Source: an uncultured bacterium (GTDB taxonomy: Bacteria; Eisenbacteria; RBG-16-71-46). From it: a stretch of DNA of 64,000 nucleotides. How positions within the stretch are numbered: the stretch's first letter is position 1; each line of letters starts with the position of its first letter. The notes beneath the pieces are model-generated. The model did not search any database. It worked only from the letters and a program-made list of their open reading frames with translations, and was not told where the DNA came from. This document shows, one piece after another, positions 1-64,000 of this stretch. The DNA is taken from NCBI GenBank assembly GCA_964655175.1, contig CAZZLY010000004.1, forward strand, positions 15,465-79,464, read 5' to 3'. A program made the translations under genes and the position numbers.

Positions 1-1026
1 ATGTTCACGAACGGCGACAACGACACGTTCCCGCTCTGGTACATCCAGCAGGTCGAGGGCTTCCGCAAGGACGTCCGCATCGTGAACCTGTCGCTCCTCA
101 ACACCGACTGGTACATCCGTCAGTTGCGCGACGAGGAGCCCAAGGTGCCGATCACGCTCGACGACCGCACGATCGACGTGCTCGGCGCCGGTGCGTTCCA
201 GGACGAGTCCGGCAAAATCATCTACACGAACGATTACATGGTGCGGCACATCATGACCAACGCCCTGACCGACAGTGGCTGGGTCAAGCAGCCGTACTTC
301 GCCGTGACCGTGCCGCAGGACTTCGGCTACCAGAAGTACTTCCTGCAGCAGGGCATCGTGCAGAAGGTGCTGCGCGATTCCACGTTGGCCGGGTTGGACG
401 TCGAGGCCACGCGCAAGGCCATGTACGAGACCTACCGCTATCGCGGCCTGCTCACCGCCGACGGTAGCTGGGACCCCAAGGTCTACAAGGACGACAACGC
501 GCAGAACCTGTCGAAGAATTACGCGTTCGCGCACGTGCAGCTGGCGCAGGAGTACAAGCGCCGGCAGGACTTCCCCAAGGCGATCGCCGAGATGGAGCGC
601 GTCGTGCGCATGTTCCCCACGTGGGTCGAGATCCAGTTGCCGTTGGGCGGGATCTACCTGGCGACGGGGGATTCGACGAAGGCGTGGGCGTTCTACGACG
701 ACCTCGTGAAGCGCGCGCCCATGAGCGCCGACGCGCACTACTACCGCGGGGCCTCGCTCGGCTACCGTGACAAGGTCGCCGAGGCCATCGAGGAATTCCG
801 TCGCGCGATCAAGCTCGACCCGGAGTTCGGCTACGCCTACTACGACCTGTACGGCACGCTCATGCAGGCCGGGCGGGTCCCGGAGGCGGCCGACGTCCTG
901 CGCGAGTGGGTGAACCGCCATCCCGACGACCAGCAGAGCGCGCAGCGACTGCGGCAGACCGAGGACCTCATGCGGCAGGGTGGGGGCTCACCGCTGGGCG
1001 ACCCGAACCTCGCGAGGCCGCGCTGA
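1..1026 (+). CDS. DUF2723/TMEM260-like (PMT-like GT-C) protein, C-terminal part with TPR repeats; probably 5'-truncated by the window edge
   Basis: Translation contains the DUF2723 signature GDNDTFPLWYIQQVEGFRKDVRIVNLSLLNTDWYIRQL, followed by TPR-like helical repeats (AWAFYDDLVKRAP, YYRGASLGYRDKVAEAIEEFRRAIKLDP). The expected polytopic N-terminal domain is missing. Confidence 0.55.
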   Translation: MFTNGDNDTFPLWYIQQVEGFRKDVRIVNLSLLNTDWYIRQLRDEEPKVPITLDDRTIDVLGAGAFQDESGKIIYTNDYMVRHIMTNALTDSGWVKQPYFAVTVPQDFGYQKYFLQQGIVQKVLRDSTLAGLDVEATRKAMYETYRYRGLLTADGSWDPKVYKDDNAQNLSKNYAFAHVQLAQEYKRRQDFPKAIAEMERVVRMFPTWVEIQLPLGGIYLATGDSTKAWAFYDDLVKRAPMSADAHYYRGASLGYRDKVAEAIEEFRRAIKLDPEFGYAYYDLYGTLMQAGRVPEAADVLREWVNRHPDDQQSAQRLRQTEDLMRQGGGSPLGDPNLARPR

Positions 1027-1030
1027 TCCC

Positions 1031-1981
1031 ATGACCCACGCCCTCGTCACCGGCGCCGCCGGCTTCATCGGATCCACGCTCACCGACCGTCTGCTCGCGG
1101 ACGGCGTGCGCGTGACCGGCGTGGACCTGTTCACCGACTACTACGATCCGGCACTCAAGCGGCGGAACCTCGAGGGCGCGCTCAAGCACCCGTCGTTCCG
1201 GTTGCTCGAGCTCGATCTGGGGGCGGCCGATCTCGCAGGGCTGCCCGAGGTGGACGTGGTGTTCCATCAGGCGGCGCAGCCCGGCGTGCGCGCGTCGTGG
1301 GGGCGCGAGTTCGCGGCCTACACGCACCACAACGTGCTCGCGACGCAGCGGTTGCTCGAGCGCTACCGGCAGTCGAAGCTGGAGCGGTTCGTGTACGCGA
1401 GTTCGTCGAGCGTGTACGGCGACGCCGAGAGCTACCCGACGCCCGAGTCCGCGCTGCCGCGACCGTTCTCGCCCTACGGCGTGACCAAGCTGGCCGGCGA
1501 GCATCTGGTGCTGCTGTACGGACGCAACTTCGGCCTGCCGGTGGCGGCGCTGCGCTACTTCACGGTGTACGGGCCCCGGCAGCGTCCCGACATGGCGTTC
1601 CATCGTTTCTGTCGGGCGATGCTCCAGGGCGAGCCGATCGCGGTGTACGGCGACGGCAAGCAGTCGCGCGACTTCACGTTCATCGCCGACGCCATCGAGG
1701 CGAACGTGCGCGCGTGGCGCCGCGCCGCGCCGCAGGGCGTGTACAACATCGGCGGCGGTTCGCAGGTCGAGGTGCTCGAGGCCATCCGGTTGCTCGAGGA
1801 GCGCCTGGGCGTCAAGGCGCAGCTGCGATTCGAGGAGCGCCCGCCGGGGGACCCGCTGCGCACGCGTGCCGATTCGGCGCGTCTGGCGGCCGACCTGGAC
1901 TACACCACCACGGTGAGCATCGGCGACGGTCTGGCCGCGGAAGCCGAGTGGGCGCGCACGCTGTACGGAGGTGCCCGATGA
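1031..1981 (+). CDS. SDR-family NAD-dependent sugar epimerase/dehydratase
   Basis: N-terminal Rossmann motif TGAAGFIGS and catalytic YGVTK (YxxxK) motif. ATG at 1031. The stop overlaps the next start (ATGA at 1978). Confidence 0.85.
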   Translation: MTHALVTGAAGFIGSTLTDRLLADGVRVTGVDLFTDYYDPALKRRNLEGALKHPSFRLLELDLGAADLAGLPEVDVVFHQAAQPGVRASWGREFAAYTHHNVLATQRLLERYRQSKLERFVYASSSSVYGDAESYPTPESALPRPFSPYGVTKLAGEHLVLLYGRNFGLPVAALRYFTVYGPRQRPDMAFHRFCRAMLQGEPIAVYGDGKQSRDFTFIADAIEANVRAWRRAAPQGVYNIGGGSQVEVLEAIRLLEERLGVKAQLRFEERPPGDPLRTRADSARLAADLDYTTTVSIGDGLAAEAEWARTLYGGAR

Positions 1982-2919
1982 GCGAGCCGCGCCTGTCCGC
2001 GGTCGTCCCCGCCTACAACGAGGCGGAGAGCCTGCCCGAGCTGCATCGTGAGCTGTGCGCGGCGCTCGACGCGCTGGGGATGACGTGGGAGATCCTGTAC
2101 ATCGACGACGGCTCGCGCGACGGCACCGACCGCGTGATCGAGTCGCTGTGCGCCCAGGAGCCGCGTGCGCGCGGCGTCCTGCTGTCGCGCAACTTCGGCA
2201 AGAGCGCGGCGCTCGCGACCGGCTTCAAGCTCGTGCGCGGCGAGTACGTGTGCACGCTCGACGCCGACCTGCAGGACGACCCCAACGAGCTGCCCAAGCT
2301 GTTCGCGGCGCTCGAGGGCGGGCTCGATCTGGTGTCCGGTTGGAAGGTCAAGCGGCTCGACCCGATCACCAAGCGGCTGCCGAGCAAGCTCTTCAACGCG
2401 GTCACGAGTCGGGTCGCGGGCGTGCGCCTGCACGACTTCAACTGCGGCTTCAAGCTCTACCGGCGCGAGGTCGTGGACGCGCTCGAGGTGTACGGCGAGC
2501 TGCACCGGTTCCTGCCGGCGCTCGCGCACTGGCGCGGCTTCCGCGTGGGCGAGGTGGGGGTGAACCACCGCGCGCGCCGCTACGGCGTGTCCAAGTTCGG
2601 CGCGTCGCGGTTCGTGAACGGGTTCCTCGATCTGCTCACCGCCGCGTTCATCTCGACCTCGGCGCTCAAGCCGCTGCACGTGTTCGGCCGCATCGGCCTG
2701 TTGTTCCTGCTCGCGGGCTTCGGGCTCGGCGGCTGGTTCGTGGCGCAGTGGCTGCACGGCGATCCACTGCGCGTGCGACCGCTCATGTTGTTCGGGGCCG
2801 CTGCGGTGCTGCTGGGCATCCAGTTCATCCTCATGGGACTGCTCGGCGAGATGATCGCGCACCAGTCGGCGCGCGACGATTACCCGGTGCGGCGTCGCTT
2901 CAACCTCGAGCGTCCATGA
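1978..2919 (+). CDS. GT2 polyprenyl-phosphate sugar transferase (GtrB/CsbB/ArnC-like, lipid-linked monosaccharide donor synthase)
   Basis: N-terminal GT2 catalytic domain (SAVVPAYNEAESLPEL, YIDDGSRDGT, DADLQDDP) followed by two C-terminal TM helices, typical of the GtrB/ArnC family. Confidence 0.8.
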   Translation: MSEPRLSAVVPAYNEAESLPELHRELCAALDALGMTWEILYIDDGSRDGTDRVIESLCAQEPRARGVLLSRNFGKSAALATGFKLVRGEYVCTLDADLQDDPNELPKLFAALEGGLDLVSGWKVKRLDPITKRLPSKLFNAVTSRVAGVRLHDFNCGFKLYRREVVDALEVYGELHRFLPALAHWRGFRVGEVGVNHRARRYGVSKFGASRFVNGFLDLLTAAFISTSALKPLHVFGRIGLLFLLAGFGLGGWFVAQWLHGDPLRVRPLMLFGAAAVLLGIQFILMGLLGEMIAHQSARDDYPVRRRFNLERP

Positions 2920-3605
2920 AGGCGTTCGTCCTGGCGGGTGGCCTCGGCACGCGGTTGCGGCCCCGGTTCGGGGACACGCCCAAGCCGTTGGCGCCCCTCG
3001 GTGGCCAGCCGTTCCTGGTGCGCCAGCTCGCGGTGCTCGCGGGCCACGGCGTGCGACACGCGGTGATCCTGGCCGGGCACGGTGCGGCGCAGCTGCAGGC
3101 CGAACTCGGTGACGCGGCCTCGGGCGTGACGCTCGCGTGGTCGGTCGAGCCCGAGCCCATGGGCACCGGTGGCGCGCTCAAGTGGGCCGAGCGGCACGTC
3201 GACGGCCCGGTGCTCGTCGTCAACGGCGACACGCTCGCCGACGGCGACCCGTGGGCGGTCGAGCGGGATCGCTGGGAGCGCGGTGCGATCGGCGCCGTCG
3301 CCCTGTACGAGGTGCCCGATGCGCGCTCGCGCGGCCGCGTCGAGGTGGGGGCCGACGATCGCATCGCGCGCTTCACCGAGAAGGACGACGCGTGGCACGG
3401 CGCCGCGTGGGTCAACGGTGGGGTGTACGCGTTCGCGCCCGCGCTGTGGCGGTTCCTGCCCGAGGGCGCCAGCTCGCTCGAGCGCGACGTGCTGCCCGGG
3501 CTCGCAGCGGCGGGTCGCCTGCACGGACGCCGTTGCACGGGGACGTTCTGGGACATCGGCACGCCCGAGGATTTCGAGCGCGCCGAACGGGAGCTGGCAC
3601 GATGA
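2916..3605 (+). CDS. hddC: Sugar-1-phosphate nucleotidyltransferase (HddC-like, GDP-heptose-type)
   Basis: MKAFVLAGGLGTRLRP nucleotide-binding motif. Short (229 aa) NTP_transferase. Translationally coupled (ATGA) to the following GHMP kinase. Confidence 0.65.
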   Translation: MKAFVLAGGLGTRLRPRFGDTPKPLAPLGGQPFLVRQLAVLAGHGVRHAVILAGHGAAQLQAELGDAASGVTLAWSVEPEPMGTGGALKWAERHVDGPVLVVNGDTLADGDPWAVERDRWERGAIGAVALYEVPDARSRGRVEVGADDRIARFTEKDDAWHGAAWVNGGVYAFAPALWRFLPEGASSLERDVLPGLAAAGRLHGRRCTGTFWDIGTPEDFERAERELAR

Positions 3606-4633
3606 AGACCGACATCCGTTACTACCGCGCGCGCGCGCCGCTGCGTCTGTCGTTCTGCGGCGGCGGCACCGACGTCTCGCCGTACCCCGAGGAGCACGGC
3701 GGCTGCGTGCTGTCGGCGACGATCAATCACTACGCCTACGCCTCGCTGCGCCCGCGCCGCGACTCGCGATTGACGCTCGCCTCGCTCGACTACGACGTCG
3801 TCGCCAAGTACGCGCACGCGCGTCGCGTCAAGTTCGACGGCCAGCTCGATCTGCTCAAGGCGGCGGTCAAGGCGCTCAAGGTGAAGCGCGGCGCCGACCT
3901 GTGGACGCACTCCGACGCGCCCCCGGGCTCGGGCCTCGGGGCCTCGAGCACGCTCATGGTGGCGTTGCTCGCGGTGCTGCGCGAGTGGCTCAAGCTGGAT
4001 CTGTCGGCCTACGACATGGCCGAACTGGCCTACCGCGTCGAGCGTCAGGACCTGAAGCTCGCGGGCGGCCGACAGGATCAGTACGCGGCCTCGTTCGGTG
4101 GCTTCAACTACATCGAGTTCGACGCGCAGGGCACGGTGGTCACGCCGCTGCGCCTGCGGCGCGAGACGCTCGAGGAGCTCGAGTACCGCCTGCTGCTCTG
4201 CTACATGGGGCAGACGCGGCAGAGCGCCAAGATCATCGAGCGTCAGACGAAGGGCTACACGAGCGGCCGCAAGAGCACCATCCAGGGCCTGCACGCGCTC
4301 AAGGCGCAGACCGCCGAGATGAAGCGCGCGCTGCTGCTGGGGCACGTGGACGGGTTCGGCGAGCTGTTGCATCAGGCGTGGCTGCACAAGAAGAAGCTCG
4401 CGGAGGGCATCTCGACGCCGATCGTCGACAAGATGTACGAGGTCGCCCGCAAGGAGGGGGCGCTCGGCGGCAAGATGACCGGCGCCGGCGGTGGCGGCTA
4501 CTTCCTGTTCCTGACGCGTTTCGACCGTCGTCATCGCGTGTCGGCCGCACTCGAGAAGCTGGGCGGGCAGGTCGTGCCGTTCCAGTTCGAGTCGCGCGGC
4601 GTGCGGTCGTGGTCGGTCGCGCACGAGCGCTGA
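3602..4633 (+). CDS. hddA: GHMP-family sugar kinase (HddA-like D-glycero-D-manno-heptose 7-phosphate kinase type)
   Basis: GHMP motif PPGSGLGASST; C-terminal KMTGAGGGGY motif; 343 aa. Confidence 0.65.
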   Translation: MKTDIRYYRARAPLRLSFCGGGTDVSPYPEEHGGCVLSATINHYAYASLRPRRDSRLTLASLDYDVVAKYAHARRVKFDGQLDLLKAAVKALKVKRGADLWTHSDAPPGSGLGASSTLMVALLAVLREWLKLDLSAYDMAELAYRVERQDLKLAGGRQDQYAASFGGFNYIEFDAQGTVVTPLRLRRETLEELEYRLLLCYMGQTRQSAKIIERQTKGYTSGRKSTIQGLHALKAQTAEMKRALLLGHVDGFGELLHQAWLHKKKLAEGISTPIVDKMYEVARKEGALGGKMTGAGGGGYFLFLTRFDRRHRVSAALEKLGGQVVPFQFESRGVRSWSVAHER

Positions 4634-4637
4634 CGCC

Positions 4638-5807
4638 GTGCGCACGCCCCCCGCGGAAGGCACCCGCGAGCGTCGCATCGCGCTCGTGGGCCCGGTGCAC
4701 CCGTGGCGCGGGGGACTGGCGCAGTATCTGCAGCTGCTGGGCGAGACGCTGCAGTCGCACGCCGAGGTGCGCGCGGTCACGTTCACGCGGCAGTATCCCG
4801 ACTTCCTGTTCCCGGGCACGAGCCAGTTCGATGCCGACGCGCCGCGACCGCGCTTCCCGACCGAGGCGATGCTCGATTCGATCGGCCCGTGGACCTGGCG
4901 GCGCGCCGCCGCGCATCTCGAGCGTTTCGCACCGGGCGCGGTGATCCTCAAGTGGTGGATGCCGTTCTTCGCGCCGGCGTTCGCGTCCACGGTGGGGCCG
5001 CTGCGCAAGCGCGGCACGCGCGTGATCCTGGTGTGCGACAACCTCGTGCCGCACGAGCCCAAGCCGTACGACCGCGCGTTCTCGGATTGGATGCTGCGCA
5101 ACTCGGACGGCTATCTGGTCATGAGCGACTCGGTCGAGCGCGACCTGGACCGGCTCAAGCCCGGCGCGCCGCGCCGTCGTGTGGCGCATCCGTTCTACGC
5201 GCAGTTCGATCGCGGCCGGCACACGCGCGAGTCGGCGCGCGCGGCACTCGGCCTGACGGGTGAGGTCGCGCTGTTCTTCGGCTACGTGCGCCATTACAAG
5301 GGGCTCGACACGCTGCTCACCGCGTGGAAGCAGGTGCGTGCCGAGCGACCCGGCGCGACCCTCGTGGTCGCGGGCGAGTTCTACGAGAAGCCCGAACTGT
5401 ACGAGACGCTCGCGCGCGAGGCGGGCGGCGTGCGACTGCTCAACCGCTACATCCCCGACGACGAGGTCGAGGCGCTGTTCCGTGCCACCGACGTCACCGT
5501 GCTGCCGTACCGTTCGGGCACGCAGAGCGGTGTGACGCACGTGGCGTACGCGCTCGGTTCACCCGTCATCGCGACGCAGGTGGGCGGCATCACCGAGACG
5601 GTGCACGACGGCTCGACCGGGCTCACCTGCGCGCCCGAGGACCCGGACGCGTTGGCACGCACGATCGTGCGCTTCTTCGCCGACGACCTGCGCGGCACCA
5701 TGGCCGGGCCCATCGCGGCGCTGCGCGAGGCGCACTCGTGGGAGACGCTCGCGCACGAGACGCTGGGACTCATCGACGACCTGCGGCCGGGACGGGGGTG
5801 GGCATGA
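4638..5807 (+). CDS. GT4 glycosyltransferase
   Basis: GT4 C-terminal domain (EX7E-like region ...GVTHVAYALGSPVIATQVGGITETVHDGSTGL). GTG start at 4638. Confidence 0.8.
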   Translation: MRTPPAEGTRERRIALVGPVHPWRGGLAQYLQLLGETLQSHAEVRAVTFTRQYPDFLFPGTSQFDADAPRPRFPTEAMLDSIGPWTWRRAAAHLERFAPGAVILKWWMPFFAPAFASTVGPLRKRGTRVILVCDNLVPHEPKPYDRAFSDWMLRNSDGYLVMSDSVERDLDRLKPGAPRRRVAHPFYAQFDRGRHTRESARAALGLTGEVALFFGYVRHYKGLDTLLTAWKQVRAERPGATLVVAGEFYEKPELYETLAREAGGVRLLNRYIPDDEVEALFRATDVTVLPYRSGTQSGVTHVAYALGSPVIATQVGGITETVHDGSTGLTCAPEDPDALARTIVRFFADDLRGTMAGPIAALREAHSWETLAHETLGLIDDLRPGRGWA

Positions 5808-7348
5808 GCCGCACCGCATGGACGATCGCACTGGCGGCGTTCCTGACGTTCGCCGTCACCGGCGGCGGTCGCATCGTGGGCAGCGACGAGGTGACCATGT
5901 TCACGCTCGCGCGCACGATGCTGCACGGCGGCCTCGCGGTGCCCGAGGGCGCCACGCTGCAGGGCCCCGACGGCCGCTTCTACAGCAAGAACACCGCCGG
6001 ACAGGCCGTGCTCGCGATGCCGCTCGTGGCGTTGGGCGACGGGGCGGCCGCTGCCGCCGGCTTCGCGGGCGAGCGGCGCGAACTCGCGGCGCGGTTCGTG
6101 GCGTCGTTCTTCAACGCGTTCGTGGCGGCGCTGCTGCTCGCGGTGCTGTACGACGCGTTGCGTCGTCTGCGCGTGAACGTGGCCGCCGCGTTCGCCGCCA
6201 CGGTGCTGTGCGGCTTCACGACGCCGCTCTGGGTGTACGCCAAGAGCTTCATGGCCGAACCGCTCGAGGCGCTGGGACTGCTGCTCGCGCTCACCGGTGC
6301 GGCGAGCGCGGGGGCGGCCCCGTCGCCGATCGAGACGCGCGCGGGCGAGCGGCGCGCGGCCCTGGGCGTGTTCCTCGCGATCTCGGCCAAGTTGGGCGTG
6401 GCGCCGCTCGCGCTTTTCTGCCTGACGGCCGCCGGGTTCAAGCGACCGCGTGCCTGGGTGCTGCCGATCGTCGGCGTGGGGTTGGCGCTCGCGGTCCATG
6501 CGCTCTACAACGCGGCCCGGTTCGGGACCCCGTTCGAGACCGGTTACGGCGCGCAGGCGTCGGCGAGCGCGTTCACGACGCCGCTGCTGGTGGGCCTGTA
6601 CGGACTGCTGCTGTCGTCGGGCAAGGGTGTGGCGTGGTTCGCGCCGGCGCTGTGGCTCGCGCCCTGGGGCGTGGCCGCCATGGTGAGGTCGCGTCAGCAC
6701 TCCGACGCCGCACGCCGCGGCGACGACGTGCGCCGCGCGGCGTTCGCGCTGCTCGCGGCGTGGGCCGTGGGGCTGTTCCTGTACGGCCGCTTCCAGCACT
6801 GGGGCGGCGACGGCTCGTGGGGGCCGCGCTATCTCGTGCCGCTGCTGCCACTGGCGTTCCTCGCGGTGGGCTTCGCGCTCGAGGGCGCCTCGCGCGTGCG
6901 CCGTCGCCTCGCGTGGGCGCTCGCGGCGCTCGGGTTCGTCGTCACGCTCGGGGGCGTGGGCATCTACTTCGGTGCGCAGATGCGCGAGGCGGGGGACTAC
7001 CCGTACACGCTCGCGCTCGAGGATCCGCACTTCATGGAGGCGAGCCACTGGAACCCGCGCTACACGCCGATCGCGGGCCACTGGCGCATGCTGTCGCGCA
7101 ACGTCGGCGAGCATCTGCGCGGCGAGGCCCCGGTGCTGGGTGAGAAGGGCACGCCCGACCCGCGCACCGGGATCTCGCCCGAGGAGCAGCGCACGCTGCT
7201 GCATGCGATCGACGTGTGGTGGCTGTACGCGGGTTACGCCGGCCTCGCGCGCGGGCCGCTGTTCGCGGTGGCGTTGCTGCTCGCGGGGGCGGCGGTGTGG
7301 GCGTGGACCCGGGCGTGGCGCGTCGCGCGCGCGGAGTCGCGCGCATGA
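5804..7348 (+). CDS. Polytopic GT-C-type glycosyltransferase (PMT/ArnT-like, uses lipid-linked sugar donor)
   Basis: At least 10 predicted TM helices. Conserved acidic DE motif in the first extracytoplasmic loop (GSDEVTMF), as in the PMT/ArnT GT-C families. ATGA overlap with the upstream gene. Confidence 0.65.
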   Translation: MSRTAWTIALAAFLTFAVTGGGRIVGSDEVTMFTLARTMLHGGLAVPEGATLQGPDGRFYSKNTAGQAVLAMPLVALGDGAAAAAGFAGERRELAARFVASFFNAFVAALLLAVLYDALRRLRVNVAAAFAATVLCGFTTPLWVYAKSFMAEPLEALGLLLALTGAASAGAAPSPIETRAGERRAALGVFLAISAKLGVAPLALFCLTAAGFKRPRAWVLPIVGVGLALAVHALYNAARFGTPFETGYGAQASASAFTTPLLVGLYGLLLSSGKGVAWFAPALWLAPWGVAAMVRSRQHSDAARRGDDVRRAAFALLAAWAVGLFLYGRFQHWGGDGSWGPRYLVPLLPLAFLAVGFALEGASRVRRRLAWALAALGFVVTLGGVGIYFGAQMREAGDYPYTLALEDPHFMEASHWNPRYTPIAGHWRMLSRNVGEHLRGEAPVLGEKGTPDPRTGISPEEQRTLLHAIDVWWLYAGYAGLARGPLFAVALLLAGAAVWAWTRAWRVARAESRA

Positions 7349-8256
7349 GCACGCTGGCGATCGTGGTGCTGTCGTGGAACGGACTCGCGCTCACGCGCGA
7401 CACGCTCGCGTCGCTCGCGGCCTGTCGCCTGCCCGAGGGCTGGCGCCTGCACACGATCGTGGTGGACAACGCCTCGCACGACGGTTCGCCCGCCATGGTC
7501 GCGCGCGAGTTCCCCGACGTCGAGGTGATCGCGTTGTCCGAGAACCGGCGCTTCGCGGGCGGGAGCAACGTCGGGGTGGCGCGCGCACTCGAGGCGGGCG
7601 CGGACGCGGTCATGCTGCTCAACAACGACGTCGTCGCGGACCCCGATCTGCTCGTGAAACTGCTCGCGGCGCTCGCCGAGCGCCCGGATGCGGGCGCGGT
7701 GGCGCCGCTCATCTATCATGCGCCGCCGAGCGACTCGATCTGGTACGCCGGCGGCGTGTGCCGGCCCGCGTGGGCCCACAGCGCGCACCGCGCGATCCGC
7801 CAGCGCGACCGGGGGCGGTTCCGTTCGCTCGAGGAGACGGGCTACCTGACCGGTTGCTGCCTGCTCGCCACCGCGGCCGCCTGGCGGACGGTGGGGCTGC
7901 TCGACGAGCGCTACTTCATCTACGCCGAGGATGCCGACTGGTGTCTGCGGGCGCGTGCGGCCGGTTATCGTCTGCTGTTCGTGCCGACGGCGCGGCTGTG
8001 GCATCGCGTGAGTGCGAGTTCCGGAGGGGCGATGAATCCGTGGAAGGTGTACCAGCGGCTGCGCGCGAACCTCGTGCTGTGGTCGCGCCATGCGCGTGGG
8101 TGGGGTCGTCTCACGTGGTTGCCGTCGCTGCTCGCGCAGCAGACCGCGTTCGCGTTGCTGATGCTCGTCCGCGGGCAGGCGGCCGCCGCACTCGCCGTGC
8201 CGCGCGCGCTCCTCGATGCACTGCTCGAACGCGATCCGGCGGAGGTGCGGCTGTGA
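7345..8256 (+). CDS. GT2 glycosyltransferase (rhamnosyltransferase-like)
   Basis: IVVLSWNG...VVDNASHDGS...LLNNDV (DXD-containing GT2 core). Confidence 0.8.
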   Translation: MSTLAIVVLSWNGLALTRDTLASLAACRLPEGWRLHTIVVDNASHDGSPAMVAREFPDVEVIALSENRRFAGGSNVGVARALEAGADAVMLLNNDVVADPDLLVKLLAALAERPDAGAVAPLIYHAPPSDSIWYAGGVCRPAWAHSAHRAIRQRDRGRFRSLEETGYLTGCCLLATAAAWRTVGLLDERYFIYAEDADWCLRARAAGYRLLFVPTARLWHRVSASSGGAMNPWKVYQRLRANLVLWSRHARGWGRLTWLPSLLAQQTAFALLMLVRGQAAAALAVPRALLDALLERDPAEVRL

Positions 8257-9065
8257 GTCTGCGCGCCGACAAGCCGGTCCGTGGGACGCACGAGCGTCCG
8301 GTGTTCCTGCGCGAGGTGATCGCGGCGCTGCCCGCGGGCGCGCGCGTGCTCGATGCGGGCTGCGGCCCGGGTTCGTGGCCGTACGCGTTGCGCGACGACC
8401 TCGACGTGACGGGCTTCGACATCAAGTTCCCGCCGGGGCCGCCGCCGCGCAACGCGCGCACGCGCGTCTTCCGTGGCGACCTGGCGCGCCTGCCGCTGCG
8501 TGACGGGCTGTTCGACCTCACGGTGTGTCACTACGTGCTCGAACACGTCAGCGAGCTCGAGGCGTGCTGCGACGAACTGGCGCGCGTGACGCGACCCGGT
8601 GGGCAGTTGTACCTGTCCGTGCCGCGCGCGGCCGCGTTCGATGATCGCCTGTACCGCTTCGCGGGCTACTTCGCCAAGTACGCCCTGTTCAAGTTCAAGA
8701 AGCGCGTCGAGCACCAGCAGCGGTTCGACTTCCACACCGTGATCGACCTGTTCTACGCGCGCGGCCTGCGACTGACCGCCACCGCGCGCGTGCCGGCGGG
8801 CTTCAGCTGGATGAACGATCGCCGCACCAAGCCGCTGCAGGCCGCGTTCACCGACACGCTCGCGGCGCTGCATCGCGCGTTCGGTCTCGATCTGGCGGCC
8901 GACGCCAACTTCGTGCTCACGTTCGAGAAGGTGGGCGAGGTGGGCTGGCGCAAGGTGACGCACGTGTGCCGCGAGTGCGGGGAGCACTCGGTCGTGAGCG
9001 GGGACGGCACCACGTGGGACTGCCCGTACTGCCACAAGCCCAACCCGTTCGGGCGTCCGCGCTGA
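8253..9065 (+). CDS. Class I SAM-dependent methyltransferase fused to a C-terminal Cys4 zinc ribbon
   Basis: SAM motif I VLDAGCGPGSW and a Methyltransf_11-like core. C-terminal CRECGEHSVVSGDGTTWDCPYCHKPNPF (two CxxC pairs). GTG start overlaps the upstream stop (GTGA). Confidence 0.75.
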   Translation: MSLRADKPVRGTHERPVFLREVIAALPAGARVLDAGCGPGSWPYALRDDLDVTGFDIKFPPGPPPRNARTRVFRGDLARLPLRDGLFDLTVCHYVLEHVSELEACCDELARVTRPGGQLYLSVPRAAAFDDRLYRFAGYFAKYALFKFKKRVEHQQRFDFHTVIDLFYARGLRLTATARVPAGFSWMNDRRTKPLQAAFTDTLAALHRAFGLDLAADANFVLTFEKVGEVGWRKVTHVCRECGEHSVVSGDGTTWDCPYCHKPNPFGRPR

Positions 9066-10075
9066 TGCGTGTCCTGCACGCACCGTCGGAGATCGCCGGG
9101 CAGCCGAGCATCCTCGCGCGCGCCCTGCGCGACCTCGGGGTCGAGGCGTGGTCGCTCGCGACCAATCCGACGTTCGCGCAGTACCACCCCGACGAGCACC
9201 CGCCGCTCGATGCGCAGCCGCTGCTGCCGCGTTATCTGGGTTACGCCGGGCTCGTCGCCCGACACCTGACGCGGCACGACGTGTTCCACTTCCATTTCGG
9301 GCGCACGTTGATCCCGCCGCACAACCTCGACCTGCCGCTCTACCGCGCGGCGGGCAAGAAGCTCGTGTTCCACTACCACGGCTGCGACGTGCGCGATCGC
9401 GCGCACATGCTGGCCACGCATCGCTGGTCCACGTGCACCGAGTGCGAGCCGTTCTGCCTGCCCAAGCGCCAGCAGCGCATCCTGGGCGAGGCGCGCGCGC
9501 ACGCGCACGCGCAGATCGTCTCGACGCCCGACCTGCTCGAGAGCGTGCCCGACGCCGAGCAGGTGCACGTCGCCGCGTGGCTGCCGGACTACGAACCCGC
9601 GCCGTTCCGCGAGACGCCGCGCCTCGTGCTGCACGCGCCCACGAACCGCCTCATCAAGGGCACGCGCTTCGTCGAGGCGGCGTTCGAGGCGTTGCGCCCG
9701 CGATTCCCGGGCGTGGAGTTCCGCACCGTCGAGCGCCTGCCGTGGCGCGAGCTGCGCGACCTCATGCGCACGTGCGACGTGCTCGTGGATCAGACGTTCA
9801 TGGGCTGGTACGGCATGGTCGCGGTCGAGGCGATGGCGCTGGCGCGACCGGCGCTCGCGTATCTGCGGCCCGACTTCGAGTCGCGCGCGACCGGTTGCCC
9901 GCTCGTGCGCATCACGGTGGACACCCTCGCCGACGAACTGGCGGCGCTGCTGCAGGACGCCCCGCGTCGGCGCGCCCTGGGCGAGGCCGGGCGCGCCTGG
10001 GTCGAGCACACGCACGACGCGCACGTCATCGCGCGCCGACTGGTGGCGCTGTACCAGCGGATCGGGGCCGCATGA
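9065..10075 (+). CDS. GT4-like glycosyltransferase
   Basis: GT-B fold C-terminal half (LVLHAPTNRLIKGTRFVEAAF...MGWYGMVAVEAMALARPALAY). TGATG overlap with the upstream gene. Confidence 0.65.
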   Translation: MRVLHAPSEIAGQPSILARALRDLGVEAWSLATNPTFAQYHPDEHPPLDAQPLLPRYLGYAGLVARHLTRHDVFHFHFGRTLIPPHNLDLPLYRAAGKKLVFHYHGCDVRDRAHMLATHRWSTCTECEPFCLPKRQQRILGEARAHAHAQIVSTPDLLESVPDAEQVHVAAWLPDYEPAPFRETPRLVLHAPTNRLIKGTRFVEAAFEALRPRFPGVEFRTVERLPWRELRDLMRTCDVLVDQTFMGWYGMVAVEAMALARPALAYLRPDFESRATGCPLVRITVDTLADELAALLQDAPRRRALGEAGRAWVEHTHDAHVIARRLVALYQRIGAA

Positions 10076-11514
10076 GCCTGCGCGACTCGCTGCGCAAGCT
10101 GTCGGGCGAATCGCTCGTGTACGGCCTCGGGCAGGTGAGCGGCCGCGCCGTCAACCTGCTGCTCGTGCCCGTGCTCACGCGCGTGCTGCTCAAGCAGCAG
10201 TTCGGCGTCGCCGAGCTCGTCACCGGTTATTCGGCGAGCCTGCTGCTCGTGCTCGTGTTCGGCATGGACGGCGCGCTCGCGCGGTTCTTCTACCAGCAGG
10301 ACGACCGCGCCGCGCGCGTGCGCATGACATCGTCGTCGTTCCTGTTCCGGCTCGTGACCGGCGGCACGATCGCGGGGCTGCTCGCGGTGGGGGCGGGGCC
10401 GCTCGCCGAACATCTGATGGGCGGCGGCGTCTACGCCAAGTACCTGCGGCTCGGCGCGCTCACGCTGCCGTGCACGCTGCTGGTGTTGTGGTGCAACGAC
10501 GTGCTGCGCGTCACGTTCCAGCCGTGGAAGTTCGTCACGCTCAACGTCACGCAGACCGTGCTCGTGGGTGGGATCACGCTGTATCTGGTGCTCGTGCGGC
10601 AGTTGGGCGTGGTGGGCGTGCTGTACGGCAAGCTCGCGGGCGATGCCCTCGCGGCGCTGCTCGGCGTCGTGCTGTGCCGCCATCACATCCGGCCCGCGTT
10701 CGACCCCGCGATCCTGCGTCGCATGCTCGCGTACGGGGTGCCGCTCGTGCCGGTGGCGTTCGCGTACGGTGTGATCGGCTCGGTGGACCGGTGGGCGCTG
10801 CAGCGGTTCGCGTCGCTCGACGAGGTCGGCACCTACGCGCTCGCGATCAAGTTCTTCGCCGTCGTGACCATGGGCGTGTCGGCGTTCCAGTTGGCGTTCA
10901 TGCCGTTCGCGTTCGCGCGTGCCCAGGACCCGGAGGCGCCGCGGCTGTACGCGCGCGTGCTGGGGCTGTACGTGGCGATCGCCACCGCCGGGGCGCTCGC
11001 CTGCGGCCTGCTGGCGCCGCTCGGCATCCAGTTGCTGGCCACCCGCGACTACGCCGCGGCCTCGCGTCCCGCGCTCTGGCTGGCCTTTGCCGCGGTCGCG
11101 CAGGGCGCCTATTATGTGGCCGCTCTGGGCATCAACCTGTCCCTCCGCAACGGCCTGCTCGGGGTCTCGGCGGGACTCGCCGCGCTGCTCGCGGCGGTCG
11201 CGAACGTGGTCCTGGTGCCGCGCCTGGGCGCGGAGGGGGCGGCGATCGCGACGTTCGCGGGCTACACGGCGTCGGCGGTGTTCACCTACGGCCTCGCGCA
11301 ACGCGTGTATCCGCTGCCGTACCGCGGGGCACGGCTCGCGGTGCTGTTCGGAGTGGGAGTGGCGATCGGCGCCGTCGCGGTGCGCTTCGCCCCGGCCGGT
11401 GTCGCCGGGGTGGGGTGGCGCATCGCGGCGCTCGCGGCCTACGCGCTGCTCGCCTGGAAGAGTGACGTGTGGAAGGACCGAGGCGCGATCCGGCACCGGC
11501 CGGCATCGGCCTGA
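10072..11514 (+). CDS. wzx: Wzx-type oligosaccharide flippase (MOP/polysaccharide biosynthesis protein family)
   Basis: Polytopic with about 12 to 14 TM helices. N-terminal SGESLVYGLGQVSGRAVNLLLVPVLTR is typical of the Polysacc_synt family. Confidence 0.75.
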   Translation: MSLRDSLRKLSGESLVYGLGQVSGRAVNLLLVPVLTRVLLKQQFGVAELVTGYSASLLLVLVFGMDGALARFFYQQDDRAARVRMTSSSFLFRLVTGGTIAGLLAVGAGPLAEHLMGGGVYAKYLRLGALTLPCTLLVLWCNDVLRVTFQPWKFVTLNVTQTVLVGGITLYLVLVRQLGVVGVLYGKLAGDALAALLGVVLCRHHIRPAFDPAILRRMLAYGVPLVPVAFAYGVIGSVDRWALQRFASLDEVGTYALAIKFFAVVTMGVSAFQLAFMPFAFARAQDPEAPRLYARVLGLYVAIATAGALACGLLAPLGIQLLATRDYAAASRPALWLAFAAVAQGAYYVAALGINLSLRNGLLGVSAGLAALLAAVANVVLVPRLGAEGAAIATFAGYTASAVFTYGLAQRVYPLPYRGARLAVLFGVGVAIGAVAVRFAPAGVAGVGWRIAALAAYALLAWKSDVWKDRGAIRHRPASA

Positions 11515-11535
11515 ACAACCGAAAGGCGGAAGACC

Positions 11536-13611
11536 ATGTGCGGCATCGCGGGACTCTATGACCGACACGGACGCGCGGACCTGGGTCGCCTGCAGGCCAT
11601 GTCGCATCTGCTGCGCCATCGCGGCCCCGACGACGAGGGCATGGTGCAGATCGACGCCCTCGGTGGGCAGTCGTTCACGCACGGCGGCGCCGACACGCCG
11701 AGCGCGGTGTTCCGCTCCGGGCTGCCGTGGGCGCCGGGGCAGGCGCGCGGCGAGTCGCGCACCGCGTCTTACGGTGTGGCGCTGGCGCACCGCCGCCTGT
11801 CGATCGTGGATCTGGAGCCCACGGGTCACCAGCCCATGTGCGACCCGCAGGCCCGCCACTGGATCGTGTTCAACGGCGAGGTCTACAACCACGTCGAGCT
11901 GCGCGCCGAACTCGAGCAGAAGGGCGTGAAGCTGGTGGGCAAGAGCGACACCGAGGTGATCCTGGCCGCCTACCGCACGTGGGGCGAGGACTGCCTGTCG
12001 CACTTCAACGGCATGTTCGCGCTCGCGATCTGGGACGCCGACCGCCGCCATCTGTTCTGCGCGCGCGACCGCATGGGCGTGAAGCCGTTCTACTACCAGT
12101 TCGACGGCTCGTCGTTCGCGTTCGCCTCCGAGGCGAGCGCGCTGGTGCTCACGCAGTCGTGGCGCATCCAGCCGCACCTGCCCGCGGTGCGCGACCTGCT
12201 CGCGCTCGACTGGGTGGACCACGAGACGCACACGTTCTTCCAGGGCACGCAGCAGCTGCCCGCCGGCCACTGGCTCACGGTGGGTGAGGACGGCCTGCGC
12301 GTCGCGCGCTGGTGGGGACTCGACCCCGAGCGTCGCGCGAGCGGCACGAGCGCGGATCTCGCGCAGCAGTTCGGCGAGCTGTTCACCGACGCGGTCAAGC
12401 TGCGCCTGCGCGCCGACGTCGAGGTGGGTTCGTGCCTGTCGGGCGGCCTCGATTCCAGCGCGGTGGTCACCACCGCGGCGAAGCTCGCCCCCAAGGGCCT
12501 GCACGCGTTCACCTGTGCCTACGACGAGGGCCCGGCCTTCGACGAGCGCCCGTACGTGCGCGCCGTCGCGGAGGCGAGCGGTGCCTCGTCGCACGTCACC
12601 GTGCCGGACGGCGGCGACCTGTGGAGCGTGATCGATGCGCTCGCCGCCGAGCAGGGTGAACCCACCGCGGGCCCGGGCGTGTACTCGCAGTGGCACGTCA
12701 TGAAGCTGGCGCGCGAGAAGGGCCTCAAGGTCCTGCTCGACGGTCAGGGCGGCGACGAGACCCTGGCGGGCTACTTCCGTTATCTGCCCACGCGCCTGCG
12801 CGACCTGGCGGTCGCGGGGCAGTGGGGCGAGTTCGGTCGTCTGTGGGGGCCGGTGACCGACAAGCTCGGCGTCGGCACCGTGGCGCTGCACACGTTCGAG
12901 CCGTTCCTGCCGGGCCCGCTCGTGGCCGCGCTGCGCCGTCGCTACGGGCAGGGCAAGGATCGCGTGCTCTCGAGCGCGCTGCGCAAGGTGGGCTCGCACG
13001 CGCCGCACGTGCACGGCTCGTCGCGTTCGGCCCTGTGGGACCAGCTCGCGTTCGACGTCACCGTGCGTCAGCTGCCGAGCCTGCTGCGTTACGAGGATCG
13101 CAGCAGCATGGCGTTCGGCATCGAGACGCGTCTGCCGTTCCTGGATTACCGCCTCGTGGAGTTCGCGTTCTCGCTGCCCGACACGGCGCGGCTCGACGGC
13201 ACCACGACCAAGGCCATCGCGCGCCGTGCGCTCGGCGACCGCGTCCCCAAGAGCGTGCTCGAGCGTCGCGACAAGATGGGCTTCGAGACGCCCACGGACC
13301 TGTGGCTGCGCGGTCGTCACGCGGCCGAGCTGCGCGCCCGACTCACGCGCCGTGGCCCGTTCCAGGACTGGGTCGATCCGGCGGTCGTGCAGGCGTCGCT
13401 CGACGACTACCTCGCGGGCCGTCGCGCCATCGGGCTGCAGATCTGGCGCTGGCTGTCGCTCGAGGCGTGGTCGCAGCACTGGCTCGCGCGCGATCCGCGG
13501 GTGACCGGTCGACCGCTCGGCACCTCGATCCACGCCGGTCAGCACGTCGGCTACGTCGAGGCGGTGGAGCGACTCGAGTCCGACCTCGCGGCGGGCGTGT
13601 ACGCCGGCTGA
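11536..13611 (+). CDS. asnB: Asparagine synthase (glutamine-hydrolysing) family amidotransferase
   Basis: N-terminal MCGIAG (Cys2 nucleophile). ...FNGEVYNH...; SGGLDSS PP-loop motif. Confidence 0.9.
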   Translation: MCGIAGLYDRHGRADLGRLQAMSHLLRHRGPDDEGMVQIDALGGQSFTHGGADTPSAVFRSGLPWAPGQARGESRTASYGVALAHRRLSIVDLEPTGHQPMCDPQARHWIVFNGEVYNHVELRAELEQKGVKLVGKSDTEVILAAYRTWGEDCLSHFNGMFALAIWDADRRHLFCARDRMGVKPFYYQFDGSSFAFASEASALVLTQSWRIQPHLPAVRDLLALDWVDHETHTFFQGTQQLPAGHWLTVGEDGLRVARWWGLDPERRASGTSADLAQQFGELFTDAVKLRLRADVEVGSCLSGGLDSSAVVTTAAKLAPKGLHAFTCAYDEGPAFDERPYVRAVAEASGASSHVTVPDGGDLWSVIDALAAEQGEPTAGPGVYSQWHVMKLAREKGLKVLLDGQGGDETLAGYFRYLPTRLRDLAVAGQWGEFGRLWGPVTDKLGVGTVALHTFEPFLPGPLVAALRRRYGQGKDRVLSSALRKVGSHAPHVHGSSRSALWDQLAFDVTVRQLPSLLRYEDRSSMAFGIETRLPFLDYRLVEFAFSLPDTARLDGTTTKAIARRALGDRVPKSVLERRDKMGFETPTDLWLRGRHAAELRARLTRRGPFQDWVDPAVVQASLDDYLAGRRAIGLQIWRWLSLEAWSQHWLARDPRVTGRPLGTSIHAGQHVGYVEAVERLESDLAAGVYAG

Positions 13612-13615
13612 CGCC

Positions 13616-14740
13616 TTGGACCTGCTCGTCCTCTCGGAGGTGCGCTGGGGCTACTTCCGCACGCGGAAGCAGTTCCTGCTCTCGCGGTTCCCGGAGCCCT
13701 GGCGCATCTTCTTCGCCCAGCCGCCGGCGTTCGGTTCCGACGACCCGTGGGAGCCGCGACAGGAGGGGCGGGTCACCGTGTTCACGGTGCCGTTCCTCAA
13801 GCCCGGCACGACGAGCCCGCTGTACAACCGCGTCGCGGCCACCGCGCCCGGACGGGCCCTGATCGAGGGGGTGGCCGAGGTCTGGCTGACCCGGATGCTG
13901 GCCCGGCTCGGGGTGGACCCCGAGCCCGTGGTGCTGGCGTCCAACATCTACGCGCCCGCACTCCTTTCGCGGCTCCGTAAGAAACTGGTACTCTACGACT
14001 TCAACGACCATCCGCTGCAGTTCGCGGCCTCGCCGACGTGGGCGCCGCCGTACCTCCAGCGCACCCTCGCGCAGGCGCAGGGGGTGTTCGTGGTCTCGGA
14101 GTACTACCGCCGCACCCTGGCCGCGGAGACCGACCGTCCCTTGATCCTGCTCGGCAACGGAGTCGAGATGGCGCATTTCGAGGCGCCCCGCACCCTGCCC
14201 GCCGACCTCGCCGCCCTGCCGCGGCCGCGGATCGGCTACGTCGGGCTGCTCTCGCACTTCCTGGACTTCGAGCTGCTCGAGTCGCTGCGCCGGAACCGGC
14301 GCGGGGGCACCGTGGTACTGGTGGGGCCGGGCAGTCCCGCGACCGACGCGGCGGTGGCCGAGTTCGCGCGCCGCGAGGGCGTCGCCGTGCTGGGCCCGCG
14401 CCCGTACGCCGACGTGCCGGCCTACATGCAGGGCCTCGACGTGGGCGTCATCCCGTTCCGTGCCGCCGATCCGTTCGTGCAGGGCATCAATCCCAACAAG
14501 GTGTACCAGTACCTCGCCGCCGGTCTGCCCGTGATCACGACGCCGCTGCTCGACCTCGCCCCGAGCGCCCCCGACCTGCTGTTCGCGGGGACGCCCGACG
14601 AGGTCGCGGTCGCGTTGGGGCAGGCGCTCGACGCGCAGGCCGACCCCGCACGGCGGCGCGCGCTCGCGCGTCCGCACGACTGGGACGTGCTGGCCGCGCG
14701 CATGGTGGCCGAGATCGAAGCGCGACTCGCCGTCGCCTGA
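13616..14740 (+). CDS. GT4 glycosyltransferase (TuaH-like)
   Basis: GT-B C-terminal domain (IGYVGLLSHFLDFELL...GPRPYADVPAYMQGLDVGVIPF...NKVYQYLAAGLPVITTP). TTG start at 13616, so the start is uncertain. Confidence 0.7.
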   Translation: MDLLVLSEVRWGYFRTRKQFLLSRFPEPWRIFFAQPPAFGSDDPWEPRQEGRVTVFTVPFLKPGTTSPLYNRVAATAPGRALIEGVAEVWLTRMLARLGVDPEPVVLASNIYAPALLSRLRKKLVLYDFNDHPLQFAASPTWAPPYLQRTLAQAQGVFVVSEYYRRTLAAETDRPLILLGNGVEMAHFEAPRTLPADLAALPRPRIGYVGLLSHFLDFELLESLRRNRRGGTVVLVGPGSPATDAAVAEFARREGVAVLGPRPYADVPAYMQGLDVGVIPFRAADPFVQGINPNKVYQYLAAGLPVITTPLLDLAPSAPDLLFAGTPDEVAVALGQALDAQADPARRRALARPHDWDVLAARMVAEIEARLAVA

Positions 14741-14761
14741 TCCCCCGGAGAACGAACCCCG

Positions 14762-17248
14762 ATGAGCCACGCCGACCCCCGCAAGACCTCCCGCAAGAGC
14801 GGACCCACCACGACGCGCCGTGCTGTTGCGCCCGCGTCCGGCGGCTTCACGCTGACGACCGGTGTGGTCGCCGCGCTGCTCGGGCTGCTGACGGTGATCT
14901 TCTTCCGCGAGGTCGTGTTCGCGGGCCGCACGTTCGTCTCGCCCGACGCCACCGCGCCGCTCGGGTTCGTGCGCATCGGTGAGCTGTCGCTGTGGAAGGA
15001 TCACGTCTATCCGCTGTGGAACCCGTTCACGTTCCTCGGCATGCCGTCGTTCGGTTCGGGCGCTTACAACCCGCTCATCTACCCGCCCGATTGGCCGCTC
15101 GCGCTGGTGCAGAAGGTGCTGCCGCTGCCCGAGATGACGTGGCTGCTGCTCTACTACTTCCTGGGCGCGTTCTTCATGTGGCAGCTGGCGCGCGAGTGGG
15201 GCGCGCGCAGCGAGGCCGCGCTGGTCGCGGCGTTGGCGTTCGTGTTCCAGCCCAACCTGATCGCGGTCGGCGTGCACGGTCACGGCAGTCAGCTCGTGGA
15301 CTCGGCCTATCTGCCGCTCATGCTGTGGCTCGCCTCGCGCTGGCTGCGCGCCGGGCGCACGCCGGATCTGGGTTGGCTCGCGCTCGCGGGCGGCTTCCAG
15401 TTCCTGCGCGGTCACGTGCAGATCTGCTTCTACACGTGGATGGCGATCGGCCTGTACGCGCTGGTGCAACTCGTGCGCGGCGTGCGCACGGACGAGCGCA
15501 ACACCGTGATCGTGCGCGTGCTCGCGCTGGGCGCGGCCGCGGCGCTCGCGTTCGGCGTGGCGGGCGTGTACAACCTGCCGCTCAAGGACTACGCGCAGTA
15601 CTCCATGCGTGCCTCGGCCGCCGGCGGGGGCGCGCCGCTCGAGTACGCGACCTCGTGGAGCATGGCGCCCTACGAACTGCCGAGCCTCGTGTTCCCCAAC
15701 TTCGTCGGCTTCGGCGGACAGGGGTACTGGGGCGGGATGCCGTTCACGGACTACCCGAACGGCTTCATCGGCGTGATCATCGCGCTGCTCGCGATCGTCG
15801 GCTTCGTCGCGCGCGGCACCTCGACGCCGGGCGCCAAGCCGTTCGCGATCGGGCTCGGCGTGCTCGCGCTGCTCGTGGCGATGGGCAAGAACATGCCGCT
15901 GTACGCGGTGCTCTACGACCACCTGCCGATGTTCAACAAGTTCCGCATCCCGGTCATGATCCTGATCCTGTTCCAGTTGGCGACCGCGCTCGCGGCCGCC
16001 TGGGGCTGGACCGCGCTGACGCGACCCGCGAGCAAGGGCGGGCGCGACGCGGTGGACACGGCGCTGCTCGTGTGCGCGGGGCTGCTCGCGCTGTGCGGCG
16101 TGCTCGGCGTGTTCGTGGGCGAGGGGCTGCGGCCGTGGTACGTGAATCAGGCGCTGTCGCACAATCCGCAGTTCCCGGGCGAGTTCGCGCGCGGCATCTT
16201 CCCGCTGTTCCTCGGTGACCTGCGCGGGGTGGCGTTCCTGGGCCTCGCCGTGGTCGCGGTGGCGTGGTTCACGCGTCGCGGCACGCTGTCCGCGTTCGTG
16301 GGCTCGGGGATCGTGCTCGTGCTGCTGCTCGTCGAACTGTGGCCGATCAGCACGCAGGTCATGGCGCCGACGATCGGCGACCCGGTCACGCGCAACACCG
16401 ATCAGGGCCGCGACGACGTCATCCAGTGGCTCGAGCAGAACGCCGGGCCGGCGGGGACGTACCGCGTGTTCTATCCCGAGTCCGAGTGGTTCCAGGACAA
16501 TCGCGCCGCGGGCTTCGGCATCGCGGTGACCGGTGGGCGGCACTCCGCCAAGACGCGGCTGTGGCAGGAACTCAGCGACCGCCGTGCGTTCTACCAGTTG
16601 CCGTGGAACGCGCTCCTCAACACGCGCTACTGGGTGTTCTCGCGTCCGTTCTCGCCGCAGGACGTCCCGGCGGGCTGGGCCGACATGCTCGAGCAGGTCT
16701 ACGTGGGCGCGTCCGGCGTCGTGTACCGGTTCCGGCTCGCGATGCCGCGCGCCATGCTCGTGGGCTCGTGGACCGTCGTGCCCGACACGGGCACCGCGGT
16801 GATCGATTCGGTGGCCGCGGTCGAGCGCAACATCGCCTCGCACACCTACCTCACTCAGGACCCGGGCATCCCGTCGGGGGCGGCCGATTCGGTCGGCACC
16901 GCCACGATCACCGAGTACGGCCTGCACCGCGTCGCGATCACCACCGAGGGCTCGCGCCCGGCGGTGCTGCGGCTCGCCGACCTGTACTACCCCGACTGGC
17001 GGGTGACGGTCGACGGCAAGGCGTCGCCGCTGCTGCGTGCGGATCACGCGCTGCGCGGTGTCGCGGTGCCCGCGGGACGACACGAGGTCGTGTTCACGTT
17101 CCACTCGGGCGCGTTCACGCTCGGACTGTGGACCTCGATCGTCAGTGCCGCGATCGCCGTGGCCCTGTTGCTGCTGGGCCTGCGTCGGCGCGTCGAGCCG
17201 GCCGCGGCGGCGAGCGACGCGGCGAGCGGGGAGGGGGCGACCGCCTGA
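14762..17248 (+). CDS. YfhO-family GT-C membrane glycosyltransferase
   Basis: 828 aa polytopic N-terminal domain plus large extracytoplasmic C-terminal domain. YfhO-like hallmarks (NPFTFLGMPSFG, QFLRGHVQICFYTWM) and a late TM helix near the C-terminus. Confidence 0.7.
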   Translation: MSHADPRKTSRKSGPTTTRRAVAPASGGFTLTTGVVAALLGLLTVIFFREVVFAGRTFVSPDATAPLGFVRIGELSLWKDHVYPLWNPFTFLGMPSFGSGAYNPLIYPPDWPLALVQKVLPLPEMTWLLLYYFLGAFFMWQLAREWGARSEAALVAALAFVFQPNLIAVGVHGHGSQLVDSAYLPLMLWLASRWLRAGRTPDLGWLALAGGFQFLRGHVQICFYTWMAIGLYALVQLVRGVRTDERNTVIVRVLALGAAAALAFGVAGVYNLPLKDYAQYSMRASAAGGGAPLEYATSWSMAPYELPSLVFPNFVGFGGQGYWGGMPFTDYPNGFIGVIIALLAIVGFVARGTSTPGAKPFAIGLGVLALLVAMGKNMPLYAVLYDHLPMFNKFRIPVMILILFQLATALAAAWGWTALTRPASKGGRDAVDTALLVCAGLLALCGVLGVFVGEGLRPWYVNQALSHNPQFPGEFARGIFPLFLGDLRGVAFLGLAVVAVAWFTRRGTLSAFVGSGIVLVLLLVELWPISTQVMAPTIGDPVTRNTDQGRDDVIQWLEQNAGPAGTYRVFYPESEWFQDNRAAGFGIAVTGGRHSAKTRLWQELSDRRAFYQLPWNALLNTRYWVFSRPFSPQDVPAGWADMLEQVYVGASGVVYRFRLAMPRAMLVGSWTVVPDTGTAVIDSVAAVERNIASHTYLTQDPGIPSGAADSVGTATITEYGLHRVAITTEGSRPAVLRLADLYYPDWRVTVDGKASPLLRADHALRGVAVPAGRHEVVFTFHSGAFTLGLWTSIVSAAIAVALLLLGLRRRVEPAAAASDAASGEGATA

Positions 17249-17964
17249 TGGAGAAGCTCGTCATCATCCCCACCTACAACGAGGTCGAGAACATCGACGT
17301 CCTGCTCGAGCGATTGCTCGCGCTGCCGTACGGGCTCGACGTGCTCGTGGTGGATGACGGCTCGCCCGACGGCACGGCCGACCACGTCAAGGCGTGGCAG
17401 GCCAGGTCCTCGCGCGTCCATCTGCTGCAGCGGCCCGGTAAGATGGGGCTGGGCTCGGCGTACCGCGACGGCTTCCGTTACGCGCTGGCGAACGGTGCCG
17501 AGTACATCTTCGAGATGGATGCGGATTTCTCGCACGACCCGGATGCGATCGGCGACTTCCTCGAGGCCGCCAAGGACGCCGACATCGTGCTCGGCTCGCG
17601 CTATCTGCACGGCGTGACGGTCGTGAACTGGCCGTTGTCGCGACTGATCCTGTCGTACTCGGCCAACGTCTACACGCGCATCATCACGGGCATGCCGCTC
17701 GCCGATGCCACGGGTGGTTTCAAGTGCTTCCGTCGGCGTGCGCTCGAGGGCATCCGGCTCGACCGCGTCAAGACCGAGGGCTACGGCTTCCAGATCGAGA
17801 TGTCGTTCCGCTGCTGGAAGCGCGGCTTCCGCATCAAGGAGATCCCGATCGTGTTCGTGGATCGTCGCGCGGGCGTCTCCAAGATGAACAAGAAGATCGT
17901 GTATGAGGCCGCCGGGTTGGTGTGGAAGCTTCGGTTGCTCGACCTGTTGGGGCGCCTCGAATGA
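17248..17964 (+). CDS. Polyprenol-phosphate mannose synthase (Ppm1/DPM1-like GT2)
   Basis: MEKLVIIPTYNEVENI...VVDDGSPDGT...EMDADFSHDP...GFKCFRR. Soluble DPM1-type architecture, 238 aa. Confidence 0.85.
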   Translation: MEKLVIIPTYNEVENIDVLLERLLALPYGLDVLVVDDGSPDGTADHVKAWQARSSRVHLLQRPGKMGLGSAYRDGFRYALANGAEYIFEMDADFSHDPDAIGDFLEAAKDADIVLGSRYLHGVTVVNWPLSRLILSYSANVYTRIITGMPLADATGGFKCFRRRALEGIRLDRVKTEGYGFQIEMSFRCWKRGFRIKEIPIVFVDRRAGVSKMNKKIVYEAAGLVWKLRLLDLLGRLE

Positions 17965-20261
17965 ACCGCCTGCGCGGACTCCTGCTCGGGATCGTGCTCG
18001 GCCTCGCGGTCGCGCCCGCCGTGCGCGCCCAGGGCCAGTGGTCCACCTATCTGCACATGGCCTCGTGCAACGACCTGCTGCCGCTGCGCGACACGGTCTG
18101 GGTCGCCACCGGCGAGGCGGGCCTGCTGCGCTACGTGCGCAGTCAGGACGCGTGGAGCTCGATCACGCGCGAGCCGAGCGGGCTGGCGAACAACAACGTC
18201 ACCGCGATCCGCTTCGATCGCAGCGGCAACCTGTTCTGCGCCGTGCCGGGCAAGGGCGTGAGCCGCCTCGACACCGACGGGCGCTGGTCGCTGCTCAACG
18301 CCTTCGACGGTCTGCCCTCCGACACCGTGCTCACCATGCGAGCGCAGGGCGACTCCATGTGGATCGGCACGACGCGCGGGCTCGCGCTGTGGGACGGCAA
18401 CACGGTCGCGGGTTCGATCCCCGACCTCGGCACGCCGTCGCCGTTCGTGGACGACCACATCAACGGCTTCGCGATCGTCGGCGACAGCGTGTTCGTGAGC
18501 TCGCCGGTGGCCGTCTACCTGGGGCTCTTGTCGCAGCGGCTCGCCAACTGGAAGCGGTTCGACACCGGGCTGCCGATCGGCGCGGCGCGCAACATCCGCG
18601 GCCTGGCGACCGACGGGCACGACGTGCTGGCGTTGGCGAGCGGGTTCAATCCGCAGAACCCCGTGCAGGGCGTGTACACCAGCTTCCGCTGGTTCAAGCG
18701 CGACTCGGTCTGGATCAGCGACTTCCCGTCGTTCTCGAGCGTCCGGCGGTTGCGCGACGACTTCGGCATCGTGCTCGCGACGACCGCGGGCGGCGGCGTG
18801 TTCCGGCATCGCAACGGCGGCGGCTGGGACGCGGTCGCCAACTCGCCCAGCACCGACAACGCCGATCTCGCCCTGCTCGACGTGGCGGCCGATCCCGACG
18901 GCAAGGTGTTCGCCTCCACGGGCGGCGTGCTCCTGGAGGAAGCGCCGAGCGTGTGGACCGTGCGCACCCCGCCCGGCCCCGTGGCCAACAACAGCCGCAA
19001 CGTGCTGTGGGCGAACGGTTCGGTGTACGTCTCGTACGCGGGCGAGGGCGTGAGTCGTCTGCGCGCCGGCCAGTGGCGCAACTACCGCGCTTCCGTGGGC
19101 TGCGTCGGGGCGGGCTGTGACACCACGTTCGAGAACGTCGCGTTCCCCGCCGGCATGGGACTCGATCCGCTGGGACGCAAGTGGGTGAGCAACTGGTCGG
19201 GCCCGCTCACGCGCATCGACGACGAGGTCTCGCCGCCGAGCTTCGGGAACTTCACGTGGGCCGCGTCGTCCGACCCCTCGCTGCAGCATCTGCACTCGTG
19301 CATCCACGCCATCGCCGCCGACGGTCGCGACGGGGCGGCCTCGGGCATGTGGATGGGCCTCGACTCGGACATCATCGGGTGCAGCGGCTGTTCGACGGGC
19401 GACCCGCAGGGCATCGACCTGTACGACCTCGCGGGCAACTTCATCCGCAACTACGGGCTCACCTATCCGGGGATCAAGAACGGCCTCGTGCGCGGGCTCG
19501 AGTACGACGCGCGCACCGGCCGCATGTGGGTGGGCTACAAGCAGAGCGGTCTCTCGACCTTCCTCGTCGAGGGCGCGCTCGGCAGCGACATCGCGCTCGA
19601 CGACGTGACCGCCGCGGGCGACCTCGACGTGTTCGGTGTCGCCCTGCACGGCGACTCGCTGTGGGTGCTCGCGTCCGAGGGTCTGCGTCGCTTCCGCGCG
19701 TCGAGCCAGTCGCTCGCGGCCTCGTTCACGATCGCCGCGCCGCCCGTGCTCGCGGGCATGCACCCGATCGACACCGCGCCCGACGGCAGTGTGTACGTGG
19801 GCACCGAGGGCGGGCTGCGCGTGTACCGTCGCGGCCAGGCGCCCGTGGACTACACGCCCGACAACTCGCCGCTCGCGGACCTCTCGGTGCGCGCGGTGCG
19901 CGTGGACCCCACCGGCGTCGTGTGGATCGCGACCGCGGGCGGCGTGAACCGCTTCGACCCCAGCTACGTCCCGCCGGCGCCGCCGCGGCTCACGTCGCTC
20001 GCGATCGACCTGTATCCGAACCCGGTCTGGCGCACGGGCGCGGGCTTCACGCTGCGGCTCAAGGGCGGCGGCACGACGTACGGGGGTGAGATCCTCGATC
20101 TGACCGGCCGGGTCGTGCATCGCTTCGCCGCCGACGGCAACGGTCGCGTGATGTGGGACGGCCGCGACGCGGACGGTCGCGGCGTCGAGCCCGGCGTGTA
20201 CTTCGTGCGCGCGCGCAGCGGTGGCGCCGAGGCGACCGCGCGCGTGGTCGTGCTGCGGTAG
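17961..20261 (+). CDS. Secreted beta-propeller (two-component-regulator-propeller-like repeat) protein with T9SS-type C-terminal sorting domain
   Basis: Signal peptide MNRLRGLLLGIVLGLAVAPAVRA|QG. Repeated Reg_prop-like blades (LLRYVRSQDAW, MWIGTTRGLALWDG). The C-terminal roughly 85 aa begin LYPNP and end VYFVRARSGGAEATARVVVLR, matching the T9SS C-terminal domain / FlgD-Ig-like pattern. Confidence 0.7.
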   Translation: MNRLRGLLLGIVLGLAVAPAVRAQGQWSTYLHMASCNDLLPLRDTVWVATGEAGLLRYVRSQDAWSSITREPSGLANNNVTAIRFDRSGNLFCAVPGKGVSRLDTDGRWSLLNAFDGLPSDTVLTMRAQGDSMWIGTTRGLALWDGNTVAGSIPDLGTPSPFVDDHINGFAIVGDSVFVSSPVAVYLGLLSQRLANWKRFDTGLPIGAARNIRGLATDGHDVLALASGFNPQNPVQGVYTSFRWFKRDSVWISDFPSFSSVRRLRDDFGIVLATTAGGGVFRHRNGGGWDAVANSPSTDNADLALLDVAADPDGKVFASTGGVLLEEAPSVWTVRTPPGPVANNSRNVLWANGSVYVSYAGEGVSRLRAGQWRNYRASVGCVGAGCDTTFENVAFPAGMGLDPLGRKWVSNWSGPLTRIDDEVSPPSFGNFTWAASSDPSLQHLHSCIHAIAADGRDGAASGMWMGLDSDIIGCSGCSTGDPQGIDLYDLAGNFIRNYGLTYPGIKNGLVRGLEYDARTGRMWVGYKQSGLSTFLVEGALGSDIALDDVTAAGDLDVFGVALHGDSLWVLASEGLRRFRASSQSLAASFTIAAPPVLAGMHPIDTAPDGSVYVGTEGGLRVYRRGQAPVDYTPDNSPLADLSVRAVRVDPTGVVWIATAGGVNRFDPSYVPPAPPRLTSLAIDLYPNPVWRTGAGFTLRLKGGGTTYGGEILDLTGRVVHRFAADGNGRVMWDGRDADGRGVEPGVYFVRARSGGAEATARVVVLR

Positions 20262-20279
20262 GGCGGTGCGGGGCCACCG

Positions 20280-21299
20280 GTGATCCCCCCGAACGCGGCG
20301 ATCCTCGACCGCGTCCCCGAAGGTTGGGACGCGTTGCTGGCGAGCGACCCCGGCGCCACGCCGGCGCATCGACCGGCGCTGTGGGAGGCGTTCGCGAGCG
20401 CGCTGCCCGGTGTGGCGTGGCGCGTGATCGCGGTGCACGAGGGCGGACGGCTCGCGGGGGGCGCGGCCGTCATGCGCACGCAGCGCGGTCCGTGGCGGGA
20501 GCTGCACGCGCTACCGTGGATGCTGCCCGGTGCGCCGCTCGCCACGCCCGGGACGCACGCGCGCGTGGACCGCGCGGTCGCGCACGGCATCGCCGGACTC
20601 GCGCGTGAGTGGCGCGTGTGCGGCGGGACGTGGTCGCTCTATCGTGCGGACGGTCCCGTGACCGACGAGACGACGCTCGCGCACGTCGCGGGACGCACCC
20701 GGCACGTCGAGACGGCGGTGCTGCCGCTCGGTGCGGGCCTCGAGACGCTGCGCGCCGGGATCGCGCGCAAGCAGCGTCAGGCGCTCGATCAGGCGCTCGC
20801 GCGACCGTTCACGTTCGCCGAGGAGCCCGCCGCGCTCGACGAGGCGTACGCCCTGCATCTCGCGCAGTCGCGCGGTTGGGGACACCATCGGCCGCTGCCG
20901 CTCGAGTTGTCGCGACGACTGCTCGCGGCGCGCGACGCGCACGGTCCCGTCGCGCGGCTGTACACGCTGCGCACCGCGGCGGGGCTGGCCACCGCGACGC
21001 TCGTGCTCGAGGGCGCGCACGAGACGTTCCTGTGGTGGGCGGGCACGCACGTGAGCGCGCGGCGTTCAGGGGCGTTCCTGCGGCTCGTGTGGGAGATCGC
21101 GCGCGTGGCCGAGTCGCAGGGTCGTCGGCGCGTCAATCTGGGCGCCAGTCTCGACCTGCCGTGGGTCGCCGCGTTCAAGCAGTCCCTGGGGGCCGAGGTC
21201 GTGACGCATCCGGTGCGCGTGCTCGACGGTGCGACCGCCCCGTGGCCGCTGCGCGCGTGGGCGGTGCGGCGCGCGGCGCGCATGCTGGGGTCGGCATGA
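20280..21299 (+). CDS. FemAB/GNAT-superfamily (BioF2/CelD-like) acyltransferase
   Basis: Acetyltransf_6-like C-terminal region (LYTLRTAAGLATATLVLEGAHETFLWWAG). GTG start. Weak assignment. Confidence 0.5.
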   Translation: MIPPNAAILDRVPEGWDALLASDPGATPAHRPALWEAFASALPGVAWRVIAVHEGGRLAGGAAVMRTQRGPWRELHALPWMLPGAPLATPGTHARVDRAVAHGIAGLAREWRVCGGTWSLYRADGPVTDETTLAHVAGRTRHVETAVLPLGAGLETLRAGIARKQRQALDQALARPFTFAEEPAALDEAYALHLAQSRGWGHHRPLPLELSRRLLAARDAHGPVARLYTLRTAAGLATATLVLEGAHETFLWWAGTHVSARRSGAFLRLVWEIARVAESQGRRRVNLGASLDLPWVAAFKQSLGAEVVTHPVRVLDGATAPWPLRAWAVRRAARMLGSA

Positions 21300-22375
21300 G
21301 GATCGCCACGCTCGGCAACGCGTCGGTGGGACACACCGTGAACTGGGTGTCGTGGTTCCGTGCGCAGGGTCACGAGGTGCGGCTGTTCTCGCTCGAGCCC
21401 GCGCCCGCGGGATTCCCCGACGTCACCCCGCTGCCCGCCGCCTCGCTGCCGGGCGTGCTGCGCTATCCGCTCGCGGTGCCCCGGTTGCGGCGGGAACTCG
21501 CCGCGTTCGCGCCCGACCTCGTGGATGCGCACTACGTGCCCAACTACGGGTTCATGGCCGCGCTCGCGGGCCGCCATCCGCTGTCGATCGCCGCGTGGGG
21601 GAGCGATCTGCTGCTCGCCGCGCACGCGGGCCCGTTGCAGCGCGCCCGTGCGGCGTTCGCGCTCGAGCGTGCCGACCTGGTGATCTGCGACGCCGACAAC
21701 CTGGCGGCCGCCGCACGCCGCGTGGGTGCGCGCGCCGACACGGTGCTCGCCTGTCCGTGGGGCATCGACCGGGCGCGCTTCGTCCCGGCCGCCACGCGCA
21801 CCCCGGGACTGATCGTCTCGACGCGCATGCACGAGGACGTCTACGACCTGCCCACGGTGATCGAGGCGGTCGGCCGCGTGCTCGGTGAGCGACCGCACGC
21901 GACGTTCGTCGCGGTGGGCGACGGTTCGCGTCGTGCGGCCCTCGAACGCCTCGCCGCGGAGCGACTGCCCGCGGGGCGCTGGCGCTTCACGGGCCGGATC
22001 GCGCCCGCCGAGATGGCGGCGCTGCTCGCGCGCGCCGAGGTCGCGATCTCGGCGTCGCGTTCGGATTCCACGTCGCAGTCGCTGCTCGAGAGCATGGCGT
22101 GCGGCGCGGTGCCGGTGGTGAGCGACCTCGAGGGGAACCGCGAGTGGGTCGCCGACGGCGACGGCGCGCGACTGTTCGCGGTGGGCGATGGCGCCGGCGC
22201 GGCGAACGCGCTACGCCAGGTGCTCGACGATGCGGCGTGGGCCGCCACCGCCCGCACGCGCAACGCGGCGGTGGTCGCCGCGCGCGGCGACGCGGGCCGC
22301 AACATGGCGCGCATCGCCGAGGCGTTCGCGCGACTCGTCGCGGACCACGGCCGCCGCGGGGGGCGCACCGCATGA
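21296..22375 (+). CDS. GT4 glycosyltransferase
   Basis: GT-B fold. C-terminal ...SRSDSTSQSLLESMACGAVPVVSDLEGNREWV (E-x7-E region). Confidence 0.8.
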   Translation: MRIATLGNASVGHTVNWVSWFRAQGHEVRLFSLEPAPAGFPDVTPLPAASLPGVLRYPLAVPRLRRELAAFAPDLVDAHYVPNYGFMAALAGRHPLSIAAWGSDLLLAAHAGPLQRARAAFALERADLVICDADNLAAAARRVGARADTVLACPWGIDRARFVPAATRTPGLIVSTRMHEDVYDLPTVIEAVGRVLGERPHATFVAVGDGSRRAALERLAAERLPAGRWRFTGRIAPAEMAALLARAEVAISASRSDSTSQSLLESMACGAVPVVSDLEGNREWVADGDGARLFAVGDGAGAANALRQVLDDAAWAATARTRNAAVVAARGDAGRNMARIAEAFARLVADHGRRGGRTA

Positions 22376-23661
22376 AGCGCCTGCTCGTGATGAGCTACTT
22401 CTATCCGCCGCTCGCGGGCGGCGGCGTGCATCGCGTGCTGGCGTTCACGGATCATCTGCGCGCGCACGGTTGGGCGTGCACCGTGATCTGCGCCGGCGAG
22501 CACGACTACTGGGTGCGCGACCCCTCGCTGTCGGCGCGCGTGCCCGCCGAGACCGAGGTGGTCCGCGTGAGCGGGGGCAGCGCGCTCGCGACGCTGCTGC
22601 GCAGCGGTCGTGCGGCGCGCACCGATGGACGTCGCTCGAGCGCGGGCTTCGCGCTGCTGCGTCCGCTCTCGGAGTGGTTCCTGCTGCCCGATTCGTACGT
22701 GGGCTGGTCGCACCGCGCGGCGCGTGCGGCGGCCGCTCGCGTGGCCCATGGCGACGTCGATGCGATCCTGAGTTCGTCGCCGCCCGACAGCGTGCATCTG
22801 GCCGCGGGCCGGGTGGCGCGCGCGAGCGGGCTGCCGTGGGTCGCCGACTTCCGCGATCCGTGGATCGGGCTCAACTTCAAGCGTCCGCCCACGCCGTGGC
22901 ACGCCGCACGTCAGCGTGCGCTGGAGTCGCGCGTGACCGGCGGGGCGGACCTGGTGCTCGCGGCCTCGCGCACGCACCACGACGAACTCGTCGCGCGGGT
23001 CGAGGGCCGCCCGCGACAGGTGCTGCACCTGCCCAACGGCTTCGAGCCCGCGCCCGAGGCGGCGAGCGAGGCGATGCCGTCGACGCACTTCACCGTGGTG
23101 TTCACCGGGACGTTGTCGGGCATGCGCGACGCGGGCACGCTGCTCGACGCGGTCGACCGCGTCGTGCGCGGGACGCCCGAGGCGCGCGGTCGGCTGCGCG
23201 TCGTGCTCGCCGGACCGCTCGACGATGAATGGCCGAAGCGCGCGCACGCGCTCGGGCTCGACGACGTCGTGCACTGGCCGGGCCCGTTGCCGCACGCCGC
23301 GACGCGGGCGCTGCAGCGTTCCGCCGACGTGCTGCTGCTGTGGAAGCCGCAGGGGGAGGGATTCCGAACCATGGTGCCGGGCAAGACCTACGAGTATCTC
23401 GATAGCGGCCGGCCGGTGGTCGCACTGCTGCCCGCCGGCGACGAGGCGGCCGGGCTCGTCGAACGCGCCGGTGGCACGCGGCTCGAGCCCGGGGACGCCG
23501 CGTCGCTCGCGCGCGAACTGGGGGCACGGTTCCAGCGTTGGCGCGACGGCGAGCGCATCGCCGCCGCGCGGCCCGCGTGGCTCGACGAGCATCGTCGCGA
23601 TCGGCTCGCGGCACGTCTGGCGGAATCACTCGCGGCGCTGCCGTCGCGGGGGCGCGCATGA
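22372..23661 (+). CDS. GT4 glycosyltransferase
   Basis: N-terminal MSYFYPPLAGGGVHR (GT4 N-terminal signature) and C-terminal ...PGKTYEYLDSGRPVV. Confidence 0.75.
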   Translation: MKRLLVMSYFYPPLAGGGVHRVLAFTDHLRAHGWACTVICAGEHDYWVRDPSLSARVPAETEVVRVSGGSALATLLRSGRAARTDGRRSSAGFALLRPLSEWFLLPDSYVGWSHRAARAAAARVAHGDVDAILSSSPPDSVHLAAGRVARASGLPWVADFRDPWIGLNFKRPPTPWHAARQRALESRVTGGADLVLAASRTHHDELVARVEGRPRQVLHLPNGFEPAPEAASEAMPSTHFTVVFTGTLSGMRDAGTLLDAVDRVVRGTPEARGRLRVVLAGPLDDEWPKRAHALGLDDVVHWPGPLPHAATRALQRSADVLLLWKPQGEGFRTMVPGKTYEYLDSGRPVVALLPAGDEAAGLVERAGGTRLEPGDAASLARELGARFQRWRDGERIAAARPAWLDEHRRDRLAARLAESLAALPSRGRA

Positions 23662-25178
23662 CCGGGACGCGACTCGAGCGCGCGGCGTGGCTCGTCGCGC
23701 TGCTGTTGTGCGCGGGGCTCGCGTGGCCGCTGCGCGACTACGTCACCGACGACACGTTCATCCATCTGCAGTACGCGAAGCATCTGGCGGCCGGGCAGGG
23801 CTTCGTGTTCAACCCGGGCGAGCCCGTCTACGGCAGCACCAGTCCGCTCTGGGTCATGGCGCTCGCGACCGGCATGGCCATGGGGATCGAGGGCCTGCTC
23901 GTCTCCAAACTGCTCGGTGCGCTCGCCACGCTGGCGGCGCTGTTCCTGTGGTGGCGACTCGCGCAGCAGACGATCGCCGACGCGCGCCTGCGCGCACTGT
24001 CGCTGGTGGTCTGGGCCGCGCACGCGTGGATGTCGCGCTGGTCGCTCTCGGGCATGGAGACGCCGCTCGCGGTCGCGCTCGTGCTGGGCGGTTGGGTGGC
24101 GTACACCGCCACCGAGCGTTGGGGCGAACGGCCGCACGCGGCGGCACTGCTGTGGGCGCTCGCGGCGCTCACCCGGCCCGAGTGCACGCTGCTGCTCGTG
24201 CTGTGGGCGGGGCTGCTCGTCGTGCAGCACGGGCCGCTCGAGGGCGCGCGCCGTGCGCTGCGCGGATTGTGGCCGGCCATGCTCGTCGAGGGCGCGTGGC
24301 TCGCGTTCGCACGGGTGTACTTCGGATCGTTCTGGCCCAACACGCTGGCGGCGAAGGCGGCCGGTGGGGTGGGGCTGGCGTACCACCTCGAGCAGTGGCT
24401 GCGGCAGGGCGCGATCGTCGGGGCGACCGATGCGACGCTGCTGCTCGTGCTCGTCGTGTCGGGGGTCGTGCTCGTGCGACGCGGCGGGCCTCGCACGGCC
24501 ACGCCGTGGACGCACGCGTTGCCGTGGGCCTGGCTCGTGCTCGTGCCCGTGCTGTATTCGCTGCGCGGGGTGCCGGTGCTGTCGCGCTATCTCGTGCCGC
24601 TGCTGCCGGTGCTGGCGTGGCTCGGGTGGTGCTCGCTCGACCGCGCGCTCGTCGGCGCGCGCGCGCGTACGGTCGTCACGATCGCCGGGTTCGTCACGGT
24701 GATCGCGGTGGCGCAGAACGTCGTCGCGTGGCAGCGCCTCGTGCGACCGCAGGTGACGTCGTTCAGCGCGGGCATGCGCGCGAGCCTCATCCCGTGGGGC
24801 CACTGGTTCGAGCGTCACGCCGCACCCGATGCGATGATCGCCGCGCCCGACATCGGTGCGCTCGGTTACTACGGGCAGCGGCGCGTGCTCGACCTGGCGG
24901 GGCTCGTCACGCCCGCGATGGTGCCGGTGCTCGAGCGCATGCCGCAGGAGGACGCGACCGCGCGCTTCGCGTTCGAGTCGTTCGCGCGACCCGAGTTCCT
25001 GGTCGATCGCGCGCCGCGCGCGTGGGATCTGCTCGAGCGCAGTCCGTGGCGTGCGGCGCTCGTGCCCATCGGGCAGGCGTCGCTGCCCAATCTGGGCGTG
25101 GCGCGCCCGGATTCCGCGGTCTATTCGTTCTATCGCATCGATTGGGCGCAGTACGATTCGCTCGCGATGCAGCGCTGA
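23658..25178 (+). CDS. Polytopic GT-C-like membrane glycosyltransferase (ArnT/PMT_2/arabinosyltransferase-like)
   Basis: About 11 TM helices. First-loop acidic motif YVTDDTFIH. C-terminal extracytoplasmic domain. Last gene of the co-directional cluster. Confidence 0.6.
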   Translation: MTGTRLERAAWLVALLLCAGLAWPLRDYVTDDTFIHLQYAKHLAAGQGFVFNPGEPVYGSTSPLWVMALATGMAMGIEGLLVSKLLGALATLAALFLWWRLAQQTIADARLRALSLVVWAAHAWMSRWSLSGMETPLAVALVLGGWVAYTATERWGERPHAAALLWALAALTRPECTLLLVLWAGLLVVQHGPLEGARRALRGLWPAMLVEGAWLAFARVYFGSFWPNTLAAKAAGGVGLAYHLEQWLRQGAIVGATDATLLLVLVVSGVVLVRRGGPRTATPWTHALPWAWLVLVPVLYSLRGVPVLSRYLVPLLPVLAWLGWCSLDRALVGARARTVVTIAGFVTVIAVAQNVVAWQRLVRPQVTSFSAGMRASLIPWGHWFERHAAPDAMIAAPDIGALGYYGQRRVLDLAGLVTPAMVPVLERMPQEDATARFAFESFARPEFLVDRAPRAWDLLERSPWRAALVPIGQASLPNLGVARPDSAVYSFYRIDWAQYDSLAMQR

Positions 25179-25299
25179 CGCGCATGCGGGAGAGGGGCCG
25201 TGCGGGAGTGCACCGCACGGCGCGCACGCCGGGAGCCCACCGGTGACGCGACTGCACGGGCGTGCAGTGCGTCCTTCGTCGCCCCGATGATCTTTTGCT

Positions 25300-25328
25300 T
25301 TGACGCCTCGCCGGGCTTGGCTTATGTT
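25300..25328 (+). promoter_or_regulatory. Sigma70-type promoter of the dcw operon (TTGACG-N17-TATGTT)
   Basis: -35 TTGACG at 25300..25305, a 17 nt spacer, -10 TATGTT at 25323..25328. It sits 75 nt upstream of the mraZ ATG in the only sizeable intergenic gap (225 nt) before the dcw cluster. Confidence 0.5.
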
Positions 25329-25336
25329 GCGCCCTC

Positions 25337-25382
25337 GTGGGGAGCAGTGGGGAAAATTGGTAGCAGAGGGGAAGCAGTGGTT
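25337..25382 (+). promoter_or_regulatory. MraZ-box array: five GTGG(G/T)-type direct repeats with exact 10 bp phasing
   Basis: GTGGGG 25337, GTGGGG 25347, TTGGTA 25357, AGGGGA 25367, GTGGTT 25377. MraZ proteins are known to bind phased GTGGG direct repeats in their own promoter regions. Confidence 0.5.
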
Positions 25383-25402
25383 CCCCATGGAGTGACCCTT
25401 CG

Positions 25403-25852
25403 ATGGCGACGTTTCTCGGCACCGAGAACTACTCGATCGACGACAAGAACCGTCTTGTCGTGCCGGCGGGTATGCGTCGCGTCACCGGTCACAAGGAGCC
25501 CCTCAAGGATTTCGTGCTGATGCGGGGACTCGACGGCTGCATCTGGTTGTACGCCGAAGAGGATTGGAAGCGCCTCGAGGAACTGCTTCAGCGGTTGTCG
25601 ACGGGGAACAAGGACCAGCGCATGTTCGCGAGGACGGCGTTGGTCGGTGCGAACAAGGTGACGGTGGATAAGCAGGGACGCATCACGATCACACCGTCAC
25701 TGATGGACCATGCAGGTCTCCGCAAGGATGCGGTTCTGCATGGTCAGGTCGGACGCATCGAGCTGTGGTCGCCGGAACGGTTCCAGCAGGCGCTGGTCGG
25801 CGACGCGGCGGACTTCGATGCACTGGGCGAGAAGGTCCTGGGAGGCGAATGA
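25403..25852 (+). CDS. mraZ: Transcriptional regulator MraZ
   Basis: Duplicated MraZ/AbrB-like halves with DxxxR motifs (SIDDKNRLVVPAGMRR and TVDKQGRITI). Confidence 0.9.
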   Translation: MATFLGTENYSIDDKNRLVVPAGMRRVTGHKEPLKDFVLMRGLDGCIWLYAEEDWKRLEELLQRLSTGNKDQRMFARTALVGANKVTVDKQGRITITPSLMDHAGLRKDAVLHGQVGRIELWSPERFQQALVGDAADFDALGEKVLGGE

Positions 25853-26310
25853 TGATCGCGCAGACGCTGCCCCGCGATCCGCGGACGTCGGTGGCCATGA
25901 ACCTGCAGCTCACGCGGGGCCGTCACGGCGCCGCGGCGAGGCTGGAGGTGCACGAGCGCCCCGTCGGTCGCGTGGGCCTGCTCGCACTGCGCGGTTGGGT
26001 GGACCTGTCGGCGGCGCAGGGGATCGAGCGCGTGCTCGACGACCTCGCGGTGCGCGGCGTGTCGCGCCTCGTGGTGGACTGCTCGCAGTTGCTGCACGTG
26101 GACTACCGGCTCGTGCCGCGGCTCGCCGAGGCGCTGACGCGCTTCGAGGCGCGCACCGGCGTGGTCGTCATGTGCGGTCTGTCGCGCTACCTGCGCGACC
26201 TGTTCCGGATCGCGGGTTGCGAGTCGCGCCTGTGCTGCTGGCCGAACGCCTCGGACCTGCTGGAGGCCGCTCCCGCGGCCGCGGACTTCGGGTGTGAGCG
26301 CGCGTCATGA
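25849..26310 (+). CDS. STAS-domain protein (anti-sigma-factor-antagonist fold) inserted between mraZ and rsmH
   Basis: ATG overlaps the mraZ stop (ATGA) and the 3' end overlaps the rsmH start by 17 nt. STAS-like pattern ...RVGLLALRGWVDLSAAQGIERVLDDLAVRGVSRLVVDCSQLLHVDYRLVPRLAEALTRFEARTGVVVMCGLSRYLRDLFRIAGCE. The canonical phosphorylatable Ser of the SpoIIAA DSSG motif is replaced (VDYRL). The ORF exactly fills the 440 nt mraZ-rsmH gap. Confidence 0.6.
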   Translation: MMIAQTLPRDPRTSVAMNLQLTRGRHGAAARLEVHERPVGRVGLLALRGWVDLSAAQGIERVLDDLAVRGVSRLVVDCSQLLHVDYRLVPRLAEALTRFEARTGVVVMCGLSRYLRDLFRIAGCESRLCCWPNASDLLEAAPAAADFGCERAS

Positions 26311-27214
26311 ACCGGTCCTCCTGCGCGAGACGCTCGCCTTCCTGGCGCCCGGTCCCGGCCTGTGGCTCGACGCCACGCTGGGCGACGGTGGCCATGCGGA
26401 GGCCCTGCTGCTCGCCTCGAGCGAACTCCGTCTGCTCGGCAGCGATCGGGACCTCGGCTCCCTCGCCTTCGCGCGTGCGCGGCTCGCGCGTTTCGGGGAT
26501 CGCGTGACCACCGTGCACGGCACCTTCCGCGACCTGCCCACCGCGCACGCCGCGCTGGGCGGTGAGAAGCTGCGCGGGGCGCTGTTCGATTACGGCCTGT
26601 CGTCGGCGCAGATCGACGACCCGGCCCGTGGCATGAGCTTCCGTTTCGACGGCCCGCTCGACCTGCGCATGGACACGAGCCGCGGTGAGACGCTCGCCGA
26701 TCGCCTCGCGACCGTGACCGAGGAGACGCTGGCCGACGTGCTGTGGACGTACGGCGACGTGCGCGCCTCGCGTGCGGTCGCGCGCGCGATCGTGGCGGCC
26801 GGGCGCGAGGGTGCGCTGCGCGGCACGCAGGATCTGGTGACGGTGGTGGGTCGCGCGCTGCGCGACACGAGCCCGGCCGCGGTCGCGCCCGTGTTCCAGG
26901 CGCTGCGCATCTGGGTCAACGACGAGATGGCCGACCTCGAGGGCGCGCTCGCGTGGCTGCCCGAGGCCATGGCCGACGGTGGGGTGGTGGTCACGCTCGC
27001 GTACCACTCGGGCGAGGACCGGCGCGTGAAGCAGGCGCTGCGCGGTCCGCAGCGCACGGTGTCGCGTCGGCTGCCGCCGAGCGCGGACGCGGTGATCGCG
27101 AGCCCGTGGGAGGAGCTCACCCGCAAGGTGGTCGTACCGTCGGACGAGGAGCAGGCCCGTAATCCCCGCGCGCGCAGTGCGCGTCTCAGAGCGTTCCGGA
27201 GGAAGCCGAGATGA
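26294..27214 (+). CDS. rsmH: 16S rRNA (cytosine1402-N4)-methyltransferase RsmH (MraW)
   Basis: GTLGDGGH and SAM-binding motifs; FDYGLSSAQIDDPARGMSF; HSGEDRRVK. Confidence 0.9.
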   Translation: MSARHEPVLLRETLAFLAPGPGLWLDATLGDGGHAEALLLASSELRLLGSDRDLGSLAFARARLARFGDRVTTVHGTFRDLPTAHAALGGEKLRGALFDYGLSSAQIDDPARGMSFRFDGPLDLRMDTSRGETLADRLATVTEETLADVLWTYGDVRASRAVARAIVAAGREGALRGTQDLVTVVGRALRDTSPAAVAPVFQALRIWVNDEMADLEGALAWLPEAMADGGVVVTLAYHSGEDRRVKQALRGPQRTVSRRLPPSADAVIASPWEELTRKVVVPSDEEQARNPRARSARLRAFRRKPR

Positions 27215-27648
27215 AGAACCCGTGGCGGCATTCCGTCCCGTCGTGGCATGCGGTCGAGCCGCGTGCCGGTCAGCTCCTGCGCCTGTGGTGGGTGCCGGTG
27301 CTGGCGCTGGTCCTGTTGTTCGAGGTGTGGCAGCACACGCAGGTCGCCAGTCTCTCGGTGCAGGCCGACAAGGCCGGTGAGGCGCGGCGACTCGCGGACA
27401 ACGAGCTGGAGTGGATGCGCACCCGGCTCGACCGTGCCGCGACGCGTGCCGAGGTGAGCGAGTTGGCCGCCGAGGTGGGGGTGCGTCCGGGGGACACGAA
27501 CCAGATCGTCTGGCTCCCCGCGGATTATCTCGAGGAGGACGGAGGCGTGGCGAACCCGGACGGTTCGCCGGCGCTGCTCGCTCAGGCGGGCCGTGCCCTC
27601 CAGTCGCTCGTGCCGGACGCCTCGGCGCGGGGACGTCATTTGGACTGA
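27211..27648 (+). CDS. ftsL: Cell division protein FtsL-like (single TM plus coiled coil)
   Basis: Position between rsmH and ftsI. One TM helix (LLRLWWVPVLALVLLFEVW) followed by a coiled-coil-like segment. ATGA overlap with rsmH. Confidence 0.6.
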   Translation: MKNPWRHSVPSWHAVEPRAGQLLRLWWVPVLALVLLFEVWQHTQVASLSVQADKAGEARRLADNELEWMRTRLDRAATRAEVSELAAEVGVRPGDTNQIVWLPADYLEEDGGVANPDGSPALLAQAGRALQSLVPDASARGRHLD

Positions 27649-27754
27649 TCCGATCCGTCGGACATCCGAGGATCGGCCCGTTGGGGGGCCGCGCCTCAGC
27701 ACCGCGCAAGTGGGTCGGCGGCCTGCGTGAACCGCCGTTCCAAGGAGGGAACAG

Positions 27755-29914
27755 TTGGCCCACAAGGAGTTGCGCAAGAGTCGGGTGCTGGTGGTGGCGG
27801 CCCTTCTTCTTTCGGTTTTCATCGTCGTCTGGCTGCGCGTCTTCACGCTGCAGACCGTGCTGCACGAGCACTTCGCCGCACGCGCGCGTGAGAACCAGCA
27901 GCACCACGAGAAGATCCTGCCCCGTCGTGGCGTGATCAGCGACCGTCACGGCGAGGTGCTCGCGCACGACATCGGCGTGAGCCAGGTCGCGGTCTATCCG
28001 CCGCAGCTCAAGGAGCACGCGCGCGCCGCGAAGGTGATCGGCGAGGCGCTGGGGATCCCCGAGGCCAAGCTGCTCAAGCAGCTCAAGTCGCTCAAGAGCT
28101 ACACCTGGATCGCGCGCGAGGTGCCGCCCGAGCAGGGCCTGCGCATCCGCCAGGCGCGCCTCGAGGGCGTCGTCGTCGAGGACGAGACGCGGCGGTTCTA
28201 CCAGCTCGGCAACGCCGCGTGCGAGGTGCTGGGGCGCACGAACCTCGACAACGTCGGCGTGGACGGGATCGAGTACCAGTACGAGGACGCGCTCGCGGGC
28301 CGCGTCGGTTGGACGACCACGGTGCCCACCGGCAGCTCGCGCGTGCAGCTGCGCCTGCCCGGCGCCGAGGGCCGTCCGGCGCGCGACGGCAGCTCGATGG
28401 AGCTCACGATCGACGCCGAGCTGCAGAGCATCGTCGAACAGCATCTGGCCCGCGCCGTCGATTCGCTCAACGCCAAGCGCGGGTTCGCGATCTTCATGGA
28501 CCCGTGGTCGGGCGAGATCCTCGCCGCCGCCTGCGCGCCGCACCTGCCGCCGGGCGCGGCCAAGAACTGGAACTTCACCGACCAGTACGAGCCGGGCTCG
28601 ACGTTCAAGGTCGTGGTCGCGGGCGCGACGCTCGAGGAGCACAACGCGCGGCCCGATCAGGTGTTCAACGCCGGCACGAACGGCGCGGCGGAGCTGACCC
28701 CCGGCTGCGTCATCCACGACACGCACCCGCACGGCGCGCTCACGTTCCGCCAGGCGGTGCAGTACTCGAGCAACATCGTCATGGGCCGTCTCGCGCTGCT
28801 GCTGGGCGCCGAGAAGCTGCACCGCTACGCGACCGCGCTCGGCTTCGGCAGCATGACCGGTGTCGAGTTCCCGGGCGAGAGCGCGGGGCGCCTGCGCCCG
28901 CTGAGCGTGTGGCAGCCGCGGTCCACGCCCACGGTCGCGATCGGGCAGGAGGTCACGGTCACGCCGCTGCAGCTCGCGCTGGCGTACTCCGCCATCGCCA
29001 ACGGCGGCGTGCTCATGGAACCCATGCTGGTGCGGTCGATCCGCGACGCCAACGGCCGCGAGGTCCGCCGCAACACGCCGCAGTCCTCGCACCGGGTGTT
29101 CAGCGAGGCCACCACGCGCACGCTCATGGACATGCTGTGCGCGGTCGTGGACAGCGGCACCGCGACGACCGCACGCCTGCCCGACGTGCGCATCGCGGGC
29201 AAGACCGGCACCGCGCAGAAGGTGGACCCGCGCACCCGTCGCTACGGCGCCGGCATGTACATGGGCTCGTTCGCCGGCATCGCGCCGGCCGATCACCCGC
29301 GCATGGTCGGCGTGGTCGTCATCGACGAGCCGCACGGCGCGCACTACTACGGTGGCCTCGTGGCCGCGCCGGTGTTCCGCGAGGTCGTGCTCGACCTGCA
29401 GCGCGTGGGTTGGTCCGGGTTCGACAACACCAATGCGGCGATCGCGCTGCGTCCGCCGGTCGTCCCCCCGGTGACCGCGCCCGATCTGCGGCTGCTGCCG
29501 CCCCAGGCCGCCGAGCACCGGCTCGCCGAGTACGGTCTGCACGTGCGCTTCGAGGGCAAGGGGCCGCGCGTGCTGTCGCAGGTGCCGCCCGCGGGGCAGG
29601 CGATCGATCGCGGTGCGGTCGTGCTCGCCTATCTGGCGGCACCGCAGGACTCGGTCGGCCGATCGCTGCCGAACCTCGTGGGTCTGCCCGTGCGCGAGGC
29701 GATGCGCCGGCTGTCGCAGCGCGAGGTGTCCGTGCACATCACCGGCAACGGCTTCGTGACCCGTCAGGAACCGCCCGCGGGCGTGCCGCTGCCGCTGCAG
29801 GGCCCGTGTCGGCTCTGGTGCGCACCGCACGAGGACGGTCGGGTCGCGGTCGTGAGCGAGCGCGCCGAGCGCGGCGTCGTGACGCCGACGTCCGGACGGA
29901 CCCGTCGACCGTGA
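27755..29914 (+). CDS. ftsI: Peptidoglycan D,D-transpeptidase FtsI (PBP3 class B) with two C-terminal PASTA domains
   Basis: TTG start preceded by an AAGGAGGG RBS. N-terminal TM, PBP dimerisation domain, transpeptidase motifs (STFK, SSN, KTGTA), then two PASTA-like repeats (LPPQAAEHRLAEYGLHV..., LVGLPVREAMRRLSQREVSV...). Confidence 0.9.
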   Translation: MAHKELRKSRVLVVAALLLSVFIVVWLRVFTLQTVLHEHFAARARENQQHHEKILPRRGVISDRHGEVLAHDIGVSQVAVYPPQLKEHARAAKVIGEALGIPEAKLLKQLKSLKSYTWIAREVPPEQGLRIRQARLEGVVVEDETRRFYQLGNAACEVLGRTNLDNVGVDGIEYQYEDALAGRVGWTTTVPTGSSRVQLRLPGAEGRPARDGSSMELTIDAELQSIVEQHLARAVDSLNAKRGFAIFMDPWSGEILAAACAPHLPPGAAKNWNFTDQYEPGSTFKVVVAGATLEEHNARPDQVFNAGTNGAAELTPGCVIHDTHPHGALTFRQAVQYSSNIVMGRLALLLGAEKLHRYATALGFGSMTGVEFPGESAGRLRPLSVWQPRSTPTVAIGQEVTVTPLQLALAYSAIANGGVLMEPMLVRSIRDANGREVRRNTPQSSHRVFSEATTRTLMDMLCAVVDSGTATTARLPDVRIAGKTGTAQKVDPRTRRYGAGMYMGSFAGIAPADHPRMVGVVVIDEPHGAHYYGGLVAAPVFREVVLDLQRVGWSGFDNTNAAIALRPPVVPPVTAPDLRLLPPQAAEHRLAEYGLHVRFEGKGPRVLSQVPPAGQAIDRGAVVLAYLAAPQDSVGRSLPNLVGLPVREAMRRLSQREVSVHITGNGFVTRQEPPAGVPLPLQGPCRLWCAPHEDGRVAVVSERAERGVVTPTSGRTRRP

Positions 29915-31410
29915 TCCTGCGCGACCTGCTCGCCGCGGTGGAGACGCGGTCCGTCCGCGGCACCACCGACCGTGAGGTCGCCGGACTCGCGCTGGACAGC
30001 CGTCGCGTGAAGCCGGGCGATGCGTTCTTCGCGCTGCCCGGTGTGAACGCCGACGGGGGGCGCTTCGCCATGGCCGCGGTGCAGGCCGGCGCGGTCGCCG
30101 TGTTCGGCTCGGGACTGCCCGAACTGCCCGGCGTCACCCAGGTCGAGGTCGTCGAGCCGCGGCTCGCGCTGGCGCAGGCCGCGTGCCGCGTGAACCACGA
30201 TCCGTCGCAGCTCATGCAGGTCGTCGCGGTGACCGGCACCAACGGCAAGACGACGACCACGTACCTGCTCGAGGCGATCCTCGATGCGGCCGGTCGTCGT
30301 GCGGGTGTGATCGGCACCACGGGCGTGCGACTCGCAGGGCAGCGGCTGCCGTCGTCGTTCACCACGCCCGAGGCGCCCGAACTGCAGTCGCTGCTCGCGC
30401 TCATGCGCGGGGCGGGGGTGGCCACCGTGGCGTTGGAGGCGAGCAGCCACGCGCTCGTGCAGCGGCGCACGTGGGGTCTGGCGTGCGACGTGTGCGTGTT
30501 CACCAACCTCACGCAGGACCATCTCGACTATCACCGCACCATGGCGGCGTACCTCGACGCCAAGCTCATGCTGTTCGACGGCCGCAACGGCGGTCAGGGC
30601 AAGCGTCCGGTGGCGGTGGTGAACGCCGACGACCCGCACCACGACGCGGTCGCCGCGGCAGCGGCGCAGGGCTGTCGCATGGTCTGGCGTTATGGCTCGG
30701 CCGAGGCGGTCGGGATGCGGGACGGCGTCGCGCTGGTGTCGGTCACGCCCAGTGCGAGCGGGCTCGCGCTCGTGCTGCGCGAGCGCGTCGGCGACCACGT
30801 GCGCGAGCACGGCTGTGCGCTCCCCATGCTGGGGCGGTTCAACGCGTGGAACGCGGCGGCCGCGTTCGCCGCCGCGCGTGCCCTCGGGATCGACGCGGCC
30901 CTGGCGGTGCGTGGACTCGAGCAGTCGCCCGGCGTCCCGGGCCGGCTCGAGCGCGTGCAGGCCGGCCAGCCGTTCGAGGTGACGGTCGACTACGCGCACA
31001 CGCCGGACGCGCTCGAGCGCGCGCTCGCCGCGTGCCGCGAGCACACGCGCGGTCGCGTGCTGGTGGTGTTCGGCTGCGGCGGCGATCGCGATCGCGGCAA
31101 GCGCCCGCTCATGGGCGAGGCCGCAGGGCGCGGCGCGGATCGCGCATGGGTGACCAACGACAATCCGCGCAGCGAGGATCCCGCCGCGATCGCGGCCGCG
31201 ATCGTGGCCGGTGCCCCCGCGGGCGCGCTGCAGGTGGTCCTCGACCGGCGCGCCGCCATCGCGGCCGCGCTCGCCGAGGCGCGCCCCGGCGACCTGGTGC
31301 TCATCGCCGGCAAGGGGCACGAGACGACGCAGACCGTGGGCGCCGAGGTGCTGCCGTTCGACGATCGTCGCGTGGCGCGTGAACTCCTGCTGGGTGCGGG
31401 GGCCGCATGA
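29911..31410 (+). CDS. murE: UDP-N-acetylmuramoyl-L-alanyl-D-glutamate--2,6-diaminopimelate ligase MurE
   Basis: Mur ligase motifs: VTGTNGKTTTT and the DNPR motif (NDNPRSEDP) typical of meso-DAP-adding MurE. GTGA overlap with ftsI. Confidence 0.9.
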   Translation: MILRDLLAAVETRSVRGTTDREVAGLALDSRRVKPGDAFFALPGVNADGGRFAMAAVQAGAVAVFGSGLPELPGVTQVEVVEPRLALAQAACRVNHDPSQLMQVVAVTGTNGKTTTTYLLEAILDAAGRRAGVIGTTGVRLAGQRLPSSFTTPEAPELQSLLALMRGAGVATVALEASSHALVQRRTWGLACDVCVFTNLTQDHLDYHRTMAAYLDAKLMLFDGRNGGQGKRPVAVVNADDPHHDAVAAAAAQGCRMVWRYGSAEAVGMRDGVALVSVTPSASGLALVLRERVGDHVREHGCALPMLGRFNAWNAAAAFAAARALGIDAALAVRGLEQSPGVPGRLERVQAGQPFEVTVDYAHTPDALERALAACREHTRGRVLVVFGCGGDRDRGKRPLMGEAAGRGADRAWVTNDNPRSEDPAAIAAAIVAGAPAGALQVVLDRRAAIAAALAEARPGDLVLIAGKGHETTQTVGAEVLPFDDRRVARELLLGAGAA

Positions 31411-32825
31411 GCGCACCGACCCCGCTCGTCACCCTGGTGCAGCTCGCGCAGTGGGCGGGGGGCGACCTCGTCGTGCACGACGTGCCCACCGATCCGCTCG
31501 CGCGCGAGGCGCTGCTCAAGAGCGGCATCACCGGTGCGACGCTCGACACGCGCAAGGTCGTTCCGGGCATCCTGTTCGTGCCGTTGCCGGGTAGCCGCAC
31601 GGACGGCCACGCGTTCCTCGACGAGGCGTTCGCGCGCGGGGCGGGGGCGGCGCTCTGTGCGCGCGCCGTGCATCCGCGCATCGCGCATCTGCCGCTCGGG
31701 CCGCTCGTGCTCGTGGACGACGTGACCGCGGCGCTGCAGCGGCTGTCGACCAAGCTGCGCGAGCTGTGGGGCGGCTGGGTCATCGCGGTCACCGGCAGCG
31801 CGGGCAAGACCACGACCAAGGAGCTCGTCGCCGCCGTGCTCGGCACCGCCGGGTCCGTGCTGCGCACCGAGGGCAATCTCAACAACCATTGGGGCGTGCC
31901 GCTCACACTGCTGGCGCTGCGCCCGGGCCACGCGATGGCCGTCGTCGAGATGGGCATGAACCACGCCGGTGAGATCGCGGCGCTCGCGGCGATCGCCAAG
32001 CCGAACGCCTGCATCATCACCAACGCCGGTTCGGCGCACCTCGAGAACCTGGGGTCGCTCGAGGCCATCGCGCGCGAGAAGGCCTCGCTCGCGTGGTCGC
32101 TCGACAAGGGCGCACCCGCGTTCGTGTGCGCCGACTCGCCGCGGCTCGTGGCCGCGGTGCAGGGCGCGCGGGCCGAGGTCGTGACGTACGGACTCGCGCC
32201 CGAGGCACAGGTGCGCCCGAGCGAATGGCAGGACCTGGGTGACCGTGGCTCGCGGCTGGTGGTGCCCGGGTTCCCGCCGATCCATCTCAAACTGGTCGGG
32301 CAGCACCAGATGGTCAACGCGCTCGGCGCGCTGGCGGTGGCGCGCCACCGCGGACTCGATCCCGTCGCCGTCGCGGCCGCGCTCGAGGCGCATGCGCCCA
32401 TCAAGGGCCGCATGGAGATCCGCCACGCCGCGGGCGCGACGCTGGTGCTCGATCATTACAACGCCAATCCCGATTCGATGCAGGCCGCGCTCGCCGCGCT
32501 GGCCAAGTGGCCGGGCACGACGCGTCGCATCGCGGTGCTCGGCGACATGCGCGAACTGGGCGAGACCGCGGCGGACCTGCACGTCCAGGTGGGCGCCGCG
32601 GTGCGTGAGGCGGAACTGTGGGTGGTGGGCGAGCACGCGGCGGATTACGCCGCGGGCGCGGCCCGCGTCGGCATCGAGGCGCGGGTGTTCCCCGACAAGG
32701 CGACCCTGGGTGCGGAGCTGCGAGCGCAGCTCGCGCCGGGGACGGTGATCCTGTTGAAGGCGTCGCGCGGTGCGGCGCTCGAGGACGTCCTGACCGGCTG
32801 GCCGGTCGAGACCCGGGAGGCGTAG
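31407..32825 (+). CDS. murF: UDP-MurNAc-tripeptide--D-alanyl-D-alanine ligase MurF
   Basis: VTGSAGKTTTKE; Mur ligase middle and C-terminal domains. Confidence 0.9.
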   Translation: MSAPTPLVTLVQLAQWAGGDLVVHDVPTDPLAREALLKSGITGATLDTRKVVPGILFVPLPGSRTDGHAFLDEAFARGAGAALCARAVHPRIAHLPLGPLVLVDDVTAALQRLSTKLRELWGGWVIAVTGSAGKTTTKELVAAVLGTAGSVLRTEGNLNNHWGVPLTLLALRPGHAMAVVEMGMNHAGEIAALAAIAKPNACIITNAGSAHLENLGSLEAIAREKASLAWSLDKGAPAFVCADSPRLVAAVQGARAEVVTYGLAPEAQVRPSEWQDLGDRGSRLVVPGFPPIHLKLVGQHQMVNALGALAVARHRGLDPVAVAAALEAHAPIKGRMEIRHAAGATLVLDHYNANPDSMQAALAALAKWPGTTRRIAVLGDMRELGETAADLHVQVGAAVREAELWVVGEHAADYAAGAARVGIEARVFPDKATLGAELRAQLAPGTVILLKASRGAALEDVLTGWPVETREA

Positions 32826-32828
32826 CGC

Positions 32829-33920
32829 GTGTTCTACGAGTGGCTGTATCCGCTGCACACGGTGCAGGGACTCTCGTTCCTCAACCTGTTCAAGTACATC
32901 ACGGTGCGTTCGGCGCTCGCGGCGCTGCTCGCGCTGCTCATCAGCTTCCTGCTCGGGCCCACGATGATCGAGTGGCTGCGGGCGGTGAAGCTGGGGCAGA
33001 AGGTGCGCGAGGAGGGCCCGCAGACGCACTACGTGAAGGCCGGCACGCCCACGATGGGCGGCCTGCTCATGCTGGTCGCGATCGGCGTCTCGGTGCTGTT
33101 GTGCGGCAACTTCCACAACCGGCAGGTGTGGTTGGCGCTCGGCACGACGCTGTGGCTCGGCGGACTGGGGTTCCTGGACGACTGGCTGCGCGTGGTCAAG
33201 AAGTTCCCCAAGGGACTGCTCGGCCGCTACAAGCTCGTGGGTCAGTTCGCGATCGGCGCGATCGTCGCGGCCTGCATCCTGCTGTGGCCCGAGCCGGGCC
33301 CCGGCCCGACGATGACGCACGTGCCGTTCATGAAGAGCTTCTACGTGTCGCTCGGGGTGCTGTTCATCCCGTTCGTCATGCTCGTGATCACCGGCACGTC
33401 GAATGCGGTCAACCTCACCGACGGCCTCGATGGCCTCGCGTCGGGGTTGGTCGCGATCGCGGCCATCGCGTTCGCCGGCATGTGCTACCTGACCGGTCAC
33501 GTCAAGTTCAGCGAGTACCTCAACACGGGCTACCTGCCGTTCGCGGGTGAACTCACGGTGTTCTGCGCCGCGGTGCTCGGTGCCGCGCTCGGATTCCTCT
33601 GGTACAACTGCCATCCGGCCCAGGTGTTCATGGGCGACACGGGCTCGCTCGCTCTGGGCGGTGCGCTCGGCGTCGTCGCGGTGCTCATCAAGCGCGAGTT
33701 CTGGCTCGTCATCGTGGGCGGCGTGTTCGTGGCCGAGGCGCTCTCGGTCATGCTGCAGGTGGCGTCGTTCAAGCTGACGGGCAAACGCATCCTGCGCATG
33801 TCGCCGCTGCACCATCATTTCGAATTGATCGGCTGGGCCGAGTCCCGCGTCGTGCTGCGCTTCTACATCGCCGGCGCGCTGCTCGCCCTGCTCTCGCTGT
33901 CCACGTTCAAGGTGCAGTGA
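32829..33920 (+). CDS. mraY: Phospho-N-acetylmuramoyl-pentapeptide transferase MraY
   Basis: NLTDGLDGLA, MGDTGSLALGG and HHHFE motifs; 10 TM helices. Confidence 0.95.
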   Translation: MFYEWLYPLHTVQGLSFLNLFKYITVRSALAALLALLISFLLGPTMIEWLRAVKLGQKVREEGPQTHYVKAGTPTMGGLLMLVAIGVSVLLCGNFHNRQVWLALGTTLWLGGLGFLDDWLRVVKKFPKGLLGRYKLVGQFAIGAIVAACILLWPEPGPGPTMTHVPFMKSFYVSLGVLFIPFVMLVITGTSNAVNLTDGLDGLASGLVAIAAIAFAGMCYLTGHVKFSEYLNTGYLPFAGELTVFCAAVLGAALGFLWYNCHPAQVFMGDTGSLALGGALGVVAVLIKREFWLVIVGGVFVAEALSVMLQVASFKLTGKRILRMSPLHHHFELIGWAESRVVLRFYIAGALLALLSLSTFKVQ

Positions 33921-35302
33921 CGCACGATCCCCGGCACCCGTTCCCGGGTCGCACCGCGCTCGTCGCGGGTGCGGCCCGCAGTGGGCTGGCGGCGGCCCGC
34001 CTGCTGGCGCGTCGCGGCCTCGCGGTCACCGTGTGCGATCGCCGTCCCGCCGACGCGGCGCCCGAGGCGGCGACGGCGCTCGCGTCCGAGGGCGTGCGGT
34101 TCGCGTGGGGGCGCGACGACGCGGGGCTGCTCGAGGGGCACGACTTCGTGGTCTGGAGCCCGGGCATCGCGGTGGACCATCCGCTCGCGGTGGCCGCGCG
34201 CGCCTCGGGCCGTCCCGTGCTCGGCGAACTCGAGGTGGGGTACCGCGCCGCGGTCGCCCCGTTCGTGTGCATCACCGGCACCAACGGCAAGAGCACGACG
34301 ACCGACCTGACCGGTGCGCTGCTGCGCGCGGCGGGCAGAACGGTGGCGGTGTGCGGCAACATCGGGCGCGCGCTGTGCGAGGTGGTGGACGAGGTGCCCG
34401 CGACCGGGCTGTTGGTGGTCGAGGTCTCGAGCTTCCAGTTGGAGACCGTGGACCGGCTGCGGCCCACGGTCGCGACCTGGCTCAACCTGACGCCGGACCA
34501 CCTCGATCGCCACGGCTCGATCGAGGTCTACGGCGCCATGAAGCAGCGCCTGTTCGCCCAGCAGACCGCGGCGGACTGGGCGGTGGTGAACGCCGACGAT
34601 CCCGAGGTCGTGTCCCGCCGTGCCGGGCAGGGGCGGCCGGCCGCGTTCTCGTGCCGTGGGCCCGTGCGCGACGGCGCGTTCCTCGACGCCGACGGCACGA
34701 TCGTGCTGGTGCGCGCGGGCGAGCGCACGCCGCTCATGCCGCGCGCCGAGGTCCGTCTGCCGGGGCCGCACAACACCGCCAACGTGCTCGCCGCGCTCGC
34801 CACCGTGCTGCCGTTCGACCCGCCGCTCGCCGCGCTGCGCGAGGTGCTGCGCACCTACGGTGGCCTGGAGCACCGGCTCGAGCCCGCGGGGACCCGGGAC
34901 GGGGTCCGGTTCGTCAACGACTCCAAGGCGACCAACACGGATTCGCTGCGCGTGGCGCTGCAGAGCTTCCCCGAGCCGGTGGTGCTGATCGCCGGTGGGC
35001 GCGACAAGGGTCAGGATTTCCGTCCCCTCGCGCCACTCGTCCAGCAGGCCGTGCGGCGTCTGATCCTGATCGGGGAGGGGGCGGAGCCCATGGCGGCCGC
35101 CTGGTCGGGGACGCCCCACGAGCGGGCGACCACCCTGGCCGACGCGGTCCGTCGGGCGTACGAGGCGGCGCGGCCCTCCGGGGCCGTCGTTCTCCTCTCG
35201 CCTGGATGCGCTTCATTCGATATGTTCCGGGACTATGAGGACCGTGGGCGCCGCTTCAAGGATGAAGTGAGCCGACTCATGGTCGAGGGAGAGCCGTGTT
35301 GA
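33917..35302 (+). CDS. murD: UDP-N-acetylmuramoylalanine--D-glutamate ligase MurD
   Basis: ITGTNGKSTTT; Mur ligase domains; position between mraY and ftsW. Confidence 0.9.
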   Translation: MTHDPRHPFPGRTALVAGAARSGLAAARLLARRGLAVTVCDRRPADAAPEAATALASEGVRFAWGRDDAGLLEGHDFVVWSPGIAVDHPLAVAARASGRPVLGELEVGYRAAVAPFVCITGTNGKSTTTDLTGALLRAAGRTVAVCGNIGRALCEVVDEVPATGLLVVEVSSFQLETVDRLRPTVATWLNLTPDHLDRHGSIEVYGAMKQRLFAQQTAADWAVVNADDPEVVSRRAGQGRPAAFSCRGPVRDGAFLDADGTIVLVRAGERTPLMPRAEVRLPGPHNTANVLAALATVLPFDPPLAALREVLRTYGGLEHRLEPAGTRDGVRFVNDSKATNTDSLRVALQSFPEPVVLIAGGRDKGQDFRPLAPLVQQAVRRLILIGEGAEPMAAAWSGTPHERATTLADAVRRAYEAARPSGAVVLLSPGCASFDMFRDYEDRGRRFKDEVSRLMVEGEPC

Positions 35303-36435
35303 AGCGTGGTGATGGTCTGCTGCTGGCGTTGGCGCTGGGACTCACGTTCATCGGGTTCCTCATGGTGTACTCCGCCGGTTCGTTCTCGGCGTTCATCCAT
35401 TACAGCGACAGCCTGTATTACCTGAAGCAGCAGATCTTCCGCATCGTCATCGGACTGGCCGCGCTGTTCGTCGCCACCAAGGTGAGTCTGCGCTGGCTCG
35501 AGGAGCACGCGCACTGGCTGCTCGGCATCGCCTGCACGCTGCTGCTGCTGGTGATCGTCATGGGCCACATGTCGAACGGCGCGACGCGCTGGCTGCGAGT
35601 CGGATTCATGTCCCTGCAGCCCACGGATCTCGCGCGGCTCGCGGCGGTGATCTTCATGGCCGCGTGGCTCAAGCGCCGTCCCATCGAGTCGCTCGGGTTC
35701 TGGAAGGGCACGGCCCTGCCGCTCGTCATGATCGGCGTGGTCTGCGGGCTCATCCTCAAGCAGCCGAACCTGAGTTCGGCCGCGATGCTGTTCCTGACCG
35801 GGTTCGGCATGTTGATGCTGGCGGGGGCGCCGTGGCGCCATCTCGCGATCCCGCTCGGCGCCGGCGCGGTCGGGGCGATCGGGGCGGTGCTCACGCACCC
35901 GTACATGATGACGCGCGTCAAGACGTTCACCGGTTTCATCTTCGGGGGTCATCTCGACGCCCGCGGGGCCGGTTGGCAGCTCGATCAGTCCCTCATCGCG
36001 ATCGGTTCGGGGGGCGTGCTCGGTCGTGGTCTGGGCGGGGGGATGCAGAAGTTGCTCTACCTGCCCGAGGCCCATACGGATTTCATCTTCTCGATCATCG
36101 CGGAGGAGCTGGGGCTCTGGGGCGTCACGCTCCTCTTCGCGATCATGGCGGTATTCCTGTTGCGGGGCCTGCGGGCCGCCGCGCGGGCCTCGGATCCGTT
36201 CGCCAGCCTGTTGGCCGGTGGGCTCACCCTGCAGATCGGCCTGTACGCGCTCGCGAACCTCGCGGTCGCGACGGGGCTTGCGCCGACCACCGGGTTGCCG
36301 TTCCCGTTCGTCTCGTACGGCGGCTCGGCGCTCATGGTCAATCTGGCGGCGGTGGGCATCATTTACCGGGTCAGCGCGATGAACGATCACGAGGACGCGT
36401 GGGCGCGTCAGCGTTGGTCCCGGGAGGCGGCATGA
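35296..36435 (+). CDS. ftsW: SEDS protein FtsW (peptidoglycan polymerase / lipid II handling)
   Basis: FtsW/RodA family motifs (HTDFIFS, PFPFVSYGGSA); position in the dcw cluster. Confidence 0.9.
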   Translation: MLKRGDGLLLALALGLTFIGFLMVYSAGSFSAFIHYSDSLYYLKQQIFRIVIGLAALFVATKVSLRWLEEHAHWLLGIACTLLLLVIVMGHMSNGATRWLRVGFMSLQPTDLARLAAVIFMAAWLKRRPIESLGFWKGTALPLVMIGVVCGLILKQPNLSSAAMLFLTGFGMLMLAGAPWRHLAIPLGAGAVGAIGAVLTHPYMMTRVKTFTGFIFGGHLDARGAGWQLDQSLIAIGSGGVLGRGLGGGMQKLLYLPEAHTDFIFSIIAEELGLWGVTLLFAIMAVFLLRGLRAAARASDPFASLLAGGLTLQIGLYALANLAVATGLAPTTGLPFPFVSYGGSALMVNLAAVGIIYRVSAMNDHEDAWARQRWSREAA

Positions 36436-37583
36436 AGATCCTCATCGCGGGCGGCGGCACCGGTGGACACGTGTTCCCCGGTATCGCCGTGGCCGAGGAA
36501 TTGCGCGCGCATCATCCCGGTGTCGAGGTCGTGTTCGTGGGCGGACCGCGGGGCATCGAGGCCACCGCGGTGCCCGAGGCCAAGTTCCGCCTGCTCACGC
36601 TGTCCACCGCGGGCTTCCCGCGGCGCCAGCCGTGGCGTTGGCCGGGTGCGGCGTGCATCAACGTGTTCGGACTGTTCCAGGCGTTCGCGATCCTGTTGCG
36701 CGAGCGGCCCCGCGCCGTGCTCGGTACGGGCGGCTACGTGAGCGGCCCGGTGTCCTTCGCCGCGCGCGTGCTGGGCATCCCGCTGCTGCTGCAGGAGCAG
36801 AACAGCATCCCGGGCGTGACCAATCGCCTGTTGAGCCGGATCGCGAACGAGGTCCACCTGTCGTTCCTCGAGGCGCGCAGCCATTTCCCGCGCCGTGACC
36901 ACCTCAAGGTGACCGGCAACCCCGTGCGCGCCCACATCCTGTCGGGCGACCGCGAGCCGTCGCTGCGCGAGTTCAAGCTGTCCACCGCGAAGCCGACCCT
37001 GTTCATCTTCGGCGGCAGTCTGGGCGCCAAGCGCATCAACGCCGCGGCGGTGGATGCGCTGCGTCGTCTCAAGGGCCGCGTCGACGTGCAGTGCATCCTG
37101 CAGACGGGCAAGGAGGACCACGAGGCGACCAAGGCGCTCGTCGCCGCCGAGCAGCTGCCCGCGATCGTGCTGCCGTTCGTGAAGAAGATGCACCTCGCGT
37201 ACGCCGCCGCGGACCTGGTGGTGTGCCGCGCCGGCGCCATGACGCTGGCGGAGATCGCGGTCTGCGGGCGGCCCAGCATCCTCGTGCCGTACCCGTACGC
37301 GGCGCACGATCACCAGCGCGTCAACGCCCAGAACCTCGCCGACCGCGGCGCCGCCGTGGTCATCGAGGACGCCGACCTGACCGGCGAGCGGCTGGCCAAG
37401 GAGATCGCGCACCTGCTCGCCGACCGCACCGCGCTGTCGCGCATGTCGGCCAATGCGCGGCTGTTCGCGCGCCCCGACGCGGCCGCCCGCCTGGCGCGCG
37501 CGCTCGTCTCGTGGGCCGAGGGCCATCGTGGCGAGGAGCCCACCTCGCTCGACCCGGCCGACTACATGGAAGAGGGGAACTGA
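36432..37583 (+). CDS. murG: UDP-GlcNAc--undecaprenyl-PP-MurNAc-pentapeptide GlcNAc transferase MurG
   Basis: MKILIAGGGTGGHVFP; GT28 N-terminal and C-terminal domains. Confidence 0.9.
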   Translation: MKILIAGGGTGGHVFPGIAVAEELRAHHPGVEVVFVGGPRGIEATAVPEAKFRLLTLSTAGFPRRQPWRWPGAACINVFGLFQAFAILLRERPRAVLGTGGYVSGPVSFAARVLGIPLLLQEQNSIPGVTNRLLSRIANEVHLSFLEARSHFPRRDHLKVTGNPVRAHILSGDREPSLREFKLSTAKPTLFIFGGSLGAKRINAAAVDALRRLKGRVDVQCILQTGKEDHEATKALVAAEQLPAIVLPFVKKMHLAYAAADLVVCRAGAMTLAEIAVCGRPSILVPYPYAAHDHQRVNAQNLADRGAAVVIEDADLTGERLAKEIAHLLADRTALSRMSANARLFARPDAAARLARALVSWAEGHRGEEPTSLDPADYMEEGN

Positions 37584-37584
37584 C

Positions 37585-38976
37585 GTGTACGGGAGCACGC
37601 ACCGGATCCACTTCATCGGGGTCGGCGGCAGCGGCATGAGCGGGCTCGCCGAGGTGCTCCTCAACATGGGCTACATGGTGAGTGGCAGCGACCTCAAGGC
37701 GACCGAGGTCACCGACCGCATCGTGAGTCGCGGCGGCCGCGTGTTCACGGGTCACGCCGGCTCCAACGTGGACGGCGCCCAGGTCGTGGTCTACTCGTCC
37801 GCGGTCAAGCCCGACAACCCCGAACTCGTCGCCGCGCGCGCGGCCGGCATCCCCGTCATCTCGCGCGCCGACATGCTGGCCGAGCTCATGCGCATGAAGT
37901 ACGGCGTCGCGGTCGGCGGTTCGCACGGCAAGACGACCACGACCAGCATGGTCGCGGCGGTGCTGCAGCGCGGCGGGCTCGACCCGACCATCGTCGTGGG
38001 CGGCCGACTCAAGACGCTCGGGGCCAACGCCCAGCTCGGGCACGGCCGCTTCCTCGTGGCCGAGGCCGACGAGAGCGACGGATCGTTCCTGCGGCTCGCG
38101 CCCGCGGTCACGGTGATCACGAACATCGATCGTGAGCACCTCGACCACTACAAGGACCTCGACGACATCCGGCAGGCGTTCGTGTACTTCGCCAACCGTG
38201 TGCCGTTCTACGGCGTCACGGTGCTGTGCGTGGATGACGAGAACGTGCGCGGCATCCTGCCGCAGTTGACCAAGCGCCACATCCTGTACGGCACCGTGCC
38301 CGAGGCCGAGGTGCGCATGACCGGGCTCGAGCTGGTCGGCTCGGGCTCGCGCTTCACGGTCGAGGGCGGGGGGCGCGTGCTCGGCACGGTCACCCTGCAG
38401 GTGCCCGGTCGGCACAACGCCATGAACGCGCTCGCCGCGGTGGCGGTGGGGCTCGAGCTCGAGATCGGGTTCGCGCACATCGCCGAGGCGCTGGCGGGGT
38501 TCCACGGCGTCGGCCGCCGCTTCGAGCTGCGCGGCGAGGTCGCGGGCGTGCGCGTGGTGGACGACTACGGCCATCATCCGACCGAGGTCGCGGCGACGCT
38601 CGCCGCGGCGAAGCAGGTGGGCGGCCGCGTCCTGGTCGTGTTCCAGCCGCACCGCTACTCGCGCACGGTGGCGCTGCAGCGGGAGTTCGGCGCGTGCTTC
38701 GGCGATGCCGACCGCGCCTTCGTCATGGACGTGTACGCCGCCGGCGAGGCGCCGATCCCCGGCGTGAGCGGGCGGACCGTGGTCGAGGCGGCCGTCGCGC
38801 AGGGCGCGACGCACGTCGTCCACACGCCCACGGCCGAGGCCGCGCTCGAGGCGGTCCTGCGCGAGGCGCGCGCCGGCGACCTGGTGCTCACGCTGGGCGC
38901 GGGCGACGTCTCGAAGCTGGGCGACCGGGTACTGGACGGCCTGCGCGCCGCCACGGGTGCGGGGGAGACGCGATGA
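37585..38976 (+). CDS. murC: UDP-N-acetylmuramate--L-alanine ligase MurC
   Basis: HFIGVGGSGMSGLA; GSHGKTTTTSM; GTG start two nt after the murG stop. Confidence 0.9.
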   Translation: MYGSTHRIHFIGVGGSGMSGLAEVLLNMGYMVSGSDLKATEVTDRIVSRGGRVFTGHAGSNVDGAQVVVYSSAVKPDNPELVAARAAGIPVISRADMLAELMRMKYGVAVGGSHGKTTTTSMVAAVLQRGGLDPTIVVGGRLKTLGANAQLGHGRFLVAEADESDGSFLRLAPAVTVITNIDREHLDHYKDLDDIRQAFVYFANRVPFYGVTVLCVDDENVRGILPQLTKRHILYGTVPEAEVRMTGLELVGSGSRFTVEGGGRVLGTVTLQVPGRHNAMNALAAVAVGLELEIGFAHIAEALAGFHGVGRRFELRGEVAGVRVVDDYGHHPTEVAATLAAAKQVGGRVLVVFQPHRYSRTVALQREFGACFGDADRAFVMDVYAAGEAPIPGVSGRTVVEAAVAQGATHVVHTPTAEAALEAVLREARAGDLVLTLGAGDVSKLGDRVLDGLRAATGAGETR

Positions 38977-39803
38977 GCCGTTATCAGGGGAAGGCGCTGG
39001 CGCGCGAGCCGCGCGAGCGGGGTCCGCGCCGCAGTCCGGTGCAGCGGGTGCTGCGGGTGCTCGTGGCCATGGCGATCCTGGGTGGGCTCGCCATGGTGCC
39101 GTGGGGCCGCATGCGTCGCGAGCTGCTGGTGCTCGATCACGTCAAGGTGAGCGGGCTGCGCTATCTGGACGAGAGCGTCATCCGCAAGCGGTCGGGGCTC
39201 AAGAACGGGCAGGATCTGCTGGCGCTCGATCTGACGCGGGTGCGGCAGCTGGTGCTGCTCGAGCCGCGCCTCGAGTCGGCCAAGGTGCATCGCCACGGGT
39301 TGCGCGGCGTCGAGATCAAGGTCGTCGAACGCGTGCCCGCGCTCATGGTCGAGCACGGCGAGCCGTGGGAACTCGATGCCGAGGGCGTGCTGCTCGAGCC
39401 GTTGCAGACCGGGGTCGTCGCCGACGTGCCCATGCTGGTCGGTCCCAACCTGGAGAATCGTCTCCCCGGCAGCCTCGTGCAGACGCCCGAGGTGAAACGA
39501 GGACTGGCGTGGACGGCCGTTTTGAATGACAATGCGCTCCGGCTCACCGGACAGGTCTCGGAGGTCGACGTCACCGATCCGCGTGTCACCCGTCTCGTCA
39601 TGATGAATGGCGTGCGCGTCGTGGCACCGGCTTGGCCGAACGGCGCCCGACAGTTGTCCGGACTGCGAGCCACACTCGCCGACCTCCACGCGAAAGGCAT
39701 GATGCCACGCGAGGTCGACGTGCGTTTCAAGGATCAGATCGTCGTGCGCGGCGCGAGGCCCGAAGCCCCGGTCGCCACGACCACGACATCTCGCGAGAGT
39801 TAG
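38973..39803 (+). CDS. ftsQ: Cell division protein FtsQ (POTRA domain)
   Basis: N-terminal TM (VLVAMAILGGLAMV), then a POTRA-like region (LVLDHVKVSGLRYLDESVI). Sits directly between murC and ftsA. Confidence 0.75.
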   Translation: MSRYQGKALAREPRERGPRRSPVQRVLRVLVAMAILGGLAMVPWGRMRRELLVLDHVKVSGLRYLDESVIRKRSGLKNGQDLLALDLTRVRQLVLLEPRLESAKVHRHGLRGVEIKVVERVPALMVEHGEPWELDAEGVLLEPLQTGVVADVPMLVGPNLENRLPGSLVQTPEVKRGLAWTAVLNDNALRLTGQVSEVDVTDPRVTRLVMMNGVRVVAPAWPNGARQLSGLRATLADLHAKGMMPREVDVRFKDQIVVRGARPEAPVATTTTSRES

Positions 39804-39824
39804 CCCACGAGGGAGGGACCCCCC

Positions 39825-41063
39825 ATGGCGCAGGCGACACGGGTGTACGCCGGACTGGACATCGGCACGACCAAGATCTCGTGCATCATCGCCGATCGGA
39901 ACGCGGCGGGTGAGATGCGCATCCTCGGTGTCGGCAACGCGCCGAGCGACGGTCTGCGTCGCGGCGCCGTGGTCGACCTCGAGAAGACCGTCGCCAGTGT
40001 CACCAAGGCCGTCGAAGAGGCCGAGCGCATGGCGAACGTGCAGGCCAAGGGCGTGCACGCGGGCATCGCCGGTGACCACATCCGCAGCCTCAACAGCCGC
40101 GGTGTCGTGTCGGTCTCGCGCAAGGACAACGAGATCGCCGCCGCCGACGTGTCGCGCGTCATCGAGGCCGCCAAGGCGATCGCCATCCCCATGGACCGCG
40201 AGATCATCCACGTGATCCCGCAGGAGTTCATGGTCGACGAGCAGGCCGGCATCAAGCAGCCGGTCGGCATGAGCGGCGTGCGCCTCGAGGCCGAGGTCCA
40301 CATCATCACCGGTGCGGTCACGAGCGCGCGCAACATCTGCCGCGCCATCCAGCGCGCCGACCTCAAGGTGTACGACCTCACGCTGCAGCCGCTCGCCTCG
40401 GCGGCGGCCGTGCTCGACCACGACGAGAAGGACCTGGGCGTCGTGCTGCTCGACATCGGCGGCGGCACCACCGACGTCGCCGTGTTCCACGAGGGCGCGG
40501 TGCGGCACACGAGCATCATCCCGTTCGGCGGCGCCAACGTGACGAGCGACATCGCCATCGGGTTGCGCACGCCGATCGACAAGGCCGAGGCCATCAAGAT
40601 CCAGTACGGCGCGGCGCTCGCCGCGATCGTCGGCGGGGACGAGATGGTGGGCGTCTCCGGCGTGGGCGGACGCGCCGAGAAGGAGATCTCGCGCCACACG
40701 CTCGCGTCCATGATCGAGCCGCGCATGGAGGAGATCTTCCAGCTCGCGAACAAGGAGGTCCGCAAGAACCACTTCGCGCCCCTGATCGGTGGCGGCGTCG
40801 TGCTGACGGGCGGGACCTCGCTGCTGCCCGGTGCGGTCGAACTCGCCGAGCAGGTGTTCGAGATGCCGGTGCGCATCGGTCTGCCGCGCGGGCTGACCGG
40901 GTTGTCCCCGAATCTCGCCGATCCCCGTTACGCGACGGGCATCGGTCTGGTGCTCCACGCGGCGCAGGCCGAGGCGGAGCCCATGCAGGATCTGGTCGAA
41001 TCGGGAGCGGGCCGGACTCGCCCGCTGCTCGACATCAAGAGCTGGTTCTCCAACCTCTTCTAG
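39825..41063 (+). CDS. ftsA: Cell division protein FtsA
   Basis: Actin-like ATPase motifs (GLDIGTTKISC, DIGGGTTDVAVF). Confidence 0.9.
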   Translation: MAQATRVYAGLDIGTTKISCIIADRNAAGEMRILGVGNAPSDGLRRGAVVDLEKTVASVTKAVEEAERMANVQAKGVHAGIAGDHIRSLNSRGVVSVSRKDNEIAAADVSRVIEAAKAIAIPMDREIIHVIPQEFMVDEQAGIKQPVGMSGVRLEAEVHIITGAVTSARNICRAIQRADLKVYDLTLQPLASAAAVLDHDEKDLGVVLLDIGGGTTDVAVFHEGAVRHTSIIPFGGANVTSDIAIGLRTPIDKAEAIKIQYGAALAAIVGGDEMVGVSGVGGRAEKEISRHTLASMIEPRMEEIFQLANKEVRKNHFAPLIGGGVVLTGGTSLLPGAVELAEQVFEMPVRIGLPRGLTGLSPNLADPRYATGIGLVLHAAQAEAEPMQDLVESGAGRTRPLLDIKSWFSNLF

Positions 41064-41126
41064 TCCATCACGCCGAGCGCACTCGGGCCGGGAGCCCGGG
41101 GCCTCGAACACTGGAGGGTTCCCCGC

Positions 41127-42338
41127 ATGTCCTCGTTCGAACTCGAGATCGACCGCACCGACTCCGCCAAGCTCAAGGTCATCGGCTGTGGTGGTGCCGG
41201 AGGTAATGCCGTCAACCGCATGATCGGTGCGGGGTTGCGCGGCGTCGAGTTCATCGTGGCCAACACGGACACCCAGGCGTTGGCGCAGTCGCTGGCGCCC
41301 ACCCGGCTGCAGATCGGCGCGGTCACCACGCGCGGTCTGGGCTCGGGCGGTGACCCCTCGACGGGCCGTCGCTCCGCCGAGGAGGACGAGGCGGTGCTGC
41401 TCGACGCGCTGCAGGGCGCGGACATGGTGTTCATCACCGCCGGCATGGGCGGCGGCACGGGCACGGGCTCGGCGCCGGTGGTGGCGCGGCTCGCCCGTCA
41501 GGCCGGTGCGCTCACCGTGGCGGTGGTCTCCAAGCCGTTCATGTTCGAGGGTCGCAAGCGCATGCAGCAGGCCGAGCAGGGGCTGGCCGAACTGCGCGCC
41601 GAGGTGGACACGCTGCTCGTGATCCCGAACGAGCGCCTGCTCGCGGTGGTCGACAAGAGCACGCCGCTGTCCGAGGCGTTCGCGGTCGCCGACAACGTGC
41701 TGCTGCAGGCCACCAAGGGCATCTCGGAGCTGGTCACGGTGCCGGGTCTCGTCAACCTCGACTTCGCCGACGTCAAGAGCATCATGGCCAACCGCGGCAA
41801 CGCCCTCATGGGCTCGGGCCGCGCCTCGGGCCCCAACCGCGCACTCGAGGCGGCGAGCCAGGCGGTCGCGAGCCCGCTGCTCGAGGACGTCTCGATCCAC
41901 GGTGCGCAGGGCGTGCTCGTCAACATCACCGGTGGGCGCGACCTGTCGCTGTTCGAGGTGAACGAGGCCGCGCAGGTCGTCACGCAGGCGGCCGGCGAAG
42001 AGGCCAACGTGATCTTCGGTGCGGTCATCGACCCGTCGCTCGAGGGCGAACTGCTCATCACGGTCGTGGCGACCGGCTTCGGGGTGCAGCCCGCTCGCGG
42101 CACGCGCACGATGGCCACGCCGCGTGCGGCGGCGACCACGCCCAGCTCGAGCACGACCACGCCGACCCCGGCCGCCGAGCCGGCCGTCGCCGCGACCGTG
42201 CCCGACGAGTACGAGGGCATGTCCACGCCGGCGTGGCAGCGCCGTGGGGATTCGAGCCGTCCGCGCTTCGGCCGCGAGGCCACGTCGCGCGGCGATTCGC
42301 TCGAGATCCCGACGTTCCTCCGCCGTCAGATGGACTGA
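41127..42338 (+). CDS. ftsZ: Cell division GTPase FtsZ
   Basis: Tubulin signature GGGTGTG, a T7 loop, and the C-terminal conserved peptide [12 protein letters not shown]. Confidence 0.95.
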
Positions 42339-42349
42339 GGTCCGCGTGG

Positions 42350-43989
42350 CCTTCCTGAGGTCGTTGGTGAAGTGGGGGCACAACCGCCGCTACAACGAGG
42401 GCATCCTCCACTTCAATCAGGGCGACTTCGAGCGGGCCGCCGAGTGCTTCGAGCGGGTCCTGCAGGAGGTCCGGGATCCGGACGATCCCGACCACTGCCT
42501 GGCGCTCGTGCACGCGGCGGAGGCGCGCGCCAATCTGGGACTCGCGTACCTGCAGGCGGGCGACCACGCCCGCGCGGAAGCCGAGTTCACGCGCGCGCTC
42601 GACGAGAACCCCACGTTCCCCGACCTGCGCTACCAGCGCGCGCGCCTGTACGAGCGCTCGGGCCGACTCGCCGAGGCGGTGGCCGACCTCGAGCGTGCGA
42701 TCGACGAGCACCCGCACTACATGGAGGCGCACCTGCTGCTCGCGGTGTGCCTCGGGGCGCTGGGCGATCGCGAGCGCTCGTCGGCCGAACTGGGCGAGGC
42801 CCTCACGCTGGGACTCGAGGCGCCCGACTGGGTGACGCCCGAGGTCGCGCGCGAGTGGAGCGGGGAGCAGTGGCGTCGGCTGTTGCCCGGCAGCAGCGAC
42901 CGCGCCGTGCATCGCAGTCCTCTCGATGACGCGCTCGCGCGGCAGCAGGCGGGCGATCTCGACGGTGCGGTGGCGGCGTTGCTGCAGGCGGTCCACGACA
43001 AGCCCGGCTACGCCGACCTGCGCTGCCGCCTCGCGGGCCTGCTGCTCGAGGCCAAGCGCCTCGACGAGGCGTTGGGCCATCTGCGCGTGGCGCTCGAACT
43101 CAATCCGCGTTACCTCGAGGCGCGCCTGCTCGCCGCGCGCGTGCAGTTGGAGCGCGGGGATGCGCGCGGCGCGGAGGCGCACGCCCTCGCCGCGCTCGAG
43201 ACGTACCCGCAGTACCCCGACCTGTGGTTCTGGCTGGGGCTGGCGCGGTTCCGTGCCGCCGACCTCGAGGGCGCGCGCGAGCCGCTCGAACGCGCCGTCG
43301 ATCTCAATCGCCAGTTCGCGCGCGCCCAGCGCCTGCTCGGGCTCGTCTACCACGCGCTCGGTCGTCAGGACGACGCGCTGCGCGCGGTCCGGCGCGGGCT
43401 CGCGCGTGGCAGCGAGGCGCCGCGCGCCGCGCTCGCCGAGTCGCAGATGCTGTACGAGCTCGGTGACCTGAACGGGGCGGAAGAGGCGGTGCGGCGCGCG
43501 CTGGGGCTGTCGCCCGAGTGGCCCGATCTGCACTTCGCGCTCGCACGCATCCTGCGCGCGCTCGACCGGCTCGAGGAGGCGTCGGCCGCCTACGATCGCG
43601 CGCTCGAGTTGGCGCCCGGCTACGACGCGGCCGCGCTCGAGGGTGCCGCGCTCGCGATCGAGATGGCGCGACCCGAGCGGGCCGAGGGCCGCCTCGTCGC
43701 CCTGCTCGGTCGTCGGCCCCGCTGGGCCGACGCGCATGCGCTGCTGGGCCGGGTGCGGCTCATGCGCGACGATGCCGCCGGGGCCGAGACCGCGTTGCGA
43801 GCGGCGCTCGAGTTGCACCCGGGCTTCGCCGCCGCCCGCGCCGACCTGGGCTGGGCGCTGCTGCGACTGGGCCGCGCGACGGAGGCCGATGCCGAGTTCG
43901 CGCAGGCGCTCGAACTCGACCCGTTGCACGCGCTGCCGCGCGAGCAGATGGCCTGGCGCGAGCTGCTCGTGCCGACCCGCGACGCCTGA
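42350..43989 (+). CDS. TPR-repeat protein immediately downstream of ftsZ
   Basis: About 14 TPR-like repeats (for example AEARANLGLAYLQAGDHARAEAEFTRALDENPTF). Start codon uncertain: GTG at 42350, with TTG/GTG at 42368/42371 as alternatives. No terminator between ftsZ and this gene. Confidence 0.65.
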
Positions 43990-44010
43990 CCCGCGCGCGG
44001 GGGACATGAA

Positions 44011-44044
44011 GAAGGCCCGGTTCCCTCGCGGGGACCGGGCCTTC
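44011..44044. terminator. Bidirectional stem-loop between the convergent TPR gene and rpmB
   Basis: GAAGGCCCGGT TCCCTCGCGGGGA ACCGGGCCTTC: an 11 bp perfect outer stem plus an inner TCCC/GGGA pairing. Lies between the stops of two convergent genes. Confidence 0.5.
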
Positions 44045-44064
44045 GTCGTGGAGCAGAGGACGCG

Positions 44065-44280
44065 TCAGACGGCTGCGGTGGCCTTACCGCCGCGGACGGC
44101 CTTCTCGATCTTGCCGCCCCGCAGGCAGCGCGTGCACACGGCGACCTGCTTCGGACGCCCCGCGACGAGCGCGCGGATGTTCTGGATATTGGGCTTGAAG
44201 GTGCGCTTGGTCACATTGTTGGCGTGGCTGACATTCTGGCCCGCCATGCGCATCTTGCCGCAAACGAAGCACTTCGCCAT
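44065..44280 (-). CDS. rpmB: 50S ribosomal protein L28
   Basis: 71 aa, MAKCFVCGK...[18 protein letters not shown]... matches the L28 family. AAGGAG RBS 7 nt upstream on the - strand. Confidence 0.9.
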
Positions 44281-44537
44281 GGGAATCTCCTTCAGGAACC
44301 GGGCCCGCGGACGCGTCGGCGCGCCACACGCAGGCCACTCGAAATCATGAGCCGGGGACTATAGCGGGGACGGGGGGCCGTGTAAAGCCGCACCCGGCCC
44401 GGCGCCCGCCCGGGGCCCGCGCGAGCGGTCGGACGGGGGCGGGGCGCCCCGGGCGAGCCCCGGGCCGCCCCGCGGGCCCTTCCCGAACCGCCCCCGGGGC
44501 GCGTATGGTGCCGCGGCCCGCCCCCGGCGGCCCCACC

Positions 44538-46646
44538 ATGACCACGAAACGCCCCTCCGGCTCCGCGCCCCCACTCGACCCCCGCACCCGGCTGCAGTTC
44601 CTGCCCGGGATCGGGCCGCAGCGCGCGCTGGCGTTCGAGCGGCTGGGCCTCATGACGCTCGAGCACCTGGTGCGGCACGTGCCGCGCACCTGGCTCGACG
44701 CGAGCCGGTTCGTGAAGGTGCGCGACCTGCGCCCGGGCGAACTCGTCACGGTGATCGGGACGATCAAGCACGCGACCCCGCTGCGCACGCGCGGGGGACG
44801 CGGCGACTTCGCGGCCTCGCTCGCCGACGAGACCGGCACCCTGGGCCTGTACTTCTTCGGGCAGTCGTGGCTCGCGCGCACCCTGGCGCCGGGCACGCGC
44901 GTCGTCGTGAGCGGCGAACTGGGCGAGGGGCACGAGCGGCAGATGCTCAACCCGATGTTCGAGGTGCTCGAGGGCGAGGTCGAGGACCTGCTGCACACCG
45001 GACGACTCGTCCCCGTGCACGCGCTCACGCGCGGCGTCACCGCGCGCGGCATGCGGCAGGCGGTGCATCGCGCGCTCGAGGCGGTCGCCACGCAGATGAC
45101 CGACGGCATCCCCGCCGAGGTCGTGGCGGCGCAGGGGCTGTCGCCGTTGGCCACCGCCCTGCGCGACATCCACTTCCCACCCGATGCGCGCGCCCTCGAG
45201 GCGGCCCGCACGCGACTCGCGTGGGAGGAGCTGTTCCACCTCCAGATGGTCATGGAACTGCGCCGTCGCGTGCTGAGCGAGGAGGGCCGCGCGCTGGCGC
45301 TGACCGGCCCCGGGACGCTCGCGGCCACGGTGCGCGCGTCGCTGCCGTTCACGCTCACCGAGGGACAGGACGAGGCGCTGCGCGACATCGCGGCCGACCT
45401 CGCGCGCCCGTGCCCCATGCACCGCCTCGTCGTGGGCGACGTGGGCAGCGGTAAGACCGTCGTCGCGCTGCTCGCCGCCTGCGCCGCGCTCGAGGTGGGG
45501 CAGCAGGCGGCGCTGCTCGCACCCACCGAGATCCTGGCGCGCCAGCACGGCGCCAGCCTCGTGCGTCACGCGGCCGCGAGCGGCGTCCCGGTGGCGGTGC
45601 TCACCGGCGCGACGCCCGCCGCCGAGCGCCGCGCACTGCAGAAGCGTCTCGACGCGGGTGAGCCGCTGCTCGTCGTGGGTACGCACGCGCTGCTCGAGGA
45701 CAAGGTCCGCATCCCGAACCTCGCGCTCGCGATCGTCGACGAGCAGCATCGCTTCGGGGTGCGTCAGCGCGCCGCGCTCGCGTCCAAGGGCGTGCTGCCG
45801 CACGTGCTCGTGCTCACCGCCACGCCCATCCCGCGCACGCTGCAACTGGCGTGCTTCGGTGACCTCGACCTGAGCCTGCTCAAGGGGCGTCCGGCGGGCC
45901 GCGGGCGGATCGTCACGCGCGTGACCCACGAAGGCAAGTTCCCGCAGGTGATCGAGTTCATGTCGCGCGAGCTCGCGGCGGGCCGACAGGCGTACGTGGT
46001 CGTACCGGCCATCGAGGACAACACGCGCATCGAGCTCAAGGCCGCCGAGAGCGAGGTCGTGCGGTTGCGGTCGCAGCCGCTGCTCGCCCCGTACCGGGTC
46101 GGACTGCTGCACGGGCGCATGAAGGCCGACGAGAAGCAGCGCATCATGGACGAGTTCCGAAGCGGCGCGCTGCACGTGCTCGTGGCGACCACGGTCATCG
46201 AGGTCGGCGTGGACGTGCCCAACGCCACGATCATGATGGTCGAGAACGCCGAGCGGTTCGGGCTCACGCAGCTGCACCAGCTGCGCGGGCGCGTCGGGCG
46301 CGGCGCGCACCGCTCGGTGTGCGTGCTCATCGCGGGGCGTTCGGCCGGCGCGCGGGCGCACGAGCGGCTCAAGGTCATGACCGACACCGACGACGGCTTC
46401 GCGCTCGCGGAGGCCGACCTGCGATTGCGCGGCTTCGGCGAGCTGTGGGGCACGCGCCAGGCGGGTCTGCCCGAGTTCAAGTTGGCCGATCTGAGCCGCG
46501 ACGAACCGCTGCTGCTCGCCGCGCGCGACGCCGCCCGTGCACTGATCGCCGGCGATCCGCACCTGCTCGCGCCCGCGCACGCCGCACTGCGCACGCTGTT
46601 GCGCGAGCGGTTCCGCGAGCCGCTCGAGATGGCGCTCGCGGGCTAG
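44538..46646 (+). CDS. recG: ATP-dependent DNA helicase RecG
   Basis: Wedge domain, helicase motifs ([25 protein letters not shown]) and the C-terminal RecG TRG motif region. Alternative upstream ATG at 44505. Confidence 0.9.
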
Positions 46647-46706
46647 GGCCACGACCCCGGATTCCGCCCGTGACGACGGGGCGGGGGACGCGTTAGGCTG
46701 CGGCGC

Positions 46707-47096
46707 ATGACCGGACTCTCGCTGCAGTGCCCCGCCTGTCACACCGCCTATCTGCTGCCGCCCGCACTGCTCGGCGACGCCGGGGCGCGCGTGCGCTGCC
46801 CGTCGTGCGAACACGAGTTCACGGTGGACGCGAGCGGTCGGCCGGTCGGTGCCGCGGCCGGCGATCCGCATCGCGAGGTCGCGCACGCGGTGCTCGAGGA
46901 ACTGGCGCAGCGCATCGGGCCGGGGCTCGAGATGGCGCTCGCCGAGCGGCGGCTGTTCGCCGACCATGGTCCGGCGATCATGGCGAGTTGGGACGAGTAC
47001 CGCCGCCGCATCGGGCCCGACGCGCCGTCGCACGCGTTCCGCGAGGCGCTGCGTGCGCGCTTCGGCGTCGAGTTGTTCCCCGCCGGCGGCGACTGA
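46707..47096 (+). CDS. MJ0042-type zinc-ribbon domain protein
   Basis: N-terminal LQCPACHTAYLLP...RVRCPSCEHEF (two CPxC pairs); no other recognisable domain. Confidence 0.5.
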   Translation: MTGLSLQCPACHTAYLLPPALLGDAGARVRCPSCEHEFTVDASGRPVGAAAGDPHREVAHAVLEELAQRIGPGLEMALAERRLFADHGPAIMASWDEYRRRIGPDAPSHAFREALRARFGVELFPAGGD

Positions 47097-47118
47097 GCGT
47101 TCGCATCGAATCCCGTGC

Positions 47119-47160
47119 ACACGAGGACGGCCACACCCGCGAGGGTGTGGCCGTCTCGTG
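47119..47160. terminator. Bidirectional stem-loop between the convergent zinc-ribbon gene and the PAP2-like gene
   Basis: ACGAGGACGGCCACACCC gcga GGGTGTGGCCGTCTCGT: about a 17 bp stem with one bulge and a 4 nt loop. Confidence 0.45.
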
Positions 47161-47177
47161 ATCCGGACCGATCGCGA

Positions 47178-48962
47178 TCAGCGCGCGATCAGCACCCGGT
47201 TCGTCGTCGTGGTGGTCCCGCGGCGCACCTGCACGAAATACATGCCGGGTGCCTGCCGCGAGCCGTCCCACGTGATCGAGTGGGCACCGGACGCGAACGG
47301 CGCGTCGGCGATCACCGCGATCTCGCGGCCCTGCAGGTCCACGACGCTGGCGCGGACGTGTTCGTCACGCGACACCGCGAAGCTCAACGTGATGCGTCCC
47401 GCCGTCGGGGTCGGCCCGACGTTCACCCGCAGCGCACCGTCCAGGCCCGCCGCCGTCGGCTCGGTCGAGCGGCCATCCCGCTCGTTCTCGACGACCGGCG
47501 CATCCGAACCCATGATGTGCTGCATGCCCTTGGCCCACACGAGGGCGGCCACGTCACGGCCCATGCGGCGCGAGATCAGGTCGCCGTCCTCGAAGTGGAT
47601 GCCGCCCAGACGCCGCGAGATGCCGGCCTCGTCGGCCGCCTCGCTGAACGTGCGCCAGCGCAGCGTCACCGGACGCGACGGGGCGAAGCCCGGCTCGACC
47701 TTGCTGCTGCCGGCGGCGATCGTCACCGAGTGATCGAAGTCGTCGCTGCCCGTGAAGCGCTTGAGGATCTCGGCCGACGACGAGCTGAACGCGCTGTGGC
47801 CCGACGGGAACTCGGAGAACGGCGGCGTCACGAACGTGGCCGGCTGATAGGGCATCCACGCCTCGCCATCGACCAGCCCACGACCCTGGAACGGGATGTA
47901 ACCGCGCACCTTCTGGCCCGCGAACAAGTAGCGCACCGCGGTGATCGGGCGCTCGGAGTCGTAGTACACCTTGGCGTCCCACACCGCGATGCCGGCGTCC
48001 ATGACCGCGTTGCCGAGCAGGAAGAACATCTTCACGTCCTGATCGAACGTGTGGTGGTCGCGCGCCGACACCAACTCGGCGAACAACGTCCAGTGGCCCG
48101 GGGGCAGTTCCGACTTCGGGCCGTCCGCCCAGTACTCGGCGATCACCTTGCCGCGGTCGTCGAGGTGCTCGGTCAGTTCCATGACGTCGCGCGCCTGACG
48201 CTCGTACTCACGGCTCGGGAAGCGGGCCGGGCCCACCGCGGGGCGCAGCGCGTCGCCCGTGGGCATGCCGAACGGCTTCACGTGACCCCAGTGCGCACCG
48301 ATGTAACCCGGCACCACGAAGCCACCCGCACCGTTCGAGAACCGCAGCGGCTGCCAGCGATTGGGGTCGCGGATCGCATCCACCGTGTTCACCGGCTGAT
48401 AGCCGGTGTAGTCGGTGTACGCCCCGGCGTGCAGGTCGCCCAACTGGTTCGAGCCGTCGTGGTGACGCTCGTCGAGCAGCACCTTGGAGCAGGTGTTCCC
48501 CACGCCCTGCGCGGTCGTGGTGCCGAGCGTCTGGTCGTCGGCGTCGTAACCGAGCGCCAGCATCTTGGCGCGGATCAGGTCGCGGCCGGCGGGGAAGATA
48601 TCCTGCATGGTGCGCGCGACCGCGTAGCTGTACGCCTTCTCGCGGTTGGCGGCGGTGCGTTCGGCGGCCGGCCGACGGAAGTCGCCCATCGGGACCGTGG
48701 GCACGGCGACGTCGTCGTAGCACGACCACGCGTCGAAGCCGGCGGTGTGCACCAGGCCGATGCCGCGTGCGACCATGGGCGGGCCGAGCTTCTGGATCCG
48801 GATGCACTGCAGCAGCACCTCGTTCCACTGCACGACCAGCGTGGGGTCCGTGGCGGGTTCGATCACGTGACCACGGCCGTCCTCGGCGTGAGCGGCGGCG
48901 GCGAGGACGAGGCTGGCGGCGAGGGCCAGTGCGGACAGGAGGCGGATGTGACGGGACTTCAT
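47178..48962 (-). CDS. Secreted PAP2 / vanadium-dependent haloperoxidase-like protein with T9SS-type C-terminal domain
   Basis: Signal peptide MKSRHIRLLSALALAASLVLAAAAHA. PAP2 / acid-phosphatase-haloperoxidase motifs (PSGHSAFSSS and SRRLGGIHFEDGD). The C-terminal roughly 80 aa (...GRITLSFAVSRDEHVRASVVDLQGREIA...GMYFVQVRRGTTTTTNRVLIAR) resemble the C-terminal domain of the 17961..20261 protein. Confidence 0.75.
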   Translation of the reverse strand: MKSRHIRLLSALALAASLVLAAAAHAEDGRGHVIEPATDPTLVVQWNEVLLQCIRIQKLGPPMVARGIGLVHTAGFDAWSCYDDVAVPTVPMGDFRRPAAERTAANREKAYSYAVARTMQDIFPAGRDLIRAKMLALGYDADDQTLGTTTAQGVGNTCSKVLLDERHHDGSNQLGDLHAGAYTDYTGYQPVNTVDAIRDPNRWQPLRFSNGAGGFVVPGYIGAHWGHVKPFGMPTGDALRPAVGPARFPSREYERQARDVMELTEHLDDRGKVIAEYWADGPKSELPPGHWTLFAELVSARDHHTFDQDVKMFFLLGNAVMDAGIAVWDAKVYYDSERPITAVRYLFAGQKVRGYIPFQGRGLVDGEAWMPYQPATFVTPPFSEFPSGHSAFSSSSAEILKRFTGSDDFDHSVTIAAGSSKVEPGFAPSRPVTLRWRTFSEAADEAGISRRLGGIHFEDGDLISRRMGRDVAALVWAKGMQHIMGSDAPVVENERDGRSTEPTAAGLDGALRVNVGPTPTAGRITLSFAVSRDEHVRASVVDLQGREIAVIADAPFASGAHSITWDGSRQAPGMYFVQVRRGTTTTTNRVLIAR

Positions 48963-49271
48963 GGGACGATCTCCTGACTGGGGGGGAAGGGCGGCGGTCG
49001 GGCCGTTGCCTGCAGGGCGGGGCACCGTTCGTCGTCAGGCGACCTGGGGGGACGCGGTCGCGTCCCGGGTCGTGCATGGAGTGAGGTTCGACTACACGAA
49101 GTTCATCACCAATGAAGAAGCGCCCTCGGGGTGCGGTGAGGCGTGATTTCGTTCACCCGGGCGAAACCCCCCGGGGATCGAGCCGCACCCCGGGTTCCGC
49201 AGGGCCGTACGAAGTTCGATGCTACTGAACTCGGTGGGTGCGCCGGATGCCGACGCGGGACGACGGGACGC

Positions 49272-50534
49272 TCAGGCGGTGGGCAGGGCGGAGGCGCCGC
49301 GGCGGTGCCACAGCAGCGCGAGCACGCCCGCGACCGCGATACACGCGGCCGCCACGATGAGCGTCGTGGTGGTGCCCAGACGCGGCGTGAGCAGCGTGGC
49401 GACCGCCATCGAGACGAGCAGCAGCAGGCGCATCGCGAAGTCGCGCAGGCTGAAGACGCGGCCGCGCTCGTGCAGCCCGGTGCCCTCCTGCACGAGCGTC
49501 TCGGTGAGCACGAACGCCGGCGCGATGCACGCGCCGATCAGGAACGCGGCGATCGCGAACACGGCGTAGCGACTCGACACCGCCAGCGCCACGAGCCAGC
49601 CGCCCGCGAGGATCATGCCCACGCCCAGCAGCAGCGCGCGCGGCCGAGTGCGACCCCGCGTATTGACCCACCACGTCGCGAGCGCGGCCCCCACGCCCAG
49701 CGCACCACCCAGACCGGCGATGCGCTCGGCGCCGGGGATGCTCGCGGCGCGCTGGATGTGCTGGATGCCGGCGACCTGGATGAAGCCACCGCCGAGCCAG
49801 ACCGCCCCGAGCGCGGTGAACGCCAGCCCCACCGCGGGCGAGCGGCGCACGGTGCGCAGACCCTCGAGCAGCTCGTGCCAGTAGCCGCCGAGCGAGACCT
49901 CGTGCGTCGGGCGCGGGCGCGGCCGGTAGCGCACGAGTGCGAGCGACAGCACCGAGACGCCGTAGGTGATCGCGTCCATCGTGAGCGCCACCTTCCAGCC
50001 CCAGTGATCCACGACCCAGCCGCCCATGGCGAAGCCGATCACCGTGCCGGCGATGCCGGCGACCGCGAGCAGCGTGTTGGCCGACAGCAGCTGCGACGGC
50101 GGTACGATCTCGGGCGTCATCGCGCTCTTGGCGGGCAGGAAGAACACGTTGGCCGTGAACATGAGGAACACCGTCGCCCACACGGGGGCCGCCAGATGCG
50201 TGGCGCTGTACACGAGCGGGATGCCCAGCACGAGCAGGGCGCGCACGAGGTCCGACACGATGAGCACGCGCCGCAGGTTCCAGCGGTCGACCCATGGGCC
50301 CACGAACGGCGCGAACATCAGCACCGGCAGCACCGTGACGGTGCCGTGCAGGCTCAGCATGAGCGACGAGTGCCCCACGTCGTGGTAGCCGCGCGTGTGC
50401 TCCTGCACGAGGCCGTTGAGCGCGAGGTAGTTGACGCGATCGCCCCAGAGCGAGATGAGCTGCCCCCACCAGAGCGCGGCGAAGTCGCGCTGCAGCAGCA
50501 GCGGGCGGCTCGAGGGCGCGGGAGGGGAGGTCAC
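49272..50534 (-). CDS. MFS transporter
   Basis: 12 predicted TM helices. The start is assigned to the GTG at 50534 (VTSPPAPS...) because the listed ORF's extended N-terminus overlaps the upstream GT4 gene; the start is uncertain. Confidence 0.6.
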   Translation of the reverse strand: MTSPPAPSSRPLLLQRDFAALWWGQLISLWGDRVNYLALNGLVQEHTRGYHDVGHSSLMLSLHGTVTVLPVLMFAPFVGPWVDRWNLRRVLIVSDLVRALLVLGIPLVYSATHLAAPVWATVFLMFTANVFFLPAKSAMTPEIVPPSQLLSANTLLAVAGIAGTVIGFAMGGWVVDHWGWKVALTMDAITYGVSVLSLALVRYRPRPRPTHEVSLGGYWHELLEGLRTVRRSPAVGLAFTALGAVWLGGGFIQVAGIQHIQRAASIPGAERIAGLGGALGVGAALATWWVNTRGRTRPRALLLGVGMILAGGWLVALAVSSRYAVFAIAAFLIGACIAPAFVLTETLVQEGTGLHERGRVFSLRDFAMRLLLLVSMAVATLLTPRLGTTTTLIVAAACIAVAGVLALLWHRRGASALPTA

Positions 50535-50554
50535 CGGAGCGGACCGGTCCGCGC

Positions 50555-51706
50555 TCAGGCCGCGGACGTGCCGGCGAGCGTGGCGGCGCGCTTCCCGGCC
50601 GCCTCGCGATAGACCTGCTCGATGCGGTCCACGACGCGCGGCCACGAGAACTCGAGCGCGCGCTGTCGGCCGGTCTCGGCGATGCGACCGCGGCGCTCGG
50701 GGTCCTCGACGAGCTGCGAGATCGAGCGCGCGAGCGCGGGCACGTCGCCGGGCGGGAACACGACCGCGTCGCGGTTGGGCGTGACCACCGTGCGATAGCC
50801 GGGGATGTCCGAGCAGACCACGGCGCGCCCCGCGGCCATGGCTTCGACGAGCACGATGCCGAAGCTCTCGTTGCCGGTGGCGGGCGAGCAGAAGATGTCG
50901 CCGGTGGCGTACCAGCGCGGCAGGTCGGCGCTCGGCACGTGCCCCAGGAAGTGGACGTGCTCGCGCACCGAACCGGGCACGCCGGCCATGATCTGCGGGC
51001 GCAGGTAGGAGTCACCCACGACGAGCAGGCGGGCGCGGCCATCGGTGCGCTGCACGACCTCGGGCATGGCGGCGATCAGGTCCTGCACGCCCTTGCGCGG
51101 GTCGAGCCGGCCCACGAACAGCAGGTTCGTGAAGTTGGGGTCGCGCCACTCGTGGAACGGTTCGACCAGCGGATGGAAGCGCTGCACGTCGACGCCGTTC
51201 GGGATCACGTGGTACGGGCCGGGGTGGTAGAGCTCGGCGGTCGCCAGCGCCGTGCTCGAGACCGCGATGCGCGCATCGAGGCGCTCCATCGCGTTCACGA
51301 CGATCGGCCGGAACAGGTCCTGCAGTGCGGTGCGCCCGCCGGTCGAGTGGAACGTGCCCACGGTGGGCCGGTCCGAGACCTGGGTGGCGAACAGCGGCAG
51401 CGTCGGCGCGGTGGGGCAGTGGATGTGCACCACGTCCAGATCGAGCTCGCGGATGGCGCGCTTGAGGCGACCCTTGAGCGACAGGCCGATCGCGAAGTCC
51501 ACGAACGCGCGGTTGAACGGCACCAGGATGTTCCAGCCGATCCGCTTGACGCCGTCCTTGAAGCCCTTCTCACCACGGCGGAAGAAGCTCGTGATGATCG
51601 TGACCTCGTGACCGCGTTGCCGCAGCTCGTGGGCGAGCGCGTGCACGTGCTCGGTCACCCCGCCGTAGCGCGGGTAGTACGACTGCGAGACGATGCCGAT
51701 CCTCAC
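50555..51706 (-). CDS. GT4 glycosyltransferase, PimA/MgtA-like (glycolipid mannosyl/glycosyl transferase type)
   Basis: RIGIVSQSYYPRYGGVTEHV N-terminus. EX7E region (NESFGIVLVEAMAAGRAVVCSDIPGYRTVV). GTG start overlaps the upstream acyltransferase stop. Confidence 0.8.
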   Translation of the reverse strand: MRIGIVSQSYYPRYGGVTEHVHALAHELRQRGHEVTIITSFFRRGEKGFKDGVKRIGWNILVPFNRAFVDFAIGLSLKGRLKRAIRELDLDVVHIHCPTAPTLPLFATQVSDRPTVGTFHSTGGRTALQDLFRPIVVNAMERLDARIAVSSTALATAELYHPGPYHVIPNGVDVQRFHPLVEPFHEWRDPNFTNLLFVGRLDPRKGVQDLIAAMPEVVQRTDGRARLLVVGDSYLRPQIMAGVPGSVREHVHFLGHVPSADLPRWYATGDIFCSPATGNESFGIVLVEAMAAGRAVVCSDIPGYRTVVTPNRDAVVFPPGDVPALARSISQLVEDPERRGRIAETGRQRALEFSWPRVVDRIEQVYREAAGKRAATLAGTSAA

Positions 51707-52593
51707 GCGTCCACCGTGGCGGCGGCGGGTTCGACCGCGGTCGAGGTCGCGGGCTCGGCCCACAGCGGCCGGAAGATGCACCACTGATCCAGGTGCTCGC
51801 GGATGTGCCGCTCGGCCACGCGCGCGACGGCCTGATGCACGTCGGCGGTCGAGGCGAAGGTCGCGGGGTCGATGGGCGGCTCGAGCACGATGCGGAACCG
51901 CCCCGGCGTCGTGCGCGCGCAGTAACCCGGCACGATGAGCGCCCCGGTGCGCTGCGCCAGCACGCCCGGACCGGCGGGGAAGCGCGAGGTCCGCCCGAAC
52001 CACTCGACCTCGATGCCGTGCGTGTAGACGTCGCCGTCGACCATGAGCGCGACCGGGTCGTTGTGGTCGAGCGCGCGCATGATCTTGCGGAAGCCGTCCT
52101 CGGGCGAGATCGTGGTGATGGACAGTTCGGTCTTGGTCTCGCGCACCGCGCCCGACAGCCAGCGCGACAGCTGCACCCCGGCGACCGCGTGCAGCGCGTA
52201 GCCCCACTGCGCCACCATGACGCCCGCGAGTTCCCAGTTGCCCAGATGGGTCGCGGTCAGGATGACGCCACGCCCGCGCGCCAGCGCGTGGTCGAGGTGC
52301 TCCTTGCCCACGACCTCGACCGCACCGAGCAGGTCCTCGCGCGACAGGTGGGGCAGGCGGAAGAACTCGAACATCATGCGGTTGTAGCTGCGCATCATGC
52401 CGCGGGCGACCCGGGCCCGGTCGGCGCGCGAGGCGCGGGGCATGATCACCGCCAGATTGGCCATGACGGCGTGCCGGCGGGCGGGGAACGCCAGCCAGTG
52501 GATACCCGTGGCCGCGTCGGCCAGTGCGTAGCCGAGCCAGGGCGGGAGGCTGGCGATGAACGCGGTGAGCCAGCCGTAGACGAGTCGCGACAT
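51703..52593 (-). CDS. Lysophospholipid/lipid A-type acyltransferase (LPLAT, HtrB/PatA-like)
   Basis: LPLAT family signature (ATHLGNWE) and N-terminal membrane anchor. GGAGG RBS 7 nt upstream. ATG at 52593. Confidence 0.75.
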   Translation of the reverse strand: MSRLVYGWLTAFIASLPPWLGYALADAATGIHWLAFPARRHAVMANLAVIMPRASRADRARVARGMMRSYNRMMFEFFRLPHLSREDLLGAVEVVGKEHLDHALARGRGVILTATHLGNWELAGVMVAQWGYALHAVAGVQLSRWLSGAVRETKTELSITTISPEDGFRKIMRALDHNDPVALMVDGDVYTHGIEVEWFGRTSRFPAGPGVLAQRTGALIVPGYCARTTPGRFRIVLEPPIDPATFASTADVHQAVARVAERHIREHLDQWCIFRPLWAEPATSTAVEPAAATVDA

Positions 52594-52847
52594 TCCGTTG
52601 CCTCCAGGCCCCCGGGGCGGGTGGGCGGGGCCGCGGGGCCTGCCGCAAATGGGGTCCGCGAGCGACCGTAGGCGGGGCATGGGGGGGTGTCAAGGTTCGG
52701 CAGGACCTGCCGCACACGGGGGCCGTTGGTCCCCCGCGGACAGGTTCGTGTGGGGCCGAGCGCCCGGGCGGTGTAAGGTGGAGGCCGCTCCCGGGGGCCG
52801 TCACCGCGCCCATCCACGCGGGTCCCGTCGGGCGCCAAGGAGGCCTC

Positions 52848-53264
52848 ATGTCCAGCCAGAAGATCGTGCGCTGCCAGTTGGTCCGTAAGGGGAGCGACGC
52901 CAAGCCGCAGGTGCGCTACGTCCCGCTCGAGATCTACGGTCTGTGGGAGCACCTCATGTCCTCGAAGCACGGCTTCGAGGTGCGTGATGCACGCGCCTCG
53001 CTGTGGCTCGACATGGAGGACTCGCCCGAGGCCGCGTACACGCAGGACCAGTACGACCGCGTCGTCGAGGTGACGGCCTACGTGTACTCGCAGCGCGACG
53101 ACATGTTCACGCGCGCGCGGCGCTACTTCCGCGCCGACGAGGCCGACCAGCTCAAGCGCATCTTCCTGTCGCACTACACGGGTGAGGAGTCGCGCATCCA
53201 GACGCAGGTCCACGAGCGCTCGGGCATCTGGATCGTCCGTGAGGCGCTGGTCGGCAACGTCTAG
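52848..53264 (+). CDS. Hypothetical cytoplasmic protein
   Basis: AAGGAGG RBS directly upstream. Codon usage consistent with coding. No recognisable motif. Confidence 0.45.
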   Translation: MSSQKIVRCQLVRKGSDAKPQVRYVPLEIYGLWEHLMSSKHGFEVRDARASLWLDMEDSPEAAYTQDQYDRVVEVTAYVYSQRDDMFTRARRYFRADEADQLKRIFLSHYTGEESRIQTQVHERSGIWIVREALVGNV

Positions 53265-53288
53265 CCCACCGTCCCATCGTTCGCGCCG

Positions 53289-53330
53289 GGGCGCGGTCCC
53301 GCCGGTCGTCACGGCGCCGGGACCGCGCCC
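53289..53330 (+). terminator. Stem-loop downstream of the hypothetical gene
   Basis: GGGCGCGGTCCCG (16 nt loop) CGGGACCGCGCCC: a 13 bp perfect stem followed by TTCGCG. Only a short U tract. Confidence 0.4.
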
Positions 53331-53658
53331 TTCGCGTGTCCGCCCATGGCGCCGCGCACGCGGTGGGGGCCCGATCCGCGCGGTCCGCCGCGTCCACGCC
53401 CCCCGCGTCACGGGCCCACACGGGTTCCGCAAGATTCTCCTCAAGTCCGCGGTGGGGGCGCGCCGATACCCTGCCCGCAGCGTTCATCCCCGCAGTGTCT
53501 CCAAGCAGGGAAGCTCGGGCGTCACGCCCGACCGTTGTGGCGACCCCATCCGTGAACGGCTTCGCCGTTCGCCTCGGGGCCCGTGGAGAAAGGGCGGCAA
53601 GGGGCTCCATGGATCACCCCGTGAAGGGGTGGGGTCACCACTAGGGAAGGAGAGCAAC

Positions 53659-54813
53659 GTGGTCGTCGTCAGCTATTCGGGTAAGGAAATCAACGCCAAG
53701 CTGGTCTATTACGGTGCCGGCCTGAGCGGCAAGACGACGAACCTGGAAGCCATCTACGAGGCCGTGCCCGATGCGAGCCGCGGCAAGATGGTGAGCATGA
53801 AGACGCAGTCCGACCGGACGCTCTTCTTCGATCTGCTCCCCCTCGATCTCGGCGAGATCATGGGGTTCAAGACGCGCTTCCTTCTTTACACGGTGCCGGG
53901 TCAGGTGTTCTACAACGCGACCCGCAAGCTGGTCCTCAAGGGTGCCGACGCGATCGTGTTCGTGGCCGATTCCGAGGTCGGTAAGATGGAGGAGAACAAG
54001 GAGTCGCTCGCGAACCTGCGTGCGAACCTGGCCGAGTACGGCCTCTCGCTGGACTCCATCCCGTGGGTGATCCAGTACAACAAGCGTGATCTGCCGAACG
54101 TCTACACGGTCGACGAGTTGAACGCCGAGCTCAATCCCACGGGCGTGCCGTCCTTCGAGGCGGTGGCGAGCGAGGGGCGGGGAGTGTTCGAGACCTTCCG
54201 CGGCGTGTCGCACCTGTTGATGGAGAAGGTCACCAAGGACCTGCGCCGTCCCTCCGCGACGACCACCCCGCGCCCCGTGAGCACGCCGGTGAGCCCGGAG
54301 CCCGTCGCCGAGACGCCGGTCGCCACGGTCACCCCGATCCGCAGCGCGCCCACGCTGGCGCCGATCCAGGCGATCCGGCAGGAGTCGCTGACGTCGCACG
54401 AACCGGCGCCCGAGCCCGTGTTCGAGATCGAGCGCACGCCCGCGCCGCGCATCCCGGCCACGCTGCACGTGGAGCCGCAGGTGCCCGAGCCCGTGACGAC
54501 CTCGGCCGCCAACGACGAGCCGTTCCGCACGGTGCCGCTGCCGCGCCCCTCGGGTCTGATGTCGCGCCCGACGTTCGCGACCGAGCCGACGCCCGAGGTC
54601 ACGGCCCCGACGCCGACCTTCGAGTCGCCCGAGCCCGCGGTCACGCCGCTCGCCACGGTGACGCCGATCCCGGTGACGCATGCGGTCGAGCCGACGCCCA
54701 CGACCGACGAGGTCGAGGTGCGGCACATCGTGGTCCCGGTGCAGCTGCCGCCGGGTGGGAAGTACGAGATCGTCATCAAGCTCCAGATCGACACCCAGCA
54801 GCAGGCGGCCTGA
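53659..54813 (+). CDS. mglA: MglA-like Ras-superfamily small GTPase with a roughly 190 aa Pro/Thr/Glu-rich C-terminal extension
   Basis: The N-terminal 195 aa align motif-for-motif with Myxococcus MglA (YSGKEINAKLVYYGAGLSGKTTNL; TQSDRTLFFDLLPLDLGEI; FLLYTVPGQVFY; ADAIVFVADS; VIQYNKRDLP). GTG start with a GGAAGGAGAG RBS. The C-terminus is low complexity, with internal imperfect repeats (EPVAETPVATVTPI / EPAVTPLATVTPIP). Confidence 0.8.
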   Translation: MVVVSYSGKEINAKLVYYGAGLSGKTTNLEAIYEAVPDASRGKMVSMKTQSDRTLFFDLLPLDLGEIMGFKTRFLLYTVPGQVFYNATRKLVLKGADAIVFVADSEVGKMEENKESLANLRANLAEYGLSLDSIPWVIQYNKRDLPNVYTVDELNAELNPTGVPSFEAVASEGRGVFETFRGVSHLLMEKVTKDLRRPSATTTPRPVSTPVSPEPVAETPVATVTPIRSAPTLAPIQAIRQESLTSHEPAPEPVFEIERTPAPRIPATLHVEPQVPEPVTTSAANDEPFRTVPLPRPSGLMSRPTFATEPTPEVTAPTPTFESPEPAVTPLATVTPIPVTHAVEPTPTTDEVEVRHIVVPVQLPPGGKYEIVIKLQIDTQQQAA

Positions 54814-54869
54814 GTCGTCCGGCGCTCGTCAACTCCTCGGGAACCCGCGTCACCCCTCACGGTCCGCCG

Positions 54870-54898
54870 TTGACAGGGGCGGCGCGGGTTCCTAGCTT
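54870..54898 (+). promoter_or_regulatory. Sigma70-type promoter candidate (TTGACA-N17-TAGCTT)
   Basis: Exact TTGACA at 54870..54875, a 17 nt spacer, TAGCTT at 54893..54898, then the GGAGG RBS and the ATG at 54918. Confidence 0.45.
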
Positions 54899-54917
54899 CT
54901 GGGGCGGGAGGACCACC

Positions 54918-55391
54918 ATGATCCGTCGCCGTGCCGTGATGTCGCTCGCCGTGCTCGTCGGTTCGCTGCTGCTCGTCGCGCCCCGCGCGCGGGCCAACGG
55001 TTTCATGGACGACGGCGGCTACGTGCCGCGCGTGCCCGTCTCGGCGTTCGCGCATCCGGCGGCGTGGTTCGATCCCTCGCGCCTGCACTTCAACTCGACG
55101 ATCGCGTTCGGCACCGGTGGGGGCGGCCGCTCCAGCGCGCTGCAGACGCTCGGCTTCAGCTACCAGTTCCGCGCGCCGCTGACGCTCAACGTGAGCGTCG
55201 GGAACACGTTCGGCACCGAGAGGTCGGGGCAGAACCCGTTCTTCCTGCAGGGGCTCGACGTCACCTGGCGTCCGAGCCGCAACGCCACGTTCCGCGTCGA
55301 GATGCGCGACGTCCGGTCGCCGCTGCAGTACGGCTACGGCCCGTTCGGCCGCCCGGCGATCGGCGCCGACCCGTTCACGTCGCCGTACTGA
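54918..55391 (+). CDS. Small secreted protein, possible outer-membrane beta-barrel
   Basis: Signal peptide MIRRRAVMSLAVLVGSLLLVAPRARA. Alternating hydrophobic pattern and a C-terminal aromatic residue (...DPFTSPY), consistent with a small OMP. Confidence 0.45.
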   Translation: MIRRRAVMSLAVLVGSLLLVAPRARANGFMDDGGYVPRVPVSAFAHPAAWFDPSRLHFNSTIAFGTGGGGRSSALQTLGFSYQFRAPLTLNVSVGNTFGTERSGQNPFFLQGLDVTWRPSRNATFRVEMRDVRSPLQYGYGPFGRPAIGADPFTSPY

Positions 55392-55395
55392 CGAC

Positions 55396-56187
55396 TTGAG
55401 CGCCTCGCGTCTGGCCTCGGCGTTCGCGTCCCGCACGGGCGCGACCGGGCTCATCCCGTTCCTCACCGCGGGCTATCCGTCGCTCGACGCCTCGCTCGCG
55501 ATGATGCACGCCCTCGAGCACGCCGGGGCGCTCGCGATCGAGGTGGGGGTGCCGTTCTCGGACCCGATCGCCGACGGCCCCGACATCCAGCGCGCCTCCG
55601 AATGGGCGCTGCGCGCCGGCGTCGGCGTGCGCGACGTGTTCGCCCTGGTGGCGCGCTTCCGCGAGCGCTCGTCGTTGCCCGTCGTGATCATGACCTACGC
55701 GAACCCCGTCGCGCGGATCGGCGCCGAGGCGTTCGCGCGTGAGGCCCGTGCGGCCGGCGTGGACGGCATCATCCTGTCCGACCTGCCGCCGGACGAGCTG
55801 CCCGAGACCTGGGCCGCGATGGACGCCCACGGCCTCGACACCGTGCTGTTGATCGCCCCGACGACCGCGGCCGAGCGTCTGCCTCGATTGCTCGCGCGCT
55901 GCCGCGGCTTCGTGTACTGCCTGTCGCGCACCGGGGTCACCGGGCAGTCGGGCGGCTACGCCGGGTCCCTGGATGAGCGCCTGACGCAGGTCCGCGCCGC
56001 GAGCTCGCTGCCGATCGGTGTGGGCTTCGGCATCTCGACGCCGGCCGATGCCGGGGCGCTGCGCGGCAAGGTGGATGCGGCGATCGTCGGGGCCGCCTTC
56101 ATGCGCCTCGTGACGCAGGACCCCGCCCACGGTGTCGTGGAGCGCGTCGAGACGCTGGCGCGCGGGCTGGTGGACGCGCTGCGCTGA
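55396..56187 (+). CDS. trpA: Tryptophan synthase alpha chain
   Basis: TrpA motifs (LIPFLTAGYP, IEVGVPFSDPIADGPDIQ, GFGIS). TTG start. No trpB adjacent. Confidence 0.9.
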   Translation: MSASRLASAFASRTGATGLIPFLTAGYPSLDASLAMMHALEHAGALAIEVGVPFSDPIADGPDIQRASEWALRAGVGVRDVFALVARFRERSSLPVVIMTYANPVARIGAEAFAREARAAGVDGIILSDLPPDELPETWAAMDAHGLDTVLLIAPTTAAERLPRLLARCRGFVYCLSRTGVTGQSGGYAGSLDERLTQVRAASSLPIGVGFGISTPADAGALRGKVDAAIVGAAFMRLVTQDPAHGVVERVETLARGLVDALR

Positions 56188-56342
56188 AGTCCTTGGGCGC
56201 GGCGCGCTTGCCGCGTGGGCTTCGCGTGATCGCTGCGCTGGTGCGAGGCTCGGGGGAGTGCCGTCGTCGCCCCGAGGGAGAACGCAGAGGGGGCGTCCGG
56301 CCTTCCGGCGATGGACGCCACCCGGTCCGGTCGGTATTGTCA

Positions 56343-56370
56343 TGAAGTCGCTTGCCCGACCTGCCGATAC
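56343..56370 (+). promoter_or_regulatory. Candidate sigma28 (FliA)-type promoter upstream of csrA-flgM
   Basis: tGAAGtcg-N12-GCCGATAC, compared with the TAAAGTTT-N11-GCCGATAA consensus. The -10 half matches 7 of 8, the -35 half is weak. About 125 nt upstream of csrA. Confidence 0.3.
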
Positions 56371-56496
56371 GACTTCAAGTCCGTGCGGAGGTCGGCAGAC
56401 GTCCGCCCGGTGTGTGTCCTTTCCCGAGCGGGCAGCACCGTGTGCTGCATCCGGGGACCTTCGGGTCCGCGGGGTCGAAGAGCGGAGGCTCGTACC

Positions 56497-56715
56497 ATGC
56501 TGGTCCTAACAAGGAAGTTAGGAGAGAACATCCGGATCGGTGATTCGGTGAAGATCACCGTGCTGGAAGTGCGCTCGGGGCAGGTCAAGCTCGGCATCGA
56601 AGCGCCGCCCGAGGTCAAGGTGCACCGCGAGGAGATCTACGCGCGCATCCAGGAGGAGAGCCGCAAGTCCGGCGCCCCGCGTCCGACCGCGACTCCCGAC
56701 CCCGGCAAGAAGTGA
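56497..56715 (+). CDS. csrA: Carbon storage regulator CsrA
   Basis: [48 protein letters not shown] is near-canonical CsrA. GGAGG RBS. Confidence 0.9.
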
Positions 56716-56761
56716 ACCGGTCACGCACCGCCGCAGGTGCGTCCCGCTTCCACGAGGTTCC

Positions 56762-56953
56762 ATGAGCATCCGTCGCAAGTCTGGCCCGTCGCGCCCGAAC
56801 AAGGCGCGCGTCACGCCGTCGTCCGCGTCCGGTATCGTGCGTCTGGATCGTGTCGTCGAAGCCCGCCGTCGGATCGAGCAGGGTTGGTACGACCGTCACG
56901 ACGTCCGCGAGCGTCTCGTCGAGGCCGTGCTGAACACGCTGCAGACGAGCTGA
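56762..56953 (+). CDS. flgM: FlgM-like anti-sigma28 factor (short)
   Basis: 63 aa. The C-terminal RLDRVVEARRRIEQGWYDRHDVRERLVEAVL resembles the FlgM C-terminal sigma28-binding helices (…KV..iK.aI..G.Y.vd...iA..l). Located between csrA and a strong terminator and near fliA. Confidence 0.5.
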   Translation: MSIRRKSGPSRPNKARVTPSSASGIVRLDRVVEARRRIEQGWYDRHDVRERLVEAVLNTLQTS

Positions 56954-56974
56954 GTATCGGGCGGTGACGCCCTT

Positions 56975-57012
56975 CGAAGAGCCGCCGGGTCCCATCGGAC
57001 CCGGCGGCTCTT
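56975..57012 (+). terminator. Strong intrinsic-terminator-like hairpin after flgM
   Basis: GAAGAGCCGCCGGGTCC catc GGACCCGGCGGCTCTTC: a 17 bp perfect stem and 4 nt loop, followed by ACTTGGG. Confidence 0.55.
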
Positions 57013-58270
57013 CACTTGGGACGAGCGGGTGGGTGCGTTAGGCTGCCCGCTGGACCAAGGACGGCTCCCATGACCCCCAGCAAGACCCCGCGGCGACCCG
57101 CCGCGTCACGCTCCGAACCGCAGGCCGCGTTCCCCATCGAGGACGGCTTCCGCGTCCTCATGGACGACGCCGAGTCCGGCGTGCTCGTGCTCGCGCCCGA
57201 TCGCACGGTCGCTTCGGCGAATCCCGCGGCGCTCAAGCTGCTCGGGGTGTCCGCCGCGCAGGCGCGCCGCGCCGAAGCCTCGGCGCTGCTGTGCACGGTG
57301 GTCGCGGGCGAGGACCTGGTGCGCGACCTGTTCGCGGCCGCGTCGCTCGAACGTCAGGCGGTGCTGCACACGCCGGGGGCCGGCGACGTGCCCGTGCTCG
57401 TGACCGCGCATCGCGTGGGCCGGCCGGCGTGGGTCATCGTCACGTTGCACGACCTCACCCGCATGCACCGCATGCAGCAGGAACTGCGCCGGCACGAGCG
57501 TCTCGCCACGCTGGGCCAGCTCTCGGCGGGCGTGGCGCACGAGATCCGCAACCCGCTCGCCGGCATCGGCACGAGCGCGCAGGTGCTGTTCAAGCGCTTC
57601 GAGCCCGGCGACGATCGCGCGCGCTTCGTGCAGGTCATCCTCGACGAGGTCGCGCGGCTCGATCGCATCGTCACGAGCCTGCTGCAGTACGCGCGGCCGC
57701 GGCAGCCCGAACTGCGGCCCACGCGACTGGCCGACGTCGTCGAGCGCGTGCTCGCGGTGCAGCGGCAGCGCGCCGAGGGCCAGGGCGTCGTGGTCGAGGT
57801 CGAGGTGGCGCCGCGTCTGGCGCCGGTCTACGTCGACGCCGACCTCATCCAGCAGGTGCTGCACAACGTCACCACCAACGCGCTGCAGGCCATGCCCACG
57901 GGCGGGTCGCTGCGCTACGAGGTGCGACTCGTGCGCCGCCGCCGCATCCCGCGCGGCGCGGGCCGTCGCGCCGAGGACACCGCGCCGCATCCCGGTCGGC
58001 GCGCCTCGGATCGCGCGCCGGAGTCGTTGCCCGGCGAGTCGGCGTGGATCGAGACGCAGCAGATCCGCGTGATCGACACCGGTGTCGGCATCCCGAGGGG
58101 CAACCTCGCCAAGATGTTCGACCCGTTCTTCACCACCAAGGCGGCGGGCACGGGGCTCGGCCTGAGCATCTCGCAGACCATCATGCAGGAGCACGGCGGT
58201 TCCATCGCGGTCGACAGCAAGGAAGGCCGCGGCACCACGGTGCTCCTCAATTTCCCGCTGGAGAAACGCA

Positions 58271-59689
<1,419 letters not shown>

Positions 59690-60033
59690 GGCGCACCCCG
59701 CCCCGGACCGGGGGCGGTCAAAATCCGTCGCCCCGCGTGCCGGGGCGGTCGGGAATCGAGCGGCCGGACCCCTCGCGGGACCGGCCGTTCGCCTTTCTGG
59801 CCGGGAGGGCGACGGTCGGGAGGGTCGGCCCGGGACCGATCGGGCATGCGAATCGCAAGGTGATGCCGTGCAGCATGTTGTGCGATTCCAAAAGGCGTGG
59901 CCCAGGGCTCCGGGACCGCCCGGACGGGGGGCCAGAGGTGGTCCGAGGGGGCCGCCGGGCGTCGTGGCACGAGGGGTGCAAAACAGTCCGGTGAACGGAT
60001 TCTCGCCAACCCCCAGCGCACGGAGCCACACGA

Positions 60034-60431
60034 TGCCCCACATCCTGATCGTCGAAGACGAGCCGACGATGTCCTGGGCCCTCGCCGAAGGGCTCTCGGA
60101 CGACGGCTACACGATCGACACCTTCCGCACCGCGGAAGAGGCCCTGCACTGGCTCAAGACGAACCGCAGCGACCTCGTCATCACCGACTACCGCCTGCCC
60201 GGCTTCTCGGGCCTCGAACTGGCGACCAAGCTGTCGCGCGGCCGCAACGCGCAGCCGGTGATCGTGGTCACCGCCTACGGCAACACCGACACGATGCGCG
60301 AGCTGCTGCGCGCCGGCGTCGCCGAGGTGTTCCCCAAGCCGTTCCACGTCGACGAGCTGCGCCGCGCCGTGCGCCGCGCGCTCCTGAGCCGTCCCGAGCG
60401 TCGTCGCGCCCCGCTGCGGAGGGCCGCATGA
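60034..60431 (+). CDS. CheY-like single-domain response regulator receiver
   Basis: ILIVEDEP...DLVITDYRLPGFSGLEL...VIVVTAY...K: a complete receiver fold with no output domain in this ORF. Confidence 0.8.
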
Positions 60432-60432
60432 A
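60415..60432 (+). repeat. 18 nt exact direct repeat TGCGGAGGGCCGCATGAA (copy 1) at the receiver / sigma4 gene junction; copy 2 at 60660..60677
   Basis: The identical 18-mer spans stop, RBS and start at two consecutive gene junctions 245 nt apart. Both upstream proteins end in (L/M)RRAA. Confidence 0.8.
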
Positions 60433-60676
60433 CGCCCGCCTGCCGAAGAAGGTCGCCGCGCTGCCGCTGCGCGTGCGTCTGGCCGCCGCCCTCGAGGCGC
60501 TGCCCGAGACCGATCGTCGCGTCCTCACGCTGCGTCTGCTCGAGGGCCTGTCGGCCAGCGAGACCGCCGGCGCGCTGAACCTGCGCCCCGCCGACGTCGA
60601 GCGCCGCACGACGCTGGCGCTCACGACTCTGTCCACCGAACTGGGCGTCCGTACCCCGATGCGGAGGGCCGCATGA
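60428..60676 (+). CDS. Sigma70-region-4 (ECF sigma region 4_2)-only protein; possibly the split-off output domain of the upstream receiver
   Basis: LPETDRRVLTLRLLEGLSASETAGALNLRPADVERRTTLALTTL is a sigma-70 r4_2-like HTH. ATG overlaps the receiver stop (ATGA). Receiver plus this ORF total 214 aa. Confidence 0.55.
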   Translation: MNARLPKKVAALPLRVRLAAALEALPETDRRVLTLRLLEGLSASETAGALNLRPADVERRTTLALTTLSTELGVRTPMRRAA

Positions 60677-60900
60677 AGCCGTTCGTCCCCGTCACCGCGT
60701 TGAGCGACCCCCGTCGCGCGATGCCGACCGATCCGACGCTGCGCCTGCGCGCCGCCGACGCGGCGGTCGAGTCCCTGACCGCCGAGCAGCGCCGCCTGGA
60801 CCGCATGGGTCTCGAGTGGCCGCTCGCGCGCACGCAGCAGCAGCTGCGCTACTGGCGATTCGTGCGTGCGCTGTGCGCCGTCGCCGCGGAGGCCGCGTGA
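60673..60900 (+). CDS. Small hypothetical protein (75 aa) upstream of the FlhG-like ATPase
   Basis: ATGA-coupled to the previous ORF and GTGA-coupled to the next. No recognisable motif; it occupies the position where flhF is usually found. Confidence 0.35.
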   Translation: MKPFVPVTALSDPRRAMPTDPTLRLRAADAAVESLTAEQRRLDRMGLEWPLARTQQQLRYWRFVRALCAVAAEAA

Positions 60901-61793
60901 GCAAGCGTGCGTCGAAGGGCCCGATGAAGGTCGTCGAGGGGGGCCGCACGGCGGCCGAGTTCGGTCCGGCGCACGCCGCCGAACTGACCCGTCCCAAGGT
61001 CCGCACGATCGTCGTCGCCAGTGGCAAGACGGGCGTGGGCAAGAGCAGTGTCGCGGCGAACCTCGCGGTCGCGCTGGGTCAGCGCGGTGCGCGCGTCGTG
61101 CTCGTGGACGCCGACCTCGCGCAGTCGCATCTGGACCTGCTCCTGGGCGTGCACCCGCGTTACGACCTCGGTCACGTCATCGAGCGTCAGCGCACGATCG
61201 ACGAGATCGTCGTGCCGGGGCCCACGGGCGTGACGCTCGTGCCCGGACCCGCCAGCACGCGCGCCATCACGTCGCTCGACGACTTCCGTCGCGAGACGTT
61301 CCTGCGCTCGCTCAGCATCGTGGACCCGGCCGCGGACCTCATGATCATCGACGCGCCCTGGGGCTTCGGCCGCGAGACGCTCGAGCTGTGCCGCATCGCC
61401 CACGAGGTCCTCGTCGTCGCCTCGACCGAGGTCATGTCGCTGCCGGACGCGTACGCGCTGCTCAAGGCGCTGCAGAAGGCCGACGCGCTCACCCGTGCGC
61501 CGCGTCTGCTCCTCAACATGGCCACCACCGAGGACGAGGCGGACGAGATCGCCGCGCGCATGTCGGTGTTCGCCCGCCACTTCATGAAGCTCGACATCGA
61601 GTCGCTGGGCAGCATCCCGTACGACCACGCGGTCACGCGGGCCGAGCACGCCCAGGAGCCCCTCGTGCTGTCGCAGTCGCAGTCCCCGGCCGCCGTCGCG
61701 ATCCGTGCGCTGGCGACCCGGATGTGGAAGCCCGCCCCCACGGGTCCCGACTTCGTCGAAGAGTCGGATCTCTCTCGCCGCCTCGGAGCCTAA
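60897..61793 (+). CDS. flhG: MinD/ParA-family ATPase, FlhG (FleN)-like flagellar number regulator
   Basis: Deviant Walker A SGKTGVGKSS; ParA/MinD core; located directly upstream of fliA. The start may be the ATG at 60924. Confidence 0.65.
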   Translation: MSKRASKGPMKVVEGGRTAAEFGPAHAAELTRPKVRTIVVASGKTGVGKSSVAANLAVALGQRGARVVLVDADLAQSHLDLLLGVHPRYDLGHVIERQRTIDEIVVPGPTGVTLVPGPASTRAITSLDDFRRETFLRSLSIVDPAADLMIIDAPWGFGRETLELCRIAHEVLVVASTEVMSLPDAYALLKALQKADALTRAPRLLLNMATTEDEADEIAARMSVFARHFMKLDIESLGSIPYDHAVTRAEHAQEPLVLSQSQSPAAVAIRALATRMWKPAPTGPDFVEESDLSRRLGA

Positions 61794-61803
61794 GGAGACC
61801 GCC

Positions 61804-62700
61804 ATGCCCCGCGCCGCCGCCCCCGCCGCGTCCGCCCGCAAGAAGACCACGACCTCGCGCCGCCCCGCGCTCAAGGTCGTCAACGGTCGTCGTCCGCAGA
61901 CCGTGGCCCGTCCGGCCACGACGTCCAAGGCGACCACCGCCGTCGTCGAGGCGCCCAAGGCCACGAAGGCCGCCACGTACAACAAGAACGACCTGCTCAA
62001 GCGCTTCGCGCCGCTCGTGCGCCACGTCGTCGAGCGCGTCGCCGCGACGCTGCCGCGCAACGTGGATCACGAGGACCTGTACTCGGCCGGCGTCCTGGGC
62101 CTGCTGGACGCGCACGCCAAGTTCGACACGCACAAGGGCGTGAAGTTCGAGACCTACGCCGTGTGGCGCATCAAGGGTGCCGTGCTCGACCAGCTGCGCG
62201 CGCTCGACTGGGCGTCGCGTTCGATGCGTCGCAAGGCGCGCAACCTCGACGGCGTGACGCGCAAGCTCGACCAGAAGCTGGGTCGCGCCGCGTCCGAGGA
62301 CGAGGTCGCCCGCGAGCTCAAGATGTCGCGCGAGGACTTCTACCGTCTGCTCGACCACGTCCGTGGCGCCGTGCTCGTGTCGCTCGACGAGACGCGCGGC
62401 AACGACGGTGACGACAACAGCACGCTGGCGGACCACCTCGCCGATCCGAACGTGGTCGACCTCGAGGCGCGCCTCATGGACGACCAGACCCGCCGCATGC
62501 TGCTGCGCACGATCGACCAGCTGCCGGAGCAGGAGCGACTCGTGGTCGCGCTGTACTACTACGAGGCGCTGACGCTCAAGGAGATCGGTCGCACGCTCAA
62601 CATCTCCGAGTCGCGCGTCTCGCAGGTGCACACCCGCGCCATGTCGCGTCTCAAGCTGCGCATGCAGAAGACGGCCGTCGCGTTCGACGAGGCCGCGTGA
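61804..62700 (+). CDS. fliA: Flagellar sigma factor FliA (sigma28) with a roughly 60 aa basic N-terminal extension
   Basis: Sigma70 regions 2, 3 and 4 (DLYSAGVLGLLDAHAKFD; TYAVWRIKGAVLDQLR; LTLKEIGRTLNISESRVSQVHTRAM). AGGAGA RBS. The N-terminal Ala/Thr/Lys-rich 60 aa are not typical of FliA. Confidence 0.85.
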   Translation: MPRAAAPAASARKKTTTSRRPALKVVNGRRPQTVARPATTSKATTAVVEAPKATKAATYNKNDLLKRFAPLVRHVVERVAATLPRNVDHEDLYSAGVLGLLDAHAKFDTHKGVKFETYAVWRIKGAVLDQLRALDWASRSMRRKARNLDGVTRKLDQKLGRAASEDEVARELKMSREDFYRLLDHVRGAVLVSLDETRGNDGDDNSTLADHLADPNVVDLEARLMDDQTRRMLLRTIDQLPEQERLVVALYYYEALTLKEIGRTLNISESRVSQVHTRAMSRLKLRMQKTAVAFDEAA

Positions 62701-62720
62701 GTCACGGGGGAGAGGCCACC

Positions 62721-63101
62721 ATGTCGAAGCTGCCCGCACCGCCCTACGAAGCCCTGGTCGAACGCCTCGAGGCGTTCGCGGTGGCGCTGGAGCAGGCGGG
62801 GCAGACGACCTCGGCGACCGAGCTGCGGGACACCCTGGCCCGGTGGGCGGGGGAGCAGGACGAGTGGAACCAGCGGGTGCGCGAGATCCTGGGCGTGCAC
62901 CACGAGATCAACAACGCGCTGGTGGGCGTGCGCGGCAACGCGCAACTGATGCTCATGCAGTCGGCCGGGCAGGCGCCCGGCGTGCGTGAGCGACTGGAGG
63001 TCGTGCTCCGTGAATCCAGCCGAATCCAAGAAGCGACCGGCCGACTCGGTGAACTCAAAGGCGTCCTCGGACGCGCCGTCCAGCGACCGCATGCCGCGTG
63101 A
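62721..63101 (+). CDS. Stand-alone HisKA (DHp) dimerisation/phosphoacceptor-domain protein
   Basis: H-box-like VHHEINNALVGVRGNAQLM flanked by predicted helices; no HATPase domain. GGGGGAGAGG RBS before the ATG at 62721; the alternative GTG at 62697 overlaps the fliA stop. Confidence 0.5.
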   Translation: MSKLPAPPYEALVERLEAFAVALEQAGQTTSATELRDTLARWAGEQDEWNQRVREILGVHHEINNALVGVRGNAQLMLMQSAGQAPGVRERLEVVLRESSRIQEATGRLGELKGVLGRAVQRPHAA

Positions 63102-64000
63102 TCGGAACACCGCGCCCGCGCTGACCCCGCCGCGCGACCGCAAGGGCGACACGCCCTCGCCGTCGGCGGAGCCGCGTACCGACCGCCGGGCCGCCTCGGG
63201 CTGCCTGTGGGACGCGTGCGAGGCCCTGTTGTCGTCGCGCTTCGAAGCGGCGGCGCTCGAGCGTGCGCTCGACGCGCTCGTCACCGCTTTCGACTGCGAC
63301 GGCGTCGCGCTGCACGGGTTGGGCGATGCGGGCCTGCTCGAGCCGTGGTGCGCCCGCGGGGCGTGGGACCGTGCGCCCGGCGATCTGCGTCAGGCCATGA
63401 GCGTGCCGCTGTTCCGGGGCGAGGAGCGCGTGGGCGCGCTCGATCTGCTCGCCAAGCCGGGTCAGCGTTGGCGCCCCGATCAGCTGTCGCTCGTGCGCAC
63501 CGCCTCGGGGGCCCTGGGGGCCGCCGTCGGCGCGCGTCTCGAGCTCGAGCGTCTGCAGCACGCGCCGCATCGCGACCCGGTCACGGGTCTCGCGGACGGT
63601 CGTGCGTTCCGGCATCACCTCGTCGAGGCCATGGGCCGCGCCGAGGCCGACGGCACGCCGCTCGGTGTCGTGGTCGTGGACCTCGACCTGTTCGCCTCGC
63701 TCAACGAGAAGTACGGCCGGCACGTGGGCGACCAGGTGCTCGCCGAGTGCGCGCTCGTGCTCAAGCTGGCGCTGCGCGAAGGCGACGTCATCGCGCGTCT
63801 GTCGGCCGATCGCTTCGCGGTCGCGCTGCCGGACTGCGATCTCGCGCCGGCGCGTCGTCTGGCCGAACGTCTCCGTCATGCGCTCGAGGAGCATCGCTTC
63901 CCGCGCGTCGGCCGTCTGAGCGTGTCCGCCGGTGTGGCGGCCTCGCCGCGCGACGGCATGGACCCCGCCGAACTGCTGACGTCGGCCGAGCGCATGCTCG
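63091..64000 (+). CDS. GAF-domain plus degenerate-GGDEF protein, 3'-truncated by the window edge
   Basis: Absent from the ORF track because it has no stop inside the window. Translating from the ATG at 63091 gives a GAF-like region (VPLFRGEERVGALDLLAK) and a GGDEF domain (RDPVTGLADGRAF...VVVVDLDLFASLNEKYGRHVGDQVL...) whose signature reads RLSADRFAV (SADRF in place of GGEEF). It overlaps the DHp gene by 11 nt. Confidence 0.7.
   Translation, partial: MPRDRNTAPALTPPRDRKGDTPSPSAEPRTDRRAASGCLWDACEALLSSRFEAAALERALDALVTAFDCDGVALHGLGDAGLLEPWCARGAWDRAPGDLRQAMSVPLFRGEERVGALDLLAKPGQRWRPDQLSLVRTASGALGAAVGARLELERLQHAPHRDPVTGLADGRAFRHHLVEAMGRAEADGTPLGVVVVDLDLFASLNEKYGRHVGDQVLAECALVLKLALREGDVIARLSADRFAVALPDCDLAPARRLAERLRHALEEHRFPRVGRLSVSAGVAASPRDGMDPAELLTSAERML

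Follow-up and report, generated by a model that had tools for sequence, protein, structure and literature searches.

The window analysed here is a stretch of 64,000 nucleotides (contig CAZZLY010000004.1) from Candidatus Eisenbacteria, an uncultured phylum, with a GC content of about 71% and a uniform composition. GC3-based gene calling places exactly 20 genes, all on the + strand, in positions 1-25178 (g1-g20, Table 1), to which domains were assigned by Pfam and NCBIfam profile searches. Neighbouring genes overlap by 1-10 bases at 13 of the 19 junctions, and with corrected starts for g6, g12 and g14 the widest gap is 21 bases, in agreement with the twenty co-directional, mostly overlapping genes described in a first-pass annotation. 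The start of g6 was set at 4638, matching the ortholog lengths of 386-395 aa, and the g12 start at 11536 yields the Ntn motif MCGIAG. On the left, nusB is followed by genes for a metallophosphoesterase, a methyltransferase, a GT4 glycosyltransferase and an LPG_synthase_TM protein, and then by g1; the operon comprises about 24 genes, of which the window carries 20, and starts four genes before the window edge. No terminator-like sites were found between genes inside the block, which is flanked by ribH-nusB on the left and by mraZ and the dcw genes on the right. The gap of 224 bases between g20 and mraZ holds, as putative consensus matches, a terminator-like hairpin (25276-25290), a promoter-like site (25300-25328) and a GTGGGG direct repeat (25337-25353). 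In the divergent locus L053, too, mraZ is directly preceded by a similar GTGGGG repeat.

Table 1. Genes of the block and its right-hand boundary; positions are counted from the first base of the window.
Feature	Position	Strand	Assignment	Basis
g1	1..1026	+	C-terminal part of TMEM260/DUF2723-type GT-C: soluble domain and TPR	TPR matches
g2	1031..1981	+	NAD-dependent sugar epimerase/dehydratase (SDR)	Pfam Epimerase 188 bits
g3	1978..2919	+	Membrane-anchored GT2, GtrB/ArnC/CsbB/PgfS type	Glycos_transf_2 117 bits
g4	2916..3605	+	Sugar-1-phosphate nucleotidyltransferase	NTP_transferase 86.8 bits
g5	3602..4633	+	GHMP-family sugar kinase, HddA-like	GHMP_kinases_N/C
g6	4638..5807	+	GT4 (GT-B) glycosyltransferase	Glyco_trans_1_4 93 bits
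g7	5804..7348	+	Polytopic, probable GT-C, PMT/Alg9-like	DE motif after TM1, weak family matches
g8	7345..8256	+	GT2 glycosyltransferase, one C-terminal TM	Glyco_tranf_2_3 57.9 bits; TM segment
g9	8253..9065	+	SAM methyltransferase with C-terminal zinc ribbon	Methyltransf_23/11
g10	9065..10075	+	Divergent GT4-like protein	Sub-threshold Glycos_transf_1/GT4 matches only
g11	10072..11514	+	Wzx-type MOP flippase	Polysacc_synt_3 51.8, Polysacc_synt 46.5 bits
g12	11536..13611	+	Glutamine-dependent AsnB-type amidotransferase (WbpS-like)	Asn_synthase 255 bits and GATase_7
g13	13616..14740	+	GT4 glycosyltransferase (TuaH-like)	Glyco_trans_1_4 40 bits
g14	14762..17248	+	YfhO-family GT-C glycosyltransferase	Pfam YfhO 36.3 bits
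g15	17248..17964	+	Soluble 238-aa GT2, DPM1/Ppm1/PpgS type	Glycos_transf_2 111 bits
g16	17961..20261	+	Secreted PorZ-like protein	Signal peptide, two Reg_prop beta-propellers, T9SS type-A CTD
g17	20280..21299	+	Fem/VimA-like GNAT, probable aminoacyl transferase	Acetyltransf_6 52.8 bits, above cut-off
g18	21296..22375	+	GT4 glycosyltransferase	Glyco_trans_1_4 77 bits, Glyco_trans_4_2 57 bits
g19	22372..23661	+	GT4 glycosyltransferase	Glyco_trans_1_4 39.6 bits
g20	23658..25178	+	Predicted GT-C glycosyltransferase, AftB/ALG9-like	AF2 fold match
g20-mraZ gap, 224 bases	25276..25353	+	Right-hand boundary	Consensus matches

In 12 GTDB loci with complete flanks, g1-g11 follow largely the same order; a few genes were undetected in some loci, such as g8 and g10 in L035. 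Genes g1-g15 stand in order in L002 and L004, as do g13-g20 and the dcw genes in L006, L051 and L052, and the divergent lineage L053 retains the core. Dozens of Eisenbacteria contigs, drawn from independent samples, show largely the same order, and nearly the same content and order persist down to about 40-55% protein identity. Between loci the cytoplasmic enzymes are 62-94% identical (62-87% for g10), compared with 73% for MraY, and g2 is 73-100% identical. The block is thus conserved as a unit, not a chimera of non-conserved islands, and is a phylum-wide core feature of Candidatus Eisenbacteria, its order kept with minor exceptions.

The NDP-sugar module that had been read from the sequence is present as g4 and g5. 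The top NCBIfam match of g4 is a mycobacterial-type Man-1-P guanylyltransferase (128.7 bits; HddC 93.8 bits; all below cut-off), and g5 reaches 289.7 bits against an HddA model with a cut-off of 600. The Wzx flippase of the first-pass annotation also stands (g11, both Polysacc_synt matches above cut-off, about 11 TM segments), but not the count of seven GT4/GT2 enzymes said to accompany it: excluding two polyprenyl-phosphate synthases, the window encodes six (g6, g8, g10, g13, g18 and g19), and a seventh, a GT4, is encoded upstream. The match of g13 to the TuaH model (85.5 bits) is below cut-off. Profile matches likewise recovered the three proposed modification enzymes. The AsnB-type g12 scores 412 bits against TIGR01536, above cut-off, and 370 bits against the XrtA/PEP-CTERM amidotransferase model TIGR03108, below the cut-off of 817; the zinc-ribbon tail of the methyltransferase g9 reads CRECGEH...CPYC (CxxC...CxxC); and the Fem-like GNAT g17 aligns with nearly the whole length of TIGR03019 (pepcterm_femAB) at 24.6 bits, below cut-off, and weakly matches the aminoacyl-tRNA-dependent peptide synthase 9wqy (E 1.3e-3).

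The two GT2 enzymes proposed to make polyprenyl-phosphate monosaccharides, g3 of the GtrB/ArnC type and g15 of the DPM1/PpgS type, are indeed predicted polyprenyl-phosphate sugar synthases. The former has two C-terminal TM helices and matches the ArnC (186 bits) and PgfS (138 bits) models, both below equivalog cut-offs; the latter has zero TM segments and matches AglJ (67 bits), PpgS (63.6 bits) and Dol-P-hexose transferase (52 bits), all below cut-off. The start of g15 overlaps the stop of g14, a pairing reminiscent of CsbB and YfhO, which are listed in PMC8035078 as neighbours (BSU08600/BSU08610).

Three GT-C enzymes and a DUF2723 fragment had been suggested, and the searches agree on all four, none of which appeared as a transporter in domain or fold searches. 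The 5' end of g1 is cut by the window edge; L001 adds 192 aa including TM helices, and PF11028 (TMEM260_N), PF28495 and TPR are present in the syntenic orthologs, which are 867-909 aa long. Identity of g1 among 44 loci is 42-98%, and one ortholog matches human TMEM260 (9rql, E 1.7e-23). Probably a GT-C glycosyltransferase as well, g7 has at least nine TM segments, and all 36 family sequences share its D30 and E31, nine of them matching GT22 and six PMT; the window protein itself scores 20 bits against GT22, short of the 23.8-bit cut-off, and 34.5 bits against the LA_3751/LA_3752 putative glycosyltransferase family. The YfhO match of g14 exceeds the cut-off of 28.5 bits, although the alignment covers just the C-terminal 49 residues; the protein has about 10 TM segments and a weak C-terminal PgfM1 match, and its orthologs also match YfhO. 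For g20 there were zero sequence matches in Pfam, NCBIfam or PDB. Some of its homologs are annotated as arabinofuranosyltransferase by JGI, and T30, D31 and D32 of an N-terminal T-D-D motif are invariant. Its AlphaFold (AF2) model (pLDDT 93) retrieved AftB (9dlf, E 5e-9) first in a Foldseek search of the PDB, followed by ALG9, ALG12, ArnT, AftA and STT3/PglB, so that g20 is, by its modelled fold, a GT-C glycosyltransferase. A Wzy assignment for g20 was rejected on the same fold.

The secreted protein with a T9SS C-terminal domain noted earlier is g16, which begins with a signal peptide, ends in a YPNP...VVVLR tail (Por_Secre_tail 23.4 bits, cut-off 23) and can be further identified as PorZ-like. 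Its score against NCBIfam PorZ (NF052228) is 57.9 bits with a cut-off of 260, and HTCS sensor propellers outscore PorZ in sequence-profile searches; the family profile, however, matches PorZ 5m11 (E 1.4e-23), and the same structure is the top Foldseek PDB match of the AF2 model (pLDDT 88) over the full length (E 1.3e-28, TM 0.59/0.61), against TM 0.35-0.39 for HTCS sensors. The slot of g16 is unchanged in L006, L051, L052 and L053, and in the divergent L053 the AsnB, PorZ-like and Fem-like genes remain linked. The CTD HMM also detects the CTD of a T9SS-tailed protein at 47178-48962. The first-pass annotation had mentioned neither the PorZ likeness nor the SDR epimerase g2, the phylum-wide core status or the rib-nusB/dcw position.

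Very probably the block encodes a two-compartment assembly line for an envelope glycan. In the pathway that we infer, from its substrates and order of steps to its T9SS link, g2, g4 and g5 would supply activated sugars, from which the six or seven cytoplasmic GT4/GT2 enzymes would build a lipid-linked oligosaccharide. This may be modified by methyltransferases, by conversion of a uronic acid to a uronamide (g12) and by attachment of an amino acid to the amine of a sugar (g17), before the Wzx protein g11 would flip it to the periplasmic face. Two polyprenyl-phosphate monosaccharides would be produced by g3 and g15, and their translocation may fall to the flippase-like LPG_synthase_TM protein, whose gene immediately precedes g1; outside the membrane, the four GT-C enzymes would draw on these donors to lengthen the glycan or decorate it. 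Pfam and NCBIfam searches of the 24 genes found no phosphoglycosyl (priming) transferase, Wzy, WaaL, Wzz/Wza, ABC exporter or LCP ligase. The lack of an encoded polymerase makes a defined oligosaccharide the probable product, not a repeat polymer, and the lack of priming transferase, Wzy, WaaL and export genes sets the block apart from classical O-antigen and capsule loci; the mismatch with these and with teichoic-acid loci had been recognized from the start.

At the cell surface, g16 may bind the glycan and present it for attachment to T9SS cargo. Bacteroidota PorZ passes a sugar-lipid anchor to secreted proteins. In Porphyromonas gingivalis, PorZ binds and presents A-LPS and hands it to the PorU sortase (PMC8545088), and the amine-bearing linking sugar requires the AsnB homolog WbpS together with VimA, which match TIGR03108 and TIGR03019 (PMC7468200). 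The block shares with this system a PorZ-like gene near the WbpS-like g12 and the VimA-like g17, which match the same two models, both below equivalog cut-offs. By this analogy, anchoring of T9SS cargo by the cluster product is possible, if somewhat doubtful. The window and the upstream genes contain neither the remaining Wbp/Vim enzymes (WbpA/B/E/D, VimE deacetylase) nor PorU/PorV/PorQ, and a literature search returned no paper naming both Eisenbacteria and T9SS. Pairs of AsnB and FemAB-like proteins are also known in PEP-CTERM/exosortase EPS loci unrelated to T9SS. Given the low PorZ score and the higher-scoring HTCS propellers, g16 could be a glycan-binding T9SS cargo only, and the TPR-bearing, TMEM260-like g1 hints at a protein acceptor, not a glycolipid. 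A glycan assembly operon with PorZ-like presentation to T9SS cargo is nevertheless the best explanation of the whole, tentatively held at a little under even probability.

Rather unlikely, though still a serious rival, is a conserved lipoglycan or secondary wall polymer following the logic of mycobacterial PIM/LM/LAM or arabinogalactan, in which the GT4 enzymes would add sugars to a membrane lipid on the cytoplasmic side, the GT-C enzymes would extend it after flipping with polyprenyl-phosphate sugars, and g16 would be only a glycan-binding surface protein, the product having no role in T9SS cargo attachment. The joint absence of a priming transferase and Wzy agrees with this, as do housekeeping-level conservation and dcw adjacency, which suit a core wall component. 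MshA and GlcN-phosphatidylglycerol synthase, enzymes that transfer sugar to lipid or inositol, are among the top named GT4 matches, g4 is closest to a mycobacterial-type enzyme, g15 matches PpgS, and the g20 fold is closest to AftB, with AftA and AftD matching too. However, all named matches are far below family cut-offs, the cluster has no phosphatidylinositol synthase, decaprenyl-phospho-arabinose pathway (UbiA/DprE), LCP ligase or ABC exporter, and nothing in this reading accounts for the PorZ-like, AsnB and Fem-like genes being conserved in one place.

Also rather unlikely but a serious rival, and not mutually exclusive with PorZ-like presentation, is general protein O-glycosylation. The TMEM260-like g1, possibly with g14 or g7, would glycosylate serine/threonine of exported proteins directly from polyprenyl-phosphate donors, and the GT4- and Wzx-dependent oligosaccharide would be transferred to or elaborated on such proteins, which could include T9SS cargo or the cell-division and wall proteins encoded nearby. 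We know of no bacterial DUF2723 protein with a shown function, which counts against this, and an acceptor protein or sequon is not identifiable. The g1 ortholog that matches human TMEM260, a protein-specific O-mannosyltransferase (PMC10214176), shares its layout of N-terminal catalytic region and C-terminal TPR; the g1-g2-g3 series of GT-C, epimerase and GtrB-type GT2 recalls the pgf operon of S. mutans (PMC5856776), with the PgfS match of g3 and the weak PgfM1 match of g14; and the missing Wzy suits a defined oligosaccharide. Bacterial YfhO- and PMT_2-type GT-C enzymes, on the other hand, mostly decorate polymers (PMC8035078), and the PorZ-like gene and the AsnB/Fem-like pair are again left unexplained. 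The O-mannosylation-like or decorating purpose first suggested, to which this reading is close, is possible; solely the TMEM260-like TPR protein g1 and the Pgf-like g2-g3 pair are indicative of protein targets.

It is very improbable that the block is an ordinary Wzx/Wzy-type locus for an O-antigen, a capsule or an exopolysaccharide with Gtr-like side-chain modules. Wzx, GT4/GT2, sugar-nucleotide, AsnB and methyltransferase genes are common in such loci, and g12, g17 and the GT4 enzymes weakly match PEP-CTERM/XrtA EPS-locus models, but the block has no Wzy (g20 having a GT-C fold), WaaL, Wzz/Wza/Wzc, priming transferase or exosortase. O-antigen, capsule and EPS loci are normally hypervariable, whereas the Eisenbacteria order and content are stable and the enzymes conserved like dcw genes. 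That unrelated, separately transcribed islands came together by chance, for which nothing speaks beyond mixed functions and a few short intergenic gaps, can be practically discounted in view of the stop/start overlaps at most junctions, the uniform composition and the synteny in dozens of contigs.

Because the G+C content of the window is about 71%, genes were called by third-position GC, which placed exactly 20 genes (g1 to g20) between positions 1 and 25178, every one of them on the + strand. Adjacent genes overlap by 1-10 bases at 13 of the 19 junctions, and the internal gaps are all 21 bases or shorter once three starts are corrected (those of g6, g12 and g14; the new start of g12 yields the Ntn motif MCGIAG). 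The identities, listed in the table together with the other features discussed here, come from Pfam and NCBIfam searches, and by this annotation the gene inventory of the first-pass annotation, which had read the region as a single-strand supercluster for extracytoplasmic glycosylation, is correct in substance.

Features of the glycan cluster, its surroundings in the window and the compared loci (positions refer to the window unless another locus is named)
Feature	Position (strand)	Assignment	Remarks
g1	(+)	TPR protein	truncated at the window's left edge; only the C-terminal 341 aa in the window
g2	(+)	SDR epimerase/dehydratase	
g3	(+)	GT2 with two C-terminal TM helices	best matches ArnC (186 bits) and PgfS (138 bits)
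g4	(+)	sugar-1-P nucleotidyltransferase	
g5	(+)	HddA-like GHMP kinase	
g6	start 4638 (+)	GT4	corrected start
g7	(+)	polytopic protein	Alg9-like match below threshold
g8	(+)	GT2	
g9	(+)	methyltransferase	tail CxxC...CxxC
g10	(+)	GT4-like	weak match
g11	(+)	Wzx	
g12	start 11536 (+)	AsnB-type amidotransferase	corrected start
g13, g18, g19	(+)	GT4	
g14	start 14762 (+)	YfhO	36.3 bits vs cut-off 28.5; match C-terminal only; corrected start
g15	(+)	soluble GT2, 238 aa	best matches AglJ, PpgS, Dol-P-hexose transferase
g16	(+)	Reg_prop propeller protein	T9SS type-A tail
g17	(+)	Acetyltransf_6 (Fem-like GNAT)	
g20	(+)	polytopic protein	without family match in Pfam/NCBIfam
direct repeat	25337-25353 (+)	GTGGGGAGCAGTGGGGA	in the g20-mraZ gap
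STAS-domain gene	25849-26310 (+)	STAS	in the dcw operon, flanked by mraZ and rsmH
PBP gene	27755-29914 (+)	dcw-encoded class B PBP, FtsI-type	C-terminal PASTA domains
T9SS-tailed protein	47178-48962 (-)	DUF6851 + VCPO_2nd (vanadium-chloroperoxidase-like)	Por_Secre_tail
three-gene group	49272-52593 (-)	MFS transporter, GT4, lipid A-type (HtrB/PatA-family) acyltransferase	last two overlap
response regulator	58271-59689 (+)	sigma-54-dependent	
ATPase	60897-61793 (+)	ParA/MinD family	
sigma factor	61804-62700 (+)	sigma-70 family, regions 2, 3 and 4	directly 3' of the ATPase
co-directional run	1-47096 (+)	38 + strand genes	
L053 (GCA_016235265.1)	7926-20532	variant 3' half of the cluster	
L053	20639-20654	GTGGGG repeat	directly 5' of mraZ
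L052	2807-5413 (-)	Kelch-type beta-propeller gene, 868 aa	between AsnB and GT4 genes

By its named homologs the window belongs to Candidatus Eisenbacteria. The gene order is largely the same across Eisenbacteria contigs, which contradicts the possibility, raised with the first-pass annotation, that the region is a chimera of non-conserved islands. Genes g1-g15 stand in the same order in two independent contigs (g7 identity 67% and 80%), g1-g11 are largely kept in 12 GTDB loci with full flanks, with some genes undetected (e.g., g8 and g10 in locus L035), and in three contigs g13-g20 are followed by mraZ, STAS, rsmH, ftsL, PBP and murE genes (g20 53-56%, g16 37-45% identity). The cytoplasmic enzymes are 62-94% identical between loci, in the range of or above MraY (73%) and MurE (60%), and g16 and g17 are the fastest-evolving genes of the cluster. 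To the left of g1, all loci carry genes for an LPG_synthase_TM (flippase-like) protein, a GT4, a methyltransferase and a metallophosphoesterase, preceded by nusB, ribH, ribBA, ribE and ribD, so that the cluster comprises about 24 genes, four of them beyond the window; this left boundary was set from the GTDB loci (an exact match to g2 led only to a 2.9 kb contig). On the right, the 224 bases between g20 and mraZ hold, at 25276-25353, a terminator-like hairpin, a promoter-like site (TTGACG-17-TATGTT) and the direct repeat, which suggests that dcw has its own promoter. Scans for sigma-70 promoters and terminators inside the cluster, which may not suit this phylum, found no more sites than in shuffled sequences, all of them intragenic. 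A similar GTGGGG repeat lies before mraZ in the divergent Eisenbacteria lineage L053, and such repeats near mraZ may be MraZ operator boxes.

Lineage L053 keeps the Wzx, AsnB, GT4, YfhO, GT2, PorZ-like and Fem-like genes, its changes being confined toward the 3' end, and even in a contig yet further removed, the PorZ-like gene still stands immediately 5' of mraZ. In its variant 3' half, L053 has an additional GT2 of 684 aa ahead of the PorZ-like gene, as well as a protein of 480 aa without a Pfam match, another Wzx-like gene and, ahead of mraZ, a methyltransferase gene on the opposite strand, a pattern that suggests differences between lineages in the distal part of the glycan. At that degree of divergence, the Kelch-type insertion in locus L052 was the only break found in the cluster. 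Several close homologs stem from TPA MAGs labelled Verrucomicrobiia, Candidatus Udaeobacter, Acidoferrales, Sulfotelmatobacter or Saccharimonadales; their identity to the Eisenbacteria proteins is 55-70%, at least one such locus (L018) starts with the same genes as the Eisenbacteria loci, and these labels probably reflect errors of binning or labelling.

The cluster encodes four GT-C enzymes; one (g1) is cut by the window's edge and the other three lie wholly inside, with g7 counted as probable only. There are 1055 homologs of g20, some called arabinofuranosyltransferase by JGI, and its N-terminal T30-D31-D32 is invariant in 41 sequences. A Foldseek search of the PDB with the AlphaFold (AF2) model of g20 (pLDDT 93) returned AftB as the best match (E 5e-9, TM 0.59-0.62), followed by ALG9/12, ArnT, AftA and STT3/PglB; by this predicted fold g20 is a GT-C enzyme. 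In g7, D-E after the first TM helix is invariant in the family; its GT22 match reaches 20 bits, below the cut-off of 23.8, and at E<=0.01 GT22 was matched by 9 of the 36 family members and PMT by 6 of 36, features of the sequence that make a GT-C assignment probable. The g7 and g20 families aligned in hhalign with a probability of only 6.9%, in the N-terminal DE/DD region only, so the two are not close paralogs. The YfhO protein g14 passes the gathering threshold of PF09586 in an alignment limited to residues 742-790, has about ten TM segments, and YfhO matches are found in its orthologs also. Sequence searches of the PDB with g7, g20, the g7 family profile and g14 gave nothing useful, g7 having no match at all. 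The syntenic orthologs of g1 (867-909 aa) share TMEM260_N (PF11028), TMEM260_2 and C-terminal TPR with human TMEM260, a protein O-mannosyltransferase; the full-length ones, 72% identical to g1, belong with TMEM260/DUF2723, and one of them matched the catalytic region of human TMEM260 (9rql; E 1.7e-23). The N-terminal domain of g1 itself falls outside the window, and its TMEM260/DUF2723 assignment rests on these orthologs. TMEM260 is a human disease gene; to our knowledge no bacterial TMEM260/DUF2723 member has been characterised so far, and the cluster offers a genomic context for assigning their function.

Two further enzymes are putative donor synthases. The architecture of g3, a GT2 domain with two C-terminal TM helices, is that of GtrB/ArnC/CsbB, with ArnC and PgfS scores under the equivalog cut-offs, and g15 scores best with AglJ (67 bits), PpgS (63.6) and Dol-P-hexose transferase (52), every one under cut-off; the overlap of its gene with the YfhO gene g14 supports a role of g15 as polyprenyl-phosphate sugar synthase. 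The cluster holds two GT-A and GT-C pairs, g14/g15 and g1/g3. A GtrA-family flippase was not detected in the 24 genes, and the candidate flippases are g11 (Wzx) and the LPG_synthase_TM protein encoded to the left of g1.

Much work has been done on how GT-C enzymes glycosylate outside the cytoplasm in mycobacteria, Firmicutes and eukaryotes, where the usual finding is a single three-component module. In multi-component transmembrane glycosylation, the polyprenyl-phosphate sugar made by a GT2 is moved by a flippase, and a GT-C enzyme then transfers the sugar outside the membrane (PMC8035078). The cluster resembles the CsbB/GtcA/YfhO, GtrA/B/C and ArnC/ArnT systems in the overlap of g15 with g14 and in the grouping of g3 with the TMEM260-like g1 and a flippase-like gene, and it resembles the Pgf system of S. 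mutans in the epimerase gene beside g3, as pgfE in pgf (PMC5856776). Unlike these systems, it has a single operon for four different GT-C enzymes and two donor synthases, joins them to a complete cytoplasmic oligosaccharide line with Wzx, and comes from an FCB-group bacterium, presumably diderm, and not from a Firmicute. In the LM/LAM and arabinogalactan pathways of mycobacteria and corynebacteria and the eukaryotic dolichol (ALG) pathway, GT-B/GT-A enzymes act at the cytoplasmic face, the product is flipped, and several GT-C enzymes then lengthen it, using polyprenyl-phosphate sugars from DPM1/Ppm1-type GT2s. The likeness of the cluster to these pathways lies in this two-stage logic, in the fold of g20, nearest AftB, ALG9 and ALG12, and in the g7 family members that match the Alg9-like GT22; unlike them, it is without PI, DPA and OST components and without sequence-level orthology, and it forms one operon beside dcw in an FCB-group phylum.

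By analogy, the cluster would work like the known multi-component transmembrane glycosylation systems (PMC8035078) and the two-stage mycobacterial and ER pathways. From what was observed in these uncultured organisms, namely the gene content, two folds, the operon-like packing and the synteny, a route can be proposed, and all of it that goes beyond gene content, folds and synteny is inference: g2, g4 and g5 would activate sugars, six or seven cytoplasmic GT4/GT2 enzymes would assemble a lipid-linked oligosaccharide, and this would be methylated, amidated and aminoacylated before Wzx flips it. Two polyprenyl-phosphate sugars synthesised by g3 and g15 would then serve periplasmic additions by the four GT-C enzymes, and the PorZ-like g16 might handle the product at the surface, for the attachment of T9SS cargo. 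We regard glycan assembly in two compartments, in this general form, as highly probable.

For the purpose of the glycan several readings were considered, which are not mutually exclusive. The link to type IX secretion comes from g16, which has a signal peptide, two propellers and a type-A CTD (TIGR04183, 23.4 against a cut-off of 23). Its AF2 model (pLDDT 88) found PorZ (5m11) as the best PDB match (E 1.3e-28; full-length TM 0.59/0.61 against 0.35-0.39 for HTCS sensors), and the g16 family profile matched PorZ at E 1.4e-23, with HTCS sensor propellers scoring higher. With the NCBIfam PorZ model NF052228, g16 reaches 57.9 bits against a cut-off of 260, aligned over residues 630-752 only, and is therefore named PorZ-like and not a family member; the names of its distant end-to-end relatives ('ligand-binding sensor domain-containing protein') were uninformative. 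PorZ binds A-LPS for presentation to the sortase PorU (PMC8545088), and cargo is linked to A-LPS by an aminoacyl-uronamide, a sugar that needs the AsnB homolog WbpS and the pepcterm_femAB-like VimA; the P. gingivalis genes described are GTs and Wbp/Vim enzymes, none termed GT-C (PMC7468200). Beside the PorZ-like double propeller with its CTD, the cluster likewise encodes a WbpS-like amidotransferase (g12; TIGR03108 370 bits, below 817), a VimA-like GNAT (g17; PF13480 above cut-off, TIGR03019 24.6 bits, below 260, and a weak match to an aminoacyl-tRNA-dependent peptide synthase), Wzx and GT4 enzymes, and the AsnB, PorZ-like and Fem-like genes remain together in L053. For the Wbp/Vim linking-sugar pathway, g12 and g17 are the only counterparts in the cluster, whose genes include no dehydrogenase, aminotransferase or CE4 deacetylase. 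Unlike in P. gingivalis, the PorZ-like gene sits among glycan-biosynthesis genes, WbpA/B/E/D, VimE, WbaP, WaaL and PorU/V/Q are missing from the cluster, and the scores fall far under the cut-offs of the PorZ, WbpS-related and VimA-related models.

A product that serves to anchor T9SS cargo is a real possibility, if somewhat short of an even chance. Its fullest form, an operon with embedded porZ for the covalent anchor glycan or glycolipid of T9SS cargo, made by a two-stage ER-like route and carrying an aminoacyl-uronamide linking sugar, is tentative and rather unlikely to hold in every part; here a cytoplasmic lipid-linked oligosaccharide would pass through four GT-C steps in the periplasm, with two polyprenyl-phosphate sugars as donors, and the AsnB/Fem-like pair would make the linking sugar. 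The PorZ look-alike beside WbpS-like and VimA-like genes provides a concrete, testable hypothesis for the anchoring of T9SS cargo outside Bacteroidota. If true, this would be the first T9SS attachment-glycan pathway defined outside that phylum and the first role assigned to bacterial TMEM260/DUF2723 enzymes. In the literature searched, no paper mentioned Eisenbacteria together with T9SS. A second T9SS-type cargo in the window is the vanadium-chloroperoxidase-like protein, whose tail is recognised by the g16-family CTD HMM (E about 1e-6).

A rival to cargo anchoring is protein O-glycosylation, to which the TMEM260-like TPR enzyme (PMC10214176) and the Pgf-like g1-g3 module (PMC5856776) point. 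An LM/LAM-like lipoglycan or wall polymer is another, supported by the lack of a primer gene and of Wzy, with MshA-like GT4 matches, a mycobacterial-type guanylyltransferase match and the AftB-like g20. Classical polysaccharide loci fare worse: Pfam and NCBIfam searches of the 24 cluster genes found no priming phosphoglycosyl transferase (Bac_transf/WecA-type), Wzy, WaaL, Wzz/Wza/Wzc, ABC exporter or LCP ligase. Of a Wzx/Wzy-dependent locus only Wzx is present, and g20, the only unassigned polytopic protein, was ruled out as the missing Wzy or WaaL by its confident model with a GT-C fold and AftB and ALG9 at the top. The missing export and polymerase genes and the housekeeping-level conservation argue against a classical O-antigen, capsule or EPS locus. 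A PEP-CTERM/exosortase EPS locus, weighed for the TIGR03108, TIGR03019 and stp matches, was ruled out, as the Pfam-annotated genes include no exosortase and the weak matches to TIGR03108, TIGR03019, TIGR03088 and TIGR04063 are all below cut-off, and a GDP-heptose pathway for g4/g5 was not adopted, GmhA and GmhB being absent and the scores under cut-off.

Our literature search found no earlier description of the Eisenbacteria cluster. It differs from the known systems in three features: four GT-C enzymes, two donor synthases and a full oligosaccharide line in one phylum-conserved operon, the position of this glycan operon next to dcw, and the PorZ-like gene embedded in it. As the operon is conserved like the neighbouring cell-division genes across a whole uncultured phylum, the Eisenbacteria envelope probably has the product of this operon as a core component.

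Several observations concern the surroundings of the cluster. A STAS gene inside a dcw cluster is unusual, and the insertion is present in every Eisenbacteria locus spanning the region (L006, L051, L052, L053 and L054). PASTA domains, found here on the PBP, are more typical of Gram-positive PBP2x-type proteins; the lipid A-type acyltransferase and the T9SS-tailed proteins in the window suggest a diderm envelope. Among the window genes, the GT4 next to that acyltransferase is the nearest paralog (25-33% identity) of the GT4 that related loci carry to the left of g1; it and the acyltransferase resemble a PimA/PatA-like glycolipid module. The co-directional run extends from the glycan cluster through dcw and ends with a TPR-protein gene, recG and a gene for a zinc-ribbon protein; its sole interruption is a weakly scored 71-aa minus-strand ORF call, and in related loci its start lies more to the left, with ychF and the rib operon. 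For the sister phylum Gemmatimonadota, a conserved, strongly strand-biased region with core and cell-division genes has been reported (PMC11237797). Near the right end of the window, beyond the sigma-54-dependent response regulator, the ATPase and sigma factor genes are ordered like FlhG-FliA.

Follow-up and report, generated by a model that had tools for sequence, protein, structure and literature searches.

A predicted relative of PorZ encoded in a conserved envelope-glycan operon of Candidatus Eisenbacteria

The closest described counterpart of the protein analysed here is PorZ of Porphyromonas gingivalis (PG1604; structure 5M11, family NF052228). In Bacteroidota, PorZ is a surface protein that assists in attaching secreted proteins to a sugar chain of the cell surface. 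It takes up the anchor glycan and hands it over to PorU (PMC8545088); glycan binding, PorU binding, and a C-terminal domain (CTD) retained at the surface are its biochemical properties (PMC8545088, PMC5121618). In the sensors of hybrid two-component systems (HTCS), double propellers of this kind are sugar-binding (PMC5121618). Among the genes for the linking sugar and A-LPS of P. gingivalis is the porS-wbpS arrangement, and VimA of the same organism matches the TIGR03019 family (PMC7468200). For the PEP-CTERM exopolysaccharide (EPS) loci, Veith et al. 2020 proposed that an amino-acid-modified sugar is made for protein attachment. The sequence examined here, termed the window, is a 64-kb stretch of DNA from a Candidatus Eisenbacteria bacterium.

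The gene in question occupies 17961..20261 of the forward strand, the position given in the first-pass annotation, with an ATG at 17961 and a TAG at 20259–20261 bounding an open reading frame of 766 codons; the same start is used in public gene calls on identical contigs. The encoded chain begins with a putative Sec signal peptide (17961..18032, amino acids 1–24, MNRLRGLLLGIVLGLAVAPAVRA/QG), which was read by eye from its basic, hydrophobic, and AxA segments, as was that of the second CTD protein described below; in the AF2 model this terminus has a helix at residues 4–15 and a low pLDDT. Two Reg_prop-type β-propellers follow (18033..19964, residues ~25–668), recognised by a PF07494 match of 2.3e-11 and by an all-β blade pattern in the model, so that the propeller assignment made earlier stands. 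A Pro-rich linker (19965..20006, residues 669–682, SYVPPAPPRLTSLA), for which the family alignment gives the consensus PxYxPPPPPxLPxL and the model a pLDDT down to 72, leads into the C-terminal domain (20007..20258, residues 683–766), which carries the motifs YPNP, WDGRD, GVYFVR, and RVVVLR. The full-length AF2 model has a pLDDT of 89.2 and a pTM of 0.82. In the family alignment, Cys pairs (CxxxxC, CxxC) are conserved and many of the Trp residues are invariant, features that fit an extracytoplasmic sugar-binding protein.

By profile comparison and modelled fold, the gene product appears to be a distant relative of PorZ and a structural counterpart of this component of the T9SS attachment complex. 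When the full-length model was searched with Foldseek against 350,542 PDB chains, the best match was PorZ 5M11 (E 5.8e-27, TM 0.59/0.60 over the full length) at a sequence identity of 16%. The family profile matches 5m11_A with 3.3e-25 in three co-linear stretches (186–442, 419–507, and 602–728), the CTD included, and an hhalign comparison with Bacteroidota PorZ C-terminal fragments, one of which carries the NCBI name PorZ, gives a probability of 99.5% and an E of 4.2e-23 over 264 columns through the last residue. NF052228 is matched by all 39 relatives tested and scores highest among the few NCBIfam families that were reported, the match being limited to model positions ~590–757, that is, the last blade and the CTD; the equivalog cut-off of 260 is missed by far, with 57.9 bits for the window protein and 53.6–97.6 in ten relatives. 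The predicted arrangement of two propellers and a CTD in one chain of ~760 residues is that of PorZ. The two proteins are alike in size (766 versus 776 residues), in the order of their parts (signal peptide, two β-propellers, short linker, 85-residue CTD), and in having propellers of a sugar-binding type; at the profile level they are homologous over their C-terminal ~300 residues up to the last strand. The Eisenbacteria protein differs in its low identity and NF052228 score and in its host, which belongs to a candidate phylum for which no T9SS has been reported; on the Eisenbacteria side, the gene sits in a conserved glycan operon beside the dcw cluster.

The C-terminal ~84 residues (LYPNP...GVYFVRARSGG...RVVVLR) had been proposed to be a T9SS sorting domain of a kind that can also hit FlgD-Ig models, and assignment as a T9SS type-A-like sorting domain is supported. 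TIGR04183 passes marginally in the window protein (23.4 bits, cut-off 23, residues 684–764), and neither PF18962 (15.3 bits) nor FlgD_ig (20.1 bits) reaches its threshold of 27 there. The TIGR04183 match is not a chance one, since 38/39 full-length homologues match at E<=1e-3 (best 4.4e-10) and nine of ten relatives scored one by one exceed the cut-off, reaching up to 37 bits. Modelled alone, the domain has a pLDDT of 94.9 and is predicted to form an Ig-like β-sandwich with a conserved final strand, like the solved seven-stranded CTDs. The first three PDB matches of this model in Foldseek are the CTDs of PorZ (TM 0.75, 27% identity), of NucA bound in the translocon (8glk_D), and of PorU (6za2); the mirolase CTD ranks 16th and FlgD only 20th. 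A FlgD hook-capping protein was rejected as an identity for the gene product: there is no FlgD N-terminal domain, FlgD equivalog models score 11–15 bits against cut-offs of 230–333, and FlgD_ig is below threshold. The further claim of a second protein with a related CTD was also borne out. The gene at 47178..48962 on the reverse strand encodes a signal peptide, a DUF6851 region (4.1e-40), a vanadium-haloperoxidase-like helical bundle (VCPO_2nd, 1.2e-16), and a T9SS type-A CTD (47181–47414) that scores 27.0 bits with Por_Secre_tail PF18962, equal to the cut-off of 27, and 27.3 bits with TIGR04183 (cut-off 23). This haloperoxidase-like protein is unrelated to the PorZ-like protein, yet ends in the same domain.

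The available evidence supports placement of the PorZ-like gene in one tightly packed envelope-glycan operon of 19 genes on the forward strand, which includes 13 predicted glycosyltransferases (GTs) and a Wzx flippase. In Pfam and NCBIfam scans, the upstream half (1031..10075), with junctions that are mostly 4-nt overlaps, encodes an epimerase/dehydratase, an ArnC/PgfS-like GT2, a sugar-1-phosphate nucleotidyltransferase, an HddA-like heptose kinase, a GT4, a GT-C, a GT2, a methyltransferase, and a GT1-like enzyme. The Wzx-type MOP flippase (10072..11514; Polysacc_synt_3 9.4e-14, Polysacc_synt 4.4e-12, weak HfsF match) is followed, in a WbpS-like position, by an AsnB-type glutamine amidotransferase (11536..13611; Asn_synthase 1.7e-75) that scores 388.5 bits with TIGR03108 eps_aminotran_1 (cut-off 817) and higher, 424.5 bits, with the generic AsnB model TIGR01536. 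Next are a TuaH-like GT1-type glycosyltransferase (13616..14740; Glyco_trans_1_4, TuaH 85.5 bits; called as a gene in locus L001), a YfhO/PgfM1-like GT-C membrane glycosyltransferase (14762..17248; PF09586 YfhO 2.9e-9, weak PgfM1, syntenic in 49 loci), and a Dpm1/PpgS-like GT2 of the polyprenyl-phosphate sugar synthase type (17248..17964; PF00535 1e-31, AglJ/PpgS-like NCBIfam matches), whose stop overlaps the PorZ-like start by 4 nt (ATGA), which points to co-expression. The glycan-cluster setting described in the first-pass annotation was thus recovered; the adjacency to Wzx was not, as that gene is upstream at a distance of 6.4 kb and four genes.

Downstream of the PorZ-like gene, after 18 nt, lies a gene for a putative aminoacyl transferase of the FemAB family, VimA-like (20280..21299; Acetyltransf_6 52.8 bits). 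All 25 FemAB-like orthologues match TIGR03019 pepcterm_femAB (best 2.8e-14), all those tested being below the cut-off of 260, and the window protein, at 24.6 bits, lies far under it, its likeness to VimA coming through the shared family; the FemAB-like profile also matches an aminoacyl-tRNA-dependent peptide synthase (9wqy, 2.8e-13), which supports a Fem-type fold. Two GT4 glycosyltransferases (21296..22375, with Glyco_trans_1_4, Glycos_transf_1, and an stp3-like NCBIfam match; 22372..23661, from the Pfam and NCBIfam scans) precede the last gene of the operon, which encodes a polytopic membrane protein, a putative GT-C of the LA_3751 family (23658..25178; weak NF047440, kept in 33 loci). The dcw cluster (25403..42338, forward strand) begins 224 bp downstream, in the order mraZ, a STAS-like ORF, rsmH, ftsL, ftsI, murE, murF, mraY, murD, ftsW, murG, murC, ftsQ, ftsA, and ftsZ. 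MraZ, RsmH, MurE, MurF, MraY, MurG, FtsA, and FtsZ exceed their NCBIfam equivalog cut-offs and FtsW is slightly under (332 bits, cut-off 337.5); ftsL, murD, murC, and ftsQ are named by position alone.

The family of the PorZ-like gene comes from Candidatus Eisenbacteria, and its genome context was compared over ~22 kb around the gene in each related genome. The YfhO-like and Dpm1-like GT2 genes directly precede it in 50/51 loci; farther upstream lie a Wzx gene and, directly after it, the gene for a WbpS-like amidotransferase. The FemAB-like gene comes next in 40 of the 41 loci with a contig of sufficient length, and wherever the contig continues, GT4 genes and then the dcw cluster follow it, locus L045 being the exception in both respects. 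The junction between operon and dcw cluster is alike in at least 30 loci. Rather than a variable O-antigen-type island, the cluster is an operon conserved throughout the phylum and placed just upstream of dcw, so that other envelope roles are possible for it. The FemAB-like and AsnB-like enzymes, encoded beside dcw, could presumably modify peptidoglycan instead.

The best reading of these observations is that the protein is a PorZ-like glycan shuttle, with a ligand that would be built by its own operon. Because the PorZ-like gene forms part of a conserved operon for sugar synthesis, the product of that operon is the likely partner of the protein. A type IX secretion and attachment system with this gene supplying a PorZ-like component is favored tentatively for the bacterium, at somewhat less than even confidence. 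The protein would cross the inner membrane via Sec and the outer membrane by means of its CTD, which would probably be kept as in PorZ. At the cell surface, the propellers may bind the glycan or glycolipid of the operon, and the protein could present it to a PorU-type sortase; such a sortase would remove the CTD from cargo, for example the haloperoxidase-like protein, and link the trimmed cargo with that glycan. The FemAB/VimA-like enzyme might place an amino acid on a sugar and thereby provide the amine that accepts cargo, and the AsnB-like enzyme encoded after wzx might amidate a uronic acid, similar to VimA and WbpS acting on the linking sugar of P. gingivalis. The PorZ-like identity fits the idea of a cargo-anchor glycan locus better than was known when that idea was put forward in the first-pass annotation. 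As a structural counterpart of PorZ, the protein appears more specific than a generic CTD cargo.

An alternative is that the protein is ordinary T9SS cargo: a double-propeller lectin or assembly factor, exposed on the surface or released, that would organise or trim the polymer of the operon, such as a surface glycan layer, and would take no part in attaching other cargo. A signal peptide and a CTD are what cargo carries, the PorZ equivalog cut-off is unmet, and the sugar binding of such double propellers in HTCS sensors (PMC5121618) would suit a lectin. The PorZ-like gene is also the least conserved in the operon (median identity 42%, versus 80% for the neighbouring GT2), as expected of an exposed protein. 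This alternative is nevertheless doubtful. Among solved double propellers, PorZ is by a wide margin the best match to the fold of the entire chain and to the way its domains are set relative to one another. The homology to PorZ continues from the last blades through the linker and the CTD up to the final residue. The gene occurs singly, its position is strictly kept throughout the phylum, and a VimA-like gene adjoins it.

An unlikely explanation is that the protein has no link to T9SS and binds glycan in the periplasm as a partner of the YfhO/GT-C enzymes, its C-terminal Ig-like domain being a structural module of the FlgD-Ig type. Such a protein would hold or measure a lipid-linked or nascent polymer during periplasmic glycosylation near the cell-wall machinery. 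Translational coupling to the GT2 gene that follows YfhO, and the abutting dcw cluster, are consistent with this role, and both PF18962 and FlgD_ig are sub-threshold. T9SS is, moreover, unproven in the phylum: no literature linking Candidatus Eisenbacteria to T9SS was found, and none of the core genes (SprA/Sov, PorV, PorU, GldK/L/M/N) lies within the 64-kb window. The CTD core (profile positions ~23–73) is a widespread FlgD-Ig-like module, also present in hundreds of internal repeats of giant proteins. However, 52 of the 54 terminal copies cover the profile entirely, with its YPNP strand and its last strand, as do none of the 618 internal repeats. T9SS CTDs take the first three places among the structural matches to the domain, the TIGR04183 cut-off is passed in most relatives, and the domain recurs at the end of another enzyme of the window, one unrelated to this protein.

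It is very improbable that the protein is instead a substrate of the operon, that is, a surface protein O-glycosylated by Pgf-like machinery (the epimerase, the PgfS-like GT2, and the PgfM1/YfhO-like GT-C). The operon does contain the epimerase together with PgfS-like (138 bits) and PgfM1-like matches, and the PorZ-like gene directly follows the YfhO and GT2 genes; all Pgf-model matches, however, are far under their cut-offs, the 13 predicted glycosyltransferases and the flippase point to a polymer, no feature marks the protein as a glycosylation target, and its PorZ-like fold would be left unexplained. Scarcely tenable is a remnant or stand-alone HTCS-like sugar sensor. The strongest propeller sequence matches (BT4663 and BT3049, 1e-40) speak for it, but the domains present contradict it: Pfam reports Reg_prop, SGL, FlgD_ig, and Por_Secre_tail alone, and there is no Y_Y_Y domain, transmembrane helix, kinase (HisKA/HATPase), receiver, or AraC domain. 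The ORF ends at the CTD, 84 residues past the linker with the next gene 18 nt on, and is kept at full length in >200 relatives.

Comparison with known systems places the PorZ-like protein and its operon among several themes. Similar to the protein described here, the periplasmic sensor domains of the Bacteroides HTCS proteins BT4663, BT3049, and BT4673 have twin Reg_prop propellers followed by an all-β domain; they take the top sequence scores for the propeller region (structures 4a2l and 3v9f), ahead of PorZ, and bind saccharides on the propeller entry faces. They differ in having a Y_Y_Y domain, a membrane helix, and kinase/regulator modules and in forming dimers, whereas the Eisenbacteria protein ends in a T9SS-type CTD and its modelled arrangement superposes poorly on theirs (TM 0.33–0.36). 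The CsbB/GtrB-YfhO and streptococcal Pgf systems combine an Und-P-sugar GT2, a YfhO-type GT-C, and an epimerase, as here. Their targets are teichoic acids or adhesins in Gram-positive bacteria, whereas the modules here lie within a 19-gene operon of a high-GC lineage with a presumed outer membrane. The PEP-CTERM/exosortase EPS loci share the enzyme trio of TIGR03019 FemAB, TIGR03108 amidotransferase, and stp2/stp3 GT4s, as well as a protein-sorting theme; the window has no exosortase and no PEP-CTERM protein, and its sorting signal is a T9SS-type CTD.

With respect to the linking-sugar and A-LPS genes of P. gingivalis (porS-wbpS, vimA-vimE-vimF, and the Wbp pathway), the suggestion of a cargo-anchor glycan locus holds in part. 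Neither a Wbp-pathway aminotransferase/dehydrogenase (WbpA/B/D/E) nor a VimE-type CE4 deacetylase was found among the scanned window ORFs, and either could lie elsewhere in the genome; WbaP, Wzy, WzzP, and WaaL were likewise not found in the window. The VimA, WbpS, and PorZ model matches are all under curated cut-offs, and the setting is not a variable O-antigen-type island. The Eisenbacteria genes also differ in forming one operon with YfhO/GT-C and Und-P-sugar GT2 modules and a heptose-activation pair. The order of a Wzx gene and then an AsnB-type amidotransferase gene is mirrored here, as is that of a FemAB-family (TIGR03019-like) gene followed by GT4s, and, in keeping with the anchoring theme of P. 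gingivalis, the Eisenbacteria genes adjoin one for a predicted T9SS attachment-type protein.

The CTD-bearing gene runs from an ATG at position 17961 to a TAG at 20259–20261 on the forward strand of the window and encodes a product of 766 amino acids, and gene calls on identical public contigs give the same coordinates. The GC content of the window is 68–75%, which produces long spurious ORFs in every frame. The codon-position GC across 17907–20261 (+) is 0.67/0.54/0.94, as expected of a real frame, and a 908-residue antisense ORF at 17781–20507, together with similar ORFs, was set aside as a high-GC artefact (0.91/0.54/0.70). The ATG and the TGA that ends the upstream gene overlap (ATGA), and 18 nt separate the stop from the start of the next gene. 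The N terminus is a typical signal peptide, and the product matches Reg_prop at 2.3e-11. Cleavage is predicted between VRA and QGQ (window 18030–18038), which would leave an N-terminal glutamine, compare the Q-rule of Bacteroidetes; this residue is variable in the family consensus. The first-pass annotation had placed a CTD-bearing gene here, and the ORF, the signal peptide, and the matches to Reg_prop and TIGR04183 show the feature to be real.

The top NCBIfam match of the product is NF052228 ("type IX secretion system anionic LPS delivery protein PorZ"), at 57.9 bits against a cut-off of 260. Residues 630–752 align to positions 623–741 of the 757 in this model, so the protein and the PorZ model are co-linear in length. 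A database search returned 213 relatives, and nearly all of the 120 listed are 740–790 residues long and cover the whole query. Among the 39 relatives combined into a profile, all match the PorZ model and 38 match TIGR04183; ten relatives scored individually reach 53.6–97.6 bits with the PorZ model, always through the last blade and the CTD, and 19–37 bits with TIGR04183. The profile of 39 relatives matches PorZ (5m11_A) at 3.3e-25 in three co-linear stretches, including the CTD. Its match to the propellers of HTCS sensors is higher, at 1e-40, but runs only through the repeated Reg_prop blades and ends before the CTD. An AlphaFold2 model built from the same alignment (pLDDT 89.2, pTM 0.82) retrieves PorZ as the first-ranked PDB entry in Foldseek, with an E-value of 5.8e-27, TM-scores of 0.59/0.60, and 16% identity, whereas HTCS sensors reach TM-scores of only 0.33–0.36. 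A profile of Bacteroidota PorZ, composed only of C-terminal fragments that were fetched with PorZ residues from the alignment and of which one is named PorZ by NCBI, aligns with the profile of relatives in hhalign at 99.5% probability (E 4.2e-23) over 264 columns, to the last residue; the homology of propeller 1 therefore rests on Foldseek and on the weak co-linear HMM stretches. Domain content rules out both an HTCS sensor and FlgD. The predicted architecture and fold are those of PorZ, with a score below the curated equivalog threshold, and from sequence and model the protein appears to be PorZ-like, a more specific assignment than generic CTD cargo. That the protein is ordinary CTD cargo, a lectin or a factor that helps assemble the polymer of its operon, is less probable, and we regard this with some doubt.

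The C terminus had been proposed to match type IX sorting domains; TIGR04183 narrowly bears this out (23.4 bits, cut-off 23), and PF18962 (15.3 bits) and FlgD_ig (20.1 bits) do not, both scores lying below a cut-off of 27. For an AlphaFold model of the CTD alone (pLDDT 94.9), the best PDB matches are the CTDs of PorZ, of the translocon-bound substrate NucA, and of PorU, with FlgD in 20th place. At 60894–62700 (+), a gene for a MinD/ParA-type ATPase adjoins one for a sigma-70-family factor, a pair that we take to be the flagellar regulators FlhG and FliA; if this reading is right, the genome may also encode a true FlgD, a point of relevance to the FlgD_ig cross-matches.

The window contains two CTDs only. 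The second, noted in the first-pass annotation as related, is indeed present at 47178–48962 (−), where the product combines DUF6851, a helical bundle of the vanadium-haloperoxidase type, and a CTD scoring at or above both curated cut-offs (TIGR04183 and PF18962). Adjoining this gene at 49272–52689 (−) are an MFS transporter, a GT4, and a lipid-A-type acyltransferase (PF03279, 1.4e-41). At 53629–54813 (+) lies a small GTPase-like protein with a Pro/Thr/Glu-rich tail of ~200 residues, presumably MglA-like, whose sole family match is a weak one to Arf; the 160-residue ORF before it, at 52779–53264 (+), has no family match.

A profile of the CTD alone was searched against 1.84 billion cluster representatives, partly to find a PorU-like protein combining C25 and a CTD. 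It matches 122,027 representatives at E ≤ 1e-3, and the best 150 matches are giant FlgD-Ig repeat proteins and PorZ-like orthologues. The top matches among the former (P0121–P0266) are proteins of 1,000–4,900 residues with 6–20 internal FlgD-Ig-like repeats. In a local hmmsearch, 618 internal copies match profile positions ~23–73 only, at ~16 bits each, and are without the terminal strands, whereas 54 terminal copies span positions 1–85, with the full model present in 52. By this difference in extent, the CTD core is a common FlgD-Ig-like module, and the YPNP strand and the last strand distinguish terminal, sorting-type copies.

The PorZ-like gene belongs to an operon of 19 genes (1031–25178), joined mostly by 4-nt overlaps. 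Family scans assign to its upstream half an epimerase/dehydratase, an ArnC/PgfS-like Und-P-sugar GT2, a sugar-1-phosphate nucleotidyltransferase, an HddA-like heptose kinase (290 bits), a GT4, a GT-C of the LA_3751 family, a GT2, a methyltransferase, and a GT1-like protein. The central part comprises the Wzx flippase (10072–11514), an AsnB-type, WbpS-like amidotransferase (TIGR03108, 388 bits, cut-off 817), a TuaH-like glycosyltransferase, a YfhO/PgfM1-like GT-C, and, upstream of the PorZ-like gene, a Dpm1/PpgS-like GT2. Downstream follow a FemAB-family, VimA-like protein, two GT4s, and a second GT-C-like membrane protein. All 25 FemAB-like orthologues match TIGR03019 (best 2.8e-14), and the profile built from them has a match, at 2.8e-13, in an aminoacyl-tRNA-dependent peptide synthase. 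An ORF cut by the window start (1–1026, +) ends in TPR repeats (TPR_19 at 1e-15), and its N-terminal part (FPLWYIQQVEGFRKDV...) resembles, as we take it, GT-C mannosyltransferases of the DUF2723/TMEM260 type. A gap of 224 nt separates the operon from mraZ and the downstream dcw genes, which are confirmed by equivalog models. Between mraZ and rsmH, at 25837–26310 (+), lies a small STAS/anti-sigma-antagonist-like ORF (TIGR00377, 26.5 bits, below cut-off), kept at the same spot in 32 Eisenbacteria loci.

With one genome scanned per species, the PorZ-like family was located at 53 loci, including one on a closed chromosome of 4.16 Mb. Roughly three in four of the loci bear the label Candidatus Eisenbacteria, and the remainder carry no phylum name save six (L027, L031, L036, L040, L053, and L055) labelled Methylomirabilota, Udaeobacter, Verrucomicrobiia, Limnocylindria, Acidiferrales, and Saccharimonadaceae, respectively. 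These six have the identical operon gene order and 70–73% GC, and are probably mis-binned Eisenbacteria contigs. Where contigs are long enough to judge, the order is kept as methyltransferase, GT1-like, Wzx, AsnB-like, GT1, YfhO-like, GT2, PorZ-like, FemAB-like, GT4, GT4, and GT-C-like, then mraZ and the dcw cluster. In 50 of 51 loci the GT2 directly precedes the PorZ-like gene, and in 40 of the 41 that reach that far the FemAB-like gene directly follows it. The exception, in one MAG (L045, 12259–12294), has no FemAB-like gene, and a GT4 directly follows the PorZ-like gene. Within the block, few genes are as weakly conserved as the PorZ-like gene, whose median identity is 42% versus 80% for the GT2. 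In MAG JBGAOB01, two contigs (L021 and L030) each carry a copy with the same neighbours, 42% and 41% identical to the query; either a strain mixture or a duplication could account for them.

NCBI taxonomy places the phylum, as Candidatus Eiseniibacteriota, with unplaced candidate phyla; we assume that it stands near the FCB group. To our knowledge, PorZ is known and studied in Bacteroidota only, and its gene there gives no clue to its ligand. New here is a distant PorZ-like gene fixed, across a whole uncultured phylum, in one operon with Wzx, WbpS-like, and VimA-like partners and 13 predicted glycosyltransferases, a finding of moderate interest to specialists. We consider it most likely, though only tentatively and at somewhat under even chances, that the protein serves a T9SS-type attachment system as a PorZ-like glycan shuttle and that the operon encoding it produces its ligand. 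If this link holds, it would provide independent gene-neighbourhood support for the PorZ–glycan–sortase model, extend T9SS-type surface attachment to a new phylum, and offer a compact gene set for rebuilding the anchor glycan. It is unlikely that Eisenbacteria have an "anchor-glycan plus PorZ" operon that is complete in itself and linked to the cell-division/cell-wall cluster; if they do, the full gene set for anchor glycan and shuttle would lie in one place, and the covalent attachment of CTD proteins to a sugar modified with an amino acid would be an ancient and central task of the envelope beyond Bacteroidota. In a bolder version of this reading, the PorZ-like protein would need no canonical T9SS and would act as an all-purpose carrier of an outer-membrane glycolipid.

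Family scans detected no T9SS core genes in the 64-kb window. According to reviews, several FCB phyla other than Bacteroidota may also have a T9SS (PMC11285876), and among the papers searched none mentions one for Eisenbacteria. Were the core genes absent, the PorZ-like fold and the "sorting" domain would have another use. A T9SS-independent periplasmic glycan-handling protein is quite improbable.

The PorZ of P. gingivalis belongs to the attachment complex at the cell surface, retains its CTD, binds anchor LPS, and passes it to the PorU sortase (PMC5121618, PMC8545088). Cargo is joined by an amide link to 2-N-seryl-3-N-acetylglucuronamide, in which the amino acid is added by VimA, a protein matching TIGR03019, and the amide is made by the AsnB-like WbpS, encoded directly after porR and porS (wzx); the GT4 VimF is thought to transfer this linking sugar (PMC7468200, PMC13086638). 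T. forsythia vimA has been expressed in a P. gingivalis vimA mutant. A revised structure for the anchor glycan appeared as late as 2026 (PMC13086638). The first-pass annotation had proposed a cargo-anchor glycan locus, an idea that finds its main support in the linking-sugar-type genes surrounding the PorZ-like gene. This proposal stands in part: as among the P. gingivalis linking-sugar genes, wzx is followed by asnB and the FemAB-like gene by GT4s; unlike in P. gingivalis, a VimE-type deacetylase, Wbp enzymes, WbaP, Wzy, and WaaL were absent from the family scans of the 64-kb window, and the matches to linking-sugar models are all sub-threshold. The same trio of FemAB, AsnB, and GT4 families is typical of PEP-CTERM EPS loci, and the YfhO and Und-P-sugar modules of the operon recall the Pgf or CsbB–YfhO glycosylation systems.

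Follow-up and report, generated by a model that had tools for sequence, protein, structure and literature searches.

What does a STAS-domain gene do between mraZ and rsmH, where the cluster of genes for division and the cell wall (dcw) begins? Few gene pairs in bacteria are as conserved as mraZ-rsmH, and the functional relation of the two proteins is still unclear. A third gene kept between them may thus bear on this relation. We analyzed a 64,000-nucleotide stretch of DNA from an uncultured member of the Eisenbacteria (the window, with some 55 genes), in which an earlier note had described a 153-residue ORF wedged between the two genes. We asked whether this ORF is a gene, what protein it specifies, how widely the arrangement occurs, and which role best accounts for it.

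A Genuine Gene Fills the Gap between mraZ and rsmH

The flanking genes can be assigned with confidence. mraZ (25403..25852, + strand) codes for 149 amino acids that match the Pfam MraZ profile (E 3.3e-29) and NCBIfam TIGR00242 (112.7 bits; cut-off 98.35). Both DxxxR DNA-binding motifs are present (D13..R17 and D89..R93), and their residues are invariant in an alignment of 34 paired MraZ and STAS sequences (A3). rsmH, also known as mraW (26294..27214, + strand), encodes the 16S rRNA m4C1402 methyltransferase, with a Methyltransf_5 match in Pfam at E 2.2e-76 and a TIGR00006 score of 234.7 bits (cut-off 154.3). A gap of 441 nt separates the stop of mraZ from the start of rsmH, and the ORF at 25849..26310 (+ strand) does fill it.

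Its ATG at 25849 overlaps the TGA stop of mraZ as ATGA. A Shine-Dalgarno-like GGGAGG, read directly from the sequence in the 3' end of mraZ (25840..25845, + strand) and kept as CTGGGAGGCGAGTGATGG among closer orthologous loci, ends 3 nt before this codon and 6 nt before an alternative ATG at 25852 (TGATG, 1-nt overlap with mraZ). Most orthologues have 152 residues and begin with MV or MI, in agreement with the second ATG, and the true start may thus be 25852, which would shorten the protein to 152 residues. The junction is tight whichever codon is used; across the Eisenbacteria loci, the spacing between mraZ stop and STAS start is -4 to +6 nt.

At the other end, rsmH starts with GTG at 26294, and the two genes share a dual-coding overlap of 17 nt (26294..26310, + strand), which specifies the STAS C terminus (E-R-A-S-stop) in one frame and the RsmH N terminus (V/M-S-A-R-H-E) in the other. 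The STAS stop TGA is formed here by the rsmH codons CAT-GAA and falls inside CAT-GAN (His-Glu/Asp) codons in 54/54 loci; CAT is a minority histidine codon, used for 19% of the histidines in the genes of the window. Of the 53 loci with both ends placeable, 51 have an overlap of exactly 17 nt, and heuristic end placement gives 11 and 23 nt for the other two (L011 and L057). Both overlaps described in the earlier note are hence present; the translational coupling that it read from them is something we infer from this layout.

GC-rich DNA yields many long spurious ORFs, several of which run across this region, and one could therefore regard the STAS ORF as a chance product of the spacer, or as a spacer retained only for translational coupling, with no functional protein made. 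The GC content by codon position (0.75/0.51/0.93) shows the high third-position value in the STAS frame only, the overlapping + strand ORF 25710..26297 giving 0.81/0.75/0.58. Lacking this signature, 25710..26297 and the - strand ORF 25744..26097 were rejected as coding. A gene caller based on codon log-odds also picks 25849..26310 and scores it at 58.9, comparable with mraZ (50.3) and ftsL (52.6); the coding signal does not lie in another frame of the gap. The median dN/dS of the gene is 0.20 (120 pairs), its protein has 250 database homologues at E<=1e-3, and protein identity ranges from 47 to 93% across 53 Eisenbacteria species. Together with the passing of both Pfam STAS thresholds and a confident fold prediction (see below), these values refute the reading of a non-functional ORF, to which we assign practically no weight. 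The ORF is a real gene, far beyond chance, and it is under purifying selection.

The Gene Belongs to the dcw Operon

A promoter scan found a sigma-70-type site (TTGACG, 17-nt spacer, TATGTT) at 25300..25328 (+ strand), which is likely Pmra. It is the only promoter-like site on the + strand in 25000..27800, and the scan found neither a promoter-like nor a terminator-like site within 25403..27214. The promoter thus likely drives mraZ, the STAS gene, rsmH, and the genes beyond, as judged from sequence. Downstream of it, a pattern search located five GTGGG-like boxes with an exact 10-bp spacing (25337..25383, + strand; starts at 25337, 25347, 25357, 25367, and 25377). MraZ is known to repress its own operon via GTGG-type repeats placed ~10 bp apart (bioRxiv 10.1101/2022.02.09.479790), and because the pattern agrees with this description, we regard the five boxes as putative MraZ binding repeats. 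The remaining dcw cluster spans 27211..42338 (+ strand) and was assigned from NCBIfam equivalog matches, the Pfam FtsQ POTRA domain, and gene calls; its order is an ftsL-like gene (27211..27648), ftsI, murE, murF, mraY, murD, ftsW, murG, murC, ftsQ, ftsA, and ftsZ, with no murB or ddl within it.

The mraZ-STAS-rsmH Arrangement Occurs in Three Lineages

We compared this locus with related genomes. All 53 recovered loci from GTDB species representatives of the Eisenbacteria are consistent with the order mraZ-STAS-rsmH; in 51 we could confirm the gene on either side, and the other two (L012 and L059) end at a contig edge and show one flank each. Two divergent Eisenbacteria-type members (P0146 and P0142) have the same flanks as far as their contigs reach. 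The conservation in related high-GC genomes on which the earlier note had staked its claim is thus seen in every species locus, and it extends further. Seven Myxococcota loci have a STAS gene in this slot, one of them in the completely sequenced Myxococcus stipitatus DSM 14675, and cultured members with this arrangement comprise M. stipitatus, Archangium, and others. A third lineage (L072, 54% GC) contains a homologous, shorter STAS gene in the same slot. Among the contexts examined, no gene of this kind was found outside the mraZ-rsmH slot. The invariant slot, the common strand, and the uninterrupted stretch from mraZ to rsmH place the gene in the dcw operon.

The Myxococcota homologues are shorter (125-129 amino acids). 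Profile-profile alignment (hhalign) of the Eisenbacteria (A1) and Myxococcota (A2) families gives a probability of 99.3% and an E value of 3.9e-20, from which we conclude that the two are homologous. Between the phyla, identities are 33-43% for the STAS protein, 36-38% for MraZ, and 40-42% for RsmH. The STAS identity is no higher than that of MraZ or RsmH, and the idea that the module recently passed horizontally from one phylum to the other is not supported. In Myxococcota the STAS gene lies 46-63 nt from mraZ and does not overlap rsmH, and tight coupling is thus not universal to the family.

Being lineage-wide and common to Myxococcota, what looked like an odd insertion becomes a conserved, uncharacterized dcw gene family. 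Our search of the full-text literature open without subscription found no account of a STAS gene in this position; a paper on dcw synteny (PMC8871954) mentions neither STAS nor Myxococcota nor Eisenbacteria, and a Francisella paper in which a STAS protein appears has no bearing on the arrangement. The arrangement is apparently undescribed.

A SpoIIAA-like Fold without the Phospho-acceptor Serine

Both Pfam profiles proposed as a check recognize the protein, STAS_2 (PF13466) with 40.1 bits (cut-off 29.2) and STAS (PF01740) with 35.0 bits (cut-off 22.6). The AF2 model (pLDDT 78, pTM 0.73) displays a SpoIIAA-like alpha/beta fold, with a central beta-sheet and helices alpha1 to alpha4, and the top Foldseek matches of this model are SpoIIAA, RsbV, RsfB, and RsbS. 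Profile scores and predicted structure thus support membership in the STAS superfamily, as the earlier note had suggested from the letters of the sequence. Its assignment to the anti-sigma antagonists, however, is not supported: the protein scores 26.6 bits with the NCBIfam anti-sigma antagonist model TIGR00377, below the cut-off of 53.45, and 16 bits with TIGR02886 (cut-off 114.75).

In an HMM alignment to SpoIIAA (1th8, 1tid), the segment qlrhiDYRlvP lies opposite QLTFMDSSGLG, placing Tyr-86 on the first serine past the aspartate. The replacement of the SpoIIAA phospho-serine by tyrosine (VDYRL) is thus corroborated; a DS(S/T)G motif with a phosphorylatable Ser/Thr at the N terminus of alpha2 is absent, and Tyr-86 stands in its place. 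This segment, H83-V-D85-Y86-R87 (codons 26095..26109, + strand), forms the beta3/alpha2 junction, and helix alpha2 begins at residue 86 in the AF2 model. In 54 Eisenbacteria species, His-83, Asp-85, and Arg-87 are invariant; 48 of these species have Tyr at position 86 and 6 have Phe, and none has Ser or Thr at positions 82-87. The H-x-D-Y-R motif is also found in Myxococcota and in the third lineage, with HLDFR in one Myxococcaceae member (P0289). More divergent members have Gly, Ala, Asp, or Pro at position 86, never Ser or Thr. According to per-position counts, a second signature is located at the beta4/alpha3 junction (S112-R-Y114, codons 26182..26190, + strand), where Ser-112 is kept in 54/54 and Tyr-114 in 52/54 species; the Ser and Tyr of S-x-Y are invariant in a cross-lineage alignment (A4). 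The N termini of alpha2 and alpha3 constitute what we take to be the face that bears the phospho-serine in SpoIIAA, as in the SpoIIAA:SpoIIAB structures 1TH8 and 1TID.

H-x-D-[Y/F]-R ... S-x-Y is shared across the lineages (alignments A1, A2, and A4), and we propose that it defines a distinct STAS subfamily, for which we suggest the name dcw-STAS. The Eisenbacteria form carries in addition an N-terminal extension motif, N18-LQLTRGRHGAAARLE-33 (25900..25947, + strand), that comprises an extra beta-strand (residues 14-20 in the AF2 model) and a GRHG loop. Here, Gly-24 and Arg-31 are invariant, and Arg-25, His-26, and Gly-27 are found in 51, 47, and 52 of the 54 species, respectively. The motif is absent from the 125-129-residue Myxococcota homologues.

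As position 86 is Tyr or Phe and never Ser or Thr, phosphorylation on Ser/Thr is excluded, and an aromatic residue in place of the acceptor leaves no kinase/phosphatase-driven switch. Tyr-86 occupies exactly the phospho-acceptor position and could in principle be the target of a BY-kinase or a Hanks-type kinase, in a switch based on tyrosine instead of serine phosphorylation. Phe in 6/54 species and in the Myxococcaceae member, as well as Gly, Ala, Asp, or Pro in divergent members, indicates that a hydroxyl group at this position is dispensable, and we consider such a switch highly improbable. The same residues allow for another interpretation: the His, Asp, Tyr/Phe, Arg, Ser, and Tyr residues at the N termini of two helices could form an anion (phosphate or nucleotide) site in place of the phospho-serine, through which a nucleotide or a cell wall precursor would control conformation or partner binding. 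In the most divergent Eisenbacteria-type members, however, the D-Y-R motif decays (IAGRQ, LGDRV, VDAGR), which would be unexpected for an essential ligand site, and a small-ligand sensor appears quite unlikely to us.

No Partner-switching Genes Lie near dcw-STAS

Does dcw-STAS act in partner switching? Among the ~55 genes of the window, there is no RsbW/SpoIIAB-type (HATPase) kinase and no PP2C/SpoIIE phosphatase, and no sigma factor gene is adjacent to the STAS gene. The ~4-5-kb flanks of related loci likewise contain no cognate kinase, phosphatase, or sigma factor. The partner-switching role that the earlier note had envisaged is thus not supported.

dcw-STAS could still be an anti-sigma-factor antagonist of the classical type, with its partner gene elsewhere in the genome. 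It would then bind an RsbW/SpoIIAB-type anti-sigma kinase without being switched off, the acceptor serine being absent. The MraZ-controlled dcw promoter would set its abundance; by titrating the anti-sigma factor, the protein would couple a sigma regulon to how strongly the division operon is expressed. SpoIIAA, RsbV, RsfB, and RsbS, as the best matches in sequence and structure, are consistent with this model, as is the location of both signatures on the SpoIIAA phospho-serine face. A group-3 sigma factor is encoded in the window at 61804..62700, although ~35 kb from the STAS gene. The missing kinase and phosphatase genes and the score below the NCBIfam cut-off argue against an antagonist, and the model leaves the invariant mraZ-rsmH position in three lineages unexplained. 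We therefore regard it as unlikely, if worth keeping in mind.

A Candidate Binding Module for MraZ and RsmH

We find the data best explained by a vertically inherited dcw-operon gene whose product is a constitutive STAS binding module that modulates the MraZ/RsmH pair, a tentative reading that we rate at about 40%. dcw-STAS would be expressed as a single-domain protein of the dcw operon. Its gene is packed against both neighbors and shares their MraZ-autoregulated transcript, so that the protein may be produced at a constant ratio to MraZ and RsmH. Binding would presumably use the SpoIIAA/RsbV partner face, the most conserved surface of dcw-STAS. Its task would be to modulate the MraZ/RsmH pair, with MraZ repression of the division operon as the most likely point of action.

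What points to a possible link with MraZ activity or septation, already suggested in the earlier note, is the invariant gene position. The partial correlation of pairwise distances, controlled for FtsI, is 0.45 for STAS and MraZ, 0.20 for STAS and RsmH, and 0.22 for STAS and FtsL, a weak hint of a partnership with MraZ. Rate covariation of branch lengths (NNLS on an NJ topology, five proteins) gives residual r values of -0.09 for STAS-MraZ and -0.14 for STAS-RsmH and does not confirm the hint. Every one of the nearest relatives with a solved structure is a partner of GHKL kinases or stressosome subunits, and none is a partner of a DNA-binding protein or a methyltransferase, which counts against binding to MraZ or RsmH. 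A fixed gene position, taken alone, could also stem from joint expression with division genes and not from interaction with the two neighbors. The looser spacing of the Myxococcota gene, set apart from mraZ and not overlapping rsmH, also speaks against the model.

A more specific version appears doubtful to us at present. Here, dcw-STAS would be a dedicated third component of the MraZ/RsmH module that binds MraZ (or RsmH) directly via its altered "phospho-site" face, perhaps upon sensing a metabolite that carries a phosphate, and would thereby set the level of dcw transcription and with it the supply of FtsL and FtsI. If true, bacterial division would be subject to a regulatory input not known before, at least in Eisenbacteria and Myxococcota.

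Whichever role applies, a third gene kept exactly between mraZ and rsmH in three divergent lineages, under purifying selection and with a non-phosphorylatable switch residue, offers a natural handle on the MraZ-RsmH relationship. Co-expression of the next gene, mraW, rescues E. coli from MraZ toxicity, whereas no rescue by MraW is seen in B. subtilis (bioRxiv 10.1101/2022.02.09.479790). The arrangement exists in the cultured and genetically tractable Myxococcus and Archangium, and the role of dcw-STAS can be tested there rather than in the uncultured Eisenbacteria. The subfamily also defines STAS proteins that work without Ser/Thr phosphorylation, and it widens what "anti-sigma antagonist" annotations may hide.

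Comparison with Known Systems

We compared dcw-STAS to STAS proteins of known function. It shares fold and size class with SpoIIAA and RsbV, its best sequence and structure matches, and all of them have conserved residues at the N termini of alpha2 and alpha3. It differs in the Tyr or Phe that replaces the phospho-acceptor serine, in scoring below the NCBIfam family cut-off, in the extra N-terminal strand and GRHG motif of the Eisenbacteria form, and in its location in the dcw operon, with no cognate kinase or phosphatase gene nearby, rather than in a sigma-factor operon. Fold similarity to the stressosome proteins RsbS and RsbR is high as well, but dcw-STAS has neither the RsbS phospho-serine nor rsbR, rsbS, rsbT, or rsbX-type genes next to it.

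RsfA and RsfB of M. tuberculosis are anti-anti-sigma factors and partners of UsfX, and RsfA is non-phosphorylated and redox-regulated. They provide a precedent for STAS antagonists controlled otherwise than by serine phosphorylation, and RsfB (8ih8) is among the sequence and structure matches of dcw-STAS, but the genomic context is different. Cys-78, Cys-109, and Cys-124 are conserved in the Eisenbacteria STAS proteins and absent, by alignment, from the Myxococcota homologues; a Cys-78/Cys-109 redox switch was accordingly set aside as a family-wide mechanism.

MlaB, the STAS protein of the lipid transporter MlaFEDB, is not phosphorylated and acts purely by binding its partner ATPase; it shows weak structural similarity to dcw-STAS. 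By analogy, dcw-STAS could be an accessory subunit that binds and stabilizes the nucleotide-binding subunit of an ABC-type ATPase, such as FtsE in division or a transporter of the Mla type. dcw-STAS is, however, less similar to MlaB than to anti-sigma antagonists, and no mlaF, mlaE, mlaD, or other mla or ABC genes are adjacent, making an MlaB-like role very unlikely in our judgment.

The locus as a whole resembles the canonical mraZ-rsmH(mraW)-ftsL-ftsI head of the dcw cluster, with a promoter carrying MraZ boxes, followed by mraZ, rsmH, ftsL, ftsI, and the mur and fts genes in their usual order. It is set apart by the extra, conserved STAS gene between mraZ and rsmH.

Coding status and junctions of the STAS gene

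The window has a G+C content of 71.6% and is rich in spurious long ORFs throughout, so the existence of an ORF between mraZ and rsmH is by itself no proof of a gene. The GC contents at codon positions 1/2/3 of the 153-aa STAS frame (25849..26310, + strand) are 0.75/0.51/0.93, resembling those of mraZ, rsmH, and ftsL. An overlapping ORF on the same strand (25710..26297; 0.81/0.75/0.58) lacks the coding signature of the genome and was rejected as the coding frame. A codon log-odds gene caller, trained on 21 long genes from the window, selected precisely 25849..26310 and scored it at 58.9 (mraZ, 50.3; ftsL, 52.6). The coding signal thus sits in the frame proposed from the sequence alone rather than in another frame of the gap. 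The median dN/dS is 0.20 (120 pairs). We regard the reading of 25849..26310 as a spurious ORF as refuted, its residual probability being negligible.

The mraZ gene (25403..25852, + strand) ends in a TGA that shares ATGA with the STAS start codon ATG 25849, and rsmH (+ strand) starts at GTG 26294, 17 nt upstream of the STAS stop. Both junctions described in the earlier note, which had read the ORF as real, are found in the sequence. An alternative start codon, ATG 25852 (TGATG), is better spaced from GGGAGG at 25840..25845 than ATG 25849 and is the equivalent of the start in most orthologues (152 aa), and for these reasons the true start may be 25852; the mraZ junction is tight either way.

The sole promoter-like site on the + strand around the locus is of the sigma-70 type (25300..25328; TTGACG, 17-nt spacer, TATGTT), and five GTGGG-like boxes spaced exactly 10 bp apart follow downstream (25337..25383). 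They agree with MraZ binding repeats from other bacteria (bioRxiv 10.1101/2022.02.09.479790), and MraZ retains both DxxxR DNA-binding motifs. The segment 25300..25383 is a textbook-looking putative MraZ operator in a candidate phylum. A sequence scan for promoter- or terminator-like sites found none inside mraZ-STAS-rsmH. We conclude that the STAS gene is a selected, translated-looking gene on the MraZ-controlled dcw transcript.

The genes after rsmH are an ftsL-like gene, ftsI, murE, murF, mraY, murD, ftsW, murG, murC, ftsQ, ftsA, and ftsZ; murC is directly followed by ftsQ (37585..39803), and murB and ddl are missing from the cluster. A 547-aa TPR protein is encoded after ftsZ (42346..43989), and further on lies a secreted protein (47181..48962, - strand) that combines DUF6851 and a helical domain resembling vanadium chloroperoxidase with a Por_Secre_tail domain for type IX secretion sorting. 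Polysaccharide biosynthesis genes precede the dcw cluster. The 506-aa protein directly upstream of mraZ (23658..25178, + strand) has no Pfam match; genes in the same place in loci L001, L004, and L069 (516, 521, and 503 aa) likewise have none. It appears to be a conserved protein, probably membrane-bound and tied to the upstream glycosyltransferase cluster.

Distribution and locus geometry in Eisenbacteria

We retrieved 250 homologues of the STAS protein at E<=1e-3; among the best 120, length is ~150 aa and identity 57-93%, and those with names read 'STAS domain-containing protein [Candidatus Eisenbacteria]'. Screening GTDB with a single genome for each species turned up 53 loci. Where a phylum is recorded, it is Candidatus Eisenbacteria for all but one locus, which carries the label Candidatus Acidiferrales; many of the loci come from unclassified MAGs. 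Searches by tblastn with MraZ, STAS, RsmH, and FtsL from the window returned MraZ-STAS-RsmH in each sufficiently long locus, and the insertion thus recurs in related genomes, a point that the earlier note had named as a check.

The distance from mraZ stop to STAS start ranges from -4 to +6 nt. The overlap of STAS stop and rsmH start is exactly 17 nt in 51/53 loci with both ends placeable, because the TGA stop is made by the rsmH codons CAT-GAN, as seen in 54/54 Eisenbacteria loci (window 26294..26310; L001-L059). These codons specify His-Glu/Asp of the conserved RsmH N-terminal H(E/D)PVL motif. CAT is the minority His codon in the window (19%), and the bias toward it at the STAS stop is clear, although the 54 loci are related and hence not 54 independent events. 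The conserved STAS C terminus, ERAS, is therefore partly a by-product of dual coding, constrained by the RsmH N terminus.

Fold and signature of the STAS protein

Membership of the protein in the STAS superfamily, stated in the earlier note, is confirmed by scores above cut-off with Pfam STAS_2 (40.1 bits; cut-off 29.2) and STAS (35.0 bits; cut-off 22.6). An AF2 model computed from 20 orthologues (pLDDT 78, pTM 0.73; core pLDDT >90) matched SpoIIAA (1tid, 1til), a mycobacterial antagonist (4qtp), RsbV (6m36), RsfB (8ih8), and RsbS (6jhk) in a Foldseek search of the PDB, bearing out the proposed structural kinship to SpoIIAA/RsbV. MlaB and SLC26 STAS domains rank lower, and an MlaB-like accessory subunit of an ATPase appears very unlikely. 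What the protein adds to canonical STAS proteins is a conserved loop and, at residues 14-20, an extra strand near the N terminus.

An HMM alignment to SpoIIAA places ...qlrhiDYRlvP... opposite ...QLTFMDSSGLG..., and Tyr-86 thus takes the position of the first Ser after Asp, which we take to be the phospho-acceptor. The replacement of this serine by Tyr noted earlier therefore stands. In the AF2 model, helix alpha2 starts at residue 86. Across 54 species, H83, D85, R87, S112, G24, R31, D77, G110, D117, R120, and G123 are invariant, and no Ser/Thr occurs at positions 82-87. Position 86 is Tyr in 48/54 and Phe in 6/54 species; the switch Ser has thus given way to an aromatic residue, and the hydroxyl of that residue is dispensable. 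The Phe variants speak against a Tyr-phospho switch at Tyr-86, which we consider scarcely credible. The most conserved residues, H-x-D-Y-R and S-x-Y, map to the N termini of alpha2 and alpha3. That the protein senses a phosphate-bearing ligand seems quite improbable.

Eisenbacteria STAS proteins are rich in cysteine (C78, C109, C124, C129, and C130 in the window). Conserved among these are C78 (48/54 species), C109 (51/54), and C124 (44/54); C78 and C109, on predicted strands beta3 and beta4, may form a redox-sensitive pair. Myxococcota homologues lack these cysteines.

Homologues in Myxococcota and a third lineage

A profile search over 1.84 billion cluster representatives returned 22 clusters below 1e-30, followed by a tail of Eisenbacteria-type proteins with 'NLELSHGRHGA' still present at the N terminus; in part of this tail D-Y-R has degraded, with G, A, D, or P and in no case S/T. 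A third tier comprises ~128-aa proteins without the N-terminal extension, carrying H-[LVF]-D-Y-R-x-V-P and G-L-S-x-Y-L; genomic context look-ups place them likewise between MraZ and RsmH. Searching with the alignment of this group identified cultured Myxococcota proteins (Archangium, Myxococcus, Corallococcus, Pyxidicoccus, Hyalangium, and Stigmatella) annotated 'STAS domain-containing protein' or 'anti-sigma factor antagonist'. In Myxococcus stipitatus DSM 14675 (CP004025.1, a complete genome), the genes run MraZ-STAS-RsmH-FtsL-FtsI-MurE. MraZ proteins of metagenomic loci L060, L068, and L071 are 83-95% identical to Myxococcus/Archangium MraZ, and these loci are therefore also Myxococcota. 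By hhalign (probability 99.3%, E 3.9e-20, 29% identity), the Eisenbacteria and Myxococcota families are homologous. The Myxococcota genes do not overlap: 46-63 nt separate STAS from mraZ, and 6-12 nt separate it from rsmH. Identities between the two phyla are similar for STAS (33-43%), MraZ (36-38%), and RsmH (40-42%), and there is thus no sign of recent transfer.

A third lineage, L072 (ENA ERZ27227667 contig k141_4560314, 1..1454; 54% G+C), encodes the MraZ C terminus, a STAS protein (P0192, HADYR), and RsmH, the neighbours sharing just 30-40% identity with their counterparts in either phylum. Here, the STAS start and the mraZ end overlap by 8 nt, and rsmH begins 4 nt past the STAS stop. The STAS gene occupied the mraZ-rsmH slot in every context examined, and this position is invariant in the three lineages.

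A single record, P0287 (ENA, 214 aa), reads as an in-frame STAS-RsmH fusion, and the long contig of L064 (ERZ25039556 contig_34868) has fragmented dcw genes; in both cases an assembly or frameshift artefact seems likelier than a biological feature. In all the Myxococcota loci (L063, L065, L066, L067, and L068), a divergent PilZ-domain gene (~237-240 aa) lies just upstream of mraZ; it is absent in the Eisenbacteria loci.

Proposed function and comparison with known systems

The earlier note had proposed a partner-switching-type module, a claim that found no support: the ~55 window genes encode no RsbW/SpoIIAB-type kinase and no PP2C/SpoIIE phosphatase domain, and the NCBIfam anti-sigma antagonist model TIGR00377 scores only 26.6 bits, below its cut-off of 53.45. 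The window holds only one complete sigma-70-family factor, of group 3 with regions 2, 3, and 4 (61804..62700); it lies 35 kb from the STAS gene and clusters with a response regulator, an 82-aa ORF holding sigma-70 region 4 only (60428..60676), and a ParA/MinD-like ATPase. In full, this regulatory cluster (58271..63999), in which no link to the STAS gene is seen, comprises a sigma-54 activator (response regulator plus AAA+ domain), a single-domain response regulator, the region-4 ORF, the ATPase, the group-3 factor, and a GGDEF protein. A non-phosphorylatable antagonist of a distantly encoded RsbW-type anti-sigma kinase is conceivable and, in our judgment, unlikely.

We favour a constitutive binding module over a phospho-switch. 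It would act through the canonical STAS interaction face, on a partner that may lie within the MraZ/RsmH circuit; MraZ would be favoured, as the operon autorepressor. Toxicity of E. coli MraZ is relieved by the gene normally next to mraZ (bioRxiv 10.1101/2022.02.09.479790). A distance-based partial correlation for STAS-MraZ was 0.45, versus ~0.2 for other pairs, and a branch-based test failed to reproduce it; the case for MraZ as the specific partner is thin.

Public databases already hold the family, complete Myxococcus genomes among its sources, with generic names that were assigned automatically. In the literature outside subscription-only journals we found no paper on STAS in the mraZ-rsmH slot or on the H-x-D-Y-R subfamily. 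We propose the name dcw-STAS for this distinct dcw-embedded subfamily not phosphorylatable on Ser/Thr. It offers a tractable way into the unresolved relationship of MraZ and RsmH. The protein departs from the SpoIIAA/RsbV antagonist family in each defining feature tested, namely the family cut-off, the phospho-serine, and local partners. Its likeness to MlaB and RsfA, which are STAS proteins without phosphorylation, is one of principle and does not extend to context.
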